In this document: piece after piece, positions 1-64,000 of the stretch
Layout: each line of letters starts with the position of its first letter
How positions within the stretch are numbered: position 1 is the stretch's first letter
IMG/VR virus record: IMGVR_UViG_3300018077_000007
Coordinates: 1-64,000 of that record
Strand: one strand, 5' to 3'
DNA from: a virus
Length of the DNA: 64,000 nucleotides
Position numbers and translations under genes: made by a program
The notes under the pieces: generated by a model
The model's database searches: none
What the model was told of the DNA's origin: nothing
Seen by the model: only the letters and a program-made list of their open reading frames with translations

Positions 1-2493
1 ACCTCTGGGGCTGAATTTGCGTGTGCCGCACTGGCGCAGCGCGTCGAACGGGAGGGCCGCGCCGCCGCCTTGCCGGTTCGGGTCGCCTGCGTGAGGGATT
101 CTTGGATGAACCTGAATCGTGCCCTGAGTGTGGAATCCTCCGTGCTGACCCCGACCGGATGGATCAAGGCCGTGGATGTGTCGGTCGGGGACACACTAAT
201 TTCGCAAGACGGCTCCCACACTCGGGTCCTTGGCGTCTACCCGCAGCCAGCGCAGCCACTCTGGCGGGTCGTGTTGTCGGATGGCTCGTCCGCGCAGGTG
301 ACTGGCGATCATTGGTGGGCAGTGACGACTAAGCATTACCGTATTGGTCGTGGCAAGCCGAGGTCTGGGCGCGGAGGGAAGCCATATAGACCCCTCCAGC
401 TCGTCACGACCAGCGACATATGTGAGCGATTGGAGCGGCGCGGGAGCGCAAAGTGGTCACTCCCGCTCTTGAGCGCCCCGGCACAATTCCCAGCACAATC
501 CGTGCCGCTGGATCCCTATCTCCTCGGGTTGCTTCTAGGAGACGGGTGTTTTACCCCGCCCAGCGTGCGACTCATCACAGCCGACCAAGAACTCGTTGAT
601 AGGGTGAGCACAGCACTTCCAGCTGGCGTTGAGATTGGCCACCAAGGTCGGTACGCCTATGTCCTGAGAGGAGGACACCCAAACCCGGTCATTGGTGCCA
701 TCCGAGACTTAGGCTTGGTTGGCTACCGGGCCTGGGAAAAGTTCGTCCCTGCCCGATACTTGTGGAATAGCCCCGAGGTCCGTCTTGCGGTCCTCCAGGG
801 GCTGATGGATACCGACGGCCATGTGGATCACGGGCAGAGGCTGTTTACTACCACCTCCAAGGCGTTGGCCGAGGACGTGGTGTTTCTCGCCCAATCGCTT
901 GGCGGAACTGCCACCGTCCGCGTCCACACCACCTTCCCTCGCCCCCCGCGGAGACCGGCGTACAGAATGGGGCTGCGCTTGCCGCACGATTTCGCGGCGT
1001 TCAGGCTGACGAGAAAGCAGTCGGTGGCTCGACGTTATCAGGGAATCCGCAACGCTCCGAGGCGCTACATTGTGGGCGTCGAGCCGGCCGGTCATGGTCC
1101 AGCGGTCTGTTTCAGGGTCGATCACCCATCCGGCTTGTTTGTCATAAATGATTTTATCGTCACCCATAACACAACGATCCCCACATTCGAGGAGCAGGCG
1201 CAGAAGGGGCTCCCGATCGAGTTTCGCGAAGGCCGGACCGAGGCGATCATCCGGTGGGGAGCGCGCCCCGCCGTGCACTTCTTCTTTTTCGGCATGGATC
1301 GCCGCGCCGACGCGGATAAATTCCAAGGCTTCACGTCCGGGGTGCTCTGGTTGGAGGAGGTCGCGCCGGCCGCCGATCTGGCGACCGGCATCCCCGCCGA
1401 AACCCTCGGGATCGGCGTCGGGTCCGTCCGCCAAGCCGGGATTCCGCCCCGGGTCATCGTGACGTTGAACCCGCCTGATCCTGACCACTGGATTCTCAAG
1501 ATCGAAAAAGCTCTGGCCGAGCTGGGGCGGCCGGAGATAGAGGTCTACAAGCTGATGATCGCGCCCGGCGAGAAAGCGCGTCATTTCCGCGAGCTGGCCG
1601 CCGAAGCGACCGACCCCGAAGAGGCTCACGAGTGGGAAGAGGCGGCGCGCGCGTTCGAGGCGTACCGCGTCCGGGGCCAGTCCATCCTCGAACTCCTTCG
1701 CCCCGACTTGGCGGCCCGGCTGTTTGGCGGGGAAGTGCGGGGTATTACGCTCGGGGAGCGGGTCGTGCCCGAGTTTTCGCGGAAACTCCACGTCTCTGCC
1801 GAGCCGCTCGTGATCCGGCGGGAGTGGCCGATCTGGCGGGGGTGGGATGCGGGGCTTTGTCCCTCGGCGGTCTGGGCTCAGCCGGTGCCCGGTGGGGCGG
1901 GGATCAACATTCTGGGATCCCGGACGGCCGTGAACATGGGGATGGCCCAGATGATTCTGTATGACGTGACCCCCTTCCAAGAGCGGTATGGATTGGTCCC
2001 GGCTCGGCGCCGCAGCACGGGCTACCGGGGCTCCACGGGCGGTTATGAGTTTTCTGACGTGGGCGATCCGCAAATGACGTATGCGGCGGAGCAGGCGAAC
2101 TCCGAAGCCACGGTCGCCCGCACCGTGGAAAACATGCTCGGGACGACGATGATTCCAGGAGTCCGCACGTGGTCGGCTCGCCGAGAAGCCCTGCACGTGG
2201 CCTTTATTCGCAAGGGCGTGGGAGATCGAATGTTCGTCCAGATCGACCCGGACGAAAATGATATGCTCATCCAGGCCCTTGATTCGAAGTGCGTGTACCC
2301 CGTCGATCCCGCGACCGGGAGGATTAATGAGTCGGTGGAGGCGATGAAAAAAAGTAGCGGCCTCTTCCATAACGTTCTTGATGCCTTGTCCTATCTGCTC
2401 GCCCATCTCTATCCAGCGGAGGAGTGGTTAAAACGGGCAGTGGTGGCTCCGCCCCCCAAGACCCCCCGCCCGCAGAGTTGGTTAGGGGCATAG
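1..2493 (+). CDS. terL: Terminase large subunit with intein (5' truncated by the window edge)
   Basis: Frame 1 is open from base 1 (TSGAEFAC..., probably just after Walker A). The extein joint RDSWMNLNR|TTIPTF resembles the TerL R.T...L..TT motif. Also Walker-B-like LWLEE, coupling motif TLNPP, nuclease RGWDAG and C-terminal LDALSY. Confidence 0.85.
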   Translation, partial: TSGAEFACAALAQRVEREGRAAALPVRVACVRDSWMNLNRALSVESSVLTPTGWIKAVDVSVGDTLISQDGSHTRVLGVYPQPAQPLWRVVLSDGSSAQVTGDHWWAVTTKHYRIGRGKPRSGRGGKPYRPLQLVTTSDICERLERRGSAKWSLPLLSAPAQFPAQSVPLDPYLLGLLLGDGCFTPPSVRLITADQELVDRVSTALPAGVEIGHQGRYAYVLRGGHPNPVIGAIRDLGLVGYRAWEKFVPARYLWNSPEVRLAVLQGLMDTDGHVDHGQRLFTTTSKALAEDVVFLAQSLGGTATVRVHTTFPRPPRRPAYRMGLRLPHDFAAFRLTRKQSVARRYQGIRNAPRRYIVGVEPAGHGPAVCFRVDHPSGLFVINDFIVTHNTTIPTFEEQAQKGLPIEFREGRTEAIIRWGARPAVHFFFFGMDRRADADKFQGFTSGVLWLEEVAPAADLATGIPAETLGIGVGSVRQAGIPPRVIVTLNPPDPDHWILKIEKALAELGRPEIEVYKLMIAPGEKARHFRELAAEATDPEEAHEWEEAARAFEAYRVRGQSILELLRPDLAARLFGGEVRGITLGERVVPEFSRKLHVSAEPLVIRREWPIWRGWDAGLCPSAVWAQPVPGGAGINILGSRTAVNMGMAQMILYDVTPFQERYGLVPARRRSTGYRGSTGGYEFSDVGDPQMTYAAEQANSEATVARTVENMLGTTMIPGVRTWSARREALHVAFIRKGVGDRMFVQIDPDENDMLIQALDSKCVYPVDPATGRINESVEAMKKSSGLFHNVLDALSYLLAHLYPAEEWLKRAVVAPPPKTPRPQSWLGA
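121..1170 (+). mobile_element. Class 3 intein with LAGLIDADG homing endonuclease (350 aa)
   Basis: Block A ALSVESSVLTPTGW (Ala1), block B TGDHWW, LAGLIDADG helices LLGLLLGDG and LQGLMDTDG, block F AVCFRV, block G FIVTHN followed by +1 Thr. Confidence 0.9.
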
Positions 2494-2496
2494 GCG

Positions 2497-2985
2497 ATGG
2501 GCGTCGGCTGGATCGTGGCTGGCATTCTTGTCGTGCTCGCCGTCGCTCTTCACCTCACATGGGGGTACCTGCTCCGCTCGGAGACAAAACATACCGGCTC
2601 ATGGCTCCTCGTGTCTGGCGTGCTTGCCGTGGTCATGGCGGGGGCACTCCTTGCCGAATGGCAGACCCAGAAGCGCATCACGGCCTGGAAGGTGATCGCC
2701 GCCGACACCGCCACAGCGGCTCACAACACCCGTGCCCACTGGGTAAAGATGGCAAACGCGGCGGCCACAGAGCGCATCCAACTCCGAGACGAACTCCAGC
2801 GTGCCCGCCGGGAGGCGTCCACAGCCTGGGCGGAGGTGGCCCGCCTCCGTCGGGGGCTCGCGACCTGCCAGGCCAAGGACGCCGTCCAGACCGAGTGGAT
2901 TCACCACCTCTGGGAGGCCGGGTTGGTTCCCGAGTGTCGAGGCGTCCCACCGGATTCTGCCCCGAAGGGCAGAATGGAGAACTAA
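2497..2985 (+). CDS. Hypothetical protein with two TM helices and a coiled coil
   Basis: Two hydrophobic segments followed by a heptad-like helical region; packed directly after the terL stop. Confidence 0.6.
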   Translation: MGVGWIVAGILVVLAVALHLTWGYLLRSETKHTGSWLLVSGVLAVVMAGALLAEWQTQKRITAWKVIAADTATAAHNTRAHWVKMANAAATERIQLRDELQRARREASTAWAEVARLRRGLATCQAKDAVQTEWIHHLWEAGLVPECRGVPPDSAPKGRMEN

Positions 2986-2987
2986 CC

Positions 2988-4160
2988 ATGGCATGGTCGT
3001 TGCAATTTCTGGACCGGCTGGCCGGCGAAGCGATCATCGTGAAAGAGTTGTCGCCTTGGCCCGTGGAGGGCTGGCTCCGCTACCGCCAGCTTCCTCTCAT
3101 CGTGCGGGTGGCCCGACCCACCACGCTCCCGCTTCCCGAGCGTCCGCGTCTCTGGCTTTACTGGAAATGCAACTATGGTCAATACTGGTACGGGTCCCCC
3201 CTGACCCCCCTCGGTCTCCTGGCAGCGGTCGGGGTTGCCTTCCCGCTTCTGCTTGTGAACTATCTCGGTGGGATCGGCCGGGATCTGCGGGGGATCGTGG
3301 CTCGAATGCGGGTGGTCGGCGGCGGGGTGCCCCTGGCACCCGCTCCGCGCACTCTTGACGCGCTTGACCGAGACGATGGCCCGTTTCAGCGGGCTCTCAC
3401 GGCGTTCTACGAAGAACAGCCCAACCCTCCACAAGATAGCGATCCTGACACCATCGCCCGCTTGGTGGAATTCGCCCACGCCGGGAACCGCGCTGATTTC
3501 GATTGGCTGGCCCAGAGTGCCGGGGTGCAGGCAGGAGAACTGGACGCGCTGTGGGAGGGGACCTGTCAGCGCGTGCGGCACGGCGACTCCAGCCGGGGCC
3601 GGGGTGAGCCCGGTCTGTTTGAGTTGAATACCCTTGCCCGGCTCCGGCTTGAGCCCGGCCAGCCCCGAGGGGACCGCATCACCATCAACCGGGTCCGCCC
3701 GCTCGCTCTGCCAGAATTTGAATCGTCCCATGAAGACACGTTCTTTGTCCGCTTCCGGGCAGCCATGGGGGCCGAGCTCGAAGGGGCTCGGTGGGCGGGG
3801 CGACCGCTCCATGAAGTGGCCGTGGTGACGCTGGACACGATTGACACCCGGTGGGCCGTTGAAGTCCGTGATGGCACTCGGCGAATGATTACGCTGTTCG
3901 CCCGGGCGTTTCGGGAACGCGGAGCCGGAACTTTGGATCTCGCGCAGTTCATTCAAACCGCCATCCAGCGGGCGCTGAGGATCCCCCCGGGCCAGTGGAG
4001 TTTCGACGAGCTCCACGCCACGCGGGATCCGCGCCGCTATGATTGCGGGTGGGCCGCGCGGATGGCTCGTGGTGAGGACTGGCACCCGGTCTGCCGGACC
4101 TGGCACCGGCCAGAAAACTGCCCCGCAGGGCAGAATCCACAGCATTCAATGAAGGGCTAG
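2988..4160 (+). CDS. Hypothetical protein
   Basis: ATG at 2988 with GGAG RBS; long ORF with GC3 bias. Confidence 0.6.
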   Translation: MAWSLQFLDRLAGEAIIVKELSPWPVEGWLRYRQLPLIVRVARPTTLPLPERPRLWLYWKCNYGQYWYGSPLTPLGLLAAVGVAFPLLLVNYLGGIGRDLRGIVARMRVVGGGVPLAPAPRTLDALDRDDGPFQRALTAFYEEQPNPPQDSDPDTIARLVEFAHAGNRADFDWLAQSAGVQAGELDALWEGTCQRVRHGDSSRGRGEPGLFELNTLARLRLEPGQPRGDRITINRVRPLALPEFESSHEDTFFVRFRAAMGAELEGARWAGRPLHEVAVVTLDTIDTRWAVEVRDGTRRMITLFARAFRERGAGTLDLAQFIQTAIQRALRIPPGQWSFDELHATRDPRRYDCGWAARMARGEDWHPVCRTWHRPENCPAGQNPQHSMKG

Positions 4161-4512
4161 CCGTGGCAATCGCCATCCACATCTTCGGCGTCGTCGTGCT
4201 CACTTTTGTCGTCGCCGACGTGGGCCACGGGATACGGGGATACGATTCCTATTATTATCGGTTCTACATCCCCTACACGGCCCCGCTCGGTTCTGATGAG
4301 GCGCTGGCCCAGATCCGAAATCTGCCCCTTGGCGTCAAAGCGTGGGTCCGCCGGGGGGGCGGGTGTGAATATCTTGTCTCGCATGAGCACCGACCCAACC
4401 AGGGAACCCACACCGCGGCGGTCCATGCCGCACGATCCAGATTCGGGCTCCCCTGTCACCGCGCCCCCAGCGAAGCGATTATTGCCGACGACCGCTCCGA
4501 TCCCTGCCGCTC

Positions 4513-5424
4513 GTGGCAAGCCCGCCGGAAACCCTCTGGCGGCGGCTGGATGACGCACTGGACATGCACGGAGAAGGAAGCACGGAGGGGCAGATCGCTA
4601 TAGTTACGTACCTCGGCTCTCACCCCGAGGTTGCCTTTGCCTTGCCGATCCCGTTTGAGGGTCAGCCCGTGCGCCGGTGGCCCTTCCGGGGGAAGTCGCA
4701 CTACCTTGAAGCGGTGTCCCTGGTGCCCGACCTGCCTCGGCGCAAGTCCCGGTGGGTGGCGCTCTGGTGCGTCGGGATGCGCCGGCGGGATCGCGGGCCG
4801 TGGTTTCACGTGTCCTTGGAACCAGGGGAGTGGGCCGCGTGCCAACGGCAGGCCCCGTGCCAACGGCAGGCCCCGTGGCTTCAGAAAGCCACTGATATGC
4901 GGGCCTATACACACCCGGATCAGAACGCGCTGTTCTGGCAGATCTATGGGTGTCCCCCCGAGGGAGAACGGAGGAGCATGACCTACGTCGAGTGGCAGTC
5001 CCGCGATCAGGAAGGGCGAGAGCAACGCTTTCGGAACGCCGTGCGCGTCTCGATGGACACGCTCAAACACGATGGGGCACGGATCAACGAGTGGGCCACC
5101 CGTCGGCTCGCGGAGGCACTCGTGGAGATGGCGAACCGGCAGGGCTATGTCCCGTTGCGCCCCCTCGACTGGCATGAACAGTCCTTTGATTACGGCCATG
5201 CCCAGGGCTTTGCGGGAGACATCGTGGCCGTGTTCACCGCCACCAAAGATCAATTTATCCGCTGGCTGGAGTACGAGCTGGCGGAGCGGGATCGCCGCCT
5301 CCGAGTGTTGGAAGCGTGGTGGGGCTATCGGGCGTGGCGGGCGTGGCGACGGATCTGGGCGCGCACCATGAGGGGGCCGCGCCGCGTGTGGAGACGGGTC
5401 CGGCCCCCCGGCGAGGAGGACTAA
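4513..5424 (+). CDS. Hypothetical protein
   Basis: Long ORF with a TAATG overlap into the next gene. Confidence 0.55.
   Translation: MASPPETLWRRLDDALDMHGEGSTEGQIAIVTYLGSHPEVAFALPIPFEGQPVRRWPFRGKSHYLEAVSLVPDLPRRKSRWVALWCVGMRRRDRGPWFHVSLEPGEWAACQRQAPCQRQAPWLQKATDMRAYTHPDQNALFWQIYGCPPEGERRSMTYVEWQSRDQEGREQRFRNAVRVSMDTLKHDGARINEWATRRLAEALVEMANRQGYVPLRPLDWHEQSFDYGHAQGFAGDIVAVFTATKDQFIRWLEYELAERDRRLRVLEAWWGYRAWRAWRRIWARTMRGPRRVWRRVRPPGEED
4838..4877 (+). repeat. 18-bp perfect tandem duplication (CQRQAP x2)
   Basis: cgtgccaacggcaggccc occurs twice in tandem. Confidence 0.85.
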
Positions 5425-5585
5425 TGGCATCCCTGAACCGCTATTCGGAACTGTCCGAGGCCCAACTGCTGACCGAGATCACGGGGCTGTTCGCCGAGTT
5501 GTGGCACCGCGACAAGGTGATCGCCGTGATTATGGACGCCGAGGGGTCCCATCTGGTGGTGCTGGATCGGCGGGAGGCGACGTAA
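5424..5585 (+). CDS. Small hypothetical protein
   Basis: GAGGAGG RBS and TAATG coupling. Confidence 0.5.
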   Translation: MASLNRYSELSEAQLLTEITGLFAELWHRDKVIAVIMDAEGSHLVVLDRREAT

Positions 5586-5589
5586 CGCC

Positions 5590-5928
5590 ATGACCCGCCC
5601 TGTTGGCGTGGGGGTGGCGAACGGAGGGGCGATGATGAGCAAGAGCTATATCCTCAAAGACGGGAAGCCGGTCGAAGAGTCTGACATCACGGCGTGGGGG
5701 CGGTGGATGAAGACTGCCGAGCGGCATGTGGCCAACGACGAGCTTCCCGGCGTGCGGATCAGTACGGTCTTTCTCGGGCTGGATCATCAGTGGGGTGCTG
5801 GCCCTCCGATCCTCTACGAGACTATGATCTTTGGTGGTGCCCATGACGGATACCAAGCCCGCTATCACACCAGAGAGGACGCCGTTGCGGGTCATGCAGA
5901 GGCGCTGACCGTGGCGACAGGACCGTAA
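5590..5928 (+). CDS. Conserved phage hypothetical protein
   Basis: Motif ISTVFLGLDH...PILYETMIFGG..D.YQ.RY.T..DA..GH, which I recognise as a common phage hypothetical family. Confidence 0.7.
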   Translation: MTRPVGVGVANGGAMMSKSYILKDGKPVEESDITAWGRWMKTAERHVANDELPGVRISTVFLGLDHQWGAGPPILYETMIFGGAHDGYQARYHTREDAVAGHAEALTVATGP

Positions 5929-5930
5929 CG

Positions 5931-6401
5931 GTGCCCCGCGTTCCTCCATGGTTCGAGGTCGGCTTCCTGGCCGCATGGGTCGGGGTCTGGCTCCTCCTCG
6001 CCGTGCCGAGCCTCCTGCCCGCCTCTCATGTGCCGGGCCTCCTGCCCGTCTATCATGCGCAGGGCCTCCTCTGCAGTCGCCCCTTTTCCGTGCTCGGGAC
6101 CACGATCCGCGTGATCGACGGGGACACGCTGACGATGCGGCTCGCCATTTGGCTCGGGCTGGAGCAGCAGGAGACGATCCGGGTCCTCGGGGTGGACACC
6201 CCCGAGCTGCGGGGACCGGATCGGGTCCAGGCGCTCGCGGCCAAGCGGTTCACCGAAGCGTGGCTGGCCGCGGCCACGGCGCTGACCATTTCCGTCTGTG
6301 CGCGGGATAGTTTTGGCCGACTCCTCGCCGTGGTGGAGCGGGATGCTGGTGAGTCGCTTGCGGCGGCCCTGATTCGGGCGGGGCATGGGGTGAAGCGGTG
6401 A
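5931..6401 (+). CDS. Thermonuclease (SNase-like) with N-terminal membrane anchor
   Basis: VIDGDTL, IRVLGVDTPE and RDSFGRLLA motifs. Confidence 0.88.
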   Translation: MPRVPPWFEVGFLAAWVGVWLLLAVPSLLPASHVPGLLPVYHAQGLLCSRPFSVLGTTIRVIDGDTLTMRLAIWLGLEQQETIRVLGVDTPELRGPDRVQALAAKRFTEAWLAAATALTISVCARDSFGRLLAVVERDAGESLAAALIRAGHGVKR

Positions 6402-6471
6402 TCTCGATTGTCAGGATTGAGAACACGGCCCACTTCAGGTGTAGTTAAATCACCCTAGACTCAAAAGGGTA

Positions 6472-6849
6472 ATGCGGGTGATGCGTTACGGTAGGTCCGA
6501 CCCATCAAAGATCGGGGCACTCGCTGGAGGGACCGGCGTTATGGCTAACGAGATTCGGATTGTCCGGTGGCAGGGCGGCGGCGATCACGAACGAACCCGG
6601 GTGAGTTGCGGCGGCCGTCCAGACGCTCTGCTGGTGCATCCGTGGGGCGATGCGGAAGCTCTCCATGATGCCGAGGTGACGGAGGGGGACATTCGGTGGC
6701 ACCGGGGTCGCCTGTCTGCCTTGTGTGTGACGCAATTCGGCTACGGTCCCCACCCGTGTCGATGCGGCACCTTCGAGATGGTCGGGTTGTTCAAGATCGA
6801 CAGCGCGCCATACTGGGCGGAAGAAAGGGTCTCCACATGGTCGGGTTGA
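6472..6849 (+). CDS. Hypothetical protein
   Basis: ORF filling the gap; start uncertain. Confidence 0.4.
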   Translation: MRVMRYGRSDPSKIGALAGGTGVMANEIRIVRWQGGGDHERTRVSCGGRPDALLVHPWGDAEALHDAEVTEGDIRWHRGRLSALCVTQFGYGPHPCRCGTFEMVGLFKIDSAPYWAEERVSTWSG

Positions 6850-6864
6850 GGGAGGAGATCGACT

Positions 6865-7488
6865 TTGCCGAAACCCCCTGACGTGCCTGTCCGTCCGAAA
6901 CCGATGACCATTGCTCAGGGCCGTGGGGTCTTGTCTCCCACGGCGGGACCGGGGCGCCCGTCCAAGCTGACAGCCAAGATCCGGCACTCCATCCTGGATT
7001 CTCTTCGCCGGGGGAATTATTTAACGACCGCGGCGGATGTGGCGGGGATCAGCATCTCAGCCCTCCGGGAGGGGCTCGCCAGGGGAGAGCGTGAAAAATC
7101 AGGACCTTACCGTGATTTTCTGGTGGCGGTTCGGCAGGTCTCGGGGATCGTCGAAGATAACCTCGTGGGCGTCTTCCAAGGCGGCGCCGAGAATGACCCG
7201 ACGATCGCCAAGGAGTTCCTCGCCCGACGCTGGCCTCAGCGGTGGGGCGCCAAGGTCAACGGGGGGGAGCAGACTGTCGGCCCCATCGTGCCGATTCAGA
7301 TCATCTTTCGCACCCTGCCGCCGGGGTATGATCCGGTCGAGGCGGACAAGGCTGCTGCCCTCGAAGCCGAGGGGGGGGTGGTGGAGGCGGAGACGGCACC
7401 GGCCCACTCTGGCCAGGGCTCGCTGGCGGGGTTCGTGGAGCCCCAGGTGGCCGCCCCGCCGCCGATCCGGGTGTCCCCGCCCCGATGA
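6865..7488 (+). CDS. Terminase small subunit-like HTH protein
   Basis: GRPSKLT...ILDSLRRGNYLTTAADVAGIS HTH, then AKEFLARRWPQRWG; GGAGGAG RBS with TTG start. Confidence 0.65.
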   Translation: MPKPPDVPVRPKPMTIAQGRGVLSPTAGPGRPSKLTAKIRHSILDSLRRGNYLTTAADVAGISISALREGLARGEREKSGPYRDFLVAVRQVSGIVEDNLVGVFQGGAENDPTIAKEFLARRWPQRWGAKVNGGEQTVGPIVPIQIIFRTLPPGYDPVEADKAAALEAEGGVVEAETAPAHSGQGSLAGFVEPQVAAPPPIRVSPPR

Positions 7489-7733
7489 TGACCCCGCGCT
7501 GCTCGAAGTGCGGGCAGGAGCCCAGACTCCTTGGCCAGCGATGGGGGCGCGCGTGTTTTGCGGCGGCCATGGGCCGGTCCCGGGTTAAACGGGCTGTTAA
7601 ACGCCCCGTTAAACGCCCCACCCCACCCTCCTCCCCCTCGGCCCCGTCACCAGCTCCCGCCTGGAAGGGACCCCCGCCCCACGGCCCGAGGTGTCAGTGT
7701 CTTCGGCATCGCGGTCGGCTGGAAAAGGGCTGA
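7485..7733 (+). CDS. Small Cys-rich basic protein
   Basis: CSKC, C.C..H and VKR(A/P) repeats; ATGA overlap. Confidence 0.45.
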   Translation: MMTPRCSKCGQEPRLLGQRWGRACFAAAMGRSRVKRAVKRPVKRPTPPSSPSAPSPAPAWKGPPPHGPRCQCLRHRGRLEKG

Positions 7734-7753
7734 ATCCCGCCTGCATTTTTTCC

Positions 7754-7782
7754 TTGACACAATAAACTGCTTAGTGTAGTGT
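7754..7782 (+). promoter_or_regulatory. Sigma70-like promoter
   Basis: TTGACA-N17-TAGTGT in an AT-rich gap, followed by a GGAGG RBS. Confidence 0.65.
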
Positions 7783-7924
7783 CCGAGGCAGGAGGAATCC
7801 ATGAGCCCGGCCAACCCACTCACGTCCCCGCTTCACGAGACTCCCGCACGCTACTACTCCCTTGGCCGGGCTCGGCGTGCGCGCTTGTGAGGCGGGGGCA
7901 CCCAACCCCTTTGAGGAGTGAGCC

Positions 7925-8104
7925 ATGAACAACGTGACGCTTAAGACGGATGGAAACATCCTGACGATCACGGTCGATCTGAGTAAGCGGAATGGCCTGA
8001 GCAGCACCGGGAAGAGCCAGGTCATCGCATCGACCAAGGGGAACGCCGAGCTGCCGGGGCATCCCGGCGTGAAGATCGGGCTGAACGTCTACGTCAAGGC
8101 GTAA
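7925..8104 (+). CDS. Small conserved hypothetical protein (59 aa, not in the ORF track)
   Basis: GAGGAG RBS; MNNVTLKTDGNILTITVDLSKRNGLSSTGKSQVIASTKGN...KIGLNVY matches a recognisable small beta-rich family. Confidence 0.75.
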   Translation: MNNVTLKTDGNILTITVDLSKRNGLSSTGKSQVIASTKGNAELPGHPGVKIGLNVYVKA

Positions 8105-8148
8105 ACGCGGTGGAGAGATTATCATTAACGTTGGTGGAGGAGGAACCC

Positions 8149-8406
8149 ATGAAAATCGACTATCGCATCTGCCGAGAGAACCTGGGGGAATCGACCGACA
8201 CCGAGGCCAAGCAATACGTGACCAGCGTCCAACGCGCGCTCAAACAGGAATTCCCTGACTCGGAGATTCTCGTCTCCCTGGACAGTTCGTTCGCGACCGC
8301 CTCAGAAATTCTGATTTCGGGCTACGAGCCAGACGATCAAAACGTGCGGGAGCTGGTGGAGGAGATCGCCCATAGTGTATGGGACCACGGGCAGAGAACC
8401 GGCTGA
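8149..8406 (+). CDS. Hypothetical acidic protein
   Basis: Strong GGAGGAGG RBS before the ATG. Confidence 0.65.
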   Translation: MKIDYRICRENLGESTDTEAKQYVTSVQRALKQEFPDSEILVSLDSSFATASEILISGYEPDDQNVRELVEEIAHSVWDHGQRTG

Positions 8407-8409
8407 GCG

Positions 8410-8595
8410 ATGCCCACCTGCCCACTCCATCCGTTGGTGGAGTTGGCCTGCCCAGCGTGCCGGGGGGTCCGGGGTGGTCTCGCCCGGACCCCCCGGAAGC
8501 GCCGGGCGGGGGTCCAGAACCTCAAGAAGGCCCGGCGGGCCAAACGGCGGCAGGCCAAAAAGAGAGGGGCGGCCTTCAAGGAGAGGGAACGATGA
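8410..8595 (+). CDS. Small basic putative DNA-binding protein
   Basis: CPLH...CPACRG.RGG.ART.RK..A...NL.KAR pattern. Confidence 0.55.
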   Translation: MPTCPLHPLVELACPACRGVRGGLARTPRKRRAGVQNLKKARRAKRRQAKKRGAAFKERER

Positions 8596-9008
8596 AGTTG
8601 ATCATTGACCGATCCATCTGGTATCGTGGACGCGGATCTCGCGGATCCCGCCTACTCCGCCTCCAGGATGGCAGACGGTGTTGCCTGGGGATTTATCTTG
8701 GTGCTCTGGGGGTGGCAGATGAGGCCCTGAACGATACGCCGACCCCAGACACACTTGACGTACACGTGATCAAGAACATGCCAGCGGCAATGTGGCTCTT
8801 TGATTGGGCGCACAACTCTGATCTGCGGACGGTGAGGGGGGTAAGTCCCCTACTCAGTCTCCTGTGCAAACGCTTGCTGACAGTCAACGACGACTCCCAC
8901 ATCGCGGAGAGGCAGCGTGAGGACCGGGTGCAACGCTTGTTTGCCACTGCGGGCATCACCGTGACGTTCACAGGAGGCACCCCCGACGCGGCCGCTCGCG
9001 TCCAGTGA
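8592..9008 (+). CDS. Conserved phage hypothetical protein (CCLG motif)
   Basis: W.RG...S.L...G..CCLG and a C-terminal ND motif. Confidence 0.6.
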   Translation: MKLIIDRSIWYRGRGSRGSRLLRLQDGRRCCLGIYLGALGVADEALNDTPTPDTLDVHVIKNMPAAMWLFDWAHNSDLRTVRGVSPLLSLLCKRLLTVNDDSHIAERQREDRVQRLFATAGITVTFTGGTPDAAARVQ

Positions 9009-9420
9009 GATCAGCGTTGCGGGGCACCGACCCCGAGCATGAACACGTCGAGGCCGATCGTATGCGTAAACTTAAAGCTCACCGGCTGTCTCTTCCCTGT
9101 CGCTTGCGCCCAACTGGCGGGCGACCTCACCGACTGCCAGCGGGTCATGCACTACGGTCCCCCCACCGAGGCCACCCGTGGCGGGGTGCCGTCCGGGTAT
9201 CTGCCTGGGCTCCGCGATACGGCCTGGCCGGGCTTCTGGCGCGGCCGGTGCCGGTGGGCGACGCCCGTCGGGTGGGAGCGGATCAAGATGACCCTCCTGA
9301 GCTGGGCCGTGGTGGCCGGGGTGGTGCCGCCGCTGATCGGGATCCTGATCCTGACCCTGTGCTATGGGCTGGTTGCCGTGGTCGTTGTCGGATGTGACGC
9401 GATCTGGACGCGGCGAGGGC

Positions 9421-9921
9421 GTGCCCGTGCTTAGCAACGTGCCCGTGCCGGGGGAGTATACGACGCTGCAATCCTTTCTGCATCAGCTGGATACACTCCG
9501 CCGTGCCAATGGGCCGCGTCGCGTCGGGCCATACGAAACAGCGGAGGCGTTCCTGTTGAAGCACGGGCGCGAGTGGCCATGGGCACCGTTGCCGACGCGC
9601 GTGAACTTCGGGGTGGCCAAGGCGTGCTTTCACAACGCGCTGACGTTAGCGATTCGACGCCCGACGACGGTGGTGTACGCCGAAGGGTGGGCGATGGCCA
9701 TCATTCCCATCCGACACGCCTGGTGCGTGGACATCAAGACCGGCCGAGTCGTGGAGCCAACGCTGCGGGACCCAGCCTCCGAGTATTTCGGCGTTGCATT
9801 CGACCTGTCCTTTGTCCGCCGGATCATCTGGCAGCAGGGATACTTCGGGGTGCTGGAGCATCCAGCCGTCTATGCAGAGCCGCCGGGAAGCGTTGTGGCC
9901 GTACTCCCCTTACTTCCCTAG
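9421..9921 (+). CDS. Hypothetical protein, possible transglutaminase/papain-like Cys-His fold
   Basis: KACFHNA...YAEG...HAW.VD...VEPT...YFGV. Confidence 0.55.
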   Translation: MPVLSNVPVPGEYTTLQSFLHQLDTLRRANGPRRVGPYETAEAFLLKHGREWPWAPLPTRVNFGVAKACFHNALTLAIRRPTTVVYAEGWAMAIIPIRHAWCVDIKTGRVVEPTLRDPASEYFGVAFDLSFVRRIIWQQGYFGVLEHPAVYAEPPGSVVAVLPLLP

Positions 9922-9966
9922 AAATTTCCTTACGCTCTGTCTCTCCCCGTCCCGTACAATCCCCCC

Positions 9967-10323
9967 ATGTGGCGCAAGAGTCGGAGCCGGATCGTCTCGG
10001 GGCTCTTGCTCGGCGTCCTGGTCCTGACGGGCTGCGCCCTCTTCCCCGCCGACCGCCTGAGCGTGGAGACGGGCCAGTTCTTCGTCGCCTACCGCCAGGC
10101 GTCGGTCGCCTACGCCGGGCTTGCGGCCCGGATGCGCCACGGGTGCCAGACCAAGACCCTCAGCGCCGAAACCTGCCAGGACGTGGCGGCGATCGACACC
10201 GAGATGCGGCGTCTGAGTGGAGAGATCGACCGGGCGATTCTCAAGGGGGAGCGGTCGGTAGATTGGGAGCGGTTAAACGAGATGCTCGGGACGGTGATTC
10301 GGTTGGCGTTTAAGGTGCTGTAA
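9967..10323 (+). CDS. Lipoprotein
   Basis: Basic N-region, hydrophobic H-region and lipobox LTGC; TACAAT ends 6 nt upstream of the ATG. Confidence 0.7.
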   Translation: MWRKSRSRIVSGLLLGVLVLTGCALFPADRLSVETGQFFVAYRQASVAYAGLAARMRHGCQTKTLSAETCQDVAAIDTEMRRLSGEIDRAILKGERSVDWERLNEMLGTVIRLAFKVL

Positions 10324-10769
10324 TGCGGAAGTTCACTGCGGAACGGTTTTGGGCAAAATCGAGTCCTGAACCGATGTCGGGGTGTTGGCTGTGGGAGGGC
10401 GAGATTGGGCGACACGGCTATGGGCGATATTACGATAGCGGTAAGCATCTGTTGGCGCACCGTGTCGCTTATGTATTGGGCAAGGGGTCCATTCCGCCGG
10501 GGTTGCATATTGACCACCGCTGCCATGTCCGTTCCTGCGTGAATCCTGATCACCTCGAAGCCGTGACGCCGCGCGAAAATAACCTCCGCTCTCCGACGTA
10601 TCCGCATAATCGCCGAAAAACTATGTGCCCTCGGGGTCATCCCTATACCGGAGAAAATCTTTATCAATGGCGAACTTATAGGTACTGTCGCCAGTGTGCG
10701 ACCGTTCATAAACGTGATTCTGCGCAACGGATACGTCGAGCCCAAGCCTTGAACGAAGAAGGACTGTAA
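10323..10769 (+). CDS. HNH homing endonuclease
   Basis: CWLW.G...GYG...AHRVAY...IDHRC..RSCVNPDHL plus CPRGH zinc module; lower GC than neighbours. Confidence 0.9.
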   Translation: MRKFTAERFWAKSSPEPMSGCWLWEGEIGRHGYGRYYDSGKHLLAHRVAYVLGKGSIPPGLHIDHRCHVRSCVNPDHLEAVTPRENNLRSPTYPHNRRKTMCPRGHPYTGENLYQWRTYRYCRQCATVHKRDSAQRIRRAQALNEEGL

Positions 10770-10773
10770 GCCC

Positions 10774-11106
10774 GTGCCCAAGGGCACCCCGACCCTCTTG
10801 CGCCAACTCGTCGCGCGCCTGACGTGGTGGCAACAGACCCTCGCGGCCCTGGTGGTGGTGGGGGGGACGGTCCTGAGTTTGGACGCCTATGTGGCCAAGA
10901 ACGCGGACTTGAGACAGTTGGCAGGCGAGGTGTACCAGGGCCAGCGCCGCACAGATCGGCGTCAATTGAGGCAGGAGGAAACTCAGCTCCAGTCAATCCC
11001 CGAGCGCGAACGGCGCTCCCGCACCCCGTTCGAGGAGCAACGGCTGAAGGAAGTCCAGCAGGAGTTGCGGGACGTGGATCGGGAGTTGGAGCAGCGGCGG
11101 AAATGA
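10774..11106 (+). CDS. Membrane-anchored coiled-coil protein
   Basis: One TM helix followed by a Q/E/R-rich coiled coil. Confidence 0.55.
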   Translation: MPKGTPTLLRQLVARLTWWQQTLAALVVVGGTVLSLDAYVAKNADLRQLAGEVYQGQRRTDRRQLRQEETQLQSIPERERRSRTPFEEQRLKEVQQELRDVDRELEQRRK

Positions 11107-11351
11107 GCACGGCGCCAATCCGTTCGCTCTTTTGGGATGTCATCGCCCCGCTGTCAGAGCGAGATCGGCTCGTCTTGACCGCCCGAAGTTTTGGAGTCCG
11201 CCAGGCACGTTTGGGGGCGGCGTTACACCTATCCAGACAGCGAATCTGGCAGATCGAAGTGCGAGCGCAGCAACGCGCGGCCGCCGCGTGGCGGTGGCGA
11301 CAGCGGTGTTACTGGATGATCTGGCGGCCCGGACCCGGCGGGCGGGCATGA
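11103..11351 (+). CDS. Sigma70 region-4-like HTH protein
   Basis: LSERDRLVL..R...QARLGAALHLSRQRIWQIE.RA. Confidence 0.65.
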   Translation: MSTAPIRSLFWDVIAPLSERDRLVLTARSFGVRQARLGAALHLSRQRIWQIEVRAQQRAAAAWRWRQRCYWMIWRPGPGGRA

Positions 11352-11919
11352 TCCCGTGGTGGCTCCAACTCACCCTCGCCCTCGTGATAGGCTATGTCTT
11401 CGTGGTGTGTGTGTTGTGGCCGTTGTGGAAGGACCACGACGGCGACGATTACTGAAGGAAGGCGACGGGTGCTCCCATGACGAAGGGGAGGAAATGAGCC
11501 TGTGGGAGTGGCTCACGGTTGCCCTCGCCTCTCTGGCGTTCATCGTCGTCGCCGGCTATGGCCTGGTGGTGTGGGCGTTGTGGCAGGACCCCGATGATCC
11601 CGACGGCGATGCTGACGACCCGGCAGGGGGTCCGTGATGCTGGCCTGGATGCTGCACGTGACGTGGCAGGGAGCCGTCGCCCGCTGGCGCCGGGTTCGGG
11701 CGCGCTTTCTGGCCCCCGTGCGGCTCTGGGACGAGCAGCGGTCCGGCTGGTCGGGGGCGTTGCCGATCTATCTGTTCTGGTGCCCTGGATGCCGGCGTTT
11801 CGGCCAGGACTATCTGCACGGCTGGCCGGGGCGGGAGTATCTCCAATGCGCGTGGTGCGCGGGGCGACGCTAACGAAGGGAACGCTCTGCCCCCAAGGGC
11901 AGAGTGACAGGAGGGTCAC

Positions 11920-12072
11920 ATGGCAAAACTCTCGTCCCAACAGCGGAAGAATCTCCCCCGAGGGGCGTTTGCGATCCCGCGGCAGGGCAGGAGGTGGATC
12001 ACCCAGGGCAAGCGGATCGGCAAGCCTGGGGTTCATTATGCCGTCGATCCGCTGCCGCCCCGCACCCAGTAA
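11920..12072 (+). CDS. Small basic phage protein (50 aa, not in the ORF track)
   Basis: AGGAGG RBS; MAKLSSQQRKNLPRGAFAIP resembles a common phage N-terminus. Confidence 0.55.
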   Translation: MAKLSSQQRKNLPRGAFAIPRQGRRWITQGKRIGKPGVHYAVDPLPPRTQ

Positions 12073-12695
12073 CCCCGTATGGACACCGGTGGACGACGCC
12101 GAGGTGCGGCGCCTCGTGACGGCCCTGCGGGTGGCCTTGCCCGAACCCGCCCGGGTGGCCGAGATCCGGGTTTCGCTCCTGCCGGGCATGGTTCTGGTCC
12201 GGGTCAATTGGGATCCTGGCGTGTCCTCCGTCAGCGAGGCGCGGAGTTTTGTCTCGCCGGGTGGTCCGGCGTGACCGACTGGGCCAGACGGCTCGCCGGG
12301 GTGGGGCTCGTGACGGTCGCGGTGGGCGTGATTCTGGTGGCCACCCCCTTCGTGGCGCTCTGGGGGGTGCTCTGGGGCGGCCCCAAGGACCCGCGGGAAT
12401 GCCCCCGGTGCCCCGACCCCCGGTAACGGGTCCCCCGGGGTGCGCGGCCACGCCGTGCCGCGCGGCGACGGCGCAGTGGCGCCCACCCGATGCGCTCCAC
12501 GAGGATCACCGGCTGGCCCTCCTGGGCCGGGAATTTGCTGGTTGGCTGGTCGGACTCGGGTTTTTTCTGGCCTGGATGTTCCAGCGATGTCCGTAACGGA
12601 AGGGAGGTGAGGCCCATGCCGCATAAAGGTTCGAAGAAGGACTACCCCCCGATGCCGGGTCATCCGAAGCCCAAGAAAAAGGAGAAGTAGCGGTC

Positions 12696-13424
12696 GTGCC
12701 TCACGTGATCCCGTTGCGGGAGTTTCTGGGCGCGGCGCCGCCGGTGGGTGGGGTCTTCACTGGCGATCCCAGCCTACCGGCTCGCGCCCTTCCCTTGCCC
12801 TCCCCGACTGTCCCGACTTCTTATGAAGCCGCCCGGCTCTTTGGGCGGGCGTTCCAAGACTTGCCGGCCTGGATTCAAGCCGGGATTGCTCGGTCGATCC
12901 CCCAGGTCAGCCTGAGCCCCGGGGAGGTCGGGGGGTCGGCCTCGTTCGAACACGCCGCCGTCCGGTTTCCCGACAGGGGCGAGCAGACGGTCCGGATGCC
13001 GTGGGGATCCGTGGCCCCCGAGGACGTGGCCCGCCATGAACTGGGGCACGTGGGGCTCGACCAGACGATTCTGCGGCCCCCTGACCTGCGCCGCCGGCTG
13101 GCCGAGACACTCCGGGCGGCCTTTGCCACTGATCCCGGGAGCCTGATGCAGGCGACGAGCGCCCATGAGGGAGTCGCCGGGATTGAGGCCACGCAACCGA
13201 GGGCCGAAACGGTCTCCGTCTCCGACGTGGTGCGGTCTCGGGGCGCGGAGGCCGAAGCGCAGGCGCACAAGGTGGCCCTGCACGAGTTCTTCGCCTCCCT
13301 ATTGGAACATCGCGGCCAGCCCGTCCGGATGCCCTGGCCGACTCCGCATCCCGAGGACGCGGCCCTCCGGTCTCGTCTGGAGGCCATCCGGCGCCTCTTG
13401 ATCGCGCCGTCCGCGAGTCCCTAA
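12696..13424 (+). CDS. Putative zincin metalloprotease
   Basis: VARHELGH (HExxH) with a downstream LHEFFA third-ligand helix. Confidence 0.6.
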   Translation: MPHVIPLREFLGAAPPVGGVFTGDPSLPARALPLPSPTVPTSYEAARLFGRAFQDLPAWIQAGIARSIPQVSLSPGEVGGSASFEHAAVRFPDRGEQTVRMPWGSVAPEDVARHELGHVGLDQTILRPPDLRRRLAETLRAAFATDPGSLMQATSAHEGVAGIEATQPRAETVSVSDVVRSRGAEAEAQAHKVALHEFFASLLEHRGQPVRMPWPTPHPEDAALRSRLEAIRRLLIAPSASP

Positions 13425-13429
13425 CCCCC

Positions 13430-14608
13430 ATGGCCACGGTCCCGCTCTCCACCTTCTTGGGCCGCCCCGCGCCGCCCCTCGCTTCAGCGCCGTCGGCCCC
13501 TCGGGTGGTCCCGCTCCGCACCTTCCTGGGGGGCGACGGGGCCGCCGCCCAACCGCTCACTCGTGCCCCGTGGGTCCGGGCGACCCCTCCGATGATTCCT
13601 GGCGTTAACCCCGTGCTGACCGATCTGTCGCAGGCTCAGGCGGCGCTTGGGCAGGCGGGAGTGGCGGGGAGAGTGACGAATGTTGTGCGCCCCGGGACGA
13701 TCCCGTCTCAAGCCTTGGGGGGCCTCCAGGCGGGCGGGGGTGCCCTCCAGTTGGCCTTGGCGTTGGCCCGTGAGGGGCACCCCGTCTCACGGGCATTCGG
13801 AGGGGCGTCGGGCGCCGTGAACCTCGCGGGGGGGGCGCTGCGGGTGGCCCCCGAAGCGGCCACGGCCCTGTTGCCGGCGACGGGAGCCTTCTCGCCAGCG
13901 GCCCTTCAGAGCGGGTTCGGACTGGCGGGGGGGGTCCTGGGGCTCGGGACCGGCGCCTATCAACTCGCGCAAGGCAACACCGCGGCAGGGATCGGCGGGG
14001 TGGTGGGGGGCGGCGCGGCCTTGGCCGGGTCCGCCGCCTCGGCGGGGCTTCTGGGAAGCGGAACCGCCGCGGCCCTCGGAACCGTCGCCCCAGCCCTCGC
14101 GTTCCCGCTCATCGCCAAAGCGGCCATCGATCTGCTCACCTTCCTCACGACAGACCAGTCCCCTGTCAGTGCCCAGTCTCGGTGGGAAGCCGAGGCCGCG
14201 TCGAACCGCGAGGGCTTCGCCGGTGACATATCCACCGCCACGACTCCAGCAGACATTGCCGCCGTCTTCAATCGTCGCGTCGGCCGTCGGTATAGCGGAC
14301 AGGACATTACTCCCGAGGCGATGCGCCAGGAATTGGCAGGGAACCTCTTTGATCTTTCGGCCTCTGGGGGATCCGGAGCCAGCCTCGCACGGTCCATGTT
14401 GGCCCGGGCATTGACACGGGCATTTCCCGGTGAGCCATCCACGCCCTACACCCCGCTGTTTCACCCAGACCTGCTGCGCAATGCCGTTGCCAGGATTGCC
14501 CCCTACACGGAGGGGATCCATCCTGACACCCTTGAACTCTTGTACCCTGGAACCCGGGAGCGTCAGCAAAATGAAGATGCCAACCGGTGGGCTGGCATGA
14601 CATTTTGA
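13430..14608 (+). CDS. Gly/Ala-rich putative virion or ejection protein
   Basis: Long Gly/Ala hydrophobic helices resembling pilot or DNA-transfer proteins. Confidence 0.5.
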   Translation: MATVPLSTFLGRPAPPLASAPSAPRVVPLRTFLGGDGAAAQPLTRAPWVRATPPMIPGVNPVLTDLSQAQAALGQAGVAGRVTNVVRPGTIPSQALGGLQAGGGALQLALALAREGHPVSRAFGGASGAVNLAGGALRVAPEAATALLPATGAFSPAALQSGFGLAGGVLGLGTGAYQLAQGNTAAGIGGVVGGGAALAGSAASAGLLGSGTAAALGTVAPALAFPLIAKAAIDLLTFLTTDQSPVSAQSRWEAEAASNREGFAGDISTATTPADIAAVFNRRVGRRYSGQDITPEAMRQELAGNLFDLSASGGSGASLARSMLARALTRAFPGEPSTPYTPLFHPDLLRNAVARIAPYTEGIHPDTLELLYPGTRERQQNEDANRWAGMTF

Positions 14609-14683
14609 TGGGAGGACTCTAATGGCCACGGGGACTCCCGTCGCCCACGGGGCGGTGATTGGAAAGGCGAGAGGAGGGAGACG

Positions 14684-14839
14684 ATGAAACACAAGGAACA
14701 GGCCCGACGAGAGTTGAACGAGTGGGTTGACGCGCACGCGGCCCCTGCGCTCAACGCGCTGGTGGACGCGCACGGCACGATGATCATCCAGATCGGAGAC
14801 GGACTCCCAGTGATTCTCTACAAGGAAGGAGGCGCGTGA
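14684..14839 (+). CDS. Small hypothetical protein (51 aa)
   Basis: GAGGAGG RBS, ATG at 14684, GTGATG overlap with the next ORF. Confidence 0.5.
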   Translation: MKHKEQARRELNEWVDAHAAPALNALVDAHGTMIIQIGDGLPVILYKEGGA

Positions 14840-15057
14840 TGAAACGGAACCATACAGGAAAGCGGATGACACCCATGGCCGCCCCGATGGCTCCGAGCCC
14901 CGACGCGCGCCTGAAGTGGGCCGCCGAGAGCTTCGCCAGCACCGCGATGGAGGTGAATCCGGCCTTTGCCAAGGCGAAGGCGAGCCTAGTCGAACAGGCC
15001 AAGCAGCTCGCCAAACGCCCGCTCATCGTGCAGCCGCAGGGGAAGCGGAGGAAGTAG
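14836..15057 (+). CDS. Small hypothetical protein
   Basis: GGAGG RBS; translationally coupled ORF. Confidence 0.5.
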   Translation: MMKRNHTGKRMTPMAAPMAPSPDARLKWAAESFASTAMEVNPAFAKAKASLVEQAKQLAKRPLIVQPQGKRRK

Positions 15058-15492
15058 ATGGCGACGCCATCGCGCGCCTCTCAGCCCCCGCCCCTGTCTG
15101 AGCAGCAGCAACAAATTCTCGCCACGGCGCTCTCGGCGTTCGCGTGGGGGCAGGCCGTCTTGCCTCAGTTTCCGGCGGGGACCAAACTGGCCGGGTTTTG
15201 GTTGGGGGTAGCGTGGGAACTTTCAAACGGGGCAGTGGTGCAATCGCGCAGTCCGATCTTCGAGATTCCGATATGCGCGGCATCACGAGCGGCGACGAGC
15301 GACGCTGAACCCCAAGGCGAAGGCGGTGACGCACTCAGAGGAGCAAACGGCATGGCTGATCCGCAAGTTGTAAATTACCGCGAGCAGGAAAAGGCAAAGT
15401 TGCGCGTATGGAGTCTCCGCGTCTCAAAAGAAATTCAAGCGGAGCATGACGAGTGGCTATGGAACTTCCTGACAGGGCATCAGGATGGCTGA
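15058..15492 (+). CDS. Hypothetical protein
   Basis: ORF abutting the portal gene. Confidence 0.45.
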   Translation: MATPSRASQPPPLSEQQQQILATALSAFAWGQAVLPQFPAGTKLAGFWLGVAWELSNGAVVQSRSPIFEIPICAASRAATSDAEPQGEGGDALRGANGMADPQVVNYREQEKAKLRVWSLRVSKEIQAEHDEWLWNFLTGHQDG

Positions 15493-17572
15493 TCCCGACG
15501 TCACCTCCCTCGCCGCCCTTCAAGCCCTCCCCGCTCAGGGCTCCAGCGGTGGGGCGGCCCCGACGACGGATGATTTGGCCGTCCAAGCCCGCCACGATTT
15601 TGCCGAGGCGTGGAACCACCCGCTCTGGAAGAAGCTCCGGGTCATGGCCAAGGAAGACCGGGGCTACTACGTCGGGGGGCTCGGGCAGTGGTCCGTGGAC
15701 GGCTCAACGGCCGATGCCGAGGCGCTCCAAGCGGCCAATCGTCCGGTCCTGTCGTTCAACCACGTGCAACGGTTCATCGACCTGTTGGTAGGCTACGAAG
15801 CGCAGAACCGCTATGATCCCCACGCGCTCCCGCAAGGCCAGGATGACCCCGAAGACGCCGAAACATGGTCCTGGCTCCTCAAGTTTTACGCCGACCAAAT
15901 AGAGCTTCAGGACGCCCTGGCCGAGCAGTTGGAGGACGGCCTGATTGAAGGGGTCCACGGCCTCCAACTCGGGGTGGAGTGGGAGGACCCGCTCCACGGG
16001 ACCATCACGAAGACCTTGTTGAAGGGCGGGGAGGAGGTCCTGTGGGATCCCTACGCCAAAGAATACGATCTCTCGGACGCGCGGTACTGCATCGTGTTCA
16101 AGCACCCCTTTCTCCCGACGCTCCTGGCCGAGTACCCCGACGAGGCGGCCGCGATCCGGGAGGCTCTGGGGCAGGTCGGGGGGGCGTTCGAGATGAAAGA
16201 CACGACGGTGAAGATGCCGACGCCAGACGGCTACGGATCGGTGCGGGGCCATCCGATCCTTGATACGGATGTGGAACAGCTCTTCTACGACCGGGAGCAG
16301 AACACGCTCCTCCTGATGGAGTATTGGTATCAACGCCTCGACTCCGAGTGGGTCGTGGTGGACTACGCTGCGAGCCGCGTGATCGAGGCCCAAGAGGACG
16401 CGGCGGGCGAGCCCCTCCCGTTTACGCGGGCCACGGCCGAGGCCGTGGCGCGGGCGGATCCCGAGCATCTCGAAGCCTACGAGCGCCGGATTCGCGTGGT
16501 GGATATGGCCGTGATCCTGCCCGCGACGTATCACATTTTGGAGGAAGGGAACCCCCACGAGAACGACCGCCGGGCCTATCCCGTCGTTCCCTACGTGGCG
16601 CGTCGAAAAGGGGACGACTTCTATGGCGTCGTCCGCAACCTGAAGGATCCCCAGAGGCTCGAAAACAAGCGGATCAGCCAAGCAATGGAGATCCTGGGCA
16701 AACTGGCGGGACTCCGACAGTATTACGAAGAGGGGTCGGTCGATCCACGGCAACTCACCGATCCCCATTCCACCGCCCCGCTTGCGGTGAAGCGCGGGAT
16801 GCAACCGCCCGGCTATCTCCATCCGCCCATTGCCGATCTGGTGGCCGTCTTGACGAACATGGGGCGCTTGATGGAAGCCCTGATGCCACAGATCACGGGG
16901 TTGAACCCCTCATTGATCGGCTATCAAGAAGGGGGCGCGGAGTCTGGGGTGGCCCTTGGGCGGAAAATCGGCCAAGGCCAAGTGATCGCGGCGGGGTTCT
17001 TTGCCCGGTTCCGGCGCACTCGGAAACTGACCTACCAGCGGTTGGCCCGGCGCATCCAGCAGGTGATGACCCGCGAGGAGTATGTGCGGCTGACGAACGA
17101 TCTGGGCGAGCCGGTGATCGTGCGGGTCAATCCCGCCGAGTTCGGGAAGCTGCCGGAGGAGGAGTGGAAGACGCGCCGGGCGACGATGCGGGCCGCGCAG
17201 CAGCCACGGGTCCTGCGGGACCTCTCCAAACTGAAGTACGACATTGTGCTGGCCGAAACCCCCAGTACGGCGACGGCCCGGGATGCGCTCCTGCTCAAGC
17301 TGATAGATCTGCTGCGGAGTGCCCCGATGCTGATGCAACTGGCCCCCGTGACGCTGGAGATTCTGGTCGAGTTGATGGCGGATCTGCCGCGCCGGGCCGA
17401 AATCATCCAGCAATTGAAAGCGACAGCCCAGCCCACTTCCCAGGCTGGGGCGGGCGGGGCTCCGTCTCCTTCCGGGGCTCCGCCCTTGTCGCCCACGGGC
17501 GCGGCGGCCCAGCCAGCGGTCTCGCCCGAGGTGGCGGCGGCGATGCGGGCGGCCACGGCGGGGGCGGGATGA
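15485..17572 (+). CDS. Portal protein (P22-like)
   Basis: 695 aa; D..YY.G..QW, RPVLSFN.V...IDLLVGYE.QNR, YPVVPY...YGVVRNLKDPQR.ENKR.S, ESGVA, KYDIVL.E.PST.TAR. Confidence 0.9.
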   Translation: MADPDVTSLAALQALPAQGSSGGAAPTTDDLAVQARHDFAEAWNHPLWKKLRVMAKEDRGYYVGGLGQWSVDGSTADAEALQAANRPVLSFNHVQRFIDLLVGYEAQNRYDPHALPQGQDDPEDAETWSWLLKFYADQIELQDALAEQLEDGLIEGVHGLQLGVEWEDPLHGTITKTLLKGGEEVLWDPYAKEYDLSDARYCIVFKHPFLPTLLAEYPDEAAAIREALGQVGGAFEMKDTTVKMPTPDGYGSVRGHPILDTDVEQLFYDREQNTLLLMEYWYQRLDSEWVVVDYAASRVIEAQEDAAGEPLPFTRATAEAVARADPEHLEAYERRIRVVDMAVILPATYHILEEGNPHENDRRAYPVVPYVARRKGDDFYGVVRNLKDPQRLENKRISQAMEILGKLAGLRQYYEEGSVDPRQLTDPHSTAPLAVKRGMQPPGYLHPPIADLVAVLTNMGRLMEALMPQITGLNPSLIGYQEGGAESGVALGRKIGQGQVIAAGFFARFRRTRKLTYQRLARRIQQVMTREEYVRLTNDLGEPVIVRVNPAEFGKLPEEEWKTRRATMRAAQQPRVLRDLSKLKYDIVLAETPSTATARDALLLKLIDLLRSAPMLMQLAPVTLEILVELMADLPRRAEIIQQLKATAQPTSQAGAGGAPSPSGAPPLSPTGAAAQPAVSPEVAAAMRAATAGAG

Positions 17573-17629
17573 CCCCCCAACGGGTGCAACTCGGGAGAAC
17601 GGTGAACCCCACACCCCAGGAGGCTCGTC

Positions 17630-17887
17630 ATGCTGATCGAGATCGAAGTGGTCGATAGGAAGGACGCGAATTTCAACCAGGTGCGGATCGGCGGGACCAT
17701 CGTGCTCGTGAAGGCGACGGATCTGGAGGCGGCGCAGCTGACGCTGCCGGACCTCGCGCCTGACCAGGCGACGGAACTCGCCGACGGGACCGCCCCGCCT
17801 CCCCCACCTCCCAATTCGGGTGCCGCCAACGACCTGCCCCCCGGGGCAGAAATTAGGAAGAGTCGCGGCCATTCCCAGAAGGGCTAA
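17630..17887 (+). CDS. Hypothetical protein
   Basis: AGGAGG RBS. Confidence 0.5.
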   Translation: MLIEIEVVDRKDANFNQVRIGGTIVLVKATDLEAAQLTLPDLAPDQATELADGTAPPPPPPNSGAANDLPPGAEIRKSRGHSQKG

Positions 17888-18378
17888 TCCCTCTGGCCAA
17901 GGTGCCCGCCTGGATCATGGCCGAACACGCCCGGTGGGGGGACGGCTTGACCGGCACCTTGGCCTTCGTCTATTTCAAGGGCAAACTCCGCCGCTGGCAC
18001 CCCCATGAGGACCGGATTCCGCCCGATGCTTCTGGGCCGGTCGAAGAGACGCCCGTCTGTGACGCCTGCGGGCAACTGATCACGGAGATCCGGGGGGGCC
18101 GGGCGTTTTGCGGGTGCGGGCGCGTGAAACGGCTATGACCGCAGAGCGCGAAGACGGGGCGGAGATCGTTCCAGACGACATGCCACCAGCCGTGCGCGCC
18201 CAGTTCTTTCTGCTGGAACATGCGAACCGCAGACGGGTCACCGGGGCCTCGCGTCCCTGCTCCTGTCAGGAATGCGAGCATCACCGGATGGTTCTCAAGT
18301 ACGCCCGCCCCCGGTTTGGGCTATGAGCCGCAGGGCGTCGGGCCGAGGGGGCCGACGCTGGCTGAGGCGAAACGAGAT

Positions 18379-18408
18379 TTGACAGACCGCCTATGATTTT
18401 GTAGCAAT
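18379..18408 (+). promoter_or_regulatory. Putative sigma70-like promoter for the scaffold/capsid operon
   Basis: TTGACA-N17-TAGCAA(T) in an AT-rich intergenic patch. Confidence 0.45.
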
Positions 18409-18451
18409 AGGGTAGCGAGCAGCACCGATTCTCGGGCCAACCCGACACCGG

Positions 18452-18521
18452 CAGCCCGAGTGTCTGAGGCGTTGGAGGACGCTCCTCCGCGACGATCAGG
18501 CACTCGGGCTGTTTGTGTTTT
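18452..18521 (+). terminator. Long hairpin with U-rich tail (terminator or attenuator)
   Basis: cagcccgagtgtctga ... tcaggcactcgggctg form a 16-bp stem with one G-U pair, followed by tttgtgtttt. Confidence 0.55.
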
Positions 18522-18685
18522 AGGGGGAATTGAAGATCGTGACCCCTCGATTCATCGGTTCGCCGGGCCGATCGTCCCGGCGCGTTTCGCTTCGCCGCAG
18601 GGCGATCGCTGCGGCACCGGCTCGCCAGGCCGGGACTCTTGGCGCATCGGGATGCCCCCCGTGATCGGGCGGAAGGAGTCAGACC

Positions 18686-19660
18686 ATGGCAGGTGAGACG
18701 ACGCTCCAACTGGTGCCGGGCGAAGAGTACGTCGAGATCGACCTCCCCGAAGGCATGGTGCTGCCGGAGTCGCACGCACCCGGCGAGCCTGATGCCGTCC
18801 CGGTTCCGCCTCCGAGCCCCGCCGTTCCCAAAGAAGGCAATCTCGGGGTGGCGCTCCAGCAGGAGCGCGCCAAAACCCGCAATTACAAGCAGTTGTGGAA
18901 AGACGCGGAAGAGAAGATCGCGAGTCGCAAAGCCGAGACCCGTTCGACGGTCCCGCAAGGACCGGCGTTCGAGGTGAAATTCCCGGACTTCAATCTCGAG
19001 GAACTCGTGCAACAGGCCGATGCCGACGCCGGGGCCACGATGGGGACCCACGCCAAACTGGTGGTGGGGCACCTCAAAAAGGCCATGACGCAGTTTACCG
19101 CCGATCTCAACAAGCAGTTGACGGCCCATGGCCAACTCGTCGCGTTCAATGCGGCGCTCGAAGGGCAGAAAGCGACCTGTCGGCTCTTTTTTGACGACTA
19201 CGACCAAGTGATTGACCAGGCTGGGTTCAATCAAGAGCTGGACGTGGATCCCCGCACCGGCCAGTTCCGCAACCCCGAACTGGCCGCGTTGGTGTACCGA
19301 GACCAGTTCCCCGAACTGCAAAAATACCTCTTGGCCAAAGGGCGACTGGACGCGCGGGCGACCCCGGTCTCCGAAGTGCCCCTGCCGACCCCGGCGCCCG
19401 CCCCTGTGGTGGCGGCCCCCCAGACGGTCCCGGCCACCCCGGCTTCCGTGCCGAGCCTTGAGGCTCCACCGGCGCGTCCCATGGCCCGCGGGATCCGTCG
19501 CATCGTGAGTGCGGGGCAACCGCCACGGGTGGCCCTCACCCGGGCGTATCTGGACGAGCTGCTCGATCACAATTACCCCCTCTACAAACAACTGACCGAT
19601 GCCGACCCCCGTCTGATGAAGTTCCATCTGGGCGGGATTCCCCTGGACCAGGCTGGCTGA
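18686..19660 (+). CDS. Capsid scaffolding protein
   Basis: Lies between portal and MCP; acidic/Pro-rich N-terminus, ALQQERAK coiled coil; AAGGAG RBS. Confidence 0.7.
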   Translation: MAGETTLQLVPGEEYVEIDLPEGMVLPESHAPGEPDAVPVPPPSPAVPKEGNLGVALQQERAKTRNYKQLWKDAEEKIASRKAETRSTVPQGPAFEVKFPDFNLEELVQQADADAGATMGTHAKLVVGHLKKAMTQFTADLNKQLTAHGQLVAFNAALEGQKATCRLFFDDYDQVIDQAGFNQELDVDPRTGQFRNPELAALVYRDQFPELQKYLLAKGRLDARATPVSEVPLPTPAPAPVVAAPQTVPATPASVPSLEAPPARPMARGIRRIVSAGQPPRVALTRAYLDELLDHNYPLYKQLTDADPRLMKFHLGGIPLDQAG

Positions 19661-19746
19661 CGATGGGCTGGCGGGGCGGGGGGAGGGGTCGGCGCGGCCC
19701 GAGCCCGAGGGATCGGGCGTAACCCGGACTGTCGTAGGAGGACTCC

Positions 19747-20748
19747 ATGGCCGACACGCCCTTCACCACCAACTCCGCCGAAGCCGTCAAACTCTGGGCG
19801 AAGCTCCTCTACTACGAGCTGCCCCGAGAGTTGTATTTCTCGAAGTGGTTCAAGGAAGGGGACCAGAACACCATCATTGAGGTCAAGCGCGACCTCCAAA
19901 AGAGTCCCGGAGACCGTATCCGGTTCACGCTGCTCCGCAAGCTGGCCGGGGCGGGCGTCTCCGGGGACGCCAAGCAGGAAGGCTCGGAAGAGCCGATGGT
20001 CTATCAGTCCGATGATGTCACGATCAACCAGCGCCGGAACGCCGTGCGGCTGGCGGGGCGGATGTCGGAGCGGCTCACCCAATTTAATCAGCGGAACGAC
20101 GCCAAGAACGTCCTCCGCACGTGGATGGGGGAGACAATTGACGACGACATTTTCACTGCCCTGGCCCTGAGCCCCGCCGCGAGCCGCACGATCTACGCGG
20201 GGCAGCGCACCTCGGTCGCCCTGCTGCAAGCCGGCGATACCATGACGGCGCCCCTGATCGACCGGCTCCTGGGGACCGCCAAGAAAGCCACCCCGAAACT
20301 CTGGCCCGTCAAGGTGGACGGGATGGATCTGTTCGTCCTGCTCCTCCACACCGATGTGTCGTTTGATCTCCGGCAGAACTTCTCCTCGACCGGGGTCGCG
20401 TGGGCGTCGATCCAGCAGTACGCGAACGAGCGCGGCAAGAGTAACCCGCTCTTTCTCGGTGCCCTCGGGTTCTGGGGCGGCCAGTGCATTATTCACGAGC
20501 ACGAAAAGGTCCCGACCGGGACCGACGCTGGCGCCGGCGGGAACCTCGCCTGGGCCTCCAACATGTTCCTGGCGCGGCAGGCTCTCTGCTTTGCGTGGGG
20601 GGCGCCGCCCGAGGCGTGGGAGCAGCTCTTCGACTACGGGGCGCAGCCGGGCTTCTGTATCGGGGCCATCTGGGGGGCGAAGAAGTCGGTCTATGCCGGG
20701 GTCGATCACGGGTACATAGAATTAAGAACAACAAGAACGAATTTATAG
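19747..20748 (+). CDS. Major capsid protein (N4-gp56/DUF4043-like)
   Basis: AVKLWAK.L, DLQKSPGDRIRF.L..KL.G.GVSGD..QEGSEE, I.Q.RNAV, A..RG.SNPLF.GALG, E..FDYG. Confidence 0.9.
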   Translation: MADTPFTTNSAEAVKLWAKLLYYELPRELYFSKWFKEGDQNTIIEVKRDLQKSPGDRIRFTLLRKLAGAGVSGDAKQEGSEEPMVYQSDDVTINQRRNAVRLAGRMSERLTQFNQRNDAKNVLRTWMGETIDDDIFTALALSPAASRTIYAGQRTSVALLQAGDTMTAPLIDRLLGTAKKATPKLWPVKVDGMDLFVLLLHTDVSFDLRQNFSSTGVAWASIQQYANERGKSNPLFLGALGFWGGQCIIHEHEKVPTGTDAGAGGNLAWASNMFLARQALCFAWGAPPEAWEQLFDYGAQPGFCIGAIWGAKKSVYAGVDHGYIELRTTRTNL

Positions 20749-20768
20749 TTCAACGAAATCAGATAGTT

Positions 20769-21425
20769 ATGGTGACAGTGGAAACCGGGCTTGACATGAT
20801 GGAACCAACCGGAATCGGTGGTCAGGTCGTGCAGTTACAGAAGAAGTGCGGCCATTGTCGTGTGGTCAAGCCGATGGCGGATTTCCACCGAAGCCGGAAC
20901 AGATCGGACGGGAGGCAGGGGTGGTGCCGCACGTGTGGCCTTGCCTCTAAGGCCTCTCGCCGGGTACGAAAACGCCCGCTTGCTCCGCCGGGTTTGAAGC
21001 GGTGTGCGACGTGCGGAGAAACCAAGCCGGTCAGTGACTTTCGCCAACGGGTAGATGGACAACGATATGACGGCTCACATGGTGGACTCGGCCTGTATGC
21101 CTATTGCCGTCCCTGCGAACGGGCTTACAACAATGAGCGGGCTCGGGAGTTCAGCCGGACCGATCAGGGCAGGGTTGCTCGGCGCGAGAAGGTGCGGCGC
21201 GATTGTCGTGACGGGAAATATCAAGCCCGCCTCTTCGTGGCCATGTCTCTCAAGTATGGCTATCTCACGAAAGGCCCTTGTGAGGTCTGCGGCAGCGCCC
21301 GGGTTCACGCCCACCACACTGACTACAGTGACCCACTCAACGTTCGATGGCTTTGCCCGACCCATCACGGGCAGCTTCACACGGGCACCTTCACCATCAC
21401 GGCACACAAGGAGACGGTCGGATGA
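20769..21425 (+). CDS. Zinc-finger HNH-like endonuclease
   Basis: Two C..C...KP..DF...C..C modules, then PCEVCG...HAHHTDYSDPLNVRWLCPTHH; start uncertain. Confidence 0.8.
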   Translation: MVTVETGLDMMEPTGIGGQVVQLQKKCGHCRVVKPMADFHRSRNRSDGRQGWCRTCGLASKASRRVRKRPLAPPGLKRCATCGETKPVSDFRQRVDGQRYDGSHGGLGLYAYCRPCERAYNNERAREFSRTDQGRVARREKVRRDCRDGKYQARLFVAMSLKYGYLTKGPCEVCGSARVHAHHTDYSDPLNVRWLCPTHHGQLHTGTFTITAHKETVG

Positions 21426-22378
21426 AAAGATTCGCCATGACGCATCGACGGGTTTCGCGCAGTCTCGCGGCGGCCCTCGCCGCCGTCCTGCTCCTCGGGC
21501 CGGGGTGGTTCGGGTCCCTCGGGCTCACCCAGGTCCAGGCCCAAACGCAACGCTACTGGTGGTCGGTCGTGAACGAGCGCGGGGAGGTCTACCCGCAGGG
21601 GGCCGTCACGTGCTCGGTCCACCCGCATAACATCGCCTCCGAGGGCACCCACGTCTATTCCACGATGGGGAGCCCCGGCAGCGGGACCACGAGCCCGCTC
21701 GTCAGCAATGCCCAGGGGGTCTTTGAGTTCTTCTGGACCTCGGCCTCGGCCAGCTTTGATGTCGTGTGCGTCGGGCGGGGTGGCATGACGCGGCAGAAAA
21801 TGACGGACAACACGATTCATCTCCTGATGATGGATCGCTCTGGGGTCCGTCGCGTGTCCCGCTTCGCCTTCCACAACGCGGCCGGGACCGGGAACGCAGG
21901 CCAGATCGGAACCGACGTGGTGATCCCGCAGGGCGGTGTCATCCGCGATGTCATCGTGAACGTGACCTCGTGGGGGCGCGGCATCTCGCAGCATCTCAAC
22001 ATCGGGTTTGCAGGCAACCACGCGGTCTCGACCATGACCGCCCTTGCCGACGGGCTCAACCTCAGTAGCCACGGCGTGGGGTGGATTCGGCCCCATGCCA
22101 TCGCGACGGCGGGATTTGGCAACGTGTTGGCCGGCAACCACCGCGGCGGGGCACTCTCGCGGTTCCACCAATCCATCTGTTTCGGTGGCGTGTGTAGCGG
22201 CATCACCACGGCCGGCGGCATTTCACTCTATCTGGAAACGCCGTACCTCGTCCATCTCGCCGGTGGCCTTCAGGTGACCTATCAGATTTCGCTGAACCCC
22301 GACACCATCGCGGGCCACGCCTACATCTTGTGGGATCAGCTTCATATCGGGGCGAACCGCTGGAGCACGGTGGACTAG
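21422..22378 (+). CDS. Putative structural/decoration protein with signal peptide
   Basis: AAGGAG RBS; basic N-region, hydrophobic core, VQA|Q cleavage-like site; beta-rich and His-rich; follows the MCP. Confidence 0.65.
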   Translation: MKRFAMTHRRVSRSLAAALAAVLLLGPGWFGSLGLTQVQAQTQRYWWSVVNERGEVYPQGAVTCSVHPHNIASEGTHVYSTMGSPGSGTTSPLVSNAQGVFEFFWTSASASFDVVCVGRGGMTRQKMTDNTIHLLMMDRSGVRRVSRFAFHNAAGTGNAGQIGTDVVIPQGGVIRDVIVNVTSWGRGISQHLNIGFAGNHAVSTMTALADGLNLSSHGVGWIRPHAIATAGFGNVLAGNHRGGALSRFHQSICFGGVCSGITTAGGISLYLETPYLVHLAGGLQVTYQISLNPDTIAGHAYILWDQLHIGANRWSTVD

Positions 22379-22469
22379 CCCCGAAGCATAGCGAGTCCGG
22401 TGCGAGCACACCGCAGAGGCGGGTCGGGGGAGAGGCCCCCGGCCCGTCTTGGGTGATTGAGGAGGGACG

Positions 22470-23987
22470 ATGCGCGAAGCGTGGACACTGGCCCCCCGAT
22501 GGGTGCTGAGTCTCACCGAGCGGCATGTGGCGCTCGGGGTCTGGATGGCCCTCGGGGTGCTGGTGGTCGTGCCGTTCCCGGTGCACAACTGGCCGATGGT
22601 GGAGCGGGCGGTCCCGATCATGTGGCTCCTCCTGGGCGGAGCTGTCTGTCTCTGCGCCAAGCTCGCCCTGCCGACGGTGCCCGGCCTGCATCGGGTGGCG
22701 TGGCCCTTGGCGGCATTGATCGCGTGGGCCTTGATCCGGGCGGGGATGATGGCGTTTCCGCTCCGGGCGTTGCAACTGCTCCTCCTGCTGGGCATGGCCG
22801 GGATGCTGTCAATGGCGGCCCGCACGCTTGATCCACGAGAGGTCCGGTGGGTGGCGTGGGCGATGTTCGCGGGCATCGCGTATGAGGCCATCCTGGGCCT
22901 CGTGAATATCACGCCACTCCTCTCGCCGCTGTGGCGGATGGCGCTGCTCGGGGTGTGGGCACCGTTCATCTGGGCGGGCCTCGTCATCCTCATGGTGGTC
23001 AGCGTGGTCCGGTCTGGATGGCCGCCGAGTCGATTCCACCTGGCGGGCCTCTGGGCGGGGGCGGTCGGCGTCGGCCTGTGGTGGATCGTGCGAGACGTGA
23101 CCGTGATGGCTGGCCCCTACCCCTACATGACGTTCGTGGAGCCCGCGTACTTCGGCAAACCGATGGGCTTTCTCACACACACCAACTATTTTGGCTCCCT
23201 GATGGCCCTCGGCCTGCCGCTGGTCTGGTCGCTGGTGGGGCTCCTCCCAGCAGCCGCTCTCTATGCCCTCATCATCACGTCCTGGTCCGGAGGGCCGATC
23301 ATTTCGGCCTCGGTTGGGGCCATCCTGATGGCGTGGCCGAGTCTGTCGCGTCGGTGGCGGGCGGTCCTGGTCGGCGTCTGCGTGGCCTCCGTCGGGTGGG
23401 TGATGACGGTCCATGAGTGGCGGCTTTCGGGGCGCTGGCAGGTGTGGCAGGCGATCTGGCCCGAGGTGAAACGGTATCCCCTGATCGGGCAGGGGCTCGG
23501 GTCCTGGCGCATCTGGGCCGACAACTACAACGTCAAACTCTCGGTCGCGGCCAACAAGCCCGTCGTGTTCGCCACTCTCCAAGCCCACAACGAAGCCTAC
23601 CAACTCTGGTTCGAGCTGGGGCTGATCGGGCTCGGGTTGGGCCTCGCGTGGGTGCTCTGGCTTGGGCGCGATGCGTGGCGGCTCTGGTGGGCCTGCCCAG
23701 CGGGCACCCCAGAGTTTTGGTCCCCGGGGCACGTCCCGCTCGACCGGGCCTGGATCGCCATGATCGCGGTGGCGGTGGTCAACTCGTTCGGGAGCCCGAT
23801 CTTTCACCTGCCCGGGCAAACCGTTTTTGTGCTGTTTGCGATGGCCCAAATGCAGGCGTCAACGGCGCGGCTTGCAGCGCTGACGCCAGACCCAGGATCC
23901 GACAACGGCACGGGATCGTCCCGCGCCCAACGGAGGCACGTCCATGGCACCCATCCCCGAAGACATCGCCCAGTCGTTGCCGCTTAA
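22470..23987 (+). CDS. O-antigen ligase / O-oligosaccharyltransferase family (Wzy_C) polytopic membrane protein
   Basis: More than 10 TM helices; GFLTHTNYFGS, SGRWQVW...YPLIGQGLGSW, QAHNEAYQLWFELGLIG, SPIFHLP. Confidence 0.82.
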   Translation: MREAWTLAPRWVLSLTERHVALGVWMALGVLVVVPFPVHNWPMVERAVPIMWLLLGGAVCLCAKLALPTVPGLHRVAWPLAALIAWALIRAGMMAFPLRALQLLLLLGMAGMLSMAARTLDPREVRWVAWAMFAGIAYEAILGLVNITPLLSPLWRMALLGVWAPFIWAGLVILMVVSVVRSGWPPSRFHLAGLWAGAVGVGLWWIVRDVTVMAGPYPYMTFVEPAYFGKPMGFLTHTNYFGSLMALGLPLVWSLVGLLPAAALYALIITSWSGGPIISASVGAILMAWPSLSRRWRAVLVGVCVASVGWVMTVHEWRLSGRWQVWQAIWPEVKRYPLIGQGLGSWRIWADNYNVKLSVAANKPVVFATLQAHNEAYQLWFELGLIGLGLGLAWVLWLGRDAWRLWWACPAGTPEFWSPGHVPLDRAWIAMIAVAVVNSFGSPIFHLPGQTVFVLFAMAQMQASTARLAALTPDPGSDNGTGSSRAQRRHVHGTHPRRHRPVVAA

Positions 23988-24585
23988 GCGCGGGCCGGGG
24001 CGCCCCGCCCGCCCGGTCCAGTCCGGTCCGCCTCCCGAGGAGGCGGACGGCCCCGCCGTGGCCGTCGCGGTGGCCCCCGTCGGGGTGGACCTAAGCGGGT
24101 TCGTCTCCATCGAGCAGCAGATCCTCGCCCCGGTCCTGCCGGTCATCACGGATGCCAAGGGCCAGGGGGCCATTGTGGTGTATCTCGGGGCGGGGGATCG
24201 GTACTCTTGCGCCAAGCCCGGCAAGGTCGTGCGCGAGTCCTATGAAATCGCCCCCAACGAGTTTGAGATCCACTATTCCGTGTCCGAAGCCGGCATGGAA
24301 GCCCATGTGTTCGAGAGCCGGGATCTGGTGGGACACATCGTCTCCTCCCGGATCGTGGGCAGTACGGCGCCCCCGGCCGTCCAGGGACGCCCCTTTTGCC
24401 GATGCGCCCATCCCGAACACCTCCGGCTGTTCATGCGGGAGGTCGATGAGGCGAAGCGGCACCTTTTTCGCCTCTTCATCCCGCCCGAGGCGAACGCGGC
24501 CTTTACCCGGTACGTCCAGGAACGGGAGCGGAACATGCGGGAGCAGCAACAGTTCGAGGAGGATCTGATCCGCAACGCTTCGTAG
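23944..24585 (+). CDS. Hypothetical protein
   Basis: GGAGG RBS; KRGPGRP motif. Confidence 0.6.
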   Translation: MAPIPEDIAQSLPLKRGPGRPARPVQSGPPPEEADGPAVAVAVAPVGVDLSGFVSIEQQILAPVLPVITDAKGQGAIVVYLGAGDRYSCAKPGKVVRESYEIAPNEFEIHYSVSEAGMEAHVFESRDLVGHIVSSRIVGSTAPPAVQGRPFCRCAHPEHLRLFMREVDEAKRHLFRLFIPPEANAAFTRYVQERERNMREQQQFEEDLIRNAS

Positions 24586-24626
24586 TCACCTCTGCCCCCC
24601 GGGGCAGAACGAAAGGAGTCCATCCC

Positions 24627-24905
24627 ATGAGTGACGGGCGGTCAGTGCCTGAGAAGATTGACGGGAGCCCCTTCGTCCCGAAGGGCGACTTCGAGAACCT
24701 GAATGAAGGCCCCCCCACCGGCCCGGGGGATTTGCCCGAAGCCGAAGCCGCCGGCAAGGCGTTCGGCGGTCTGAAGCGCGGCCCGACCTATTCGACCGTG
24801 ACGGGGCCGGCGAAGGTCCCGATGCTGAAAGAGGTCGATAACCCGACTGACCTTCGGGGGTTGGAGAGCTATCCGATCACGTCGAAGGGCGGCGAGAAAG
24901 ACTGA
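24627..24905 (+). CDS. Hypothetical protein
   Basis: AAGGAG RBS following a palindrome. Confidence 0.6.
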   Translation: MSDGRSVPEKIDGSPFVPKGDFENLNEGPPTGPGDLPEAEAAGKAFGGLKRGPTYSTVTGPAKVPMLKEVDNPTDLRGLESYPITSKGGEKD

Positions 24906-24917
24906 TCCAGAGGCTCC

Positions 24918-25274
24918 ATGCGGCGGCCCTGGCCCGGGTTCCTCGTGGGGGGGTGCGTGACCGTGGTGCTGGTGGCCACGGCCCTCGCCCAAGGGTTGCC
25001 GACGCGCCGGACGGCGACCTGGCGAGTGATCTGTACCGCCACGACCAGCCATGCCGTGGCCAGCCGGGATCGCCCCCGGGCCGTGACGTTCGGCAACATG
25101 GGGACGATCACCCTCTATCTCGGCAGTTCGGATGACGCCGTCCCCCGGATCACGCTTCATGCCGGGGCCACGCGGGCCTACACCAACACCTTTGCCGGGT
25201 TCGTGTGTGGCACGGCGGGCGAGTACGGCGGCACGGGGTCTACCACCTTGGAGGTCGAAGAGGAGCTCCCTTGA
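24918..25274 (+). CDS. Small structural-type protein with signal peptide
   Basis: MRRPWPGFLVGGCVTVVLVATALA|Q; beta-rich body. Confidence 0.6.
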   Translation: MRRPWPGFLVGGCVTVVLVATALAQGLPTRRTATWRVICTATTSHAVASRDRPRAVTFGNMGTITLYLGSSDDAVPRITLHAGATRAYTNTFAGFVCGTAGEYGGTGSTTLEVEEELP

Positions 25275-26164
25275 AGAAGTTCCCCTGGAGGCTTGTGGTG
25301 GCGGTCCTCGGGGCTGCGGGCCTCCTCCTGGGAGCCACGGTCACGTACTCCCCGTATCGCCCGACCGGGCCGGTAGTCTTCCAGCCCGGCTCGGTCACGG
25401 TGCCGCAGGTGACCGGCACCACCGGCCTCTTCAGCGGCCTCTACTGGCCGCTTGCGAACCATCTCGGCGTCACAATCAGCGGCCATGAAGCCGTCCGGTT
25501 TCACGGGACGGCCCTGACGCTTCACCACACCACGGCTCTCCGATTCACCCACTCTGAAGCCCAGATGCACGGGGGCCAGCGGAGCCACATCACGGCCCTC
25601 CGGATCAGCACCGTTGGGGCGGCGTCCAGCACCGATCCTGACGGGAACGACCAGCTCGTGGTGGGCCATGCCAGCACGGTGCTCCGGTTCGAGACCATTG
25701 GGGGGGAACTCTTCCGCCTCCACGCAGGCGGACTCATGGCGGTGGCCAACGGCTCGTGGACGATCGGCACGTCCGCTGGCAGCCGCCCGAACGCCATCCA
25801 TGTCCAAACCTCAATTGAGGCCCGCCAGTTCATCGCCCGGATTCACTCGACCACCATCGCCTCGGAGGGGACGGCGGCGGTCAATATTGAGCGGATTAAC
25901 CCCTCTCGGGACTATATCGAGTTGACCTGTAACGATGCCAATGGGTGCACGATTGTCATGGTGATCGGGGCCGATGCGGATGGCGGCGGCCTAGTCGCGG
26001 GGACCCGCGTCACGTTCGCTAACGCGGGATCGAATACCATCAACTTTTCTGATACAGCAGGCCGATCCGAACTGTCGGCAGCCTTGGCGGCGGCAGTGGA
26101 TCAAACGATCACGCTGGTCTATTCCGGCGTGAAGTGGCGAGAAGTAGGGAGATCAAGCAATTGA
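25271..26164 (+). CDS. Fibre/decoration-like protein with signal peptide
   Basis: TTG start after GAGGAG; MKKFPWRLVVAVLGAAGLLLGA; fibre-like IGTSAGSRPNAIHV; C-terminal TITLVYSGVKWREV. Confidence 0.65.
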   Translation: MKKFPWRLVVAVLGAAGLLLGATVTYSPYRPTGPVVFQPGSVTVPQVTGTTGLFSGLYWPLANHLGVTISGHEAVRFHGTALTLHHTTALRFTHSEAQMHGGQRSHITALRISTVGAASSTDPDGNDQLVVGHASTVLRFETIGGELFRLHAGGLMAVANGSWTIGTSAGSRPNAIHVQTSIEARQFIARIHSTTIASEGTAAVNIERINPSRDYIELTCNDANGCTIVMVIGADADGGGLVAGTRVTFANAGSNTINFSDTAGRSELSAALAAAVDQTITLVYSGVKWREVGRSSN

Positions 26165-26186
26165 TCGCCACCCCCGCGCCCAAGCC

Positions 26187-27257
26187 ATGACGCGCCGATG
26201 GGGTTGCTCGGTCGCCCTCCTGACCGCCGTGTTCCTGGCCGGCGTGCTCCTCGCCCAGTTGACGCCAGCCCCCGCGCAGGTCACGCCGGGGCGTCCGCAG
26301 GTCGTCAACGTCCAGCACATCAGCACGGTGGTCCACATTGCGGCAGCGGCAGCGCCGTGGCCGTTCTCAATGGCGATGGCCACGCGCTGTGTCAATACGG
26401 CGGGAACCGCGTTCGAGGCGTGCGGGGGAGGGGCCGGCGGTGGCGACGCCGTGAACGTGTTCCATCAATCGACCATTCGGCATATCTCCTCCATCACCCA
26501 CGTCGGCGGCACGATCAGCCTCGTGAACCAAGCCGGGACGTATGCGACCTTCACCGGCACCACCCTCGACGTGACGTGTACGGGATGCGCGGCGGCCTCC
26601 GTCGTGGCGGTGTCGCATATCTCCGGAGCGGTCCATATCGGGGGGACCATCGGCGGTGCCCAGTTCCATATCCAAGGGCTTGGGACTCCCGGCCAGTCGC
26701 ACGGCGGGGTGCTGTCCATTCAAGGCATTGGGGGCGGAAACCCCGTGCCGGTCATCGGGACCATCGGGCTCCCAGTGAATCAGCAGGGCGTGTGGAACAT
26801 CCAGGCGACCCATCAAGGGGGCCAATGGAACATGGCTCACGTGACCTCCGTGACCCATGTGGCGGTCACCGCATTCGGATCAACGGCGGTCGATCCATGC
26901 ATGGGGCGCTCGAAATCCTACGTCGGCATCAGCCAGACGGCGGGCACGCAATTGGTCACCGGGGTCGCCAACCAGCGGGTCTACGTTTGTTCACTCAACG
27001 TCGTGTCCGCCACCGCACAGAATTTAGCGGTTGTGGCGGGGACGGGCGTGACCTGTGCGACCACGACCGTTGGGGTGCCGGGCCTAACGGGAGGGGCGAC
27101 CGCCGCGACGGGATGGAATCTCGCGGCGAACGGCGGGTTGACGTTCGGGGCTGGAGCGGCCGCCATCGCGCAGACCACCGTCAATGGCGATTCGGTTTGT
27201 TTACTCCAGTCCGGGACCGGCCAAGTCTCGGGAGGTCTAAGTTATGTCACGCAATGA
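26187..27257 (+). CDS. His-repeat beta-rich protein with signal peptide
   Basis: Signal peptide ending APA|Q; four H-[IV]-[ST]-x-x-x-H-[IV] repeats. Confidence 0.7.
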   Translation: MTRRWGCSVALLTAVFLAGVLLAQLTPAPAQVTPGRPQVVNVQHISTVVHIAAAAAPWPFSMAMATRCVNTAGTAFEACGGGAGGGDAVNVFHQSTIRHISSITHVGGTISLVNQAGTYATFTGTTLDVTCTGCAAASVVAVSHISGAVHIGGTIGGAQFHIQGLGTPGQSHGGVLSIQGIGGGNPVPVIGTIGLPVNQQGVWNIQATHQGGQWNMAHVTSVTHVAVTAFGSTAVDPCMGRSKSYVGISQTAGTQLVTGVANQRVYVCSLNVVSATAQNLAVVAGTGVTCATTTVGVPGLTGGATAATGWNLAANGGLTFGAGAAAIAQTTVNGDSVCLLQSGTGQVSGGLSYVTQ

Positions 27258-28431
27258 GGACCACAGGGGACTCGTGGGCGTCTGGGGCCTGATCCTCTCT
27301 GCGGCTCTGCTCGTCGTGTTCTCTGCCCCGGCAGGGGCGCGCCCCATCCTCCCCGTGGCCACCTATCCTGCCGGGACACAGGCATTTGGCCCGCTCATGC
27401 TTCCGGCCACCGTGCACGATCTCGCCTTCGAGGTTGATGTCAGCGCGCACACGGATCCTGCTGCGGACCTGGTCGTCTCGGTGGACCTCTCCCGCGATGG
27501 GGGGACCACCTGGCAATTCTGGAAGGGGGTCTCTCGCCGTGGGGGAATCAAACGGCATCCCGACACGGGGCTGCCGGTCCCCCTGATGACCTCGCGCCAC
27601 TGGCTCCCGCCGGGACCGACGTGGGTCCGGGGCACCGTGACGGTAACGCACCCCCTGCAATTCGCCCTGGATCTGGAAACCGCGCAGAACGACGCCGACC
27701 CGCGCCTCCGGCCCACGGTCGCGGCTCCGGATGAGCATCGGTCCCTCTCGTTCGATACCTCGACCAACGGGGGCAACAACAACAATGTCACGAGCATCTC
27801 GTGGTCTCATACGACGGCGGCCACGGCGAAGGCCCTCGCGGTCTTCGGGTTCGTGGCGGATGGCACCGACGGCTCCCGCGACATCAGCAACGTCACCTAT
27901 GCGGCGGTGGCGATCACCAGCCTCATTGTGGACATCGACAACTCGGTGGGCAACATCGAGATGGAAGTGTGGTATCAGCTCTCCCCGACGACCGGCGCCC
28001 AGACCGTGGCCATCACGGGGAACGGCGGGGCTGGCTCGGCGGACGAGTTGACGGGGGTGGCCGTCACGCTCATTGACGATGTGGGCGCGCCCACGCTAGA
28101 CACGAGCGGGAGCGGAACCGGCAACGCGGACACTGGGAGTCAGTCCCTGACGATTGCGGACAATGCCTTCATGGTTGCGGGGATCATCACGGATCTCGCC
28201 AACCCGCTCAACCTGTCGGTGACCGTTGGGACCGAGCGGCAAGAACTGGACGTGGGCGGGCAAACGGTTGGCGGCGCGACCCGAGGCCCGCTGACCCCAG
28301 CCGGTGCCTACGCCATCACATGGGGCATCTCGGGGAATGCCGAGTTCGCCATCGGCGCGCTCTCGTTTGCCCCGGCGGTGGCGGGAGGGGCGGCGGTCCC
28401 GCTCCGGACCCTGATGGGCGTCGGGCAATAG
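27244..28431 (+). CDS. Beta-rich virion-type protein with signal peptide
   Basis: Hydrophobic N-terminus ending AGA|R; SISWSHTT-type beta domain; C-terminal RTLMGVGQ. Confidence 0.65.
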   Translation: MSRNEDHRGLVGVWGLILSAALLVVFSAPAGARPILPVATYPAGTQAFGPLMLPATVHDLAFEVDVSAHTDPAADLVVSVDLSRDGGTTWQFWKGVSRRGGIKRHPDTGLPVPLMTSRHWLPPGPTWVRGTVTVTHPLQFALDLETAQNDADPRLRPTVAAPDEHRSLSFDTSTNGGNNNNVTSISWSHTTAATAKALAVFGFVADGTDGSRDISNVTYAAVAITSLIVDIDNSVGNIEMEVWYQLSPTTGAQTVAITGNGGAGSADELTGVAVTLIDDVGAPTLDTSGSGTGNADTGSQSLTIADNAFMVAGIITDLANPLNLSVTVGTERQELDVGGQTVGGATRGPLTPAGAYAITWGISGNAEFAIGALSFAPAVAGGAAVPLRTLMGVGQ

Positions 28432-28435
28432 CGCC

Positions 28436-28717
28436 ATGTTCCCTGATCTGCACCCGTTCAGCTACGTGGAGGTGACGGTTTCGACCGACGTGGTGAGCCT
28501 GTCCGTCCCGGCGGAGACCTGCTTTGCCGTGCTCCGATTCGAGGATGGGCCGGTGCGGTATCGCGTGGATGGGGGCGCCCCCTCCACCACCGTTGGGTTG
28601 CCGGGCGAGCACGGCGATCAGCTGCCGCTCTGGTATCAATCGGTCGCCCAATTCCGCGTGATTCGGAGCGGCGGGGCGGATGGCGTGGTTCGGGCGACGT
28701 TTTATCGGAAGCGGTAA
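28436..28717 (+). CDS. Small structural-type protein
   Basis: VRYRVDGGAPSTTVG motif typical of small phage virion proteins. Confidence 0.6.
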   Translation: MFPDLHPFSYVEVTVSTDVVSLSVPAETCFAVLRFEDGPVRYRVDGGAPSTTVGLPGEHGDQLPLWYQSVAQFRVIRSGGADGVVRATFYRKR

Positions 28718-28733
28718 CCCGGAGGAGGAGGGG

Positions 28734-28979
28734 ATGCCCATTGATCCCGTGTGGGTGGTAAGTGGCCTCTTGGCGATCATTGGGGCCGTGCTGGGGTTGT
28801 CGGTGAAGATCATTTTGCAGAACCTCCAGCGACAGCACCAGGAGAACCTTGAGCAGTTCAAGACGATTTCGGCCGAGATCCATACGCTCAATACCCTGTT
28901 CCTGGACCATATCCGGGACCATGCGACGGGGGCGTTTCAGGCCCGCGCCCGCCAAGGAGGGGAGCCGTGGAAACCATAA
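28734..28979 (+). CDS. Single-TM coiled-coil protein (holin-like?)
   Basis: GGAGGAGG RBS; N-terminal TM followed by a coiled coil. Confidence 0.5.
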   Translation: MPIDPVWVVSGLLAIIGAVLGLSVKIILQNLQRQHQENLEQFKTISAEIHTLNTLFLDHIRDHATGAFQARARQGGEPWKP

Positions 28980-29332
28980 GTGCCGACTGGTCGCGGATTG
29001 ACGGGGGCCTCATCTATACCTGGGTGCTCACGCCTGGGCATCCGGCGCAGCCGGTCTGGGCGGGGGCCACGCCGATCCGCCTGGTGCAGGCGAGCGGCTA
29101 TTTTGGGGGCGCGCGGGTCGGCCTCGTGGGTAGCCTCTTGATTGACGGCCCGTTTCATCCGATCCCGACGGCTGACGGCGGCGGGCCGTTTCTGGTGACG
29201 CGGTCGGGCGGCGCGGCCCTCAGCCTCGTGGGCCTGTGGCTCCGCCCAGAACTCGTCGGCGGCGATACGACAACGGCGGTGACCGTGATGGTCGCCTTGC
29301 TGAATCCTGGCCATCAACGGCCGATGGATTGA
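28967..29332 (+). CDS. Small structural-type protein
   Basis: VQASGYFGGA.V.LVGS...WLRP motif. Confidence 0.6.
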   Translation: METISADWSRIDGGLIYTWVLTPGHPAQPVWAGATPIRLVQASGYFGGARVGLVGSLLIDGPFHPIPTADGGGPFLVTRSGGAALSLVGLWLRPELVGGDTTTAVTVMVALLNPGHQRPMD

Positions 29333-29340
29333 CAGGAGCT

Positions 29341-29973
29341 ATGCGCATGGCACCAACGCCCTCCACCCCCGACGCGATTCACATCGCCGCCGAGCAACTG
29401 CGGGTCGTCAAGCATCGGTTCCTCCTGCCGTGGCTGGAAATGTCGGACGCCCTGGATGCGGCGTCGGAGACGATTCTCGCCATTGGCGAAGCCGAACAGC
29501 GGCGGGCGCGGCTTCAGGAAGAACTGGCGGCCCTCGGGGCCGACGTGGCCACTCGGCGGGCCGAGACGACCGACGCGCTGATCGCTCTGACGGTGGAACA
29601 CGACACGGCCCTGGCGACGCTGGGCGCGACCTACGCCGCCAAGCACGCCACGCTGGAACAGGACTTTGCGAGGACCGTCAGCCAGCGACAGGCCACGCTG
29701 GCGGCCACGCTGGAGGAGACGTCGCGGCAGATCACGGAGGCCACCACACACCTGACCGAGGTGCGCCGCGAGCAGGCCGAGGCCCTGAAGGCGCATCAGC
29801 ACACGCTCAAGGTCTCGGCCGAGCGGGCGGACCAGCACCTCCAGGAGGTCCTCACGCGCACCGTGGCGGCCGACAAAGAGCTGCGCCGGCTGGATGCTCG
29901 CGTGCGGGAACTCCGCAGTGAGGCGCAGCGGGAAGCGACCCGGCTCCGGGAATTGGCGGATCGGGCGGGGTGA
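29341..29973 (+). CDS. Coiled-coil protein
   Basis: All-helical A/E/R/L-rich sequence. Confidence 0.6.
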   Translation: MRMAPTPSTPDAIHIAAEQLRVVKHRFLLPWLEMSDALDAASETILAIGEAEQRRARLQEELAALGADVATRRAETTDALIALTVEHDTALATLGATYAAKHATLEQDFARTVSQRQATLAATLEETSRQITEATTHLTEVRREQAEALKAHQHTLKVSAERADQHLQEVLTRTVAADKELRRLDARVRELRSEAQREATRLRELADRAG

Positions 29974-29981
29974 GATAAGCC

Positions 29982-30881
29982 ATGGCGTTCGATGCGTATA
30001 CGACGGCCGAGGCGTATATCCTCGACCGGGTGGGCGAGGATGGGACGGTCACGACCACTATGCTGGCCTCGCTCGCGAGGGATTTTTTGATCGCGCGGTG
30101 GCGGGATCTGGTGCTCCGCTTCCCCTGGATCGGGCTGACCAAGACCCCCCCCGGGATTTTTTTAACGAGCGATGACATCAGCACCCTCACCATTACCGTG
30201 GCCGCGACGGGGATCGCCGCGGCCGGGACGCTCTCGGCGGCCCCGGCGGGGAGCCTCTCGCTTGTGGACTACAAGATGCGCCCGACCGGCAAGGACTGGG
30301 TGGCCCGGGTGACGGTCCATGCGGCGGATGGCACGGCGGTCACGCTCGATGCCGTCCCCGAAACCCTCGCGGCGGGATCCGCCATCACGCTTTTTCAGGA
30401 TGAATACACGTTGGCCTCTGATGTGGCCCTCTTCATTGATGGCCTGTGGACCCAGGAGGGGAACTTTGTGGCCCTCGTGGGCGAGGAGGAGTTGAAGGCG
30501 AAGTGGCCGGATCCGCCGGCCTCGGGGTATCCGCCCGAAGCGTTTGCTCGGCTGACGATGCGCCGCGTGCGGCTGTCGTCCTATCCCACGGCCCTGAAAC
30601 GGATCGAGTATCCCTATACCCGCATGCCCGCCGATCCCTCGGGCAGCGGCACCGTGGACTTGCCGAGTCAGTTACGCACCGTCTGGGTGGAATTGGCCCT
30701 GGCCGATCTGCTGGATGAGAAGTACGACCGGCGAGCGCATCCGGTGTTGCTCAAGGCCGAGGGCAAACTGGAGCAGTTGATCGGGCTGGAATCCCGGTTT
30801 CGGATGGGCGAGGGGATGCTGTCGCACGGGACGCGGGTGGCCCCGTATGGAGATGTGAAGCGGGGAGGGTACGGCTCTTGA
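29982..30881 (+). CDS. Head-tail adaptor / tail tubular A-like protein
   Basis: QDEYTLASD, G.P..F...VRL..YP, YPY.R.P motifs; located upstream of the nozzle gene. Confidence 0.65.
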   Translation: MAFDAYTTAEAYILDRVGEDGTVTTTMLASLARDFLIARWRDLVLRFPWIGLTKTPPGIFLTSDDISTLTITVAATGIAAAGTLSAAPAGSLSLVDYKMRPTGKDWVARVTVHAADGTAVTLDAVPETLAAGSAITLFQDEYTLASDVALFIDGLWTQEGNFVALVGEEELKAKWPDPPASGYPPEAFARLTMRRVRLSSYPTALKRIEYPYTRMPADPSGSGTVDLPSQLRTVWVELALADLLDEKYDRRAHPVLLKAEGKLEQLIGLESRFRMGEGMLSHGTRVAPYGDVKRGGYGS

Positions 30882-32103
30882 CATCCTCCACCGGATTGAA
30901 GTCCGGGGATTCCAACACCGACGCCACCCGGAAGGAGGCGCGGCATTGAGGTTCGCGGTTCACTGCCCGGCGGTGCTGCACCAAGGCTCCCCGCGCTGGC
31001 ACGGCCTGTCCGGCCGCGATGTTACGTGCTGCATTGGTATCGGCATGGCAGTGGAACCCGCAGACTACGCAACGGAAGCTCGCTTGGCTCTCACGAGACG
31101 CCGCCGCGACATGCCCGCACTCGCTGCACTGCTGGCTGGTGTACCTCGGGTCAACTCGGCGAACTCTCCCGTGCGCTTTGTGTTCAAGGCGCGTGAGGAA
31201 CAGGCCCCAGCCTTGCGCCAAGATGCTGCGGTTGAGGCCGGCCTTTTGCGCGACATTCCGACCGGGCGTTTGGAGGGTGCCGTGCGCCGAGCGCGTCATG
31301 GCACCGACGTTGAGATTCTCGACCTTCAGGACATCGTAGCGGCGGGCGAGGCTCGTGGTCGTCTGCTCCACCCAGTCCTTGCGGCGGGCCGTCTCGTGGG
31401 CTCGGAGCCGGGCGATGGCACGCTTGACCCGTCGCCGACGGTTCGAGCCCCGCTGGGCGCGGGCGAGGCGGCGCTGGAGCCGGAGGAGGCGCTCCGCTTC
31501 CTTGGGCCGCAGGACAGGCGCGTGGAGGCTCTCGCCTTCACTCGTCATCACGCTGACGGCGACTCCACGGTCAAGGCCAACGATCTCGCCCGTCCCTGGG
31601 CCGGGGAGGGGTGCCGGGATGTGGGCGAAGGCAATGTGCCAGCGGCCTGCGGGATCGCGCGTCACGCGGTACGATTTTACGCATGGAATCGGCCTCGTCT
31701 GTCGAAAGCGCACCCAGCCGATCTTCGGCACGAAGAGCGCCGTATGACGACGGTTCAATCGCCGCACATGACTGGGTTGAAGCGCGACGATGCGGAAGCC
31801 CTCGTCACGATCCCGCTTGCGCCACGTCGGGCGCCGGTGAGTGCCCCCGAAGAAGTTCCGTTTGGCTTGGTCGAAGTCTCGGAGTGCCTGCTGCTGGACG
31901 ATGACGCTGCCCTCGGCGAGCCATGGTTCAGCCGCACGCAACTCCGTGAGTTGCCGGCTCAATTCGGCGTAACCGGGCGCTGTCTTTCCCGGTTGCCAGA
32001 GTCGCCACTGCTCCAAACAGAGGTTCCAGAGAAACCGCGCCTGACCGCAGGCGTTTACCAGCATGGGCTCTTGTTCACGGGAGGGGTACAGGCGAAAGCG
32101 CAT
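30751..32103 (-). CDS. tnpB: TnpB RNA-guided endonuclease
   Basis: RFRLYPS HTH, RuvC-I GLDRG, RuvC-II VENL, zinc finger CSECG..CVVCG, RuvC-III HADTNAARNI. The ORF reads through the right end into flanking DNA. Confidence 0.93.
   Translation of the reverse strand: MRFRLYPSREQEPMLVNACGQARFLWNLCLEQWRLWQPGKTAPGYAELSRQLTELRAAEPWLAEGSVIVQQQALRDFDQAKRNFFGGTHRRPTWRKRDRDEGFRIVALQPSHVRRLNRRHTALFVPKIGWVRFRQTRPIPCVKSYRVTRDPAGRWHIAFAHIPAPLPGPGTGEIVGLDRGVAVSVMTSEGESLHAPVLRPKEAERLLRLQRRLARAQRGSNRRRRVKRAIARLRAHETARRKDWVEQTTTSLARRYDVLKVENLNVGAMTRSAHGTLQTPGRNVAQKAGLNRSILAQGWGLFLTRLEHKAHGRVRRVDPRYTSQQCSECGHVAAASRESQASFRCVVCGFHCHADTNAARNIAAGQAVPARGALVQHRRAVNREPQCRASFRVASVLESPDFNPVEDVKSRTLPASHLHTGPPASRATASPRPSETGIPARSTAPVCPRP
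30858..31030 (-). ncRNA. Predicted TnpB omegaRNA (scaffold plus guide)
   Basis: Inferred from known TnpB biology: the scaffold overlaps the tnpB 3' end and right end, and the guide is the flank (GAGCCGTACCCTCCCCGCTT). The 5' boundary is approximate. Confidence 0.55.
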
Positions 32104-32232
32104 TTAGGCGCGCCTGAGGTAGGCATCGACCGCCCGGCGGATCAGTTCGGCCACCGTCAGGCCGGTGGTCTCGGCGAGCCGCCGCAGCAGGGTGAGTTGC
32201 CGCTCGGTCAGATGGAAGTTGACGCGCTGCAT
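32104..32232 (-). CDS. CopG/ribbon-helix-helix protein (42 aa)
   Basis: MQRVNFHLTERQLTLLRRLAETTGLTVAELIRRAVDAYL; directly abuts tnpB. Confidence 0.85.
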   Translation of the reverse strand: MQRVNFHLTERQLTLLRRLAETTGLTVAELIRRAVDAYLRRA

Positions 32233-32238
32233 ACCCCG

Positions 32239-32267
32239 AGTATACACACTCACGTTGGGCGTGTCCA
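32239..32267 (-). promoter_or_regulatory. Promoter for the RHH-tnpB operon (leaderless)
   Basis: Minus strand: TGGACA-N17-TATACT-N6-ATG. Confidence 0.6.
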
Positions 32268-32327
32268 CCCACACACGGCGCTTCCTCCCCGCGCTGAAGC
32301 GCAGGGTTTCCGCGCCGGGAGCATCCG

Positions 32328-32588
32328 ATGAGCGTGACGGCATGGATTCCGGTGGTTCTGCTTGTCGCGCAACTCTTAACGCCCTATTCGCCAGAAATGG
32401 TCAAGGAGTTTGAAGCCATCCCGATTGGGGAAACTCGGGATGTGGCCTTCCCACAAGGTGACGGTTGTAATTCGTGTACGTGCCCGGTCCACCGGACCTC
32501 GGAAACGCATATCAAAGTCGGCAACTCTTGCCGCTGCACCCTCGTGAATTGTCGTCCGCTCTTTTCGCCGGAGATCCCGTTCAAATGA
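32328..32588 (+). CDS. Small secreted Cys-rich protein (pacifastin-like pattern)
   Basis: Hydrophobic N-terminus; DGCNSCTC...CRCTLVNC. Confidence 0.55.
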   Translation: MSVTAWIPVVLLVAQLLTPYSPEMVKEFEAIPIGETRDVAFPQGDGCNSCTCPVHRTSETHIKVGNSCRCTLVNCRPLFSPEIPFK

Positions 32589-33151
32589 CGACATGGGTGG
32601 GTGCTCTGGTCAGGATCGTCGTTGGAGGGCTCGTCTTCGCGAGCCTCTCTCTCCCAGGCCCCCTCATGGCCCATCCCGGGCGATTGGACGCGAAGGGTTG
32701 CCACCATGTCGAAACGAAGTTCGTCTATAAGTCGGGAAAGGTCGCCGAAGTGGGAGACTCTCATTGCCATCGCTCTCTTGGCGACATGCGGCTTGACGGC
32801 CTCGAAGTGCTCCAACAACCGCCGCTTGGCTTCCTGGAGTCGATTCCCTCGTCGCCGATCCCTCCCTGCTGGCCTGCGGGGGTGCCGTCCGTGAATCAGT
32901 GGACGCTCCACCGGGCCGAGATGCGCGAGGCGGATGGGCATACCTGGCTCGGGGCGCATTACCGATTGCCCTCGGGGCAGATGCTCTCGGCGGTGTGGCT
33001 GGATGGCGAGATCGTGGCCATCGACCCTGATCCCGCCGGCCCGGTGCCCATGTGGATTCAGGCAGGCCGCGTCGAAATCCGGGACGGGGGACCGCACCGG
33101 TTGCGGCGAATCGAGCCCCCCGGGCCGTGCCGGTGGGAGCGGTGGCCATGA
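32585..33151 (+). CDS. YHYH-like domain secreted protein
   Basis: Signal peptide followed by AHPGRLDAKGCHH...SHCH. Confidence 0.6.
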   Translation: MTTWVGALVRIVVGGLVFASLSLPGPLMAHPGRLDAKGCHHVETKFVYKSGKVAEVGDSHCHRSLGDMRLDGLEVLQQPPLGFLESIPSSPIPPCWPAGVPSVNQWTLHRAEMREADGHTWLGAHYRLPSGQMLSAVWLDGEIVAIDPDPAGPVPMWIQAGRVEIRDGGPHRLRRIEPPGPCRWERWP

Positions 33152-33492
33152 GCGAACTCCGCTGGACCCTCACCGTGCCCGAACCGACCCGGTCCTGGGA
33201 TGAATGCCGCTTGGCCGCCGTGGAGTTTCGGTTTCCGGCTGACGCCCCGCCGGGCGTGACGCTCCGGTGGGAGCGGCGCCAGGGTGGCCAGATTGTGCAA
33301 GCGGATGGACTCGCCCTCGCGTGGGCGGAGATGGGGGATCCCACAGCCCTCTTGACGGCGTTGCTGGATTGGGCGACGGACCGGATGAAGACGGCGGGGG
33401 TCCTGCCCAGGGCCGCCGTGAAAGAACTCGGGCCAACACCCGAGAAGCCCGTGCCGGCGGCGGTGCCGGAACCGGGGATCACGCTGCGATGA
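33148..33492 (+). CDS. Hypothetical protein
   Basis: ATGA-coupled ORF. Confidence 0.5.
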   Translation: MSELRWTLTVPEPTRSWDECRLAAVEFRFPADAPPGVTLRWERRQGGQIVQADGLALAWAEMGDPTALLTALLDWATDRMKTAGVLPRAAVKELGPTPEKPVPAAVPEPGITLR

Positions 33493-33718
33493 GAACCCTG
33501 CCCGTCACGTATCCACGAGACCCCGAGACGCCAGGCGCGGCGATCCGCCCCTGCGTCCGCTGTCATCTCGATTTCTTGGCAGTGGCGGTGGCGGATCTGA
33601 GCGCCCTGGATCCCGCACTGTCGCGCTTCCCTGATCTCTGTGTCGGCTGCCGGGTCCTTGAGGCCCGGATGCTCCCTGACCGCCCATTGCCCATGTGGGC
33701 CACGGGGATATAGCGGTC

Positions 33719-35278
33719 ATGCCCTACGACGGCATTCCGGTGATCGAAATCCAACTTGGAGGCGAAGGGCTCTGGGGGGTGAGAAATCGTGGGCTCATCC
33801 CACAAAGCGCCCTCATCCAACTCAGAAATGCCACCCTCGAAGACCACTCGGTGCGCTCCGGTGGCGGGGCCACGAAACTCGGCGACGCCATCGGGGCCGT
33901 CACGCTCCAGGCCGCCATTGACTACTGGCCGGCGGTCACGACGCAACGGACCCTCGTGTCCGTCGGGGACGGGACGCTGCGGAAGGACACGGGGAGCGGG
34001 GCCGGGTGGTCCACCCTGGCCAGCGGGTTGACGACGTCGGGGCAAGTGGCGATCTGGGTGCCCGGGGGGGCCGAAAGCACCGGACGGGATCGGAAGGCGT
34101 TCCACGTCGATGGGGTGAACGCCGTGCAGGTGCTGGCGGCGGATGGGGCCGCGACCGCTGCGCTGGCGAGTCCGCCGGCGGCGTGGGCCGGGGCCAACCA
34201 ACCGCGCACGCTGTTTGTCCACCAAGCGTATCTGTTCGGCGGGGGCTCGCCGAATGACCCCCACCGGCTCCACCGGAGTTTGAACACCAACCATGAAGAC
34301 TTTCTGACGACGCCCTATTCGCTCCTGATTGATCCCGGTGCCGAATTCGGGGAATACATCGCCGCTGGGACCACCTTCAAAGGCGGCGCCATCATCTGGA
34401 AATTCCCGGAGGGCGTGTTTTTCATCGACACCTCCGACGTGGCGACCCCGGCGAACTGGCGCGTGATCCGCGTGGGGCGTCCCGGCATTGCGGGGCCGCT
34501 CTGTTGGGCCGCCGTGGAAGATGATCTGATCTGGGTCTCGCCCGACGGGTCCTGGCATCTCCTGAGCGCCACCCAAGCCACCGGGAGCGTGAAAGCATCG
34601 GATATTTCCACGCGCAAGCTCGGGAGCTTCTTCCGGGACAACGTGAACTTGGCCCAACTCGCCACGGCCCAGATGATCTACTACGCCAACAAGGGCGAGA
34701 TTCAACTGGCCTGCCACGGCCAGGGCCAGACGGCCAAGAACCGGCGGTTTCATATTGATCGCAACAAGCTCACGGATGAGCGGTGGATCTACTGGGACCG
34801 GGATCGGAATGAATCGCTCTTCCTCCGCAAGCGCTCGGGCATCCAAATCCCCGCCATGGGGGATAACGCCGGGCAGGTGTGGGAACTGGACCGGGTGGCC
34901 CGAAGTGCCGACGGGGTCGCCTACACCTTTGAATGGTGGCTCCGGGATCTCGACTTTGGGGAAGTGGTGCGCGGGTGGCGCGGGCGCAAAACCAACGGGC
35001 GGTTTTTGCAACTGGAATATGACGCCCGGGATAGCGTGACCCATGCGGTGGAGGTCTATCGAGACGGCACCTTGTCCCAGACGATCAACTTTGTGCTGGA
35101 CGGCGGGGCCGGAACGCTGCCCTTCACCCTCCCGATCACGTTTGGGGTCGGGGGGTTGCGCATCTCGCGCCCGCAACGGCTGCTCGGCCAGGCGCAACGG
35201 TGGAGCTTTCGGGGCCGCACGACGACGGCGAGTGATACGTCGATCACGCGACTCCTGATCGGGGCGGAGGCGGCATGA
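33719..35278 (+). CDS. Tail nozzle / tail tubular protein B-like (beta-propeller)
   Basis: About 520 aa, beta-rich; L.NA.L, RL..S..., WKFPEGVF; typical podovirus position. Confidence 0.7.
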   Translation: MPYDGIPVIEIQLGGEGLWGVRNRGLIPQSALIQLRNATLEDHSVRSGGGATKLGDAIGAVTLQAAIDYWPAVTTQRTLVSVGDGTLRKDTGSGAGWSTLASGLTTSGQVAIWVPGGAESTGRDRKAFHVDGVNAVQVLAADGAATAALASPPAAWAGANQPRTLFVHQAYLFGGGSPNDPHRLHRSLNTNHEDFLTTPYSLLIDPGAEFGEYIAAGTTFKGGAIIWKFPEGVFFIDTSDVATPANWRVIRVGRPGIAGPLCWAAVEDDLIWVSPDGSWHLLSATQATGSVKASDISTRKLGSFFRDNVNLAQLATAQMIYYANKGEIQLACHGQGQTAKNRRFHIDRNKLTDERWIYWDRDRNESLFLRKRSGIQIPAMGDNAGQVWELDRVARSADGVAYTFEWWLRDLDFGEVVRGWRGRKTNGRFLQLEYDARDSVTHAVEVYRDGTLSQTINFVLDGGAGTLPFTLPITFGVGGLRISRPQRLLGQAQRWSFRGRTTTASDTSITRLLIGAEAA

Positions 35279-35287
35279 GCCGGCCGC

Positions 35288-36265
35288 TTACAGGAGCCGC
35301 TGTGTCTTTCTCCGCCGGGGCACGTACCCATAAGGATTGGGACCGTGATGCTTCCCCTCAAGGATGAGCGAGACGGTTGCCCGGCTGACCCCGTGGCGTT
35401 GCGCGAGCCAGTGATGGGGGGCGTCTGGGTTATCGGCGGCATCGCGACGGAGCGCATCGACTTCGGGCGCGAGGAGGTTTCTGTAGGAAGGGCGAACGCG
35501 CAATCCTTTGGGCATCGGGACGTGCTTCCACGTCTGCCCTCGGATTACGTCGCTAATGTGTTGGCGGGAGACGCCAATTTGATCGGCCAAGGTAAAAATC
35601 GTTTCCCCGCCCTGCATGTACCGCCGACGAATGTCAACCACAAGACTTTCGTTCAACTTCACCGTTGTCCCACGCACGCGGGTTCCTCGGATAGGACGGA
35701 GTTCTATAGCGGCCCCGCCCGCGTCGCGACGCCCTCTGCGCTTCAAAATCACGCTAATGTGGTTCTTCGATACTCCGTAGGTGCGGGCGAGATCCGCGGC
35801 CGTCACGTTCAGGTTTGTCGCGTAGGTATCTCGGATGGCGCACACCTGCGCGTCCGTCAACTTCGCCGAATGGTGCCGCTCGCCCCGCGCCCGCAGAATC
35901 GGCGGGGGCAGAGTGTTGTTCATCACCCGTGGAAGCGGCGGGGCTGGAGAGTGGCGGCGGTCGGCCATGTTGTCCTGAGCCGACCCAGGCCGAAGATGTT
36001 CTGGATTCACGCAGGGCTTGTTCGAGCAAGCATGGAGGATGAACAGGCCAGGCGGAATTGGCCCGTTCGCCAGTTCCCAGGCGATGCGGTGGGCCAGTTC
36101 ATAGCGGGTGGCCCGTCCACGAGGCGAGGTCACCGTTACCGCGACGGTGCCGTATCCTTCTCGTCGGTCATGGGCGGCTCCGTGCCAGATCCAGCACGTG
36201 GGCGTTTTTTCAATTCTCGCCCAGTACGCTGCGAGGTCGATATGCCCGCCCTGGAGATTCTCCAT
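35288..36265 (-). CDS. HNH homing endonuclease with repeated C-terminal HTH modules
   Basis: CWIWHG...GYG...AHRIAW...ILHACSNKPCVNPEHL..GSAQDN; GERHHSAKLT..QV..IR; three LA..YGVS-type HTH repeats. Confidence 0.9.
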   Translation of the reverse strand: MENLQGGHIDLAAYWARIEKTPTCWIWHGAAHDRREGYGTVAVTVTSPRGRATRYELAHRIAWELANGPIPPGLFILHACSNKPCVNPEHLRPGSAQDNMADRRHSPAPPLPRVMNNTLPPPILRARGERHHSAKLTDAQVCAIRDTYATNLNVTAADLARTYGVSKNHISVILKRRGRRDAGGAAIELRPIRGTRVRGTTVKLNESLVVDIRRRYMQGGETIFTLADQIGVSRQHISDVIRGQTWKHVPMPKGLRVRPSYRNLLAPEVDALRRDAADNPDAPHHWLAQRHGVSRATVSLILEGKHHGPNPYGYVPRRRKTQRLL

Positions 36266-36306
36266 GAGTAGCCGATCCTTTCTTCAGTTACGGAGTCGTT
36301 GCATTC

Positions 36307-36335
36307 ATTGTTGTATACCAACTTCTGTTTGTCAA
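36307..36335 (-). promoter_or_regulatory. Putative promoter for the reverse-strand HNH gene
   Basis: TTGACA-N17-AACAAT on the minus strand. Confidence 0.45.
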
Positions 36336-36386
36336 GCTCGGTGTATCGGGTCCGCACGGACTCACACAGAAAGGAGGTGATGCCCA

Positions 36387-37961
36387 ATGACAACCACGTG
36401 GAAACACTCTATAGCAATGATCTTTTGCTTGGTTGTGGTCTTCGCGTGGCTATCCCCGGCTGCTGGACAGGGTTCCTGCTCGATTTTCAGATCCTGGAGC
36501 GCCGGGGATCAGTAACGGCTAACCGCTGCTGATTTGACCACCTCGATGACGACCCTGGGCGTCACGAATATGCTCGTGAATTGCCTGGACTCGTGGTCCA
36601 ACTCGGACGCCCAGATGCAGACCACGACCTCGCCGTTCACCACCGCGATCTCGCGTCCGAGCGGGCTCGACGGCGAAGTGGAACGGCTCCGGTACATGTG
36701 GTCCCACGTGATGGGCTATAGCCAGTGGTATCGGCATGACGAGAACCTCCAGTTGCGGGATCGCATGGTGGCGAACCACCGGGGGGCCTTGACCTCGGCG
36801 GGCGAAGGGCTCTACCGAGGGCAGGCCACGCTAGGCGCGAACCTCCGGTACCACGCCGTCAGCTACGGGTTTGAAAACCAGGGCGCGCACCACGAAACGG
36901 CGCTCATGCTGATCCACGTGGGCGCGACGGCCCGGTTCATGGTCTCGCTCGGCGGCGATGTCCACGCCCTGTCCACGATGGCGACCGGCCCGGGGGCGCA
37001 ACGGTTCCCGGCCTACGCGACGGCGCGGTGGCATGGGACGGGTCTCTGGTTCCCCTCGGACGGGCAACTCGGCATTTCGGTCGGGGGCGATAGCCCGTAT
37101 CGGTTCCACGCCACGGGCTTCATGGCCCACGCGATCCTCTTCATGCACGCCGGATCGGGGCAATACACCGCGTTCGTCGCCCACGCCAATTCCTCGGTGA
37201 CGCGCACCTACCGGCTCCCGCAGACCTTCGGGACGCAGGGGCAGGCGTTGGCGATGGGGCCAAATGCCGGAGGCTTTGCGGATCTGGAATGGACCAACGT
37301 TGCCATCGCCCTACCAGTATCAGTCGCCAGTGGCGGCACCGGCCTTACTTCGGGCACTTCGGGCGGGATTCTCGGATTCACGGCATCGGGGACGCTCGCC
37401 TCGTCAGCCGCCTTGACCGCCAACGCCCTTGTCCTGGGCGGCGGGGCCGGGGCCACTCCGACCGTGCTGGGGTCTCTCGGCACGACGACGACGGTGCTGC
37501 ATGGCAACGCGGCGGGTGCCCCGTCGTTCGGTGCCGTGAGCTTGTCCGCCGACGTGACAGGCAATCTTCCCGTCGCCAATTTGAATAGTGGAACGGGGGC
37601 GGGTGCCACGACGTTCTGGCGCGGGGATGCAACCTGGGCGACAGCCTCGTCCCTCGAAACGGGCGTCTACGTCAACGAGACGGGCGTCAAGGTGGCCGGG
37701 ACGATTTACCAGAACACGAGCGGGCGCAAGCGACGGGTCTATCAAAACGTCGAGGGGGCTGGCTCAGGGAAGCTCAGCGCTCTCGTGGAGGTCGGGACTG
37801 CCTCGCCTCCGACGATTGCCATTGCCAATCTGATTATCGATGTCAATGCAGCGGCGGTCAACCACTCACTGCCCGTCTCCTATGAGGTGCCCAACAATAA
37901 TTACTACCGCCTCACTATCACGACGGGGAGTGTTACGCGGTGGGTGGAAATTGATGAATAG
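36387..37961 (+). CDS. Tail fibre-like protein with signal peptide, interrupted by an in-frame TAA at 36513-36515
   Basis: AAGGAGGTGA RBS, ATG at 36387 and a signal peptide, all in the same frame as ORF 36534-37961. Fibre motifs [11 protein letters not shown] and [12 protein letters not shown]; C-terminal gp53-like YQNTSGR...VPNNNYYR. Confidence 0.7.
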
Positions 37962-38223
37962 TCAACTATCCCGAAGGCTCCGCCTCTGGGGTTCTCTCCT
38001 GATCGCGGGATTCTGCGCCTTTTCCCCAGTGGGGGCTCTCGCTCAACCCCCGCCGTTGTCCTGTGAGGACCAACTCCGCACCGTGCGGGTCTATGCCGAC
38101 ACGCTCAGCAACGTCCGCCAGCGGATCGAACTGGACGCCGCCCAAACGATTGCGACGCTGTTGAAGCGGATCGAGCAACTTCAGGCGGAAGTCACGGCCC
38201 TGAAAGGCACGAAAAAGGAGTAG
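37954..38223 (+). CDS. Small secreted coiled-coil protein
   Basis: Signal peptide ending ALA|Q followed by a coiled coil. Confidence 0.6.
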
Positions 38224-38227
38224 CGGG

Positions 38228-39820
38228 GTGGCCAACGAAGACATCGGCTTCACCGACTACACCGACTGGAGTTGGCTCCAAGCCCTGGGGTTTGAGGACT
38301 TCCGGTTCCCCGAGACGCAGTACGGGGTCTCGCCCGTTGACTTCCGTCCGGCCCTCGGCGATCAGGTGTTCGAAGATCCGTTCGGGCCGCCGGTTCAGCC
38401 CGCGTTCGAGATCACGCCAGAATTTCAGAGTCTCCTTCAGAACGTGCCTCCCGAAGATTTACGGGATTGGGGCGTGGATACCACGACGGGGCAAATTGTC
38501 GATACAAAGACCGGGAAGTCGCCGGAGAGCCTCAGCGCCCGAGATGCGGCCATCATTGCCGCCGTTCAGAAGCAACCGACCTGGCAGGATCGGCTCTTAC
38601 AGTTTGGCATTCCCACGGCGGCGGCGCTCGCGGGAACTGGGGTGGCCCGGCTCATCACGGGCGGTCCCACGACGGTCAAACTCCCCGAACTCACCGGGCC
38701 GGGGCCGGTCGCCACGGCGGGGCAGAACACGCTCCTGACGGCCCTGACCTCGCCGGCTCTCCGAAACGCCCTGACGCTCGCGCAAGGGGGTGATGGGACC
38801 TGGAGCCTTCCCGGAACGCCGGGGATGCCGAGTGCCACGGGCGGGCAAGATTTGGAACGCCTGATCCGATCGGCCCTCACGGGTCAGCGCACCATTGCCG
38901 ATCTGGCGACCGCCGCCGCAGGCCGAGAATTCGGGGCCGCCGAAGAAGAAGCCCCGCTCCAGCGGCTCTACCGGCTGGCGGCGCTGGCCCAACTGCCCGC
39001 GTTCATGGCCCGCCCCGGCCAAGCCGATGCCATGGCCCCGCTGCTCCAGGCGTATGCGGCGGCGAATCTGCCGCCCGCCGGGCCGATGACCGATCCCACG
39101 ACGGCGGCGTTGACGGCTGAACTGGAAGCGGCCTTTGCGGGCAAACTCGATCCTGAAACGGAACGCCGGATTGCCGAAGCGCGGACCTCGCTACGCAACA
39201 CCTTGGCGGCCCAACTCTTGATCAATCCTGGCGATGTCGAGTTGACGACGCCGGGGGCACAGCGCATGGCGGAATTCGAGCGCAATGCCGAGGAACTCCG
39301 GGGGGGCCAGCGGCGCCAGACGATTTCGACCCTCGCGCCCATCGAGCAGCAGCGGCGGCAATTCAACGTGACGACGCCACTGCTGACCCGGATGCAAAAT
39401 CTGGGGCTGCTGCTGCCGGAGGAACGGATTCGGACCCTGTCGGACGACGAGCGGCGCCGGGTCGGGTTGGCCGAACAACTCACGTTCTCAGGGCTCGGGC
39501 GGATCAATCCCGCCACCACCGCCGGCACGCTCTCGAACCTGCTGCCGATCTCCCCCCTGCTCGGGATTCAGCAGACCGATGCCGACCGGCAACTCCAGAA
39601 TGCGCTCCGGGTGCAGGCGGCGCTCTCGGGGTTCCAGGCCGAGACGCAGGGGAACCGCGATCTGGCGACGGCCATCAACCAAGCCTTCGGGATCGGGGCT
39701 TCGGCCCTCGCGCCCCGCGCCTCGTCAACCATGGACCTCTTGCCGCTGATGTTGGCGGGGGGCATGATGAGCCGCACTCCCGGCACTCCGCTCAGCGCAG
39801 AGTCCCTGATGGTGGGCTAA
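38228..39820 (+). CDS. Putative ejection / DNA-transfer protein
   Basis: Helical A/L/Q-rich sequence; located after the tail genes. Confidence 0.55.
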   Translation: MANEDIGFTDYTDWSWLQALGFEDFRFPETQYGVSPVDFRPALGDQVFEDPFGPPVQPAFEITPEFQSLLQNVPPEDLRDWGVDTTTGQIVDTKTGKSPESLSARDAAIIAAVQKQPTWQDRLLQFGIPTAAALAGTGVARLITGGPTTVKLPELTGPGPVATAGQNTLLTALTSPALRNALTLAQGGDGTWSLPGTPGMPSATGGQDLERLIRSALTGQRTIADLATAAAGREFGAAEEEAPLQRLYRLAALAQLPAFMARPGQADAMAPLLQAYAAANLPPAGPMTDPTTAALTAELEAAFAGKLDPETERRIAEARTSLRNTLAAQLLINPGDVELTTPGAQRMAEFERNAEELRGGQRRQTISTLAPIEQQRRQFNVTTPLLTRMQNLGLLLPEERIRTLSDDERRRVGLAEQLTFSGLGRINPATTAGTLSNLLPISPLLGIQQTDADRQLQNALRVQAALSGFQAETQGNRDLATAINQAFGIGASALAPRASSTMDLLPLMLAGGMMSRTPGTPLSAESLMVG

Positions 39821-39824
39821 TTCC

Positions 39825-41522
39825 GTGGCCATCACCTTTGCGGCCCCCGCACCCACCGGGGCAGGGCTCTCGGCCTTCCTGGACGCCTACCTCAAGGGCC
39901 GGGGGGTTAAGCGGGAGGAAGAGAGCGACGAGCTCCGCCGCACCCTCGCGGCCATGCAGCTCCTTCAGGCTGGCCAGGCGTATCAGGCGGGCGAGCGCAC
40001 GACTGCCGAACAAGCCCTCGTGCCAGAAGCGATTCAGCGGGCTCTCGCTGTGCCGGAGCGCACCACGGCGCTCCCGGCGACCGGCATCCCGGGCACCGAA
40101 GCCGTGCCCCAGGTCTCGGAATACCCCGGCTATGCCGCGCCCGCCGAGATGCCAGGGCGCACCGTTCCGCTTGGACGCACCCCCGCCGATGTGCTGTCCG
40201 CCTTGCAGCCTGAGCAGATGGTGGCGTTGCTGAAACACGCGCCCGGCGTGCTCCCCGCGATGGGGCTCCAGAGCGAGGAACAGATCCGCCAGCGGGAACG
40301 CCGGGAGCAAGGCCGCCAGAAGATGCGCACCCTCTATGCGCAAATTCAAGACCTGGGGAAGTCCCGCCGGTGGATTGACGAGCTGGACAAGGAAATCGAG
40401 GGGATGGGGGTTCTCCTGGAGATGGCCGACACTCCCGAGCAAATGGCGGGGGTGCAGGGCGAGCGCCGCAAGCTGTTGGTGACTCGGAAAACCCTCGAAG
40501 ATGACGAGATTGAGCGCACGCTTGGCCCGCAGGAGAAAACGCGCATCTGGGAGGCCGTGGAGACCGCGCGGGTCGCCAAACTCAAGGGCACAGATGTGGC
40601 CCCCGCCATGAGTGCGTTGCACCAAGCGATCGGCACCGCCACGACAAAATTCGGGCGGGCCGAGGGGGAGAAGATCACGGATCGCATGTCGAAGAAACTC
40701 CTCGATGATCTCGTGGAGGACCCGACCGAGCGCGAGTTTCATCGGGCCGTCTGGACCGACGTGCGGGGGCGGCTCACGGCGAATGAACCCTGGTCCCCGG
40801 CGCTCTGGGCCAAGTCGGCGCGCGCCGTGATCGCAGCGGACCCGCAGCGGTACGGGGCGATGGGGTTCACCCTCCTCCAACATAAAACGGTCCCTGACTG
40901 GTTCAAGGAGGCATTCTTTGCGGGGGCGGGCACCGTGCCGGGACTGACGGACAAGGGACTCCCGCCAGAGATCCATGTCGGGAAGATCCAAGAGGAAGAC
41001 GAGGCCCGTCGGCAAGGTCGGTTGCCGACGTTGCAGGGCACGATTCAGAAAGCGCAAGCCTGGGTGCAGGGAAAGGCCACCCGCGATCCGGTGGCCTTGG
41101 CGCAATTGCGCCAGATCACGCAGGGGCAAGTCGATCAGGCCCAGCGGGATGTGCGCGACGCCGAACGCCATTTGGTCGAGGCTCAGAAGGAAGGCTTCCG
41201 GATGAGGGACTTCCTGCCAGGACTGGAAGCGAAAGTGACGGCCGCGAATGAAGTCGTCAAAGCGCGGGTCGCTGACCTGAAAGCGGTCGAGCAAATGGTG
41301 GTGGCGTCGCTGCCGCCGGGCCTGCGGGAGGTGTATGAAAAAGGCAAACCCGCGCCTGCACCGCCCCCGCCAGACATGAACCAGGTTCGAGCCCGGCAGA
41401 AGGCCCTGACCGAGGAGGAACACGCGAAGGAAGGGGCCACGCCCGAGAAGATCAAGGCGGCGGTGAAAGCGCGACTGCAACAGGAGTTTCCGACCCTTCC
41501 CTCCATATATTTCCCCCGATAA
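39825..41522 (+). CDS. Putative ejection protein
   Basis: GLSAFLDAYLKG N-terminus, helical; lies just before the giant gene. Confidence 0.55.
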   Translation: MAITFAAPAPTGAGLSAFLDAYLKGRGVKREEESDELRRTLAAMQLLQAGQAYQAGERTTAEQALVPEAIQRALAVPERTTALPATGIPGTEAVPQVSEYPGYAAPAEMPGRTVPLGRTPADVLSALQPEQMVALLKHAPGVLPAMGLQSEEQIRQRERREQGRQKMRTLYAQIQDLGKSRRWIDELDKEIEGMGVLLEMADTPEQMAGVQGERRKLLVTRKTLEDDEIERTLGPQEKTRIWEAVETARVAKLKGTDVAPAMSALHQAIGTATTKFGRAEGEKITDRMSKKLLDDLVEDPTEREFHRAVWTDVRGRLTANEPWSPALWAKSARAVIAADPQRYGAMGFTLLQHKTVPDWFKEAFFAGAGTVPGLTDKGLPPEIHVGKIQEEDEARRQGRLPTLQGTIQKAQAWVQGKATRDPVALAQLRQITQGQVDQAQRDVRDAERHLVEAQKEGFRMRDFLPGLEAKVTAANEVVKARVADLKAVEQMVVASLPPGLREVYEKGKPAPAPPPPDMNQVRARQKALTEEEHAKEGATPEKIKAAVKARLQQEFPTLPSIYFPR

Positions 41523-41528
41523 TTCCCT

Positions 41529-44500
41529 ATGGCGAGTCCGTTTGAGACGGCCCTCGAAGAAGACCTTGCGGAACTCACCGGACACCGCCCCAAGGGGCGC
41601 CCGCCCGTCCCGCCCGTCCTTTCTCCTTTCGAGCGAAATCTCACGGAGGATCTGAAGGCGCTCACCGAAGAGAAACGCACCCGGCTCGCCGAGGAAGCCT
41701 TTGGCATTGACCTGGCGGGGCGCCCCCGGCCCACAATGGAGGAAGTGGCTGGCGTTTCCCCTGCTCAGATCCTTGCCCCCGCCCTTCCGACCTCTCCCGA
41801 AGCCGCCGCCGCCCTGAGCCTCCGCACCGCTCCAGAGCCGGTCATCCCCCCCGTGCCGTCTCACTTGGAGGTGCTCCGTACTCCGCCGGGGCAGCCCGGT
41901 CCGGGGATCGCGCCGGTGATCCCGGCGGGAGCGCCGTTGCCGGGGCGAGTGCAGCCCGTGAGTCGCCCGCCCGCCATGACCGCCGAGATGGCCTTCGCGC
42001 AGGCTCCCGAGGCGATGGTTGAGGCTCCTTCGACCACGCCTGACATCCTGGCGGCGCTTGCGGCACTCCCTCGGGTGGCGCGTCCGACTCTCGAAGAGAT
42101 GACCCCAGAGGCTAAGTTGCTTCGGAGCCTCATGGCTCTTCCGTCCGAGGTCTTTGCTCAACAGGGTCCTCCGGCCCCTCCGCCCAAGATCACGCCCTAC
42201 CAAGCCCCCTCGGTCTTTGAACCTCCTGAAACCGTGGCGGGTCGGGCAGGCCGAGCGATGGTCTTCGGACTCCGCACTGGAGCAGTCGGGCAATTTGCCC
42301 GGTGGCTCAATCAGCAGATCGGCGAGCAGCTTCCGGGGCCACCGTCCGGTCCCGTGCAGGCCATTGATCCTGACAACGCCTTTGAGCAATTGATTGCACT
42401 GGGCACCAGTCTCGGGACCGATTGGAAGCTCTTCAGCTTTGGCGGCAAGGTCGGCATGGAAGCCATGTCCCGCGTGCTCAACGGTATCGGAGCTGGGATG
42501 ACGAAGCGGGGCGTCGCGGCAGGGCTTACCGAGGCCGAGGCCCGTGCTGCGGCCCAGCAGGTGCTTCGGGAGAATCCGGTGGTCCAAATGCTCACCGGGG
42601 CTGCGGTGGGGGCCAGCGCCCTCGCGATTCCTGGAGCGGCTCGGGAAACAAGTCGAGAACTCGTGACCGGTGAACCCTTGCAACCCGGCAAGATCGCAGC
42701 GGCGGCAGGCAAGGAAGCGATCATCGGGGGGTTAACCTTTGGGGTCGCTGCCCCGATTGATTCCCGAATCCTCCGGGCTACCGCCCTGATCTTGGGGTTT
42801 GGAACATTGCCGCCGATTGTCCAGGAACAGCGGATGCCCACGGCCCACGACCTCATCAACGCGGGCGTGTCGATTGGACTCATTGAATTAGCCGCCGCCC
42901 TGATGGGAGTCAGGAGCGGGTGGCAGGCACGCCAAGCCAGAGGTGAACCACTTCCCGAACTGGGGCGCGATGTTGTTGGGAACGTGATTTATGACCGAGT
43001 TCTCGGCATTTTCAAGCGGAAGGGAATGTCGGAGAACGAGGCGCGGGCGAGTGCGGATCGCTTGATTCAGGAAACGGTTGGGGTTGCCGCCAAGCCGACA
43101 CGGGCGACGACCGGTGCCCAGCCAGCCACACCGGGAGAAGCTGGTTCCCTCGCCCGCCCCCGCGAGGGGTTGACCGAACCCGAAATCGAGTTGGACGTGC
43201 TGGAGCGCCGGGCCGCCGAACTGCACCGCCAGATCGCCGCCGAGGAAGCGGCACCCGCGCCGCCCCCCCCGCCAGCGGCTCCTCCCGCGCCCCTGCCGCC
43301 TCCAGCGCCCCGACCTCCTGCCCTCGTGCCCGTTCCACCGGCTCCCACTGAGATCGCCCCGCCTGTGCCCCCGGTGGCCCCAGGAGCCCCTCTTCCGGCC
43401 CCGATTGAGCGCCCTCCGGCCCCTGTGACATGGGGGGGGTGGCAAGAAACCCCCACAGGGCCACCGTTGGAGTTGTGGACCCTGACCGAGGCCATTCCGG
43501 GCCATCCCGATGGTTCGACGGTCGGCCGGGAGACCTTGGAAGCGGCAGGGTTCACGGTGCCCGAACCTCCAGAGATCCCGCCCCAAGTCCCGGCTCCGAC
43601 CCGTCCAGCCCCCCAGGTTCCCGTTCCACCGGCTGGAGTTGCGGGCGCTCCTCCGCCATCCGTTCCTGAAACTGCCCCGGGGGCAGAATTGCCACCTGAG
43701 ACTCCACGTGGAACATTACCCACCGAAGGATTCACGCGGGTTGGCGCTGCCGAATACGGGGACCTGCCGAAGGAAGGGCGCTCCATCTACAACCCGACCG
43801 GACTCCGTGGGCGCGTCGTCGGATCGGATGCGGAGAACTTCTACGTGAGTCGGCTCGCTGGATCCGTCGCCTGGGTGGATAAATACCCCCGACAACTGAT
43901 CGAAGACACGCAAGCCTACTTTACCGAAGGCGCTGCCGTCCAGACCCCCTATGGCCCCGCCACCCTCGTCACGCCACCGGCCCGCGATGACCGGGGCATG
44001 GTGATGGTGACGGTGCGCTGGCCGGCGGGCATTCCAGCAGAAGTGTCCGACCGCCTGGGCGCATCGGCGCTCTTGGATGCCCCGGTCTTCCAGGGGCGTC
44101 CCGAAATGCAGGCTGATTGGGTCGGCTGGCGAACCGTGCGCCCCGGCTATCCCTCGGTGGGGCAATGGAAGCTCCGGCAACCTATCAAGGGGCATGAGAG
44201 CGGGGAAGTCGTCACCGCCTTAGCTATTCGGGATGCAGGATTCCGGGCACCGATTCCTCCAGAAGCCCCGCCGGCTCCCCCCACCGCTCCCAAGGCCCCC
44301 GTTGCCCCGGTGCCGCCACCGCCGAAACCGCCCCGACCAGGAAAACGCCTTCTCAGGCCAGATCAACTCAGCGATTTTCGTCCCGGCATTGACCGGGTGG
44401 AACGGCGCGGAGATCGCACCTTTGTGGTGGACTCCCTCGGGGAACGGGCACCCGTTGAAGTGCAATCGGATGTCGTGATTCCAGAGATCGAAACTCGGCT

Positions 44501-47500
44501 CCGCGCCCAACGTACCCAACCTGCGTTGCGCAACCGAGCCATTCAAGCAATTCGACAAACCCCGTTCCTTTCACCAGAAGGAAAGGCCGAGCGTCTTCGG
44601 ATTCTTGAAGAGCCAGAGGAACTTCCAGCCCCAGAAGCGGCACCTCCGGTCACGCCGACAGTACAGCCGACCCCGCCTCCTTCGGGGGTGATCCCGGTCC
44701 CCCGCCCGACCGACTATCGGCTGGTTCAACGGCTCCCAACCGATCCCGTCACCATTCAGATGCGGGAACCGACCGGGCGCTGGACCACGGCCACCACCGT
44801 TGATGATGTCCCGGCCGCTGAAGAATGGGTGAGGGCCTGGGGAGGAACGATTATCCGGCGTACCCTGCCACCCCCGCCCCTTACCGCTGGCTCCCGCGTC
44901 CGGCTCAAGGATGGGCGGGACGGGACGGTCGAAAGCCTCAAGGGCGGCGTGGCCCGCGTGAAACTGCCCTCGGGGCAGAAGGTGAACGCCCCGCTGCGGT
45001 CGCTGACGCCGAAAGAACCCGAGATTGCCGTCCCTGCCGCCCCACCGCCCACCCCAACCCTGGAAGAAGGGCAGCGACAAGGAACCCTCGTCCCAATTGA
45101 GCCTGCCACCACCAAGGCGATTTCGGATCAGGTCAGCGAGTACCTGAAACGGCTAGAGCAGGTTGAAGGGACGCTAGAGCCCGAAGAGATCGCCGAGGGC
45201 CAGGTGTTACTGACTCGGGTGCAGGATCATCTGGATGAACTGCCCGCCGCCGCCCTGTCCCAACGAGCCGATATGCGGGCGGCGGAAGAAAAACTCCGGC
45301 TTCCAGCCGAACAGGGAACTCGGCCGGAATACGTTGGGCCGACTCGCCCGCCTCCTTCACCGCCCGAACCGCCGAAGCCCATTGATCTTGACCGCCTCGG
45401 GCCATCCATGCGGCGAGCTGAGATTCGCGGCGCGAAGGTCGGGCAGGCTGTCACGTTTCGAGGAGAGACCTGGGCGCTGGCGAAATCGGGATACTGGACG
45501 CATGGTGGTGAGACCCTGGCGACCCAGGCCCTCGTCTCACATTTCGAGTCGATGAGTCGCCAACCGGCTCCGATCCCGCCAGTTCCGCCAACCGAGGTTC
45601 TTCCCTCTGGGCGTGTGCAACTGGCCGATGGGCGTCAAGGAACCGTCGTCGGACGGTCCGAAGGTCTTGCCCCCTGGAAAGGAATCATCACGCGGGTTCG
45701 GCTCGACGACGGAACGGAGGTGAACGTTCGGACCGACCGCTTGACTTCTGTGCCAGCCGCGCCCACACTGGCTGGTGAGGAGGGTGGCCGTGCCGTTATC
45801 CCACCACGAGAACCCGAACGTCCCGCCGAGTCTCGCGGCCCAGATCGAAGACCACTGGCGGAAGTATCGCCCGAACCTAGTCCGCGCCCTAGAGGCGGAC
45901 AGCCAGTTGAAGGACTCGGTGGAGGAGGCCGCGCTCCTGACCGTGGAGGCGCTGGACGACCTGCTGGAGAAACGGGTGCCATACAACCAAGCGTGGGAGG
46001 CCGTCCGCCACGAGTGGGCGTTCCTGCCGGCGGAAGACGAGGTGCCCGACCTGCCCCTTCCGTTCCTACCAATCTCGATTACCGCTTCACCCCAGACGAC
46101 GCCGCCCGCATCGTAAGCGGCGGTCCTAAAGAGCGCGTTCGCCGCAACCTCGATAGCATCCGGCTCCTCAAAGAGATTGAGGCGGCTGGGCGCCCCGCCA
46201 CCCCCGAAGAACAGCAAACCCTGGCTGCTTACGTTGGGTGGGGACCCTTCAAACAAATCTTTGAGCGCTACTGGGATCCGAAATGGGCCGATCTCTACCA
46301 AGAGATCAAGGACACCCTCACCGAGGACGAATACGAAGCCGCCCGCGCCTCCAGCCTGAACGCCTTCTATACCACGCCGGGAGTGGTAGAAGCGATGTGG
46401 GGCGCAGTCAAGCAGTTCGGACTACCGGGTGGTCCCGCAACCCGCATCCTTGAACCCGCGATGGGGATCGGGTACTTTTTCGGCTTTATGCCCGACACCT
46501 TCACGGGGGTCCGGCGCGTCGGCGTGGAATTGGATCCGATCACGGGCCGGATGGCCACGCTCCTCTTCCCCAGTACCCGCGTCCATGTCCAGGGCTTCGA
46601 GACCGTGCCGTTTCCGAAGAACTTCTTTGATCTGGCGGTCAGCAACGTGCCGTTCGGGGAGTTCGGCGTCCATGACCCAGCTTATCGCCGAGAACCGTTC
46701 CTCACGGAGTCGATCCATAACTATTTCTTCGCCAAGGCTCTCGATGTGGTCCGGCCTAGTGGCGTCGTCGCGTTCATCACGTCACGCTATACCTTGGATG
46801 CACGAAATTCCCGATTTCGCCAATGGCTCGCGGATCGGGCGACCTTGTTAGGAGCGGTCCGGCTCCCCGAGACGGCCTTTCAACGCGCCGCTGGCACCGA
46901 AGTCGTTACCGACATTCTCTTCTTCCAGAAGTACCCCTCGGGCACGACCCCGACCTGGGTAGACAGCACCCCGATGCAGGTCAGTGGCGTCACGAAACAT
47001 GTGAACGCCTATTTCCAGGAGCATCCCGAGATGGTCCTGGGCCGGCATGTGGTCGAACGCGGGATGTACGAACCCGAGGCATTAACCGTCAAGCCAACTG
47101 GCGATCTCCTTCAACAATTAGCGGCGGCCCTCGCCGAGTTGCCGGAGGATGTGATCCGATCCGCCGGAATTCCCGTGCGCGACCCCCTCCCTGCCGCCGT
47201 GCCAGAACCGCCCGGTGCGGTCAAAGACGGCGGGTTCTTTCTTGACCAGGGGGCGATCTTCCGTAAGCACGGGACCGAAGCGGTCTCTGCCGACATTCCC
47301 GTCGCCCAGATCCCGAAGGTCACGGCACTCCTCCACATTCGGGACGCGGCCCGCGAGGTGCTCCGGGCGCAACTCGAAGAGCTTCCTGATGCCGAATGGG
47401 AGACGGCCCGCACCCACCTCAATCGACTCTACGACATCTTCCTCAAGCGACACGGACCGCTTTCGGCTCGAACGGTCCACCGAGAATTCACGGGCGACCC

Positions 47501-50500
47501 CGATTTCCCGTTCCTGCTGGCGCTCGAAAAGAGTTATGACCCTGACACGAACCGGGCGGAGAAGGCCGACCTCTTCATAAAGCGCACCATCCAGCCGTAC
47601 CGACCCCCCGAGCGAGCTGAGACCCCCCAAGCGGCCCTCCTGATCGCTCTGAACGAAACCGGGCGAGTGGATCTGGCCCGGATGGCGGCGCTGGTCGGGC
47701 AGTCTCCAGAAGGCGTCCAGACAGCCCTGGCCGGGTTGATTTATAAGAACCCTGAAGGCGACTGGGAAACCGCCGAGGAGTATCTCTCGGGCAACGTGCG
47801 GGAGAAGCTCCGGGCCGCCGAAGTCGCCGCGTCCCTAGAGTCTCTGTATCAGCCGAATGTTGAGGCACTTCTCCGCATCCAGCCGACGGATTTAGTCCCA
47901 GGTGAGATCGAGGTGCGCCTGGGATCGCCGTGGCTCCCGACCGACACGGCGGAAGCCTTTATTGGGCATCTCCTGGGCGCACAGCCGAGTGCCTTCCGCG
48001 TGGGTCATCACGCCGCGACGGCCACGTGGACCATTGAGGCGCGTGGATACCAAGGCGACCGTGTTCTCCAGAGTGCTGAGAATCTTCGGGTCTGGGGATC
48101 GGAGAACTACCGGGCCGTGGAGTTAATTCGGGATTCCTTGAATGGGGCATTCCCCACGGTTTGGACAAAAGATGCGGATGGAAAGAATGTGGTGGACCAA
48201 GACGCCACCCTTGCGGCCCGCGACCAGCAAGAGAAAGTGAAGGCCGAGTTTCGGAAGTGGGTGTGGACCGACGAGGACCGGGCCACCGCATTGGCCCAAC
48301 TCTACAACGAGCAGTTCAATGCCCTCCGGCTCCGGGAGCACGACGGGCGCCATTTAGAGTTGCCCGGCATGGCCAAGGGGGTACTCCGGGATGGTGATCT
48401 CGCCGCCCATCAAAAGAACGCCGTCTGGCGCATCCTCCAGGGCGGCAATGCGCTCATTGCCCACCACGTCGGATCAGGGAAAACCTATGTGGCCGCCGCC
48501 GCAATGATGGAGTTGCGTCGGCTCGGATTGGCCCGGAAGCCTATGCTGGTGGTGCCGCGAAGTCGGCTGGAAGGCACGGCAGCCGAGTTTCTTCAACTCT
48601 ATCCCGCCGCCCACCTGCTGGCCATCCAGCCGGAAGACTTGACGCCGCAGAAGCGTCCCGAACTGATGAGCCGGATTGCCACCGGCGACTGGGATGCCGT
48701 CACGGTGAGCCGAGAGAGCTTCGAGCGCCTGCCGGTGCGGAACGCGACCCTCGCCACTTTTATTCGGGAACAACTGCAAGAGTTGGAGGACGCGATCCGG
48801 GCCGAGAAGGTCGCCGAGGGACGCAGCCGAAGCCCGCTCATCCGCAAACTCGAAGTCGCCAAAAAGAAGCTGGAACAGAAGCTAAAAGACGCTCTCAAGC
48901 CCGAAGCGAAGGATGTTGCAGTAGCGTTTGAGGAATTAGGGGTCGATGCCCTTTTCGTGGATGAGGCCCAAGCCTATAAGAATCTGCCGGTCCGCACAGC
49001 GGCCCGCAACATCGCGGGGATCAACACGGCGGAATCCAACCGGGCCTTCGATCTGTTTATGAAGAGTCAATGGCTCCTGCGCCGCAACAACGGGCGGGGA
49101 CTGATCTTTTTGACGGGGACCCCGATTACCAACACCATTGCGGAGATGTATACGCTCCAGCGGTTTCTTGATCTTCCGCGTCTCCGGCAGTTGGGGCTGG
49201 CCGAGTTCGACGCTTGGCGGGGGCAGTTTGGCGAGATCGTTCAGAGCGTAGAACTGAACGTTCAGGCGACGGGATACCGGGTCAAGAGCCGGTTTGCCAA
49301 GTTTGTGAATCTGCCGGAACTCTTAACGCTCTATCGCACCGTGGCGGATGTGCAGACTGACGCGATGCTGAAGCTCCCGAAACCGGGGCTGGCGGGGGGC
49401 CGGCGCCGGGAGATCGTGACGACTCCGCATCCACGGATGCGCGCCTTCCTGGACGAGTTGAACCATCGGGTGGAAGCCATCCAGAAGCGTGTCGTTGAAC
49501 CGACCGTAGACAATATGCTCAAGGTAAGCACCGATGGACGGAAAGCCGCCATTGACATGCGGTTGTTCGATCCGACAGCCGGAGACGTGGCTGGGGGGAA
49601 AACCAGCCGAGCCGCCGAGGCCATCTACGAACAGTGGCACGTCAATCGGGCGATGAAGGGAACCCAACTCGTATTTGTGGACTTTTCAGCCCCGGCGACG
49701 GGAGCGTTCTCCGTGCCGACGGACCTCCGCAACAAGTTGGTTAAGTTAGGCATTCCGAAGGCCGAGATCGCCTTTATTCAGGACGCGAAGAACGTCAAGG
49801 CTCAGGAACAACTCTTCCAGAATGTTCGCCGGGGGCGCATTCGGGTGTTGATCGGGTCCACGGAGAAGATGGGGATTGGGGTGAACGTCCAAAACAAGGT
49901 GGTGGCCCTCCACCATCTGGATGCGCCCTGGCGTCCTGCCGATCTGGAACAACGTGAAGGCCGCGCTTTGCGGCCCGGCAACGAAAACGCCGAAGTCGAG
50001 GTTCTGCTCTATCTCACTCCCGGTTCCTTCGATGCCTATATGTGGCAAACCCTGGAGCGCAAGGCTCGGTTCGTCGACCAGATCATGCGGGGCGAAGTCG
50101 GAGTGCGGTCGGCGGAGGACATTGAGGGCCGAGCCTTCACCTACGCGGAGTATAAGGCCCTCGCGTCGGGGAACCCCATCGTGGCCGAAAAGGTCCAGGT
50201 GGACGCGGACATTCTGCGGTTGGGACGCCTCCGCGCCCACCATGACACACAGCAATGGCAGATCCGGCGCGATCTCGCGGGGCTCCCCGTACGCTTGGCC
50301 GAGGCCGACAAGCGGGTGACGGCAATCCAATCCGACATCGGAACCCGCAATCAAGACCGCCCCGCTGAATTCAGCATGACCATCGCGTTGATGCTCCGCA
50401 CGGAACACCGTGGCACCTTCACCGATCGAGTCGAAGCGGGTGAGCAACTCTGGAAAATGTTGAATGCGGCTCGTGGAAGCAGCGCGCCAACGAAACTTGG

Positions 50501-53500
50501 CGAATTTGCTGGCTTTGCCCTCATGGTAAAGGGGTTTGATACTTCAGACATTACGCCCGCCGTTTGGCTGGAGGGCCAAGCCGAGTATCCGGTTTCGACG
50601 CTTTCGGAAACCGGATTAGGTGTGATTCGCAGCATCGAAGGGCAACTTCTGCACCTCGAAAGTAAACTCACCGAAGCCGAGGCCGACCGTGCTGCCCTCC
50701 AGCAGAAGCGCACGACGCTCGAAGGTGAACTCGATAAACCGTTCCCAGAGGCCGCCAAACTGGCGGAACTGGAGCAACGCCAAGAAGAACTGGCGCAGCA
50801 GCTTGATCTCACGGCCAACGACCATCAGGCGGCAGGGCAAGAGACCGAGCCCGACGAGGGGGCCGAAGAACCCCCCGAGATCCGCGAACCCGAGTCCCGA
50901 ATCAACCCCGACGCTGTTCGCGGGTTCCTGTCTGAAATGCGCGTGGAGCGGGAAGGGGAAACCCGGGCGACGGCCGCGATGGACCCCCGGCTTCTCAAGG
51001 TGTTGGGCGGGAACCTCTATACCGGCGATCTCGGGAAAATCGCGGTGAAAGAGATGCTCCAGAACGCCGTGGACAGCGTGCGTGGTCTGGCCGACCAAGC
51101 TCAGGGGCGCGTGACGGTCGACGTGACGTTGACAGGCGATACCAAGACCATCGCGGTTGAGGATAACGGGGTCGGCATGACCCCCGAGGTGGCGACCCAG
51201 GAGTTGGTGGACATCGGCGGAAGCCAGAAGGTCGCCGGTGCCTCGGGTGGGTTCGGGATCGCCAAGGTCGCGATCTTCGCCAACGCTGCCACGATTGACG
51301 TGGAGACCACCGCGAAAGATCCGGCGGGCCAGGGGGCCACGCGCACGAGGCTCTCCGGCTCATCCGACGAATGGCTTGACCCGCAGCAGGGACTTCGCGT
51401 GGAGACCGAGCGGATGGCTCCCGACACGCCGACCGGAACTCGAATCAGCATTACCCTGGCCGATACCGTGCAGACGAATCCCTATGAGACCCGCAGCTTT
51501 CTGAACAGCTTCCTCCAGTGGCATCGGCTCCCGGTCTCGTTCCAGTTCCGTCTCAATGGGGAGATTCAAGCCCTGCCGCAGGGACGGGTTGACCCGCTGA
51601 AGACCCTCACGATTCCAGGCGGGACGATTGAGCTGTTTGCCACGTCCGACCTGGTGTCTCAAAGCGTAGTCCAGGTCGAAATCCTCAACCACGGACTCCC
51701 GCAGTTCCGCCAGGCGTTCTTTCTCGGGGTGGAGACACAGATCCCGGGGCGGATCGTGGCCGATATTCAGTCCCGAGAAGGGCCAGAAGCCCCCGAGTAT
51801 CCGTTTTCGCCGGATCGGGAACGACTCCGGCCGACGACCGAGAGGGCACTGACCGACTATCTGAAGGATGAACTCGCCAAAGACGCGATCACCAACGAGC
51901 GCCGCGAGTACCAACGCATCCTGTCGGAGGCTCCGGTCATTCCCGGCACGGGCGGTCACCGGATCGTGGACACGACGGAGGGGGTCTCCCGTGATCTCCT
52001 CGAAGCGATCGCCACATCCGACGCCACCCGTCGCGTCTCAGGACACCTGGCCGGGATCGTCGCGCGCCTGCGAGCTGAATTGGCCCGCGTGGAGGCGCAA
52101 CCGTACTGGGCACCAGAGCAAATTCAGTATTTTGGCTTGAGCGTCGCCGGGGCGCACTTGGGGATGAATCTCAATGGCCGCTTGATTGAAGGGAGAGATG
52201 ACGCCCCCAACCTCGTGGCTTTCAATCCCTATAGCATCCTCGATGAAGTGCAGACCTTGGCGCAGGTGGCCGGGTTGGCGGCCGACGAAATTCCCCAGCA
52301 GTTTGCCGCGAGAGCCGTATTCACGGTCATCCACGAACTGGCGCATCAAGCGAGCGGAGCGCACGAACAAACGTATGCGGGAGCCTTGACACGAGCGGGC
52401 GGCAACCTGATAATGCAGGCGGCGCAGGCCACCGCCGCATTGACGGCGCTCGTGAAGGAGCAGAACAATGCCATCCTCCGCACCCTCGCTGCCGACCTTG
52501 CCCGGCTCCGCCCTCAGTGGGGCGGAGAAGACCGTCTTAGCAAAGTTGTCACCGGCCTTGCAGCAACCACCGGAGCCGAAGGCCCTCCGGCTCCTCTTGG
52601 CAGACGCGAAGGCGCAGGGGCTCGACCCAGAGAAGCTCTACCAGCTGGCCGTCCAGGTGCGGTCCCCAGCATGGGTCCCGGCCCCGCCGTACCCGGAGGT
52701 CCGCCCGGCGTAGTCCAGGAACCCATCCTGCCCCCAGCACCCTACGGCGGGGCCGAACCGGCGGGACCGGAATACCGCGCCGCCATGGTGCAGCAGATTC
52801 TCGACGACCTCGTGACGGCGGGTCGGAGAGAATTGAAGACCGCCCCAACCTTTCCCGCGTGGCAAGCCCGGATGTTGGCTCAATGGGGCGATTGGACACG
52901 CCCGTATCTTCAGGCGACCTATGATCGGCTGACAGCGCCGGAAACTGCCCCGAGGGCAGAACCGACGACCGCCGGGACCCCGCTGCGCCCAGAGCCCGAA
53001 CCCGCTCCCCCCGAACCCGAACCGATGGATGCTGGAGTCCCGCCGGTGGAACCGCCGCCGCCCCAGGCCGAGACGATGGCCGCCCCGAATTTCCAGCCGC
53101 CGCGAACCCCGAGAGAACGGCAAGAATTGATCGCCAAGGCCGCGATCCTGAAGCGGCTCGAAGACGTGCTTCGGGTGCCGATCCAGACCGGGCGCGTGAG
53201 CCGCCCAGGAGCTCGAGGCGTCTTCCTCGTCGAACCCGAAGTGATCCGGCTCCGGTGGGCCGGAAACCTCCATACGGGGCTCCATGAGATCGGCCATTTC
53301 CTCCACAAGCGCGGGATGCTGCCCGAGGGGTGGGCGGCGCGGCTCGAAGCATTAGGGCAAGGGCATGAAGGCGATCCCGAACGCGAAGGCACCGCCGAGT
53401 TCGTGCGTCTGTTCGTCATGGACCCTGCGGGCGCGGAGGCCGCCGCGCCCGGGTTGCCAGACGCCTTCACGGCCCGCCTGAATCGGGACTGGCCCCGCGC

Positions 53501-56435
53501 CCTCGAAGCCCTCCTCTGGGCCAAGGAACGGCTGGCGGAATTTCGTCAGGCCCCTCTCCTGGCCCGGATTGAAGCGTCAACCGTGAAAGGCACTCGCCCG
53601 TTCCTGGCGCATCTCCGCAGCCGATCCTTCGCAGAGTGGGCCGTCCGGTTTTATACCGCTGTGGTGGACGATCTGGAACCGATCCGCCTGATCGACAGGA
53701 TTGTGGAAGAGGCCCAGGGGGAGCCGCTGCCCACGGATCGGCAAGCCTATGTACTGGCCCGGATGGCGCACGGGTGGACCGGGGTGGCGGCGGTTGCCGT
53801 GACCGATGGCGTGCCCGATTGGAACACGCTGGTCCCCCGCACGGATGTCCCGAGCTTCGTCAAGGCCGTGGAACCGATCTGGAAGGACTGGACGCGGTTT
53901 GGGGCCTATGTCCAGCTTCGGCGGGTGGTGGACGACCTCGTGGGTGCGGAGGCCCCGCCAGCGGACCTCACGGGGCCGGGACGGGCCAAGTGGGACGCGG
54001 CCCAACGGCGGCTCCAGGAAGCCGGGCGGCGCCGGCTCGCCGCGTGGGAGACGACGCCCGCCGAGGCCCAACGGCTCGTGGAGCAGATCGAGACCCCCGC
54101 GTTTCGACAGGCGGCCGAGGACCTCTATCGCTGGAATGGCGCGATCCTGGATTTCGTCGCAGCCTCGGGACGCTACGCCCCGGAGTTTTTGGATCTGCTC
54201 CGCCGGATGCACGCCCACTACGTGCCGTTTTATAGCTGGGTGGAGGAACCCGATGCGATGCCCGGTCCACCCGGCGGCGGCAATCGGCTGGCGAACTTGC
54301 CCAGTCCGATTCGGATGCTGCGGGGGAACGAGTTGCCGCTCCTTGATCCGCTCCTCGCCCTCGTGCGGAACGGCTTCGCCCTCATCAACGTGGCGATTCG
54401 GAATGACGTGGGGGCGACCCTCGTGGACAACATCGAGTCGGTCGAAGGGTTGGGGCATCTCCTCCATCGGGTGCCCCCTCAGATGGTGCCGACGCGCGTC
54501 TCTCTCGAAGAAATGCGCGGGCCAATGGAAGAGGCCGGGCTGGATCTGTCGGATGCCGATCTGTCCACCATGGGCACGGTGTTCCGGCCCGCTCGCGGGA
54601 AGGAGCAGGCCCCGTATCTGGTGATCTATCGCAATGGGAAGGCTGAACATTACGCCGTCGATCCCCTGCTCTACCAATCGCTCCTGTTCCTGACGCCTCC
54701 TGAAGCGAATCTTGCCGTGAAAACGGCGGCGTTCTTCGCCAAGATGCTCCGAGGCGGGGTAACGCTGAGTCCATCGTTTGCCGTGGCGAACGTTGTCCGG
54801 GATCAGGTGACCGTCGCGGCCACGGCGAAGGCCGTCCCGTTCCGTGAATGGGCTGAGGGGGTGGCGGCGATTATCGGCGGCACCGAAGTCGCGAAGCAGT
54901 ACGCCGCGAGTGGAGCCTCGATCTTCGGGATTCGCGGGGACGACGTGCGAAGCCTTGAACGCCTGATCCGCCGGGCAGCGCAGGGGCGATTTTCCACGCT
55001 CCGAGATGTGGGGGATCGACGGCAGGGGATGCGGGCTCTCTGGGAGGTGATGGCCGACGCGATAGACGCCATCAGCAGCGGGCAGGAAGCCATCACGGAA
55101 CGGGCCACCCGCGTTGGCGTCTTCGGGCGTCAATTAGAACGGCCTAGACCCGAAGATGTCGCCTCCGAACGACCACAACGGGCCATCGCCTTGCGAGCTG
55201 GGTTTGAGAGCCGTGAGGCGAGCGTGGATTGGCGACGGCATGGTGGCAGTCCCGCCCTCCGGCAATTTGCTATGACGACGGTCTTTTTCAATCCCTGGAT
55301 TCAGGGCGAGGACAAATTCGCCCGGACCATCGGGGGCAAGCAGAGCCGCGCCCGTGCCGCCTGGATGGGGGCCATCCTGTTTGGAGCCGGGCTGGTGGCG
55401 TATCTTTGGAACAAAGAGCATCCGTCCTGTTGGGATCAGCGGGCCACCTACGAGAAAGACACGAACTTTATCGTGTGCCTGCCGGGGGGGGAGGAGGCCG
55501 TGAAGGTGCCGGGCGCGTGGGAGTGGCACGTTGGATTTATCGCGATCCCGCGCCGGGTGTTTGAGTATTTTGACCGCACCGATCCCGACATCCTCCATAA
55601 CTTTCTTCGGACCTCTGGGCGCGGGCTCTTTCCCGGCAGTTGGCTTCCGAACATTTTCGTGCCCTGGCTGGAAAACGCGATGAACTGGTCCATTTTCCCG
55701 GGGCGCCCTTTGGTGCCCCGGGGTGTAGAAGGTCGGGAACCCGCCGAGCGTGACACGCCTGGGACCGCCGAAGTCGCCCGGCGGATCGGGAAGGCGCTGA
55801 ACTATCCCCCTCCGTTCGTCCAGAACGTCATCCGGGGCTATTTCGGCACGGTCGGGATGGAACTGACGCGGCTCCTCGATCCGCTCCTGGCGGATCCCAC
55901 CGCCCCGCCCCCGGCTCGGCGGCTGAGTGATTATCCCGTCATCCGCCGGTTCTTCGCGTCTGGCCCGTCCCTCCAGTCCGAATGGATCGAACGATTCTAC
56001 CGATACCGCAAGCAAGCGACCGAGGCGAAGGGGAGTTATGACCAGAAGCAGAAGATCGCCGGGTGGGCGGCATTGGTCGCCACCGATGAGGGTCGGAAGG
56101 AACTCCGACGCCGTGAACTCCAGGGCGATCCCCGGCTCCACGAGGTGGAGCGCTTTGCAAAAGCGCGGGCCTGGGAATTGACGATCGCCAGCAGTTTTGA
56201 GCACACCGCCAGCCTGTTTGCCCAGAGCCGGGAAGACTTCGAAGCGATCCGCGCCGATCCGAAGCTGACGCCCGAGCAGAAACAGGTGGAGTCGGACAAG
56301 ATCAAACGAGCCATGGTGCAGGAAGCGAAGGAACGGGTGCAGGGAGCCGACCTCTTGCGGCGCACCCTTAGCATCCAGGCGGCGGAGAAGGCGGCGGCGG
56401 CGGAGAAGGCGACCGCCGCAGGAGGAGGCCGATGA
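41529..56435 (+). CDS. Giant polyvalent (DarB-like) virion protein: N6-adenine MTase, SF2 helicase, GHKL ATPase, zincins, LPD38-like C-terminus
   Basis: MTase ILEPAMGIG and NVPFG; helicase HHVGSGKT, DEAQAYKN, LTGTPITN, WRPADLEQREGR; GHKL KEMLQNAVDS, VEDNGVGM, GGFGIAK; HELAH and HEIGH; C-terminal FFNPWIQG...ENAMNWS.F.GRPLVP. Confidence 0.88.
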   Translation: MASPFETALEEDLAELTGHRPKGRPPVPPVLSPFERNLTEDLKALTEEKRTRLAEEAFGIDLAGRPRPTMEEVAGVSPAQILAPALPTSPEAAAALSLRTAPEPVIPPVPSHLEVLRTPPGQPGPGIAPVIPAGAPLPGRVQPVSRPPAMTAEMAFAQAPEAMVEAPSTTPDILAALAALPRVARPTLEEMTPEAKLLRSLMALPSEVFAQQGPPAPPPKITPYQAPSVFEPPETVAGRAGRAMVFGLRTGAVGQFARWLNQQIGEQLPGPPSGPVQAIDPDNAFEQLIALGTSLGTDWKLFSFGGKVGMEAMSRVLNGIGAGMTKRGVAAGLTEAEARAAAQQVLRENPVVQMLTGAAVGASALAIPGAARETSRELVTGEPLQPGKIAAAAGKEAIIGGLTFGVAAPIDSRILRATALILGFGTLPPIVQEQRMPTAHDLINAGVSIGLIELAAALMGVRSGWQARQARGEPLPELGRDVVGNVIYDRVLGIFKRKGMSENEARASADRLIQETVGVAAKPTRATTGAQPATPGEAGSLARPREGLTEPEIELDVLERRAAELHRQIAAEEAAPAPPPPPAAPPAPLPPPAPRPPALVPVPPAPTEIAPPVPPVAPGAPLPAPIERPPAPVTWGGWQETPTGPPLELWTLTEAIPGHPDGSTVGRETLEAAGFTVPEPPEIPPQVPAPTRPAPQVPVPPAGVAGAPPPSVPETAPGAELPPETPRGTLPTEGFTRVGAAEYGDLPKEGRSIYNPTGLRGRVVGSDAENFYVSRLAGSVAWVDKYPRQLIEDTQAYFTEGAAVQTPYGPATLVTPPARDDRGMVMVTVRWPAGIPAEVSDRLGASALLDAPVFQGRPEMQADWVGWRTVRPGYPSVGQWKLRQPIKGHESGEVVTALAIRDAGFRAPIPPEAPPAPPTAPKAPVAPVPPPPKPPRPGKRLLRPDQLSDFRPGIDRVERRGDRTFVVDSLGERAPVEVQSDVVIPEIETRLRAQRTQPALRNRAIQAIRQTPFLSPEGKAERLRILEEPEELPAPEAAPPVTPTVQPTPPPSGVIPVPRPTDYRLVQRLPTDPVTIQMREPTGRWTTATTVDDVPAAEEWVRAWGGTIIRRTLPPPPLTAGSRVRLKDGRDGTVESLKGGVARVKLPSGQKVNAPLRSLTPKEPEIAVPAAPPPTPTLEEGQRQGTLVPIEPATTKAISDQVSEYLKRLEQVEGTLEPEEIAEGQVLLTRVQDHLDELPAAALSQRADMRAAEEKLRLPAEQGTRPEYVGPTRPPPSPPEPPKPIDLDRLGPSMRRAEIRGAKVGQAVTFRGETWALAKSGYWTHGGETLATQALVSHFESMSRQPAPIPPVPPTEVLPSGRVQLADGRQGTVVGRSEGLAPWKGIITRVRLDDGTEVNVRTDRLTSVPAAPTLAGEEGGRAVIPPREPERPAESRGPDRRPLAEVSPEPSPRPRGGQPVEGLGGGGRAPDRGGAGRPAGETGAIQPSVGGRPPRVGVPAGGRRGARPAPSVPTNLDYRFTPDDAARIVSGGPKERVRRNLDSIRLLKEIEAAGRPATPEEQQTLAAYVGWGPFKQIFERYWDPKWADLYQEIKDTLTEDEYEAARASSLNAFYTTPGVVEAMWGAVKQFGLPGGPATRILEPAMGIGYFFGFMPDTFTGVRRVGVELDPITGRMATLLFPSTRVHVQGFETVPFPKNFFDLAVSNVPFGEFGVHDPAYRREPFLTESIHNYFFAKALDVVRPSGVVAFITSRYTLDARNSRFRQWLADRATLLGAVRLPETAFQRAAGTEVVTDILFFQKYPSGTTPTWVDSTPMQVSGVTKHVNAYFQEHPEMVLGRHVVERGMYEPEALTVKPTGDLLQQLAAALAELPEDVIRSAGIPVRDPLPAAVPEPPGAVKDGGFFLDQGAIFRKHGTEAVSADIPVAQIPKVTALLHIRDAAREVLRAQLEELPDAEWETARTHLNRLYDIFLKRHGPLSARTVHREFTGDPDFPFLLALEKSYDPDTNRAEKADLFIKRTIQPYRPPERAETPQAALLIALNETGRVDLARMAALVGQSPEGVQTALAGLIYKNPEGDWETAEEYLSGNVREKLRAAEVAASLESLYQPNVEALLRIQPTDLVPGEIEVRLGSPWLPTDTAEAFIGHLLGAQPSAFRVGHHAATATWTIEARGYQGDRVLQSAENLRVWGSENYRAVELIRDSLNGAFPTVWTKDADGKNVVDQDATLAARDQQEKVKAEFRKWVWTDEDRATALAQLYNEQFNALRLREHDGRHLELPGMAKGVLRDGDLAAHQKNAVWRILQGGNALIAHHVGSGKTYVAAAAMMELRRLGLARKPMLVVPRSRLEGTAAEFLQLYPAAHLLAIQPEDLTPQKRPELMSRIATGDWDAVTVSRESFERLPVRNATLATFIREQLQELEDAIRAEKVAEGRSRSPLIRKLEVAKKKLEQKLKDALKPEAKDVAVAFEELGVDALFVDEAQAYKNLPVRTAARNIAGINTAESNRAFDLFMKSQWLLRRNNGRGLIFLTGTPITNTIAEMYTLQRFLDLPRLRQLGLAEFDAWRGQFGEIVQSVELNVQATGYRVKSRFAKFVNLPELLTLYRTVADVQTDAMLKLPKPGLAGGRRREIVTTPHPRMRAFLDELNHRVEAIQKRVVEPTVDNMLKVSTDGRKAAIDMRLFDPTAGDVAGGKTSRAAEAIYEQWHVNRAMKGTQLVFVDFSAPATGAFSVPTDLRNKLVKLGIPKAEIAFIQDAKNVKAQEQLFQNVRRGRIRVLIGSTEKMGIGVNVQNKVVALHHLDAPWRPADLEQREGRALRPGNENAEVEVLLYLTPGSFDAYMWQTLERKARFVDQIMRGEVGVRSAEDIEGRAFTYAEYKALASGNPIVAEKVQVDADILRLGRLRAHHDTQQWQIRRDLAGLPVRLAEADKRVTAIQSDIGTRNQDRPAEFSMTIALMLRTEHRGTFTDRVEAGEQLWKMLNAARGSSAPTKLGEFAGFALMVKGFDTSDITPAVWLEGQAEYPVSTLSETGLGVIRSIEGQLLHLESKLTEAEADRAALQQKRTTLEGELDKPFPEAAKLAELEQRQEELAQQLDLTANDHQAAGQETEPDEGAEEPPEIREPESRINPDAVRGFLSEMRVEREGETRATAAMDPRLLKVLGGNLYTGDLGKIAVKEMLQNAVDSVRGLADQAQGRVTVDVTLTGDTKTIAVEDNGVGMTPEVATQELVDIGGSQKVAGASGGFGIAKVAIFANAATIDVETTAKDPAGQGATRTRLSGSSDEWLDPQQGLRVETERMAPDTPTGTRISITLADTVQTNPYETRSFLNSFLQWHRLPVSFQFRLNGEIQALPQGRVDPLKTLTIPGGTIELFATSDLVSQSVVQVEILNHGLPQFRQAFFLGVETQIPGRIVADIQSREGPEAPEYPFSPDRERLRPTTERALTDYLKDELAKDAITNERREYQRILSEAPVIPGTGGHRIVDTTEGVSRDLLEAIATSDATRRVSGHLAGIVARLRAELARVEAQPYWAPEQIQYFGLSVAGAHLGMNLNGRLIEGRDDAPNLVAFNPYSILDEVQTLAQVAGLAADEIPQQFAARAVFTVIHELAHQASGAHEQTYAGALTRAGGNLIMQAAQATAALTALVKEQNNAILRTLAADLARLRPQWGGEDRLSKVVTGLAATTGAEGPPAPLGRREGAGARPREALPAGRPGAVPSMGPGPAVPGGPPGVVQEPILPPAPYGGAEPAGPEYRAAMVQQILDDLVTAGRRELKTAPTFPAWQARMLAQWGDWTRPYLQATYDRLTAPETAPRAEPTTAGTPLRPEPEPAPPEPEPMDAGVPPVEPPPPQAETMAAPNFQPPRTPRERQELIAKAAILKRLEDVLRVPIQTGRVSRPGARGVFLVEPEVIRLRWAGNLHTGLHEIGHFLHKRGMLPEGWAARLEALGQGHEGDPEREGTAEFVRLFVMDPAGAEAAAPGLPDAFTARLNRDWPRALEALLWAKERLAEFRQAPLLARIEASTVKGTRPFLAHLRSRSFAEWAVRFYTAVVDDLEPIRLIDRIVEEAQGEPLPTDRQAYVLARMAHGWTGVAAVAVTDGVPDWNTLVPRTDVPSFVKAVEPIWKDWTRFGAYVQLRRVVDDLVGAEAPPADLTGPGRAKWDAAQRRLQEAGRRRLAAWETTPAEAQRLVEQIETPAFRQAAEDLYRWNGAILDFVAASGRYAPEFLDLLRRMHAHYVPFYSWVEEPDAMPGPPGGGNRLANLPSPIRMLRGNELPLLDPLLALVRNGFALINVAIRNDVGATLVDNIESVEGLGHLLHRVPPQMVPTRVSLEEMRGPMEEAGLDLSDADLSTMGTVFRPARGKEQAPYLVIYRNGKAEHYAVDPLLYQSLLFLTPPEANLAVKTAAFFAKMLRGGVTLSPSFAVANVVRDQVTVAATAKAVPFREWAEGVAAIIGGTEVAKQYAASGASIFGIRGDDVRSLERLIRRAAQGRFSTLRDVGDRRQGMRALWEVMADAIDAISSGQEAITERATRVGVFGRQLERPRPEDVASERPQRAIALRAGFESREASVDWRRHGGSPALRQFAMTTVFFNPWIQGEDKFARTIGGKQSRARAAWMGAILFGAGLVAYLWNKEHPSCWDQRATYEKDTNFIVCLPGGEEAVKVPGAWEWHVGFIAIPRRVFEYFDRTDPDILHNFLRTSGRGLFPGSWLPNIFVPWLENAMNWSIFPGRPLVPRGVEGREPAERDTPGTAEVARRIGKALNYPPPFVQNVIRGYFGTVGMELTRLLDPLLADPTAPPPARRLSDYPVIRRFFASGPSLQSEWIERFYRYRKQATEAKGSYDQKQKIAGWAALVATDEGRKELRRRELQGDPRLHEVERFAKARAWELTIASSFEHTASLFAQSREDFEAIRADPKLTPEQKQVESDKIKRAMVQEAKERVQGADLLRRTLSIQAAEKAAAAEKATAAGGGR
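45790..46116 (+). CDS. Overprinted small gene nested (+1 frame) in the giant gene, TnpV-like
   Basis: GAGGAGG RBS at 45777-45783, GTG start, strong GC3 bias in this frame; HWRKYRPNLVRALE..QL...AWEAVRHEW.FLP.E. Confidence 0.7.
   Translation: MPLSHHENPNVPPSLAAQIEDHWRKYRPNLVRALEADSQLKDSVEEAALLTVEALDDLLEKRVPYNQAWEAVRHEWAFLPAEDEVPDLPLPFLPISITASPQTTPPAS
52468..52713 (+). CDS. Second overprinted small gene nested (+1 frame) in the giant gene
   Basis: AAGGAG RBS at 52455-52460; amphipathic helices, while the host frame becomes G/R/P/A-rich over this stretch. Confidence 0.5.
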   Translation: MPSSAPSLPTLPGSALSGAEKTVLAKLSPALQQPPEPKALRLLLADAKAQGLDPEKLYQLAVQVRSPAWVPAPPYPEVRPA

Positions 56436-56932
56436 GCGGACAGAACGGAACCGGCAACGGCTCCCGGTGGCGCTCGACGCACAAGCATCACCCCGAGAGA
56501 TGGCCGGCCCCGTTCGGGCGGGGACCGGATGGCTGGCCCCTGGTCGGATGCCTCCGGCCCTCCTGCGGGGCTCCCGTGCCCTGGATCAAGCGGGCCGGGA
56601 AGCTCATCCTGCCCTCGGCCTACTACCCGCTGAAATACTGTGGGGTGACCTGTAGCCTCCTGGCCCAACGCGCGGGGTTCTTTCCGCCTCGGCGACTCTC
56701 CCCGATTGATCTCTACCGGGCAGAGCCAGCGTTACCGTCCCCGATTTCGCCGGCATGGCCATCTCGTGACGAAGTACGGTGGTGCCCCCATTGCCATGCG
56801 AGTCGGGCCAACCTCCGCGTCGTCGGGACCGGCCTCTCCTGCTTTCAGTGTGGCACCCTGATCTTCACGCAGGAGGTCGATGTGGAGATGGAAGCGGCGA
56901 TCCTGTGTGGACGCATGGAGAAACCGTCGTGA
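56432..56932 (+). CDS. Cys-rich hypothetical protein
   Basis: GGAGGAGG RBS; C..C pairs. Confidence 0.55.
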   Translation: MSGQNGTGNGSRWRSTHKHHPERWPAPFGRGPDGWPLVGCLRPSCGAPVPWIKRAGKLILPSAYYPLKYCGVTCSLLAQRAGFFPPRRLSPIDLYRAEPALPSPISPAWPSRDEVRWCPHCHASRANLRVVGTGLSCFQCGTLIFTQEVDVEMEAAILCGRMEKPS

Positions 56933-57363
56933 GTCGCTTTCTTGATCCGCTCCGGGCGGAGCAACTTGACAGTGTGCGCTGGATGACCCTTACGCCGCTT
57001 CGGTATGAATCTACCCTCTTGAGTGATCTGGTCAGCGTGCCCGCCCGATTCATCACGGACTTCGCCTCGGTGCCACGCTGGTTGCCGGTGACGTGGTATC
57101 TCGCCGGCAACACGGCTCACCGGCCAGCGGTGATCCACGATTGGCTCTACCAGCGCCACGTCGTTGAGGGGATCGAGCGGGGCACCGCAGATGCGGTGCT
57201 CTACGAAGCAATGGGGGCAGACGAGATTGAACCCATCCCCGCGTGGCAGCAATGGATCATCTGGTCTGGAGTCCGCGCTGGCGGGTGGGTCGCCTGGCGG
57301 AACCACGAACGCCGGGGAGCGCAGCTCAACCCGAAGTGGACTGCGGCGGGGTGGCCGGCATGA
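56929..57363 (+). CDS. DUF1353-family protein
   Basis: VPARFITDFASVPR...PAVIHDWLY...AD..LYEAM...GVRAGG. Confidence 0.85.
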   Translation: MSRFLDPLRAEQLDSVRWMTLTPLRYESTLLSDLVSVPARFITDFASVPRWLPVTWYLAGNTAHRPAVIHDWLYQRHVVEGIERGTADAVLYEAMGADEIEPIPAWQQWIIWSGVRAGGWVAWRNHERRGAQLNPKWTAAGWPA

Positions 57364-57875
57364 GCCAGCCGGTGACCGTGCCGGAATTTTCCAATCTCGC
57401 CAGTCCTGACCTCTGGGACGACGTGACCCTAGTGGCGGCCACCGTGTTTCTCGAAGCGGACGGGGAACCTGACGAGGGCAAACTCGCCGTCGCGTATGTG
57501 ATCGTGAATCGACGCGACGCATGGCGGCTTTCCACGCGCCAAGTCGTGTTGGGACCCGAAGGGAGCGCGTGGGCGGATGCCAAACCGTTTGAAGCCTTTA
57601 GTTGCTGGAATGACGATTTTCGCCGAGTGGCCCAATCCCGCTTGGTAGCTGCCGGTCAGCAAGAACGGTGCTGGTGGGCGGCGACGGGGGCGCTCTGGCG
57701 GAGCCTGCCTGACCCGACTCAGGGGGCAACCTTTTATCTCAACGTGCCCCTGACGCTGAAAATTCGGGCCGACGGGCGCTTGCCCGCTTGGGCCGCTGAT
57801 CCCGCCGACCGGACTCGCCCCGATCCCAGCAAGGTAACCGTTGTCATCAACCGGCATACGTTTCTGCGGGCCTAA
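57360..57875 (+). CDS. Endolysin, SleB/Hydrolase_2 cell wall hydrolase
   Basis: ATVFLEADGEPDEGKLAVAYVIVNR...FSCWN...DPTQGATFY...INRHTF. Confidence 0.88.
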   Translation: MSQPVTVPEFSNLASPDLWDDVTLVAATVFLEADGEPDEGKLAVAYVIVNRRDAWRLSTRQVVLGPEGSAWADAKPFEAFSCWNDDFRRVAQSRLVAAGQQERCWWAATGALWRSLPDPTQGATFYLNVPLTLKIRADGRLPAWAADPADRTRPDPSKVTVVINRHTFLRA

Positions 57876-57922
57876 CCCGCAAACACTGCCCTGCGAGGCA
57901 AGGCAGAAAGGGAGCGAAAATC

Positions 57923-58168
57923 ATGGCCCCTGAGACACCACCGCTCAACGGGTCGGGGATTGCCGCCGAGTTGACCCGGGCCTTGGTCCGCCCGATCATT
58001 TCTCTTTATCTAGTCGGCACCTGTGGCTGGCTGTGGCTCCATGGGCAGCCGGTTCCACCGGAATTGATGACCCTCACGACGGCGAGCGATGGATCGCCAA
58101 ACGTGGAGGATAAAGAACGACCATTTCTTTCCAGGTCGCCATGTGTGACGTGCCCTAGCAGCAGATGA
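57923..58168 (+). CDS. Holin-like protein, possibly truncated
   Basis: RALVRPIISL TM helix, VPPELMTLTTA, then an unrelated hydrophilic tail. Confidence 0.45.
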   Translation: MAPETPPLNGSGIAAELTRALVRPIISLYLVGTCGWLWLHGQPVPPELMTLTTASDGSPNVEDKERPFLSRSPCVTCPSSR

Positions 58169-58228
58169 GGTAAGGGCAGCGCGTTCCTCGGGTTCACAAG
58201 CCACGAATTTCCCCCGAACATTATTTGC

Positions 58229-58256
58229 TTGACATGTTCATGTGCATGGATATACT
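58229..58256 (+). promoter_or_regulatory. Sigma70-like promoter (leaderless)
   Basis: TTGACA-N16-TATACT-N6-ATG. Confidence 0.65.
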
Positions 58257-58262
58257 GGCACC

Positions 58263-58370
58263 ATGTTTAAAGTGAAACTCCCAACAGTCAAGTGTCCCAA
58301 GTGCGGGCATCAATGGACCCCCAAGGTCCGCATTATCACACGTTGCCCGCGTTGTTTTCGGCATATCTAA
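58263..58370 (+). CDS. Tiny zinc-ribbon protein (35 aa, not in the ORF track)
   Basis: MFKVKLPTVKCPKCGHQWTPKVRIITRCPRCFRHI. Confidence 0.65.
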   Translation: MFKVKLPTVKCPKCGHQWTPKVRIITRCPRCFRHI

Positions 58371-58377
58371 AACGGCT

Positions 58378-58830
58378 ATGTGGGCGGAAATGGGCGGAAT
58401 TGGAAGGGGAAAGTGGGAAGAGAGATTTTTGAGCCGTGTACATAAATCGGATTCGTGTTGGCTATGGCGCGGTGGGGAATTCGTATCTGGATATGGGGCA
58501 GTCCAATGGAAAAGGAAACACCTTTCCGCGCATCGTGTTGCATGGCAATTAAAGTTTGGGCTAATCCCCCCAGGATTGAGCGTTCTGCACGCCTGCGATA
58601 CTCCAGCCTGCGTGAATCCTGAGCATTTATCCCTTGGAACGCAAGGAGCCAACAATGCGGATATGGTTTCCAGGGGCCGAGCCCGAGGAAACGCCAGATT
58701 AGATCCTTTGCTGGTTCGTCAAATAAGGTCCGCAAGCGGTACACAGGATCAGATCGCTCAGCAGTTCGGAATCTCGCAATCTTTAGTAAGCAAAATTGTT
58801 CATAGGAGGCTTTGGAAATGGGTTCTATGA
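58378..58830 (+). CDS. HNH homing endonuclease
   Basis: CWLW.G...GYG...AHRVAW...VLHACDTPACVNPEHL.LGT...N..DM plus HTH; low GC. Confidence 0.9.
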   Translation: MWAEMGGIGRGKWEERFLSRVHKSDSCWLWRGGEFVSGYGAVQWKRKHLSAHRVAWQLKFGLIPPGLSVLHACDTPACVNPEHLSLGTQGANNADMVSRGRARGNARLDPLLVRQIRSASGTQDQIAQQFGISQSLVSKIVHRRLWKWVL

Positions 58831-59025
58831 AGGGAGGCCATATCGAGAGTGTCTACATCGCCCTGGTGTTCGGCGGCCGTCCCGAACAACGCCCGTGGTT
58901 TCGCTTTTGGTGGGGGGGGGCCCGGCGACGATGGATCTGGGTTTGGGTGCTGGGGGCCTGGGTGGGGGCGATGGGGATCATCCTAGCCCTGAGTGCGTGG
59001 GGAATCCTATAAGAGGAGGGGGCTC

Positions 59026-59202
59026 ATGCGACAATTCCTGTTCGGACTTTTGATGGGGACGGTGCTGGCCACGGCGGGGGGCGTCTGGGCGTGGGGGCAT
59101 ACCCCGACCGACCAACTCCGGGGATTACGCGATGATCTCCAGCGGCAGCAGCAGCAAGAACAGATCGACCGGATGCTGCGCCCGCTGCAACGACCCTGTT
59201 AA
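59026..59202 (+). CDS. Small secreted hypothetical protein
   Basis: GAGGAGG RBS; signal peptide. Confidence 0.5.
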   Translation: MRQFLFGLLMGTVLATAGGVWAWGHTPTDQLRGLRDDLQRQQQQEQIDRMLRPLQRPC

Positions 59203-59262
59203 GGTGGGGAGAGGTTCAATTCTGCCCTGCGGGACAACGTCTCAAGAGGAGGAGGATTCACC

Positions 59263-59595
59263 ATGAAGAAGCTCTTGATTGTTCTGCTCAGCGCGGTCCT
59301 GCTGAGCGGGTGCGCCGCGTTCGGCATCACGCCCATCGGGACCGTGGCGACCACCGGGATCACCTGTTACGCGGTGAAGGATCGGGATCTCGTGATCGCC
59401 CTGGGCCTGATCCTGTGTGAAAAGGAGGGCAAAGTGGTCGGGACGGCGGGCGGGGCCGCGCCGGGGTTAGGCCACGGGATTGCCCCGGTGTTGGGGGCGG
59501 CGCTTTTGGGCGCCGGGATCGCTGTGGGGGCGGGAATGCTTGAGATCGGGGTACCGGCGACGGCCGTCACGATCTCGCCGCCCGTGGTGCCGTAA
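59263..59595 (+). CDS. Lipoprotein
   Basis: MKKLLIVLLSAVLLSGC lipobox. Confidence 0.75.
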   Translation: MKKLLIVLLSAVLLSGCAAFGITPIGTVATTGITCYAVKDRDLVIALGLILCEKEGKVVGTAGGAAPGLGHGIAPVLGAALLGAGIAVGAGMLEIGVPATAVTISPPVVP

Positions 59596-59820
59596 ATGGA
59601 CCGCTCCCGTACCGAACATCTCGCTTGGTGCAAGCAACGGGCGCTGGCCATCGTGGATGCTGGCGATCTGCACCAGGCCTTCAGCAGCATGGTCAGCGAT
59701 CTCGGGAAACATCCTGATACGATTGAGCATCCTGGCATTTTACTCGGGGCGGCGCTCTTGATGAGCGGACGCCTATCGACCGCCACAAAGATGCGGTCGT
59801 TTATCGAGGGGTTCAATTAA
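59596..59820 (+). CDS. Conserved phage hypothetical protein
   Basis: R.EHLAWCKQRAL...GD...A..SM.SDLGKHP.T..H...FIEGFN. Confidence 0.7.
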   Translation: MDRSRTEHLAWCKQRALAIVDAGDLHQAFSSMVSDLGKHPDTIEHPGILLGAALLMSGRLSTATKMRSFIEGFN

Positions 59821-59826
59821 GGGGAC

Positions 59827-60114
59827 ATGCCGATGGAGCCGACCGTCCGTTACCGCGTGGTGGTGACGAAAATCACCGAGAAGATCACGAGGAAACCCAC
59901 ATGGCAGTGTCTCTATACCGATGTGACCTTTGCCGACGTGCGCCGCCAGAACCCCGACGCCAAGCAATACGACTATGCCACGGGCGACCTTCCCACCGTG
60001 GAAAGTAACGAAATCTACAATCAGACCGTCGGTGGCGAGTTTGATCTGTGGGGTGTGATCCAGGCGGTGAATGCCAAATCGGCCCCTGGGGGTAACCCCC
60101 TGCCCGGAGCGTAA
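59827..60114 (+). CDS. Hypothetical protein
   Basis: ORF within an operon. Confidence 0.55.
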   Translation: MPMEPTVRYRVVVTKITEKITRKPTWQCLYTDVTFADVRRQNPDAKQYDYATGDLPTVESNEIYNQTVGGEFDLWGVIQAVNAKSAPGGNPLPGA

Positions 60115-60119
60115 GGGAC

Positions 60120-60362
60120 ATGGGTGCGTCTTTTTACTGGCAAGCTGTCTCGGGAACCGAGTTGGGCGTAGACGCTCCGAGCTCGTTTCTTATGATGTTG
60201 CGCAAGGCGTTCGGAAACGAGCCGTGGACCCTCACTACTTTCAGCATTGAGCGGCTTGAGGGGATGGCGGCGGCGGACGAAACGCATTTTGAAGCCCTGC
60301 ATCGGCTCATAGATGCGATCCACACGCATGGGGCAATCCGGGTCTGGGGGGAATCACGATGA
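60120..60362 (+). CDS. Hypothetical protein
   Basis: Translationally coupled ORF. Confidence 0.55.
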   Translation: MGASFYWQAVSGTELGVDAPSSFLMMLRKAFGNEPWTLTTFSIERLEGMAAADETHFEALHRLIDAIHTHGAIRVWGESR

Positions 60363-60715
60363 ACGAGCACCTGTCCAAGCCGCAACTGGAGCTTCTTCGC
60401 GCGGCCTGTAGGGGCGAGGGCAAAGTCCGCCATTGGGGTACACTCCCCCGCACGCTTGAAATCCTCCGTAGCGCTGGCTACATCAAGAAGGATTTGGCGA
60501 TTCGGGATGAGGTAGCGCGCGGCAAATTCCTCGAAGGGCAACGGACCATGATCGCGATGGCCTCTAAACAATTGGAGGCGGGCGATTGGCAAGGCGCACT
60601 GTCGTCCCTCCGATCAGCGGAGGATGCCCAGCGGCAACTGGACCAGCAGGCCGATTGGATCACGGAGGCGGGGCGGGCGGTGGTGGTGGAGGCGTCTGCG
60701 CCAGATCATGCTTGA
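60359..60715 (+). CDS. Hypothetical protein
   Basis: ATGA-coupled ORF. Confidence 0.5.
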   Translation: MNEHLSKPQLELLRAACRGEGKVRHWGTLPRTLEILRSAGYIKKDLAIRDEVARGKFLEGQRTMIAMASKQLEAGDWQGALSSLRSAEDAQRQLDQQADWITEAGRAVVVEASAPDHA

Positions 60716-60874
60716 GCACGAGCGCATTGCCCTCAACCCCTGTGGATGCCGGAACGACAAGGTGACGGGGCTCTATACGTTCATCTGCCCGGCCCATGAA
60801 GGGGAGCGAGATGCCGCGCTTGGGCAAGCGCGGTTGAAACGGAAGACGCCGACTCAAGAGAGTGAGGGAACGCC

Positions 60875-61294
60875 ATGAGACCTCAAGACGCCAAAATTGG
60901 GACGCGGGTTCGTTCGCTCGTTGCGTTTTCGGGGGTTCCGCTCGGAACTGAGGACGTGATTGACGAGGATTACAGGACGGGCGTGACTATCGCATGGGAC
61001 GTGCCGGAGCATCGGTTGCCGACCGGCTATCGCATCTACGACGGCAGACCAGCGATTCAAAGCGGGATTCTCCGAGATGGATTCGACAAGGCCACGGCGT
61101 TGCATTATTTGGCCGTGGTGCTGCTCTGTGACATCTGCGGCCTCCGACTTTCTGAGGATGATGCCCTCGGGTGCTCTTTGGAGGGGTGTGACGCCTTCCT
61201 CTGCGGAAAGTGGGTTTGCGAGACGGACCACCGGGACACCCATGGGGCAGGTCGGCAGTATGCCAGGGATGTACGCGGGAGGGAGAGGCCGTGA
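60875..61294 (+). CDS. Hypothetical protein
   Basis: GTRVRSL..FSGVP.GT..VIDEDY..G..IAWD motif with a C-terminal Cys cluster. Confidence 0.55.
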   Translation: MRPQDAKIGTRVRSLVAFSGVPLGTEDVIDEDYRTGVTIAWDVPEHRLPTGYRIYDGRPAIQSGILRDGFDKATALHYLAVVLLCDICGLRLSEDDALGCSLEGCDAFLCGKWVCETDHRDTHGAGRQYARDVRGRERP

Positions 61295-61460
61295 TGAAAA
61301 CGAAGAAGTACGAGGCGCAAGTCGCGGAGATTCGCTGGCAGGAGCAGGAGTGGCGACTCGCCGTCACCGATGGGGCATTCACGCTTGTTGTGAATGACAA
61401 ATTCAAACGCCGGGATGCGCTGGTGACAGCGATGCGGGCGTTAAGAAAAGGAGCGGGAAA

Positions 61461-62078
61461 ATGATTGACCGACGGCAACTAGAGGAAACGCTCCACGCCC
61501 GATTTGGCGGAGTGATTAGCTCGGGGTCCCACGCGCCAGACGGCCTCGGGTGCGCCCTGGAGGTCTGGTCGCAGGCCGAGGGGGTGGCGTGGACTGACAA
61601 CCCGAGGGCGCTGGATCTGCCGGATATTCGCCCGCTGAATGACGGTCCCTGGCCGTCGGACTCGCTACGCACGGAATGGATGGTCAACGTGCTCCACGCG
61701 GTTGTCCCAGCGTGGCGGCACGACCGCGTGGGGTTTGCCCGGCGACTCGCGCTCGGGACGGTACGGGATCTGCTCCCGCCTCTCCTGAGGCGAATCGGGA
61801 TGACGCAAGCGGCGGACGGCTGCGCGTCGGCTGCGGATTTGCCAGGCGCCAGGCACGCCGCCTGGCACGCCGCCAGGTACGCCGCCGACGCCGCCGCCGA
61901 CGCCGCCGCCGCCAGGTACGCCGCCGCCGCCAGGTACGCCGCCAGGCACGCCGCCAGGCACGCCGCCGACGCCGCCGACGCCGCCGCCGCCGCCGGCAGG
62001 AGCGAGAGCGGCAGTACTATGCTGATCCGCGCGTGCCAGGTGTGGATCGCGGCGGCGGAAGAGGGGGAACGGAAATGA
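61461..62078 (+). CDS. Hypothetical protein with Ala-rich repeats
   Basis: AAGGAG RBS; AAR(Y/H)/AAD repeats. Confidence 0.6.
   Translation: MIDRRQLEETLHARFGGVISSGSHAPDGLGCALEVWSQAEGVAWTDNPRALDLPDIRPLNDGPWPSDSLRTEWMVNVLHAVVPAWRHDRVGFARRLALGTVRDLLPPLLRRIGMTQAADGCASAADLPGARHAAWHAARYAADAAADAAAARYAAAARYAARHAARHAADAADAAAAAGRSESGSTMLIRACQVWIAAAEEGERK
61843..61995 (+). repeat. Degenerate 12-bp coding tandem repeats (gccagg(t/c)acgcc / gccgacgccgcc)
   Basis: Visible low-complexity array. Confidence 0.75.
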
Positions 62079-62123
62079 ATCCCGGCATTGTGATGAGAAA
62101 GCGAAACTCGCACGGGGGAACCC

Positions 62124-63032
62124 ATGAAACTCCTCACGACCCTTGATCGCGCGAAGTGGCTGGAGGCCCGGCAGCTTGGGATTGGCTCCTCGGATGCCCC
62201 GGTGCTGGTCGGGGCGAGCCGGCGGAAGAGCCTCCTCGAGCTCTACGCCGAGAAAGCCGGGCTCGTAGAAGACAGCACCGAAGAGACCGAGTTGATGGAG
62301 GCGGGCCTGGAGCTCCAGCCGGGGATCGGGCGCATGTTCGCCCGGCGCACGGGGCGGACGCTGATCGACGTGGCGCCGTGGACCGTGTATCAGAGTGCCG
62401 AGGAGCCCTGGGCGCTGGCTTCGCCGGACTTCTTCTGCGGCCCCGTCAACGGGCACGAGACTCCTGGGGGCGTCGAGGTGAAGTTCGTCACCTTCGTCCA
62501 GGGGGACGACTGGGACGAGGAGCCGCCGCTGGCCGCGCAGATTCAGGTCCAGCACCAGATGTACGTCTGCGAGCGGGACTGGTGGACCGTGGCGGGGCTC
62601 GTCCGGGGGAAGCTCAAATATGCCGACGTGGAGCGGGATGAGCGGTTCCTCAAGGTGTTATGCGGACTGGCTCGGGACTTTATGCGCCGGATCGAGTTGC
62701 AGGATCCGCCGACGCCGGACGCCTCCGAGTCGGCCCGCCGGATCCTGGCCGGGTTATTTCCCCGCGAAGCGATGGGCAAGGTGATCCCGCTCCCGCCCGA
62801 GGCGTGGACGTGGGATGAGCAGTATGTCACGGCGACGGCGGACGAGAAGGACGCCAAAGCGCGGAAGGACGAGGCCGGGAACCAACTCCGGGCGTTGATC
62901 GGGGATGCCGAGCGCGGGGTCTTGCCGGGGGGCGGATCCTGGACCCTCAAGACTATCGAGCGGCACGAGCAACCTCGGGAGGCCCGCACGATTACCTACC
63001 GGGATCTCCGGCGGCATAAGGAGAAATCATGA
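62124..63032 (+). CDS. YqaJ-like viral recombinase (lambda-exonuclease family)
   Basis: WLEARQLGIGSSDAP.L.G, LELYAEKAG, ASPD, VEVK, QVQHQMYV. Confidence 0.9.
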   Translation: MKLLTTLDRAKWLEARQLGIGSSDAPVLVGASRRKSLLELYAEKAGLVEDSTEETELMEAGLELQPGIGRMFARRTGRTLIDVAPWTVYQSAEEPWALASPDFFCGPVNGHETPGGVEVKFVTFVQGDDWDEEPPLAAQIQVQHQMYVCERDWWTVAGLVRGKLKYADVERDERFLKVLCGLARDFMRRIELQDPPTPDASESARRILAGLFPREAMGKVIPLPPEAWTWDEQYVTATADEKDAKARKDEAGNQLRALIGDAERGVLPGGGSWTLKTIERHEQPREARTITYRDLRRHKEKS

Positions 63033-64000
63033 TAGGCGAACAGGACGAACCGAAAAAACCGGAAATCCGAGAACCCGAAGTGATCGAATCCTGGGGGAAC
63101 CCGCTGGCGGCCCTGAACCGAGTGGAGATTGATATTCAGATCGCCACGGCCAAGCGGTGGCCGCGCTCCATTGGGCGGTTCAAGGAGCTCGTCCGCACCC
63201 TGGCCACGTTGGACGAGGAGACGGCGGGGAGTATGTTCTACGCCCTGCCCCGAGAGGGGCGGACTATTGATGGCCCGTCGATCCGGTTCGCGGAGATCGT
63301 CGGGTCGGCGTGGACCAACCTCCGGTACGGGGGGCGCATCATGGGGATTGACGAGCGGCACGTCACCGCGCAGGGGGCCGCGTTCGATCTCGAGAACAAC
63401 CTGGCGTGCACCGTTGAAGTCAAGCGCCGCATCACGGACAAGCATAACCGGCGGTATTCTGACGACATGATTACCACAACGTCACAGGCCGCCATTTCGA
63501 TCGCCCTGCGCAACGCCATCTTTCGCGTGGTGCCGTTCGCGCTCATCAAGGATGTCTACGAGGAAGCGCGGACGGCATCAATCGGCAAAGGCAAGACGAT
63601 GGCGCAACGCCGCCAGCTCGCCGCCGACACGTTCGCCAAGTGGGGCGTCGCCCCAGACAAGATGTGCGCAGTGGCAGGCAAGGCTTCCCTCGACGATCTC
63701 GATGACGAGGCGTTGATCAAGCTGCGGGGGATCGTGACCGCGATCCGGGACGGGGAGACCACGATAGACGAGGTGCTCCGAGAGGTCCTCGCCCCGACCA
63801 CGGAGGAGAAATCAAACGAAGCGAAAGGCAAACTCACCACGCTGACTGAGAAGCTCGAAACGGCCCAGGATCGACGATCTCCAGGGGGACCGGTGCCTTC
63901 CCCTCCCCCCCCCCTGGAAAGTCCAGCGGCGGTGCCGCAGGGGACCCCAGAGGTTAAGTCCGAGCCGAAGGCGGTCGAACCGCCTCCCGAAACCGGAGCG
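63029..64000 (+). CDS. Phage recombination / ssDNA-annealing-type protein (3' truncated)
   Basis: AAGGAG RBS; EIDIQIATAKRWPRS...MFYALPR.G..IDGPSIRFAE...FDLENN; adjacent to the YqaJ gene. Confidence 0.7.
   Translation, partial: MIGEQDEPKKPEIREPEVIESWGNPLAALNRVEIDIQIATAKRWPRSIGRFKELVRTLATLDEETAGSMFYALPREGRTIDGPSIRFAEIVGSAWTNLRYGGRIMGIDERHVTAQGAAFDLENNLACTVEVKRRITDKHNRRYSDDMITTTSQAAISIALRNAIFRVVPFALIKDVYEEARTASIGKGKTMAQRRQLAADTFAKWGVAPDKMCAVAGKASLDDLDDEALIKLRGIVTAIRDGETTIDEVLREVLAPTTEEKSNEAKGKLTTLTEKLETAQDRRSPGGPVPSPPPPLESPAAVPQGTPEVKSEPKAVEPPPETGA

Follow-up and report, generated by a model that had tools for sequence, protein, structure and literature searches.

Particles of tailed phages are held to be built wholly in the cytoplasm, where virion proteins normally assemble, and tailed phages are not known to incorporate exported proteins into them. 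Virion glycosylation in mycobacteriophages relies on cytoplasmic glycosyltransferases. The TfpO/PilO and PglL O-oligosaccharyltransferases are Wzy_C-family enzymes that draw on lipid-linked glycans at the periplasmic side of the membrane, with pilins as substrates; the accessory domain PglL_A is present in PglL-type enzymes, but not in all O-transferases. Exported exclusion lipoproteins encoded beside tail genes are also known, as in T5 Llp and Cor. Temperate phages carry Wzy_C-family conversion genes, among them Wzy-beta of D3 and VG_p25 of VarioGold. VG_p25 lies next to the gene for the leader-bearing VG_p26, in a moron cluster that adjoins the integrase and is opposite the late genes (PMC9658991).

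The window analysed here, 64,000 nucleotides in length, covers the opening 64 kb of a Bcep22-type podophage genome of 84.5 kb that comes from freshwater sediment (IMG/VR record IMGVR_UViG_3300018077_000007), and the locus of interest is the late structural operon of this phage (Table 1; related loci are given L numbers). The capsid protein is ~30% identical to those of Bcep22, PEp14 and SopranoGao. The core particle proteins, that is the portal, the capsid protein, the conserved tail proteins, the ejection proteins and a giant protein, bear no leaders, and the large leaderless virion proteins are almost free of Cys. Homologues of the leaderless proteins at 23944 and 29982 also occur in the sister phages L056 and L057, both of which are without the ligase, and the large protein at 33695 is 44-53% identical to its counterparts there. 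An HNH-type gene has been inserted between the capsid gene and the cement-like gene described below, its stop overlapping the ATG at 21422 (ATGA), and the minus-strand reading of the TnpB gene is favoured by a GC3 frame plot. The phage is virulent in appearance; no integrase (PF00589) was found in it, and a scan of a species-representative genome collection returned neither relatives nor a prophage copy. The host probably belongs to the Acidobacteriota of groundwater and sediment, environments in which the lineage counts dozens of members, and the lipobox protein encoded at 59263 suggests that this host has an outer membrane.

Table 1. Features of the late structural operon, in coordinates of the window.
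Feature	Position	Strand	Basis or remarks
Major capsid protein	19747..20748	+	no leader; Pfam Phage_capsid_3 E 3.2e-35; PHROG 334 E 2.5e-60
HNH-type endonuclease	20769..21425	+	PHROG 2340 endonuclease E 1.8e-30
Leader-bearing cement-like protein	21422..22378	+	leader 1-40; beta-sandwich ~43-139; jellyroll ~140-307
Polytopic WaaL-fold membrane protein	22470..23987	+	Wzy_C superfamily, phage-specific branch
Conserved module protein without leader	23944..24585	+	homologues in 6/8 viral loci
Small leader-bearing protein, 118 aa	24918..25274	+	translation, crude scans
Fibre-like protein, N-terminal leader or anchor	25271..26164	+	TTG start; crude scans
Leader-bearing fibre-like protein	26187..27257	+	His-rich repeats and ~125-aa C-terminal tip domain with 4 invariant Cys
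Leader-bearing protein	27244..28431	+	C-terminal domain like viral hypothetical clusters
Conserved tail/neck module protein without leader	29982..30881	+	39-47% identity, L001-L003, L006, L007
TnpB (IS605 OrfB) gene inserted in operon	30751..32103	-	Pfam OrfB_IS605 E 4.5e-16; Cas12f1-like_TNB E 1.7e-18
Leader-bearing protein beside TnpB element	32585..33151	+	translation, crude scans
Large conserved tail-module protein without leader	33695..35278	+	48-52% identity in L002, L003, L006, L007
HNH_3 homing-type endonuclease	35288..36265	-	Pfam HNH_3 E 1.3e-14
Severed fibre leader	36387..36515	+	ribosome-binding site, leader, ~15 mature residues, TAA at 36513-36515
Tail fibre body	36534..37961	+	same frame as severed leader
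Small leader-bearing coiled-coil protein directly after fibre	37954..38223	+	homologues with leaders in L006, L007

Seven N-termini in this operon had been listed in the earlier note as resembling signal peptides, and each indeed shows the n-h-c pattern of a leader, ending in a small-x-small site, as judged by reading the translations together with a crude scan. The sites are VQA↓Q at 21422, ALA↓Q at 24918, APA↓Q at 26187, AGA↓R at 27244, AAG↓Q at 36387 and ALA↓Q at 37954; that of the 25271 protein, whose TTG start overlaps the previous stop, is the weakest of the listed leaders, and the 27244 site is weak as well. An eighth leader-bearing protein, at 32585 (LMA↓H), can be added. The crude scan flags 9 of the 27 genes in the structural module, against 3 of 24 in the module of Bcep22, all of them weak fibre N-termini, and this abundance appears to be more than chance. 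A basic n-region, a hydrophobic h-region and a small-x-small c-region, the marks of Sec/SPase I leaders, are kept in orthologues, namely in the cement family, at metagenome loci and in the fibres of relatives, and no twin-arginine motif is common to the homologues of the 21422 protein (alignment A2). Conserved Cys pairs, an extracytoplasmic sign, are confined to the leader-bearing set. Judged from sequence, the leaders are probably of the cleavable Sec/SPase I type, mostly exposing an N-terminal Gln, and real export of the proteins that carry them is very likely.

Genes of the 21422 type lie directly after the capsid gene in all eight viral loci, with the HNH gene in between in the window. The same slot holds a leaderless 157-aa virion protein (gp56) in Bcep22, and a cement protein of 157 aa forms trimers on the T=9 capsid of GP4 (PMC9698820). 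The AF2 model of the 21422 protein has a pLDDT of 67.4, and the best structural matches of its jellyroll are solved trimeric capsid cement proteins. VIA matches comprise Pam1 capsid chain H (7eel_H, Z = 10.6, r.m.s.d. = 2.6, 116 residues), GP4 (8h89_J, Z = 8.9) and the trimeric cement protein of KHP40 (7dou_4, Z = 8.7). The modest pLDDT of the model, the commonness of beta-sandwiches as folds and the weak scores given by Foldseek itself weigh against the cement likeness. Trimer prediction returned 0.81, compared with 0.02 for the best of three controls, a mark that is reached by 20/30 proteins solved as one-chain pairs and by 1/23 solved as single chains; the trimer runs had a contact agreement of at least 58% and a partner pLDDT of at least 72. 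Because similar trimers are solved, this pass may reflect likeness only. The protein has no family match in Pfam, PHROG or NCBIfam and no sequence-level similarity to Bcep22 gp56.

The model suggests that the 21422 protein is a leader-bearing counterpart of the trimeric capsid cement proteins. With those of GP4, Pam1 and KHP40, and with Bcep22 gp56, it has in common the slot after a Phage_capsid_3 gene, the jellyroll and the predicted trimer; unlike them, it carries a predicted cleavable leader together with an additional beta-sandwich at its N-terminus, and it shows no sequence similarity to them. A cement protein would be expected to be made in the cytoplasm without an export leader, and both gp56 and the homologue at L077 are leaderless; in the 21422 family, a leader is present in 14/14 aligned members (alignment A2) despite differing leader sequence. 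In this alignment Q41, directly after the cleavage site, is invariant, the mature start xYFWW is conserved, C64 is invariant and C116 near-invariant. The leader is also found on the 21422-type protein at 31 of the 33 metagenome loci, which represent 23 distinct sequences at 95% identity and 11 clusters at 50%.

The next gene, 22470..23987, had been taken for a member of the O-antigen ligase family, and both the Pfam family Wzy_C and a WaaL fold bear this out. Wzy_C (PF04932) scores 31.4 bits in hmmscan, 0.3 bits short of the cut-off of 31.7, and 35.4 bits, above the cut-off, in a six-frame search; of 95 homologues, 72 carry a precomputed PF04932 tag. The model (~14 helices, pLDDT 73.7, pTM 0.75) finds its best and clearly separated fold match in WaaL (7tpj_B, Z = 20.1, r.m.s.d. 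= 5.0, 326 of 403 residues aligned), as it does with Foldseek (7tpg_B), and SEDS proteins come next (Z = 11-12.8). Residues ~146-215 are a lineage-specific two-helix insertion. Across 18 sequences, no variation occurs at R99, R126, H237, H315, R322, R347, H373, E375 or H446, a set that takes in a QAHNE motif. The HMM comparison proposed in the earlier note thus came out in favour of Wzy_C, but not of a PglL_A domain (none at E<=0.1, Wzy_C being the sole Pfam family there) nor of sequence kinship with the solved WaaL (PDB 7TPJ/7TPG), to which the protein is 13% identical and has no HMM match; a profile of alignment A1 found no PDB sequence at E<=1, solved WaaL included. There was no match in NCBIfam or among phage records, and no member of the family turned up when the species-representative genome collection was scanned. 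The assignment therefore stops at the Wzy_C superfamily, within which a putative ligase, polymerase or protein O-transferase would look alike in these data.

As with TfpO/PilO and PglL, a polytopic Wzy_C-family enzyme is encoded here beside a protein predicted to be exported by Sec; in contrast to those systems, the protein next to it is a cement-like jellyroll encoded in the late operon of a phage, and the enzyme has neither PglL_A nor a PDB sequence relative. A phage conversion Wzy of the D3/VarioGold type was considered as well and rejected, given the late-operon position, the lack of a PF00589 integrase and the lack of detectable homology between the 22470 protein and VG_p25 (hhalign, 0.4%).

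The cement-like and ligase-type genes form a pair in 8/8 viral loci and in all 33 metagenome loci that have at least 1000 nt of upstream sequence. The pair also occurs at two more distant loci, L067 and L070, where capsid identity is 36-38%: a homologue with a leader comes first (hhalign, 81% and 92%), and a divergent Wzy-like protein comes after it (95.7% and 71%). At L077, the distant homologue in the cement slot (97.4%) has neither a leader nor the Cys pair, and no ligase was found after it. Both genes are missing together from L056 and L057; in L057 the cement slot is without a cement gene, which shows that such a gene is dispensable in the clade. Few gain events may underlie the pairing, and the loci cannot be counted as independent. 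The co-occurrence that the earlier note had asked about thus holds for the cement-like/ligase pair but not for the exported proteins as a whole: in L056 and L057 the fibres bear leaders with no ligase present, which means that the ligase does not accompany every exported protein. Within the lineage the exported cement-like protein appears to be genetically locked to the WaaL-fold enzyme, and the balance tips slightly towards an enzyme that acts on or with this protein.

The virion-type bodies claimed for the leader-bearing set were recovered, not only in the cement-like protein but also in the tip domain at 26187, the fibre matches at 25271 and the fibre at 36534. The short frame at 36387..36515 had been counted as a protein of its own; its leader is genuine, but instead of encoding a protein in its own right the frame holds the fibre's own leader, ended by an in-frame TAA. 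The fibres of relatives match it at their N-termini, leader and fibre are one ORF in L002, L003, L007, L056 and L057, and the severed stretch is identical between contigs from runs X1 and X2. It follows that either the leader is dispensable here or the fibre is defective. The N-terminal 70 residues of the fibre body are 42-45% identical to the L002 and L003 fibres, and its C-terminal motif matches phage records; residues 54-167 of the 25271 protein match inside the same L002 and L003 fibre ORFs (34-35% identity). The tip domain at 26187 recurs in 2285 representative proteins at E<=1e-3 with conserved Cys (alignment A3), and its closest Atlas clusters are viral. Genome loci with this domain are mostly from Acidobacteriota (41/46), in whose chromosomes it also sits on leaderless proteins. 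Residues 165-393 of the 27244 protein return Atlas structure rows with TM 0.82-0.87, and neither this protein nor that at 24918 has a family match. Positional analogues of the latter in L006 and L007 bear leaders and have no detectable similarity to it. No counterpart of the 32585 protein was found in related loci, and the Pfam matches of the protein at 37954 are weak coiled-coil ones only.

The earlier note had read the locus as a set of virion proteins exported and then glycosylated in the periplasm. Leaders, virion-type bodies, WaaL fold and gene pair stand; the tie of the ligase to every exported protein does not. By analogy, we tentatively propose a PglL/TfpO-like enzyme-substrate pair set in a late operon with exported outer virion parts, a proposal that is the likeliest of the readings considered, though somewhat less likely than not. 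The cement homologue, the fibre, the fibre-like proteins and the small coiled-coil protein would be exported and would fold in the periplasm, and the enzyme would move a glycan of the host, linked to undecaprenyl pyrophosphate, onto the exported cement-like protein, following the logic of PglL/TfpO O-oligosaccharyltransferases, in which the enzyme is encoded beside its pilin substrate. Any glycan would be the host's, because no GT1 or GT2 glycosyltransferase gene was found in the phage. The outcome would resemble mycobacteriophage virion glycosylation in giving sugar-bearing capsid or tail proteins, but the proposed route is periplasmic and lipid-linked instead of cytoplasmic. Exported parts would meet DNA-filled particles once the holin opens the inner membrane; against this, little time passes from holin action to lysis. 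Glycan transfer to protein is nearly a matter of even balance, leaning to the negative, and the same can be said of the arrival of exported proteins on virions. That the lineage finishes its particles outside the cytoplasm, with exported, disulfide-folded, pyroglutamate-capped parts and a glycan-coated cement that are added when the inner membrane is breached, so as to yield glycan-cloaked virions, is rather unlikely as a complete scheme.

Surface remodelling or superinfection exclusion, the alternative offered in the earlier note, would have the enzyme ligate or polymerise host-envelope glycan while exported virion-derived proteins, none of them in the particle, work at the cell surface or in the periplasm; they might, for instance, mask receptors and so keep progeny or rival phages from being wasted on debris and already infected cells. 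T5 Llp and Cor are a precedent as exported exclusion lipoproteins, the tip domain is receptor-binding in type and an exported copy could block receptors, and L057 shows that the clade can be without the cement gene. Phage-borne Wzy_C genes are described as conversion genes, and the O-antigen-ligase-family gene of VarioGold follows a 299-aa leader-bearing protein in its moron cluster (PMC9658991). The genes discussed here, however, lie in the late operon on the capsid-gene strand with coupled starts, and homology could be detected neither with the VarioGold pair nor with any phage record. Moreover, a leaderless homologue occupies the cement slot at L077, and the only fibre beside the tail genes of the relatives bears a leader, so that their particle would be without that fibre. 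The alternative is weakened by the late-operon position, the lack of an integrase and the failure to find a relative or prophage copy in the species-representative genome collection scan, and we regard it as unlikely.

The N-termini might instead be uncleaved tethers, assembly timers or oligomerisation helices on proteins that join the particle at or in the cytoplasm, where virion proteins normally assemble, with the Wzy_C-like gene an unrelated conserved passenger. One virion protein of Bcep22 is annotated as having a potential signal peptide, the cleavage sites at 25271 and 27244 are weak, and the fibre in the window works, if at all, without its leader. But the full n-h-c pattern and the small-x-small site are kept despite sequence divergence and are followed by the invariant Gln and the conserved mature start, and the N-termini therefore evolve like cleaved leaders. 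The restriction of conserved Cys pairs to the leader-bearing set, and the strict pairing and co-absence with an enzyme of periplasm-facing type, would also be left unexplained, which makes this account improbable. More improbable still are released goods, that is adhesins, matrix binders or shed decoys made from recycled virion domains and glycosylated or anchored by the enzyme. The tip domain belongs to a very large family, a typical leader can be recognised by eye at the start of 8 of 10 fetched members, and the set of leader-bearing genes from 24918 to 28431 differs in size and make-up between relatives; yet secretion past the periplasm is without support, and both the cement-like protein and the fibre correspond, in single copy and in synteny, to parts of the particle.

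If the exported proteins do join the particle, they would represent a new virion-maturation step and a new route to glycosylated phages, with a bearing on host recognition, on evasion of immunity or grazing, and on the phage display of glycosylated proteins folded in the periplasm. If they are not on the particle, an exported late-gene system would have arisen from recycled virion proteins, alongside a new phage-specific branch of the O-antigen-ligase superfamily. In both cases, the cement-like/WaaL-fold pair is a compact enzyme-substrate candidate that is directly testable.

The window is the first 64,000 bases of one virus sequence of 84,523 bp. Its capsid protein shares ~30% identity with the capsid proteins of Bcep22, PEp14, SopranoGao and 933W-type phages, and the gene order is that of the Bcep22 map, running from portal, capsid, small virion protein and tail to fibres, internal proteins and a DarB-like giant. 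Three mobile genes interrupt the structural operon; HNH genes of relatives lie in the same module but at different sites. Two genes adjoining the TnpB element may be its cargo, because related loci lack counterparts of both. Integrase, GT2 and GT1 genes were looked for in the phage and none was found, and the results of scans for promoters and terminators were indistinguishable from those on shuffled sequence. The stretch is present in contigs from four freshwater-sediment runs, two of which may be its source, with no RNA runs carrying it among the sequencing runs listed. A lipobox protein encoded at 59263 suggests a host with an outer membrane.

Features of the window and of related loci
Feature	Coordinates	Strand	Remark
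Terminase	70-2493		
P22-type portal	15485-17572		Pfam E 2.3e-82
Capsid protein	19747-20748		Phage_capsid_3
HNH gene	20769-21425	+	mobile gene
Cement-like protein	21422-22378		leader-bearing
Ligase-like gene	22470-23987		
Ligase insertion	22905-23115		in-frame
Tip domain	26859-27254		C-terminal in 26187 protein
TnpB gene	30751-32103	-	mobile gene
Small protein	32328-32588		6 Cys, hydrophobic start; adjoins TnpB element
Leader-bearing protein	32585-33151		adjoins TnpB element
HNH_3 gene	35288-36265	-	mobile gene
Fibre start	36387-36515		TAA at 36513-36515
Giant protein	41529-56435		4968 aa
Methyltransferase-like gene	L002:9300-9950		between cement-like gene and ligase
Methyltransferase-like gene	L001:9301-9963		same position
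Cement-like paralogue	L005:1110-2075		leader-bearing
Cement-like paralogue	L005:3356-4177		leader-bearing
1095-aa protein	L070:10653-13940		leader-like start; after the module's conserved gene

The earlier note had described seven starts as leader-like, and in crude scans all seven combine a basic n-region with a hydrophobic core and end in a small-x-small site; the start at 32585 is a further one of this kind. A crude leader scan flagged 9 of 27 genes in the structural module of the window against 3 of 24 in Bcep22, the latter all weak fibre N-termini that were taken as false positives. Tat export was considered and rejected, as no twin arginine is common to the homologues. The conserved Cys that follows the leader of the fibre was likewise considered as part of a lipobox, which was rejected because the residues preceding this Cys vary. 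The leader-bearing proteins returned no matches at useful E-values from Pfam, PHROGs or NCBIfam. They contain 2-9 Cys residues, whereas the large leaderless particle proteins have next to none (1 in the 695 residues of the portal, 2 in the 4968 of the giant, and 0 in the 530-aa and 565-aa proteins encoded before it), a contrast that may be read as a sign of extracytoplasmic life.

A Gln residue directly follows the predicted cleavage site at window positions 21542, 24990, 26277 and 38041. This resembles the Q-rule of Bacteroidetes (PMC5837995 and PMC10653852; PMC10367356 for Porphyromonas phage genes); PMC5837995 makes no mention of Acidobacteria. In the Acidobacteriota loci (among L010-L055, genome loci that carry the tip domain described below), Gln is exposed in 9 of 29 heuristic leaders against 4% Gln overall, in a sample that is small and biased. 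The recurrent Gln is a Q-rule-like habit outside Bacteroidota.

The cement-like protein encoded at 21422 has no family match in Pfam, PHROGs or NCBIfam, and tblastn against 50,697 phage records returned no match for either this protein or the ligase. A leader is present in all 14 of its aligned homologues, with divergent leader sequences; the Gln after the site is invariant, the xYFWW start that comes next is conserved, and of two Cys residues further on the first is invariant and the second nearly so. The AF2 model (pLDDT 67.4) has two β-domains. When it was compared with 48,161 PDB representatives, the best match of the C-terminal domain was capsid chain H of cyanophage Pam1 (Z = 10.6, r.m.s.d. 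= 2.6, 116 residues), with further matches to the capsid of Ralstonia phage GP4 (Z = 8.9) and to the trimeric cement protein of KHP40 (Z = 8.7). The predicted N-terminal domain resembles a transthyretin/CnaB-like sandwich (Z = 9.6). Foldseek returned weak rows only (TM ≤0.27 by query), and a BFVD search small unnamed viral proteins. A trimer prediction with three copies of residues 138-318 scored 0.81 against 0.02 for the best of 3 controls, with at least 58% contact agreement and pLDDT of at least 72 across runs. Among proteins of solved structure, 20 of 30 one-chain pairs and 1 of 23 single chains attained the mark applied to this score, and because similar trimers have already been solved, the score shows likeness and not binding. 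The cement protein of GP4, 157 aa long, is reported to form trimers on a T=9 capsid (PMC9698820). In Bcep22, the cement slot is occupied by a leaderless virion protein of 157 aa (gp56), whereas its counterpart in the window has a leader; gp56 has no detectable sequence similarity to the cement family.

The neighbouring ligase-like gene lies at the threshold of Wzy_C, with 31.4 bits for a cut-off of 31.7 and 35.4 bits in a six-frame search. A search at E ≤ 1e-3 gave 95 homologues; 72 of them carry the PF04932 tag, and many come from contigs 86-93 kb long. Across 18 aligned sequences, certain Arg and His residues are invariant, a QAHNE motif among them. The structural model (pLDDT 73.7, pTM 0.75) matches WaaL with Z = 20.1 over 326 residues, SEDS proteins scoring far lower (11-12.8), and WaaL is also the top Foldseek row. 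On these data, the product may work as a ligase, a polymerase or a protein O-transferase of the superfamily. The family had no match among PDB sequences or NCBIfam models, and its alignment detected no relative in a species-representative genome collection in a pattern-based scan that may miss some. Scanning viral contigs with the single protein found no relative, and scanning them with the alignment did. The copy in the window contains an insertion of two helices and ~66-70 aa that is absent from all 17 aligned homologues, one of them 86% identical. The insertion is not a repeat, has no second copy in the genome, and its GC3 equals that of the remainder of the gene.

The order capsid, leader-bearing cement-like gene, ligase is found in 8 of 8 viral loci. 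The ligase profile located 75 metagenome loci. Upstream sequence of 1000 nt or more is available for 33, each of which encodes a cement homologue there in the same orientation. Leaders were detected in 31; of the other two, one runs off the contig end and one (L162) has none that could be found. Clustering reduces these 31 proteins to 23 distinct sequences at 95% identity and to 11 groups at 50%. The metagenome leader scan favoured Gln at +1 through a score bonus, so the Gln claim rests solely on the 14-sequence alignment. Two sister phages from a capsid-based search (L056 and L057, capsids 53-54% identical) are without both the cement-like gene and the ligase; the 176-aa protein after the capsid gene of L056 has no detectable similarity to the cement family or to gp56. 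At L077 (capsid 33% identical), the cement homologue (hhalign 97.4%, E 9.5e-12) begins directly at the mature domain, without the Cys pair, and no ligase lies downstream. At L067 and L070 (capsids 36-38% identical), a leader-bearing cement homologue (hhalign 81% and 92%) is followed by a gene for a polytopic relative of the ligase profile (95.7%, E 9e-9, and 71%, E 3.6e-5). Neither a leader-bearing cement homologue nor the enzyme was therefore seen alone in the survey, in which the counts are of loci and not of independent gains. The co-occurrence of ligase and leader-bearing structural genes that had been predicted thus holds for the cement-like gene and does not extend to the fibres, which retain their leaders in the ligase-free L056 and L057.

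Some loci vary around the pair. The gene that separates the two in L001 and L002 is methyltransferase-like (Methyltransf_23, E 3e-4, below cut-off), gaps of 600-1074 nt occur at its position in seven metagenome loci (L089, L102, L110, L116, L126, L140 and L150), and the two cement-like paralogues of L005 lie on either side of the ligase on one small contig.

Of the other leader-bearing proteins, that encoded at 26187 combines His-rich repeats with a C-terminal domain of ~125 aa containing four invariant Cys residues. This tip domain terminates 2285 representative proteins, a very large unnamed family whose closest Atlas clusters are viral. Ten members inspected by eye comprised eight with a typical leader, one with a longer hydrophobic start and one with none. 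The domain occurs in 46 genome loci, 41 of which are Acidobacteriota by title if Korobacteraceae, which we take to belong to this phylum, are counted; as a pointer to the host, this is a lead only. At ~21 of the 46, it is carried by proteins with a conserved leaderless N-terminus starting MRIKIIG, so the leader is not intrinsic to tip-domain fibres; these proteins may be fibres of Acidobacteriota prophages or tailocins. [quoted passage not shown]

The start at 36387 had been counted as a separate protein, a reading that we abandon: the segment comprises the fibre's own ribosome-binding site, its leader and ~15 mature residues, followed by an in-frame TAA after which the fibre body continues in the same frame. 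Leader and fibre form a single ORF in L002, L003, L007, L056 and L057, and, relative to the L007-type reading, the site (36387-36540) has six additional bases. The next starts (TTG 36534, ATG 36546) have no evident ribosome-binding site upstream, and the window has no tRNA and therefore no suppressor that could be seen for the TAA. Contigs from two runs (X1 and X2) match the window letter for letter at the split and no differing letters are listed in the four runs; the identity of the stop codon rests on X1 and X2, as the listed X3 and X4 pieces do not show it exactly. Read-through or re-initiation may bridge the split, or the fibre may be defective.

Full-text searches turned up no paper on tailed phages in which cement or fibre proteins with leaders are coupled to a Wzy_C enzyme. 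The nearest parallel found in print is a pair in the moron cluster of VarioGold (PMC9658991), VG_p25 of the O-antigen-ligase family and the leader-bearing VG_p26, which lies in a lysogeny cluster whereas the pair in the window does not; the two pairs have no detectable similarity.

The pattern, as far as sequence can tell, is one of predicted leaders on outer parts and none on core parts, with the putative cement protein genetically locked to an enzyme of a type that faces the periplasm. The leaders might serve no export role, a reading weakened by their conserved form despite divergent sequence and by the conserved Cys pairs of the proteins that bear them. Granted export, the leader-bearing proteins and the enzyme might together remodel the envelope or mediate exclusion, or the exported proteins might be released goods; against the former speaks the position of the genes in the late operon, and against the latter that the cement-like protein and the fibre are single-copy, syntenic counterparts of particle parts.

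The reading that we propose is instead one of export and late assembly. The outer virion parts would be exported, the ligase-like enzyme would act on the cement-like protein as PglL/TfpO enzymes do on pilins, and the exported parts would join particles once the inner membrane is breached. We know of no case in which exported proteins join particles at inner-membrane breach, but late joining would be physically possible, because in model phages both capsid-decoration proteins and fibre proteins are able to bind finished particles in vitro. Taken together, export, enzyme action and late joining would provide an explanation that draws on both the leader pattern and the gene pairing.

Follow-up and report, generated by a model that had tools for sequence, protein, structure and literature searches.

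A probable +1-frame gene embedded in the linker region of a giant DarB-like phage gene

The window analysed here is a stretch of 64,000 nucleotides (positions 1 to 64,000) of the IMG/VR virus record IMGVR_UViG_3300018077_000007, from a genome of about 65% G+C. It carries a giant gene (Table 1) whose product comprises, in order, a variable N-terminal part, a linker, an N6-adenine methylase, an SF2/SNF2 helicase, a GHKL ATPase and an LPD38 end. In the Pfam comparison of the giant protein, LPD38 is matched at 2.4e-24, Helicase_C, ResIII and HATPase_c score above their cut-offs, and the Eco57I methylase is matched weakly (0.032). The predicted domains mark the host gene product as a DarB-like polyvalent protein, with methylase, SF2 helicase and LPD domain in one polypeptide. 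The methylase module shares 38-49% identity with 16 related loci (alignment A3) and 37-56% with the modules of DarB-like phage genes. Over the linker the frame-0 reading runs ...ESRGPDRRPLAE...GGGGRAPDRGGAGRPAGE..., and G, R, P, A and E make up 76.6% of its 94 residues compared with 46.9% of the whole giant protein, with hydrophobic residues at 11.7%. This composition bears out the initial annotation, which had described a G/R/P linker in the host frame.

Table 1. Coordinates of the giant gene, the nested gene and associated signals in the window
Feature	Position	Strand	Details
Giant polyvalent (DarB-like) gene	41529..56435	+	4968 codons; ORF list, Pfam
TGA ending the +1 frame ahead of the nested gene	45742..45744	+	read from sequence, stop-to-stop translation
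Shine-Dalgarno-like GAGGAGG	45777..45783	+	6-nt spacer to GTG at 45790
Frame-0 linker, G/R/P/A/E-rich	45789..46070	+	giant-protein residues 1421-1514
Nested +1-frame gene (predicted)	45790..46116	+	108 codons plus TAA (TAA at 46114-46116)
Conserved methylase module, frame-0 start NLDYRFTPDD...	46071..48278	+	alignment to related loci

A small ORF lies wholly within the giant gene, on the same strand and in frame +1. Counted from its first GTG it extends over 113 codons (45775-46116), and translation could alternatively begin at the GTG at 45775 or at that at 45784 instead of the one listed in Table 1; the GAGGAGG and GTG claimed for this ORF are present in the sequence. Its product is predicted to be a helical protein of 12.2 kDa with a pI of 4.6, distantly TnpV-like, and the non-conserved tail of the gene overlaps the methylase module by 46 nt. 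The G+C content at codon positions 1, 2 and 3 of the +1 frame is 0.716, 0.422 and 0.835, so that the claim that nearly all codons end in G or C corresponds to a GC3 of 0.835 over 109 codons. This pattern resembles that of the giant gene overall (0.713, 0.504 and 0.713), and frame 0 across the same bases gives 0.843, 0.713 and 0.426. The nested gene thus looks coding in the +1 frame only, with the flipped pattern in frame 0, in the frame-specific comparison of GC3 that had been proposed as a check. The giant gene contains 11 same-strand alternative-frame ORFs of at least 100 codons, and we therefore reject ORF length as evidence; the flipped codon-position pattern is found in one of the 11, the nested ORF. 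What lifts the nested ORF above chance is its homology, its ribosome-binding site and the conservation of both frames. Between 45000 and 46600 no promoter-like sites were found, and there is no terminator on the + strand there.

The nested gene appears to have its own separate translation start signal. The duplex of GAGGAGG with the anti-Shine-Dalgarno (anti-SD) sequence has an energy of -12.7 kcal/mol, which none of the 314 other ATG or GTG triplets in the locus matches. Across related loci, anti-SD pairing of the chosen nested start ranks within the top 5% of the ATG/GTG triplets of the locus in 18 of 27 cases and within the top 10% in 22 of 27. Where several candidates existed, the start was chosen as lying 12-17 codons before the HW motif or as having the best anti-SD pairing; since this choice was made by the analyst, and partly by best pairing, these proportions are biased toward a positive result. 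An SD-like signal is absent in 2 of the 27 loci (L018 and L068). A stop in the nested frame is found a few codons upstream of the nested start. RNA folding at the nested start of eight loci gave z-scores between -1.1 and +1.9 and no conserved hairpin.

A phmmer search with the nested product matched 312 cluster representatives at E<=1e-3, 53 of them at E<=1e-10, with a best match of 4.7e-21 at 52% identity. The absence of homologues had been named as an outcome that would speak against the gene, and the search thus came out in its favour. Nearly all matches are proteins of 72-283 aa, almost all of them in the range of 70-150 aa, in which the matched region is near the N-terminus, and the family shares the conserved core HW..YRP...L...L...A..T...QAWE.VR.EWAFLP.E. 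These results indicate that the small ORF is a real coding gene. A scan of viral sequences with the window's nested protein alone as query yielded 116 pattern matches, none of them confirmed. The small protein has no model in NCBIfam, and a profile search of solved structures returned nothing beyond short, chance-like matches to designed helical proteins. Longer fused forms were not found at E<=1e-5 among 8000 candidates, which is weak evidence, and a plasmid search recovered the family in a single record, a Brucella phage-plasmid. The family core is no more than mildly acidic, with a median pI of 5.05 and a net charge of -5, and the charge of the linker ranges from -14 to +6 across loci. An acidic DNA mimic, or an acidic small protein paired with a basic linker, was considered and rejected, because a mildly acidic core and a linker of variable charge provide no electrostatic clue.

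The initial annotation had likened the product to TnpV, and this resemblance stands, as a distant relation. The window's nested protein has no Pfam match at E<=1, and a search for PF14198 (TnpV) across the whole virus record likewise gave no match at E<=1. Among relatives, 14 of 39 have sub-threshold matches to PF14198, the best at 21.6 bits against a gathering cut-off of 27 bits, and these fall consistently at profile positions of about 20-78; a precomputed PF14198 match exists for 4 of 42 relatives. These outcomes indicate a distant relation to TnpV rather than membership. Like the nested product, TnpV of the Tn4451/Tn4453-type mobilisable transposons is a small helical protein (about 100 aa) that a mobile element encodes; the nested gene has 108 codons and lies in a phage record that includes a portal gene. 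Unlike TnpV, whose setting is a Tn4451-type transposon with the large serine recombinase TnpX and a Mob protein, it is situated in a phage, inside a methylase-helicase gene and amid a block of structural or late genes. TnpV itself is postulated to take part in excision, from its likeness to lambda Xis (accessible part of PMC3158075).

The layout is shared by many loci. In all 34 loci in which a methylase N-terminus follows, the methylase frame is -1 relative to the small ORF, and in 33 of these 34 it is open across the small ORF; the loci form 20 clusters at 60% identity and come from different projects, and their counts do not represent independent events, since the lineages share ancestry. 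Eight of the nine cultured phages examined have the same nesting. The annotated giant CDS of LASTA, Stean, the Erwinia phage PEp14, VvAW1, the Agrobacterium phage Atu_ph08, POI1126 and Mwe-JY07 holds the small ORF in its +1 frame, and so does the giant ORF of Itty13. The giant gene of Itty13 is annotated on the wrong strand. The nested gene itself is annotated in none of the 21 GenBank/RefSeq phage records examined. PBC5 has the small domain in the frame of the upstream part, and a comparison with its nearest relative, Atu_ph08, reveals a gap of 1 nt some 60 nt ahead of the nested ATG; PBC5 therefore represents a derived or mis-sequenced state.

The small gene appears to be tied to the methylase-helicase rather than to the upstream part of the giant gene, because the N-terminal parts of the giant proteins are mostly unrelated among loci and because the sole un-nested case, L014, retains the adjacency, with a separate small gene directly upstream of the methylase-helicase gene. 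The first 1420 residues of the window's giant protein are matched only in L033 and, over a 44-residue stretch, in L006 and L023. The adjacency to the methylase module that had been proposed for checking is thus found, also in the un-nested L014. The further statement that the small protein is genetically inseparable from the enzymatic module goes too far, given the separate genes of L014 and the free-standing members of the family in other contexts, for example beside an ABC substrate-binding protein (L010 and L040). Since such members stand beside unrelated genes, the small protein need not act on the methylase-helicase.

The phase of -1 in 34 of 34 loci is also the geometry expected of a programmed -1 frameshift, in which ribosomes starting at the internal GTG would slip near the 3′ end of the small ORF and make, in place of a separate small product, a second isoform with the small ORF as its N-terminal domain. 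The two frames overlap in the window (by the 46 nt given above), and one database protein, P0127, has the small domain in frame with a methylase N-terminus. We nevertheless consider such a frameshift improbable. The window's nested ORF contains no canonical X_XXY_YYZ heptamer, and among 32 loci just 3 show such a heptamer in the 3′ part. Relative to the point where methylase homology begins, the position of the nested stop ranges among nested loci between 62 nt upstream and 103 nt downstream, a variability that implies no fixed shift site. P0127 stands alone in its cluster, derives from a single contig and has a methylase part that ends after about 150 residues; it may carry indel errors. In-frame forms were accordingly rejected as evidence for a fused domain, P0127 being a singleton with a truncated methylase and PBC5 being explained by the 1-nt gap.

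We asked how often frame 0 would stay open by chance, shuffling the codons of the nested gene synonymously and scoring whether frame 0 remained free of stops. In the window, an open frame 0 has a chance probability of P = 0.001; the value for LASTA is 0.0038, and VvAW1, a Vibrio phage of 50% G+C, gives 0 of 5000 shuffles. Over the 19 lineages analysed, frame 0 is open in 19, against 2.42 expected by chance (Fisher P = 6e-11). In the very GC-rich L006, L008 and L021 the openness is individually non-significant (P from 0.2 to 0.6). These results indicate that frame 0 is kept open by selection, and they bear on the proposal that the locus holds two or three separate genes (upstream, small and methylase-helicase) with the open frame 0 as a by-product of high G+C. 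That proposal could draw on the G+C content of about 65%, on the 11 alternative-frame ORFs of at least 100 codons in the giant gene, on the genes lying apart in L014 and on a chance openness of 0.4-0.6 in the most GC-rich loci. Against it stand the openness values of the window, of VvAW1 and of the 19 lineages taken together, and the annotated giant CDS is continuous in seven cultured phages. Moreover, frame 0 has no stop, so ribosomes arriving from upstream cannot terminate before the overlap. We regard separate genes as very unlikely.

Between relatives, substitutions in the nested frame are fewest at position 2 and most frequent at position 3. Amino-acid identity is higher in the nested frame than in frame 0 for LASTA and Stean (0.66 vs 0.47), for Atu_ph08 and PBC5 (0.72 vs 0.51) and for the window and L022 (0.50 vs 0.45). 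The amino-acid identity of the nested protein equals that of the methylase flank. The position pattern and the identities show the small protein to be the more conserved of the two readings and under purifying selection. Third-position variation in the nested gene is below that of the flank (e.g., 0.35 vs 0.51), which again speaks for selection on frame 0.

The nested layout is not an assembly error. Contigs from four runs, two of which may be the source sample, have no differing letters and no gaps over 45300-46500, and X3, which stems from a different sample, spans 45562-45912 and 45967-46147. An artefact of paired sequencing or assembly frameshifts that displaced an in-frame domain, or a decaying relic that is no longer translated, might be read into the in-frame domain of PBC5 and into the profile phrog_938, which ends with the small domain, but it is extremely improbable and already largely refuted by the identical four-run contigs, by a phase that is the same in all 34 loci, which different projects supplied, by the 1-nt gap that makes PBC5 derived or mis-sequenced and, for a relic, by the pattern of purifying selection.

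It is therefore likely that the small ORF is an embedded +1-frame coding gene in a giant DarB-like gene and that its DNA is read twice, with both products predicted. Both readings are preserved in numerous distant phages, so that a single stretch of DNA in all probability codes for two proteins, a double coding that annotation passes over. The dual coding first suggested for this site, a real +1 small gene together with a derived linker before the methylase-helicase, is in agreement with the homology, the openness and the pattern of selection. Ribosomes in frame 0 would pass straight through and make a flexible G/R/P/A/E linker of about 94 residues, connecting the variable N-terminal part with the methylase-helicase core. 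Initiation by other ribosomes at the internal GAGGAGG-N6-GTG would yield a helical, mildly acidic protein of 108 residues, a member of a widespread family with distant kinship to TnpV. The linker is most likely the evolutionarily younger reading, and it could have arisen when an upstream gene was fused to the methylase-helicase gene through out-of-frame read-through of the small gene between them.

The initial annotation had suggested that the small protein may serve the neighbouring enzymatic module as inhibitor, chaperone or loader. Going by gene position, it might plausibly, if tentatively, associate non-covalently with the methylase-helicase module and either help in its assembly or packaging or gate its activity. 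It would come from the same mRNA, at the place where the methylase N-terminus emerges. A bolder and more doubtful proposal is that the pair is an ancient mobile two-protein cassette with a linker born by overprinting, whose small protein binds the nascent methylase-helicase as a required subunit, a packaging helper or a safety catch of an injected anti-restriction enzyme. DarB of P1 is a virion methylase-helicase, and the host gene here is DarB-like. According to the accessible parts of PMC6630229, incorporation of P1 DarB into the capsid requires separately encoded small partners (DarA etc.), and PBC5-like phages are without a DarA homologue. If the proposed helper role is correct, this gap would be closed by a small partner encoded within the giant gene itself.

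Embedded genes are known in other systems. The overlapping genes of phiX174 are examples of viral overprinting, and comS of Bacillus subtilis is an out-of-frame small gene embedded in the very large srfAB. The comS gene is known from one lineage only; unlike for the comS/srfAB pair, conservation of the nested pair described here reaches across distant phages and across metagenomic lineages. In the Rz/Rz1 pair of phage lambda and of Bcep22-like phages, Rz1 is read in the +1 frame relative to Rz, and the likeness to our locus consists in a complete small gene with its own start within a longer gene on the same strand and in another frame. Both products of the Rz/Rz1 pair are needed. The proteins are unrelated to those found here and serve lysis rather than an anti-restriction module. 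Unlike in Rz/Rz1, what the host frame encodes here is a disordered linker within a protein of 4968 residues, and the nesting extends over phages of many bacterial phyla. Spanin genes of the embedded class (Rz1 inside Rz; Bcep22-like phages) are described in the accessible part of PMC9144972. No paper describing the nested gene was found in the freely accessible literature searched. In the accessible part of PMC5512222 the terms TnpV, overlapping and frameshift each have no occurrence, and the accessible parts of PMC6630229 and PMC9144972 make no mention of a nested gene in a DarB-like gene. The layout is of a kind already known, the embedded gene, and this instance is new to the literature searched.

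In phages with double-stranded DNA, dual coding by out-of-frame genes on one strand is considered rare and short. At this locus a complete gene of about 100 codons appears to be kept within the largest gene of the genome in many distant lineages. Gene callers and dN/dS scans would misread the nested region, and knock-outs or truncations of 'DarB-like' genes may unknowingly delete a second gene. The locus would also show, as a clean natural example, how overprinting of an older gene creates a protein linker. For the missing helper of injected anti-restriction enzymes the small protein is an obvious candidate, and if the cassette proposal is true, every annotated 'DarB-like' giant gene of this type would conceal a second, essential gene.

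The initial annotation placed a +1-frame ORF, with its own GAGGAGG motif and GTG start, inside the giant gene just before the methyltransferase-helicase, and both the ORF and its placement are borne out (see table). Translation from this GTG would yield 108 residues (computed 12.2 kDa, pI 4.6). Because the giant gene contains 11 ORFs of 100 codons or more in other frames of the same strand, the length of the nested ORF by itself is no evidence beyond chance. Among these 11, however, it alone looks coding by the composition of its own frame, with a GC of 0.71/0.43/0.84 at codon positions 1/2/3, compared with 0.71/0.50/0.71 in the giant gene overall, whereas the reading of the giant gene over the same bases (frame 0) shows 0.85/0.71/0.43. 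Position 2 of frame 0 is the GC-poorest in 92 of 98 sliding windows, and three of the six exceptions fall on the nested ORF. The frame-0 peptide over the nested ORF is the degenerate G/R/P linker that had been proposed, with 94 residues, 76.6% G+R+P+A+E (46.9% in the whole giant protein) and a hydrophobic share of 11.7%. For the ribosome-binding site, the anti-SD duplex comes to -12.7 kcal/mol, a value equalled by none of the 314 other ATG/GTG triplets in the locus. Across loci, 18 of 27 nested starts rank in the top 5% of anti-SD pairing within their own locus, 22 in the top 10%, and two lack the signal, the starts having been picked by the analyst in a way that favours this result. The contigs of four sequencing runs are identical over 45300-46500 (0 differing letters, 0 gaps), so the nested ORF is no assembly slip; two of these runs are possibly the source, and X3, from another sample, covers both ends of the nested ORF.

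Positions of the nested gene, its host gene and the compared loci
Feature	Coordinates	Strand	Sequence	Remark
Portal gene	15485-17572		virus record	
Giant ORF	41529-56435	+	window	single 4968-codon ORF
TGA	45742	+	window	shuts the +1 frame upstream of the nested ORF
Nested +1-frame ORF	45775-46116	+	window	inside the giant ORF
GAGGAGG (ribosome-binding site)	45777-45783	+	window	6 bases before GTG 45790
Nested start GTG	45790	+	window	from sequence
Methylase module start	46071	+	window	NLDYRFTPDD..., directly after the linker; 46-nt overlap with the small ORF tail
Nested stop TAA	46114-46116	+	window	from sequence
L014 small gene	4941-5291		L014 (Anaerolineales MAG)	
L014 methylase-helicase gene	5273-10198		L014 (Anaerolineales MAG)	

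The giant gene product is a DarB-like polyvalent protein, given its Pfam matches to LPD38, ResIII/Helicase_C, HATPase_c and, weakly, an Eco57I-type methylase. Its first 1420 residues match only one related locus, L033 (35% over 339 residues), apart from a 44-residue piece in L006 and L023. A second G/P/A/R-rich linker, at 52479-52780, has an odd codon-position GC of 0.86/0.70/0.57, and the other frames of that strand contain no ORF of 100 codons or more there. The virus record, of which the window is part, is 84.5 kb long, and the phage is far from described phages. Eight of the large ORFs between the portal and giant genes (22470-41522) and a 166-codon ORF after the giant gene (56432-56932) have no PHROG family at E<=1e-5. 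G+C reaches 0.714 at 12001-14000, compared with 0.58-0.67 elsewhere in the window.

In a phmmer search of the nested product against 1.84 billion cluster representatives, 312 proteins scored E<=1e-3, 53 of them E<=1e-10 (best 4.7e-21, 52% identity). All but one of the 150 matches listed are 72-283 residues long and match close to the N-terminus. They share the core HW..[HY]RP...L...G.L...A...T...QAWE.VREEWAFLPSEEDVP, followed by low-complexity, variable tails. The suggested likeness to TnpV holds as a distant relation only: 14 of 39 relatives match PF14198 in consistent register, all below the cut-off (best 21.6 bits, cut-off 27), and a precomputed match exists for 4 of the 42 relatives of a second search, but the small protein itself has no Pfam match at E<=1. 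NCBIfam has no model for it. The family is therefore a distant branch of the TnpV kind rather than a member by Pfam's rule. The one role so far proposed for TnpV, an Xis-like one, comes from sequence likeness (PMC3158075).

Using tblastn against 50,697 phage records, we found the small protein inside giant genes annotated as DarB-like, PLxRFG, transglycosylase or DNA methylase in 21 records, representing about 12 phages of Klebsiella, Erwinia, Pseudomonas, Vibrio, Agrobacterium, Sinorhizobium, Ochrobactrum and Microcystis. None of the 21 has an annotated small CDS at the nested site. In a phase comparison of nine of these phages, SJM3, SopranoGao and Pavtok not among them, record coordinates put the match in the +1 frame of the annotated giant CDS for LASTA, Stean, PEp14, VvAW1, Atu_ph08, POI1126 and Mwe-JY07, and it is also +1 to the giant ORF in Itty13. 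PBC5 is the exception, with the domain in frame with the upstream part at the end of gp22. Aligned with its nearest relative Atu_ph08, PBC5 (Sinorhizobium phage, L004) has a 1-nt gap at about 5940, roughly 60 nt upstream of the nested ATG, so this arrangement is either derived or a product of faulty sequencing. Through the gap, the 2,000 residues upstream come to share the frame of the small protein, and the giant gene is divided into gp22 and gp21; no stop interrupts the methylase frame from 5700 onward, and 1.6 kb are left unannotated. The profile phrog_938, labelled 'endolysin', was presumably built from such split proteins, which explains the TnpV-like domain at its end (positions 2084-2173 of 2185). 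In the Pseudomonas phage Itty13 (NC_070969.1, 984-12221), no CDS is annotated for the giant + strand ORF of ~11 kb, whose 3746 codons run open to the locus end, and three opposite-strand CDS (gp01-gp03) cover it instead, probably an annotation error due to high G+C.

Once loci from metagenomes, viruses and MAGs are included, 87 loci have a family match, and 34 of them (20 clusters at 60% identity), including the window, have a methylase N-terminus within 1.2 kb downstream. In all 34 the methylase frame lies at -1 to the small ORF, and in 33 it is open across that ORF. In the sole exception, L014, the small gene is separate and directly precedes the methylase-helicase gene, which has a Cys-rich N-terminus (CxxC...CxxC); upstream there is also a separate gene for an N6_N4 methylase. 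The small gene has a fixed place at the N-terminal border of the methylase module, whatever stands upstream. Of the remaining 53 loci, 24 extend less than 1.3 kb downstream; in 29 the -1 frame is open over the match, reaching 400 codons in one only (L063, 4826-8308), where a helicase-only ORF of 1160 residues (ResIII, Helicase_C), which does not match the methylase query, has the small ORF nested at its 5' end. Some are clearly free-standing beside unrelated genes, as in two Rokubacteria-type contigs (L010, 4962-5231; L040, 3544-3819), where the stop overlaps the start of an ABC substrate-binding protein gene and the context has no obvious tie to mobile elements. A -1 frameshift that fuses the small ORF with the methylase fits the constant phase. 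However, a canonical slippery heptamer is absent from the window and present in only 3 of 32 loci, the nested stop varies in place among nested loci, between 62 nt ahead of the point where methylase homology begins and 103 nt past it, and the databases offer only one in-frame fusion, a singleton whose methylase is truncated.

Separate genes with a host frame open by chance are contradicted by the absence of any frame-0 stop and by shuffle tests in which the nested protein was kept fixed, synonymous codons were redrawn 5000 times from local usage and stop-free host frames were counted. The probability of an open host frame is 0.001 in the window, 0.0038 in LASTA, 0 of 5000 in VvAW1, 0.001 in L051 and 0.002 in L022, and climbs to 0.2-0.6 in the loci richest in G+C. 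With each of 19 lineages represented by its first member, 2.42 open host frames are expected and 19 are observed (product of probabilities 10^-26.8; Fisher p 6e-11). As the lineages have common ancestry, this shows maintenance and does not prove 19 independent inventions. Substitutions between relatives are fewest at nested codon position 2 and most at position 3. Amino-acid conservation is higher in the nested protein than in the frame-0 peptide (Stean/PEp14, 0.86 vs 0.79; LASTA/Stean, 0.66 vs 0.47; Atu_ph08/PBC5, 0.72 vs 0.51; L016/L018, 0.62 vs 0.43) and similar to that of the methylase flank. Third-position variation is lower in the nested ORF than in the flank (0.41 vs 0.49; 0.35 vs 0.51; 0.40 vs 0.63), as a second constraint predicts. 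An artefact or relic is contradicted by this purifying pattern, the identical contigs and the constant phase.

One DNA stretch thus carries two conserved readings and an internal start signal. The giant protein would use the frame-0 stretch as a flexible linker, and a separate 12-kDa helical protein would be made from the internal start. Its globular composition, the existence of relatives that stand free, and the low complexity of the host reading suggest that the small gene is older and that the linker was born of out-of-frame read-through. The small protein may be a non-covalent partner of the methylase-helicase that either assists in assembly or packaging or gates activity, an idea that we prefer while giving it slightly less than an even chance. 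PBC5-like phages are described as having no DarA-type helper (PMC6630229), and giant DarB-like proteins of related podoviruses as virion-borne (PMC9144972, Table 6). The polyvalent-protein paper mentions neither TnpV, overlapping genes nor frameshifts, and no description of the nested pair was found in the literature searched, which excluded supplements and subscription journals. By all indications in the sequences, the nested small gene is real, widely conserved and unannotated. Embedded genes are already known in phages, such as Rz1 in Rz, and the small gene is likewise embedded; so far as the searched literature goes, the nested pair is a previously undescribed instance of such genes.
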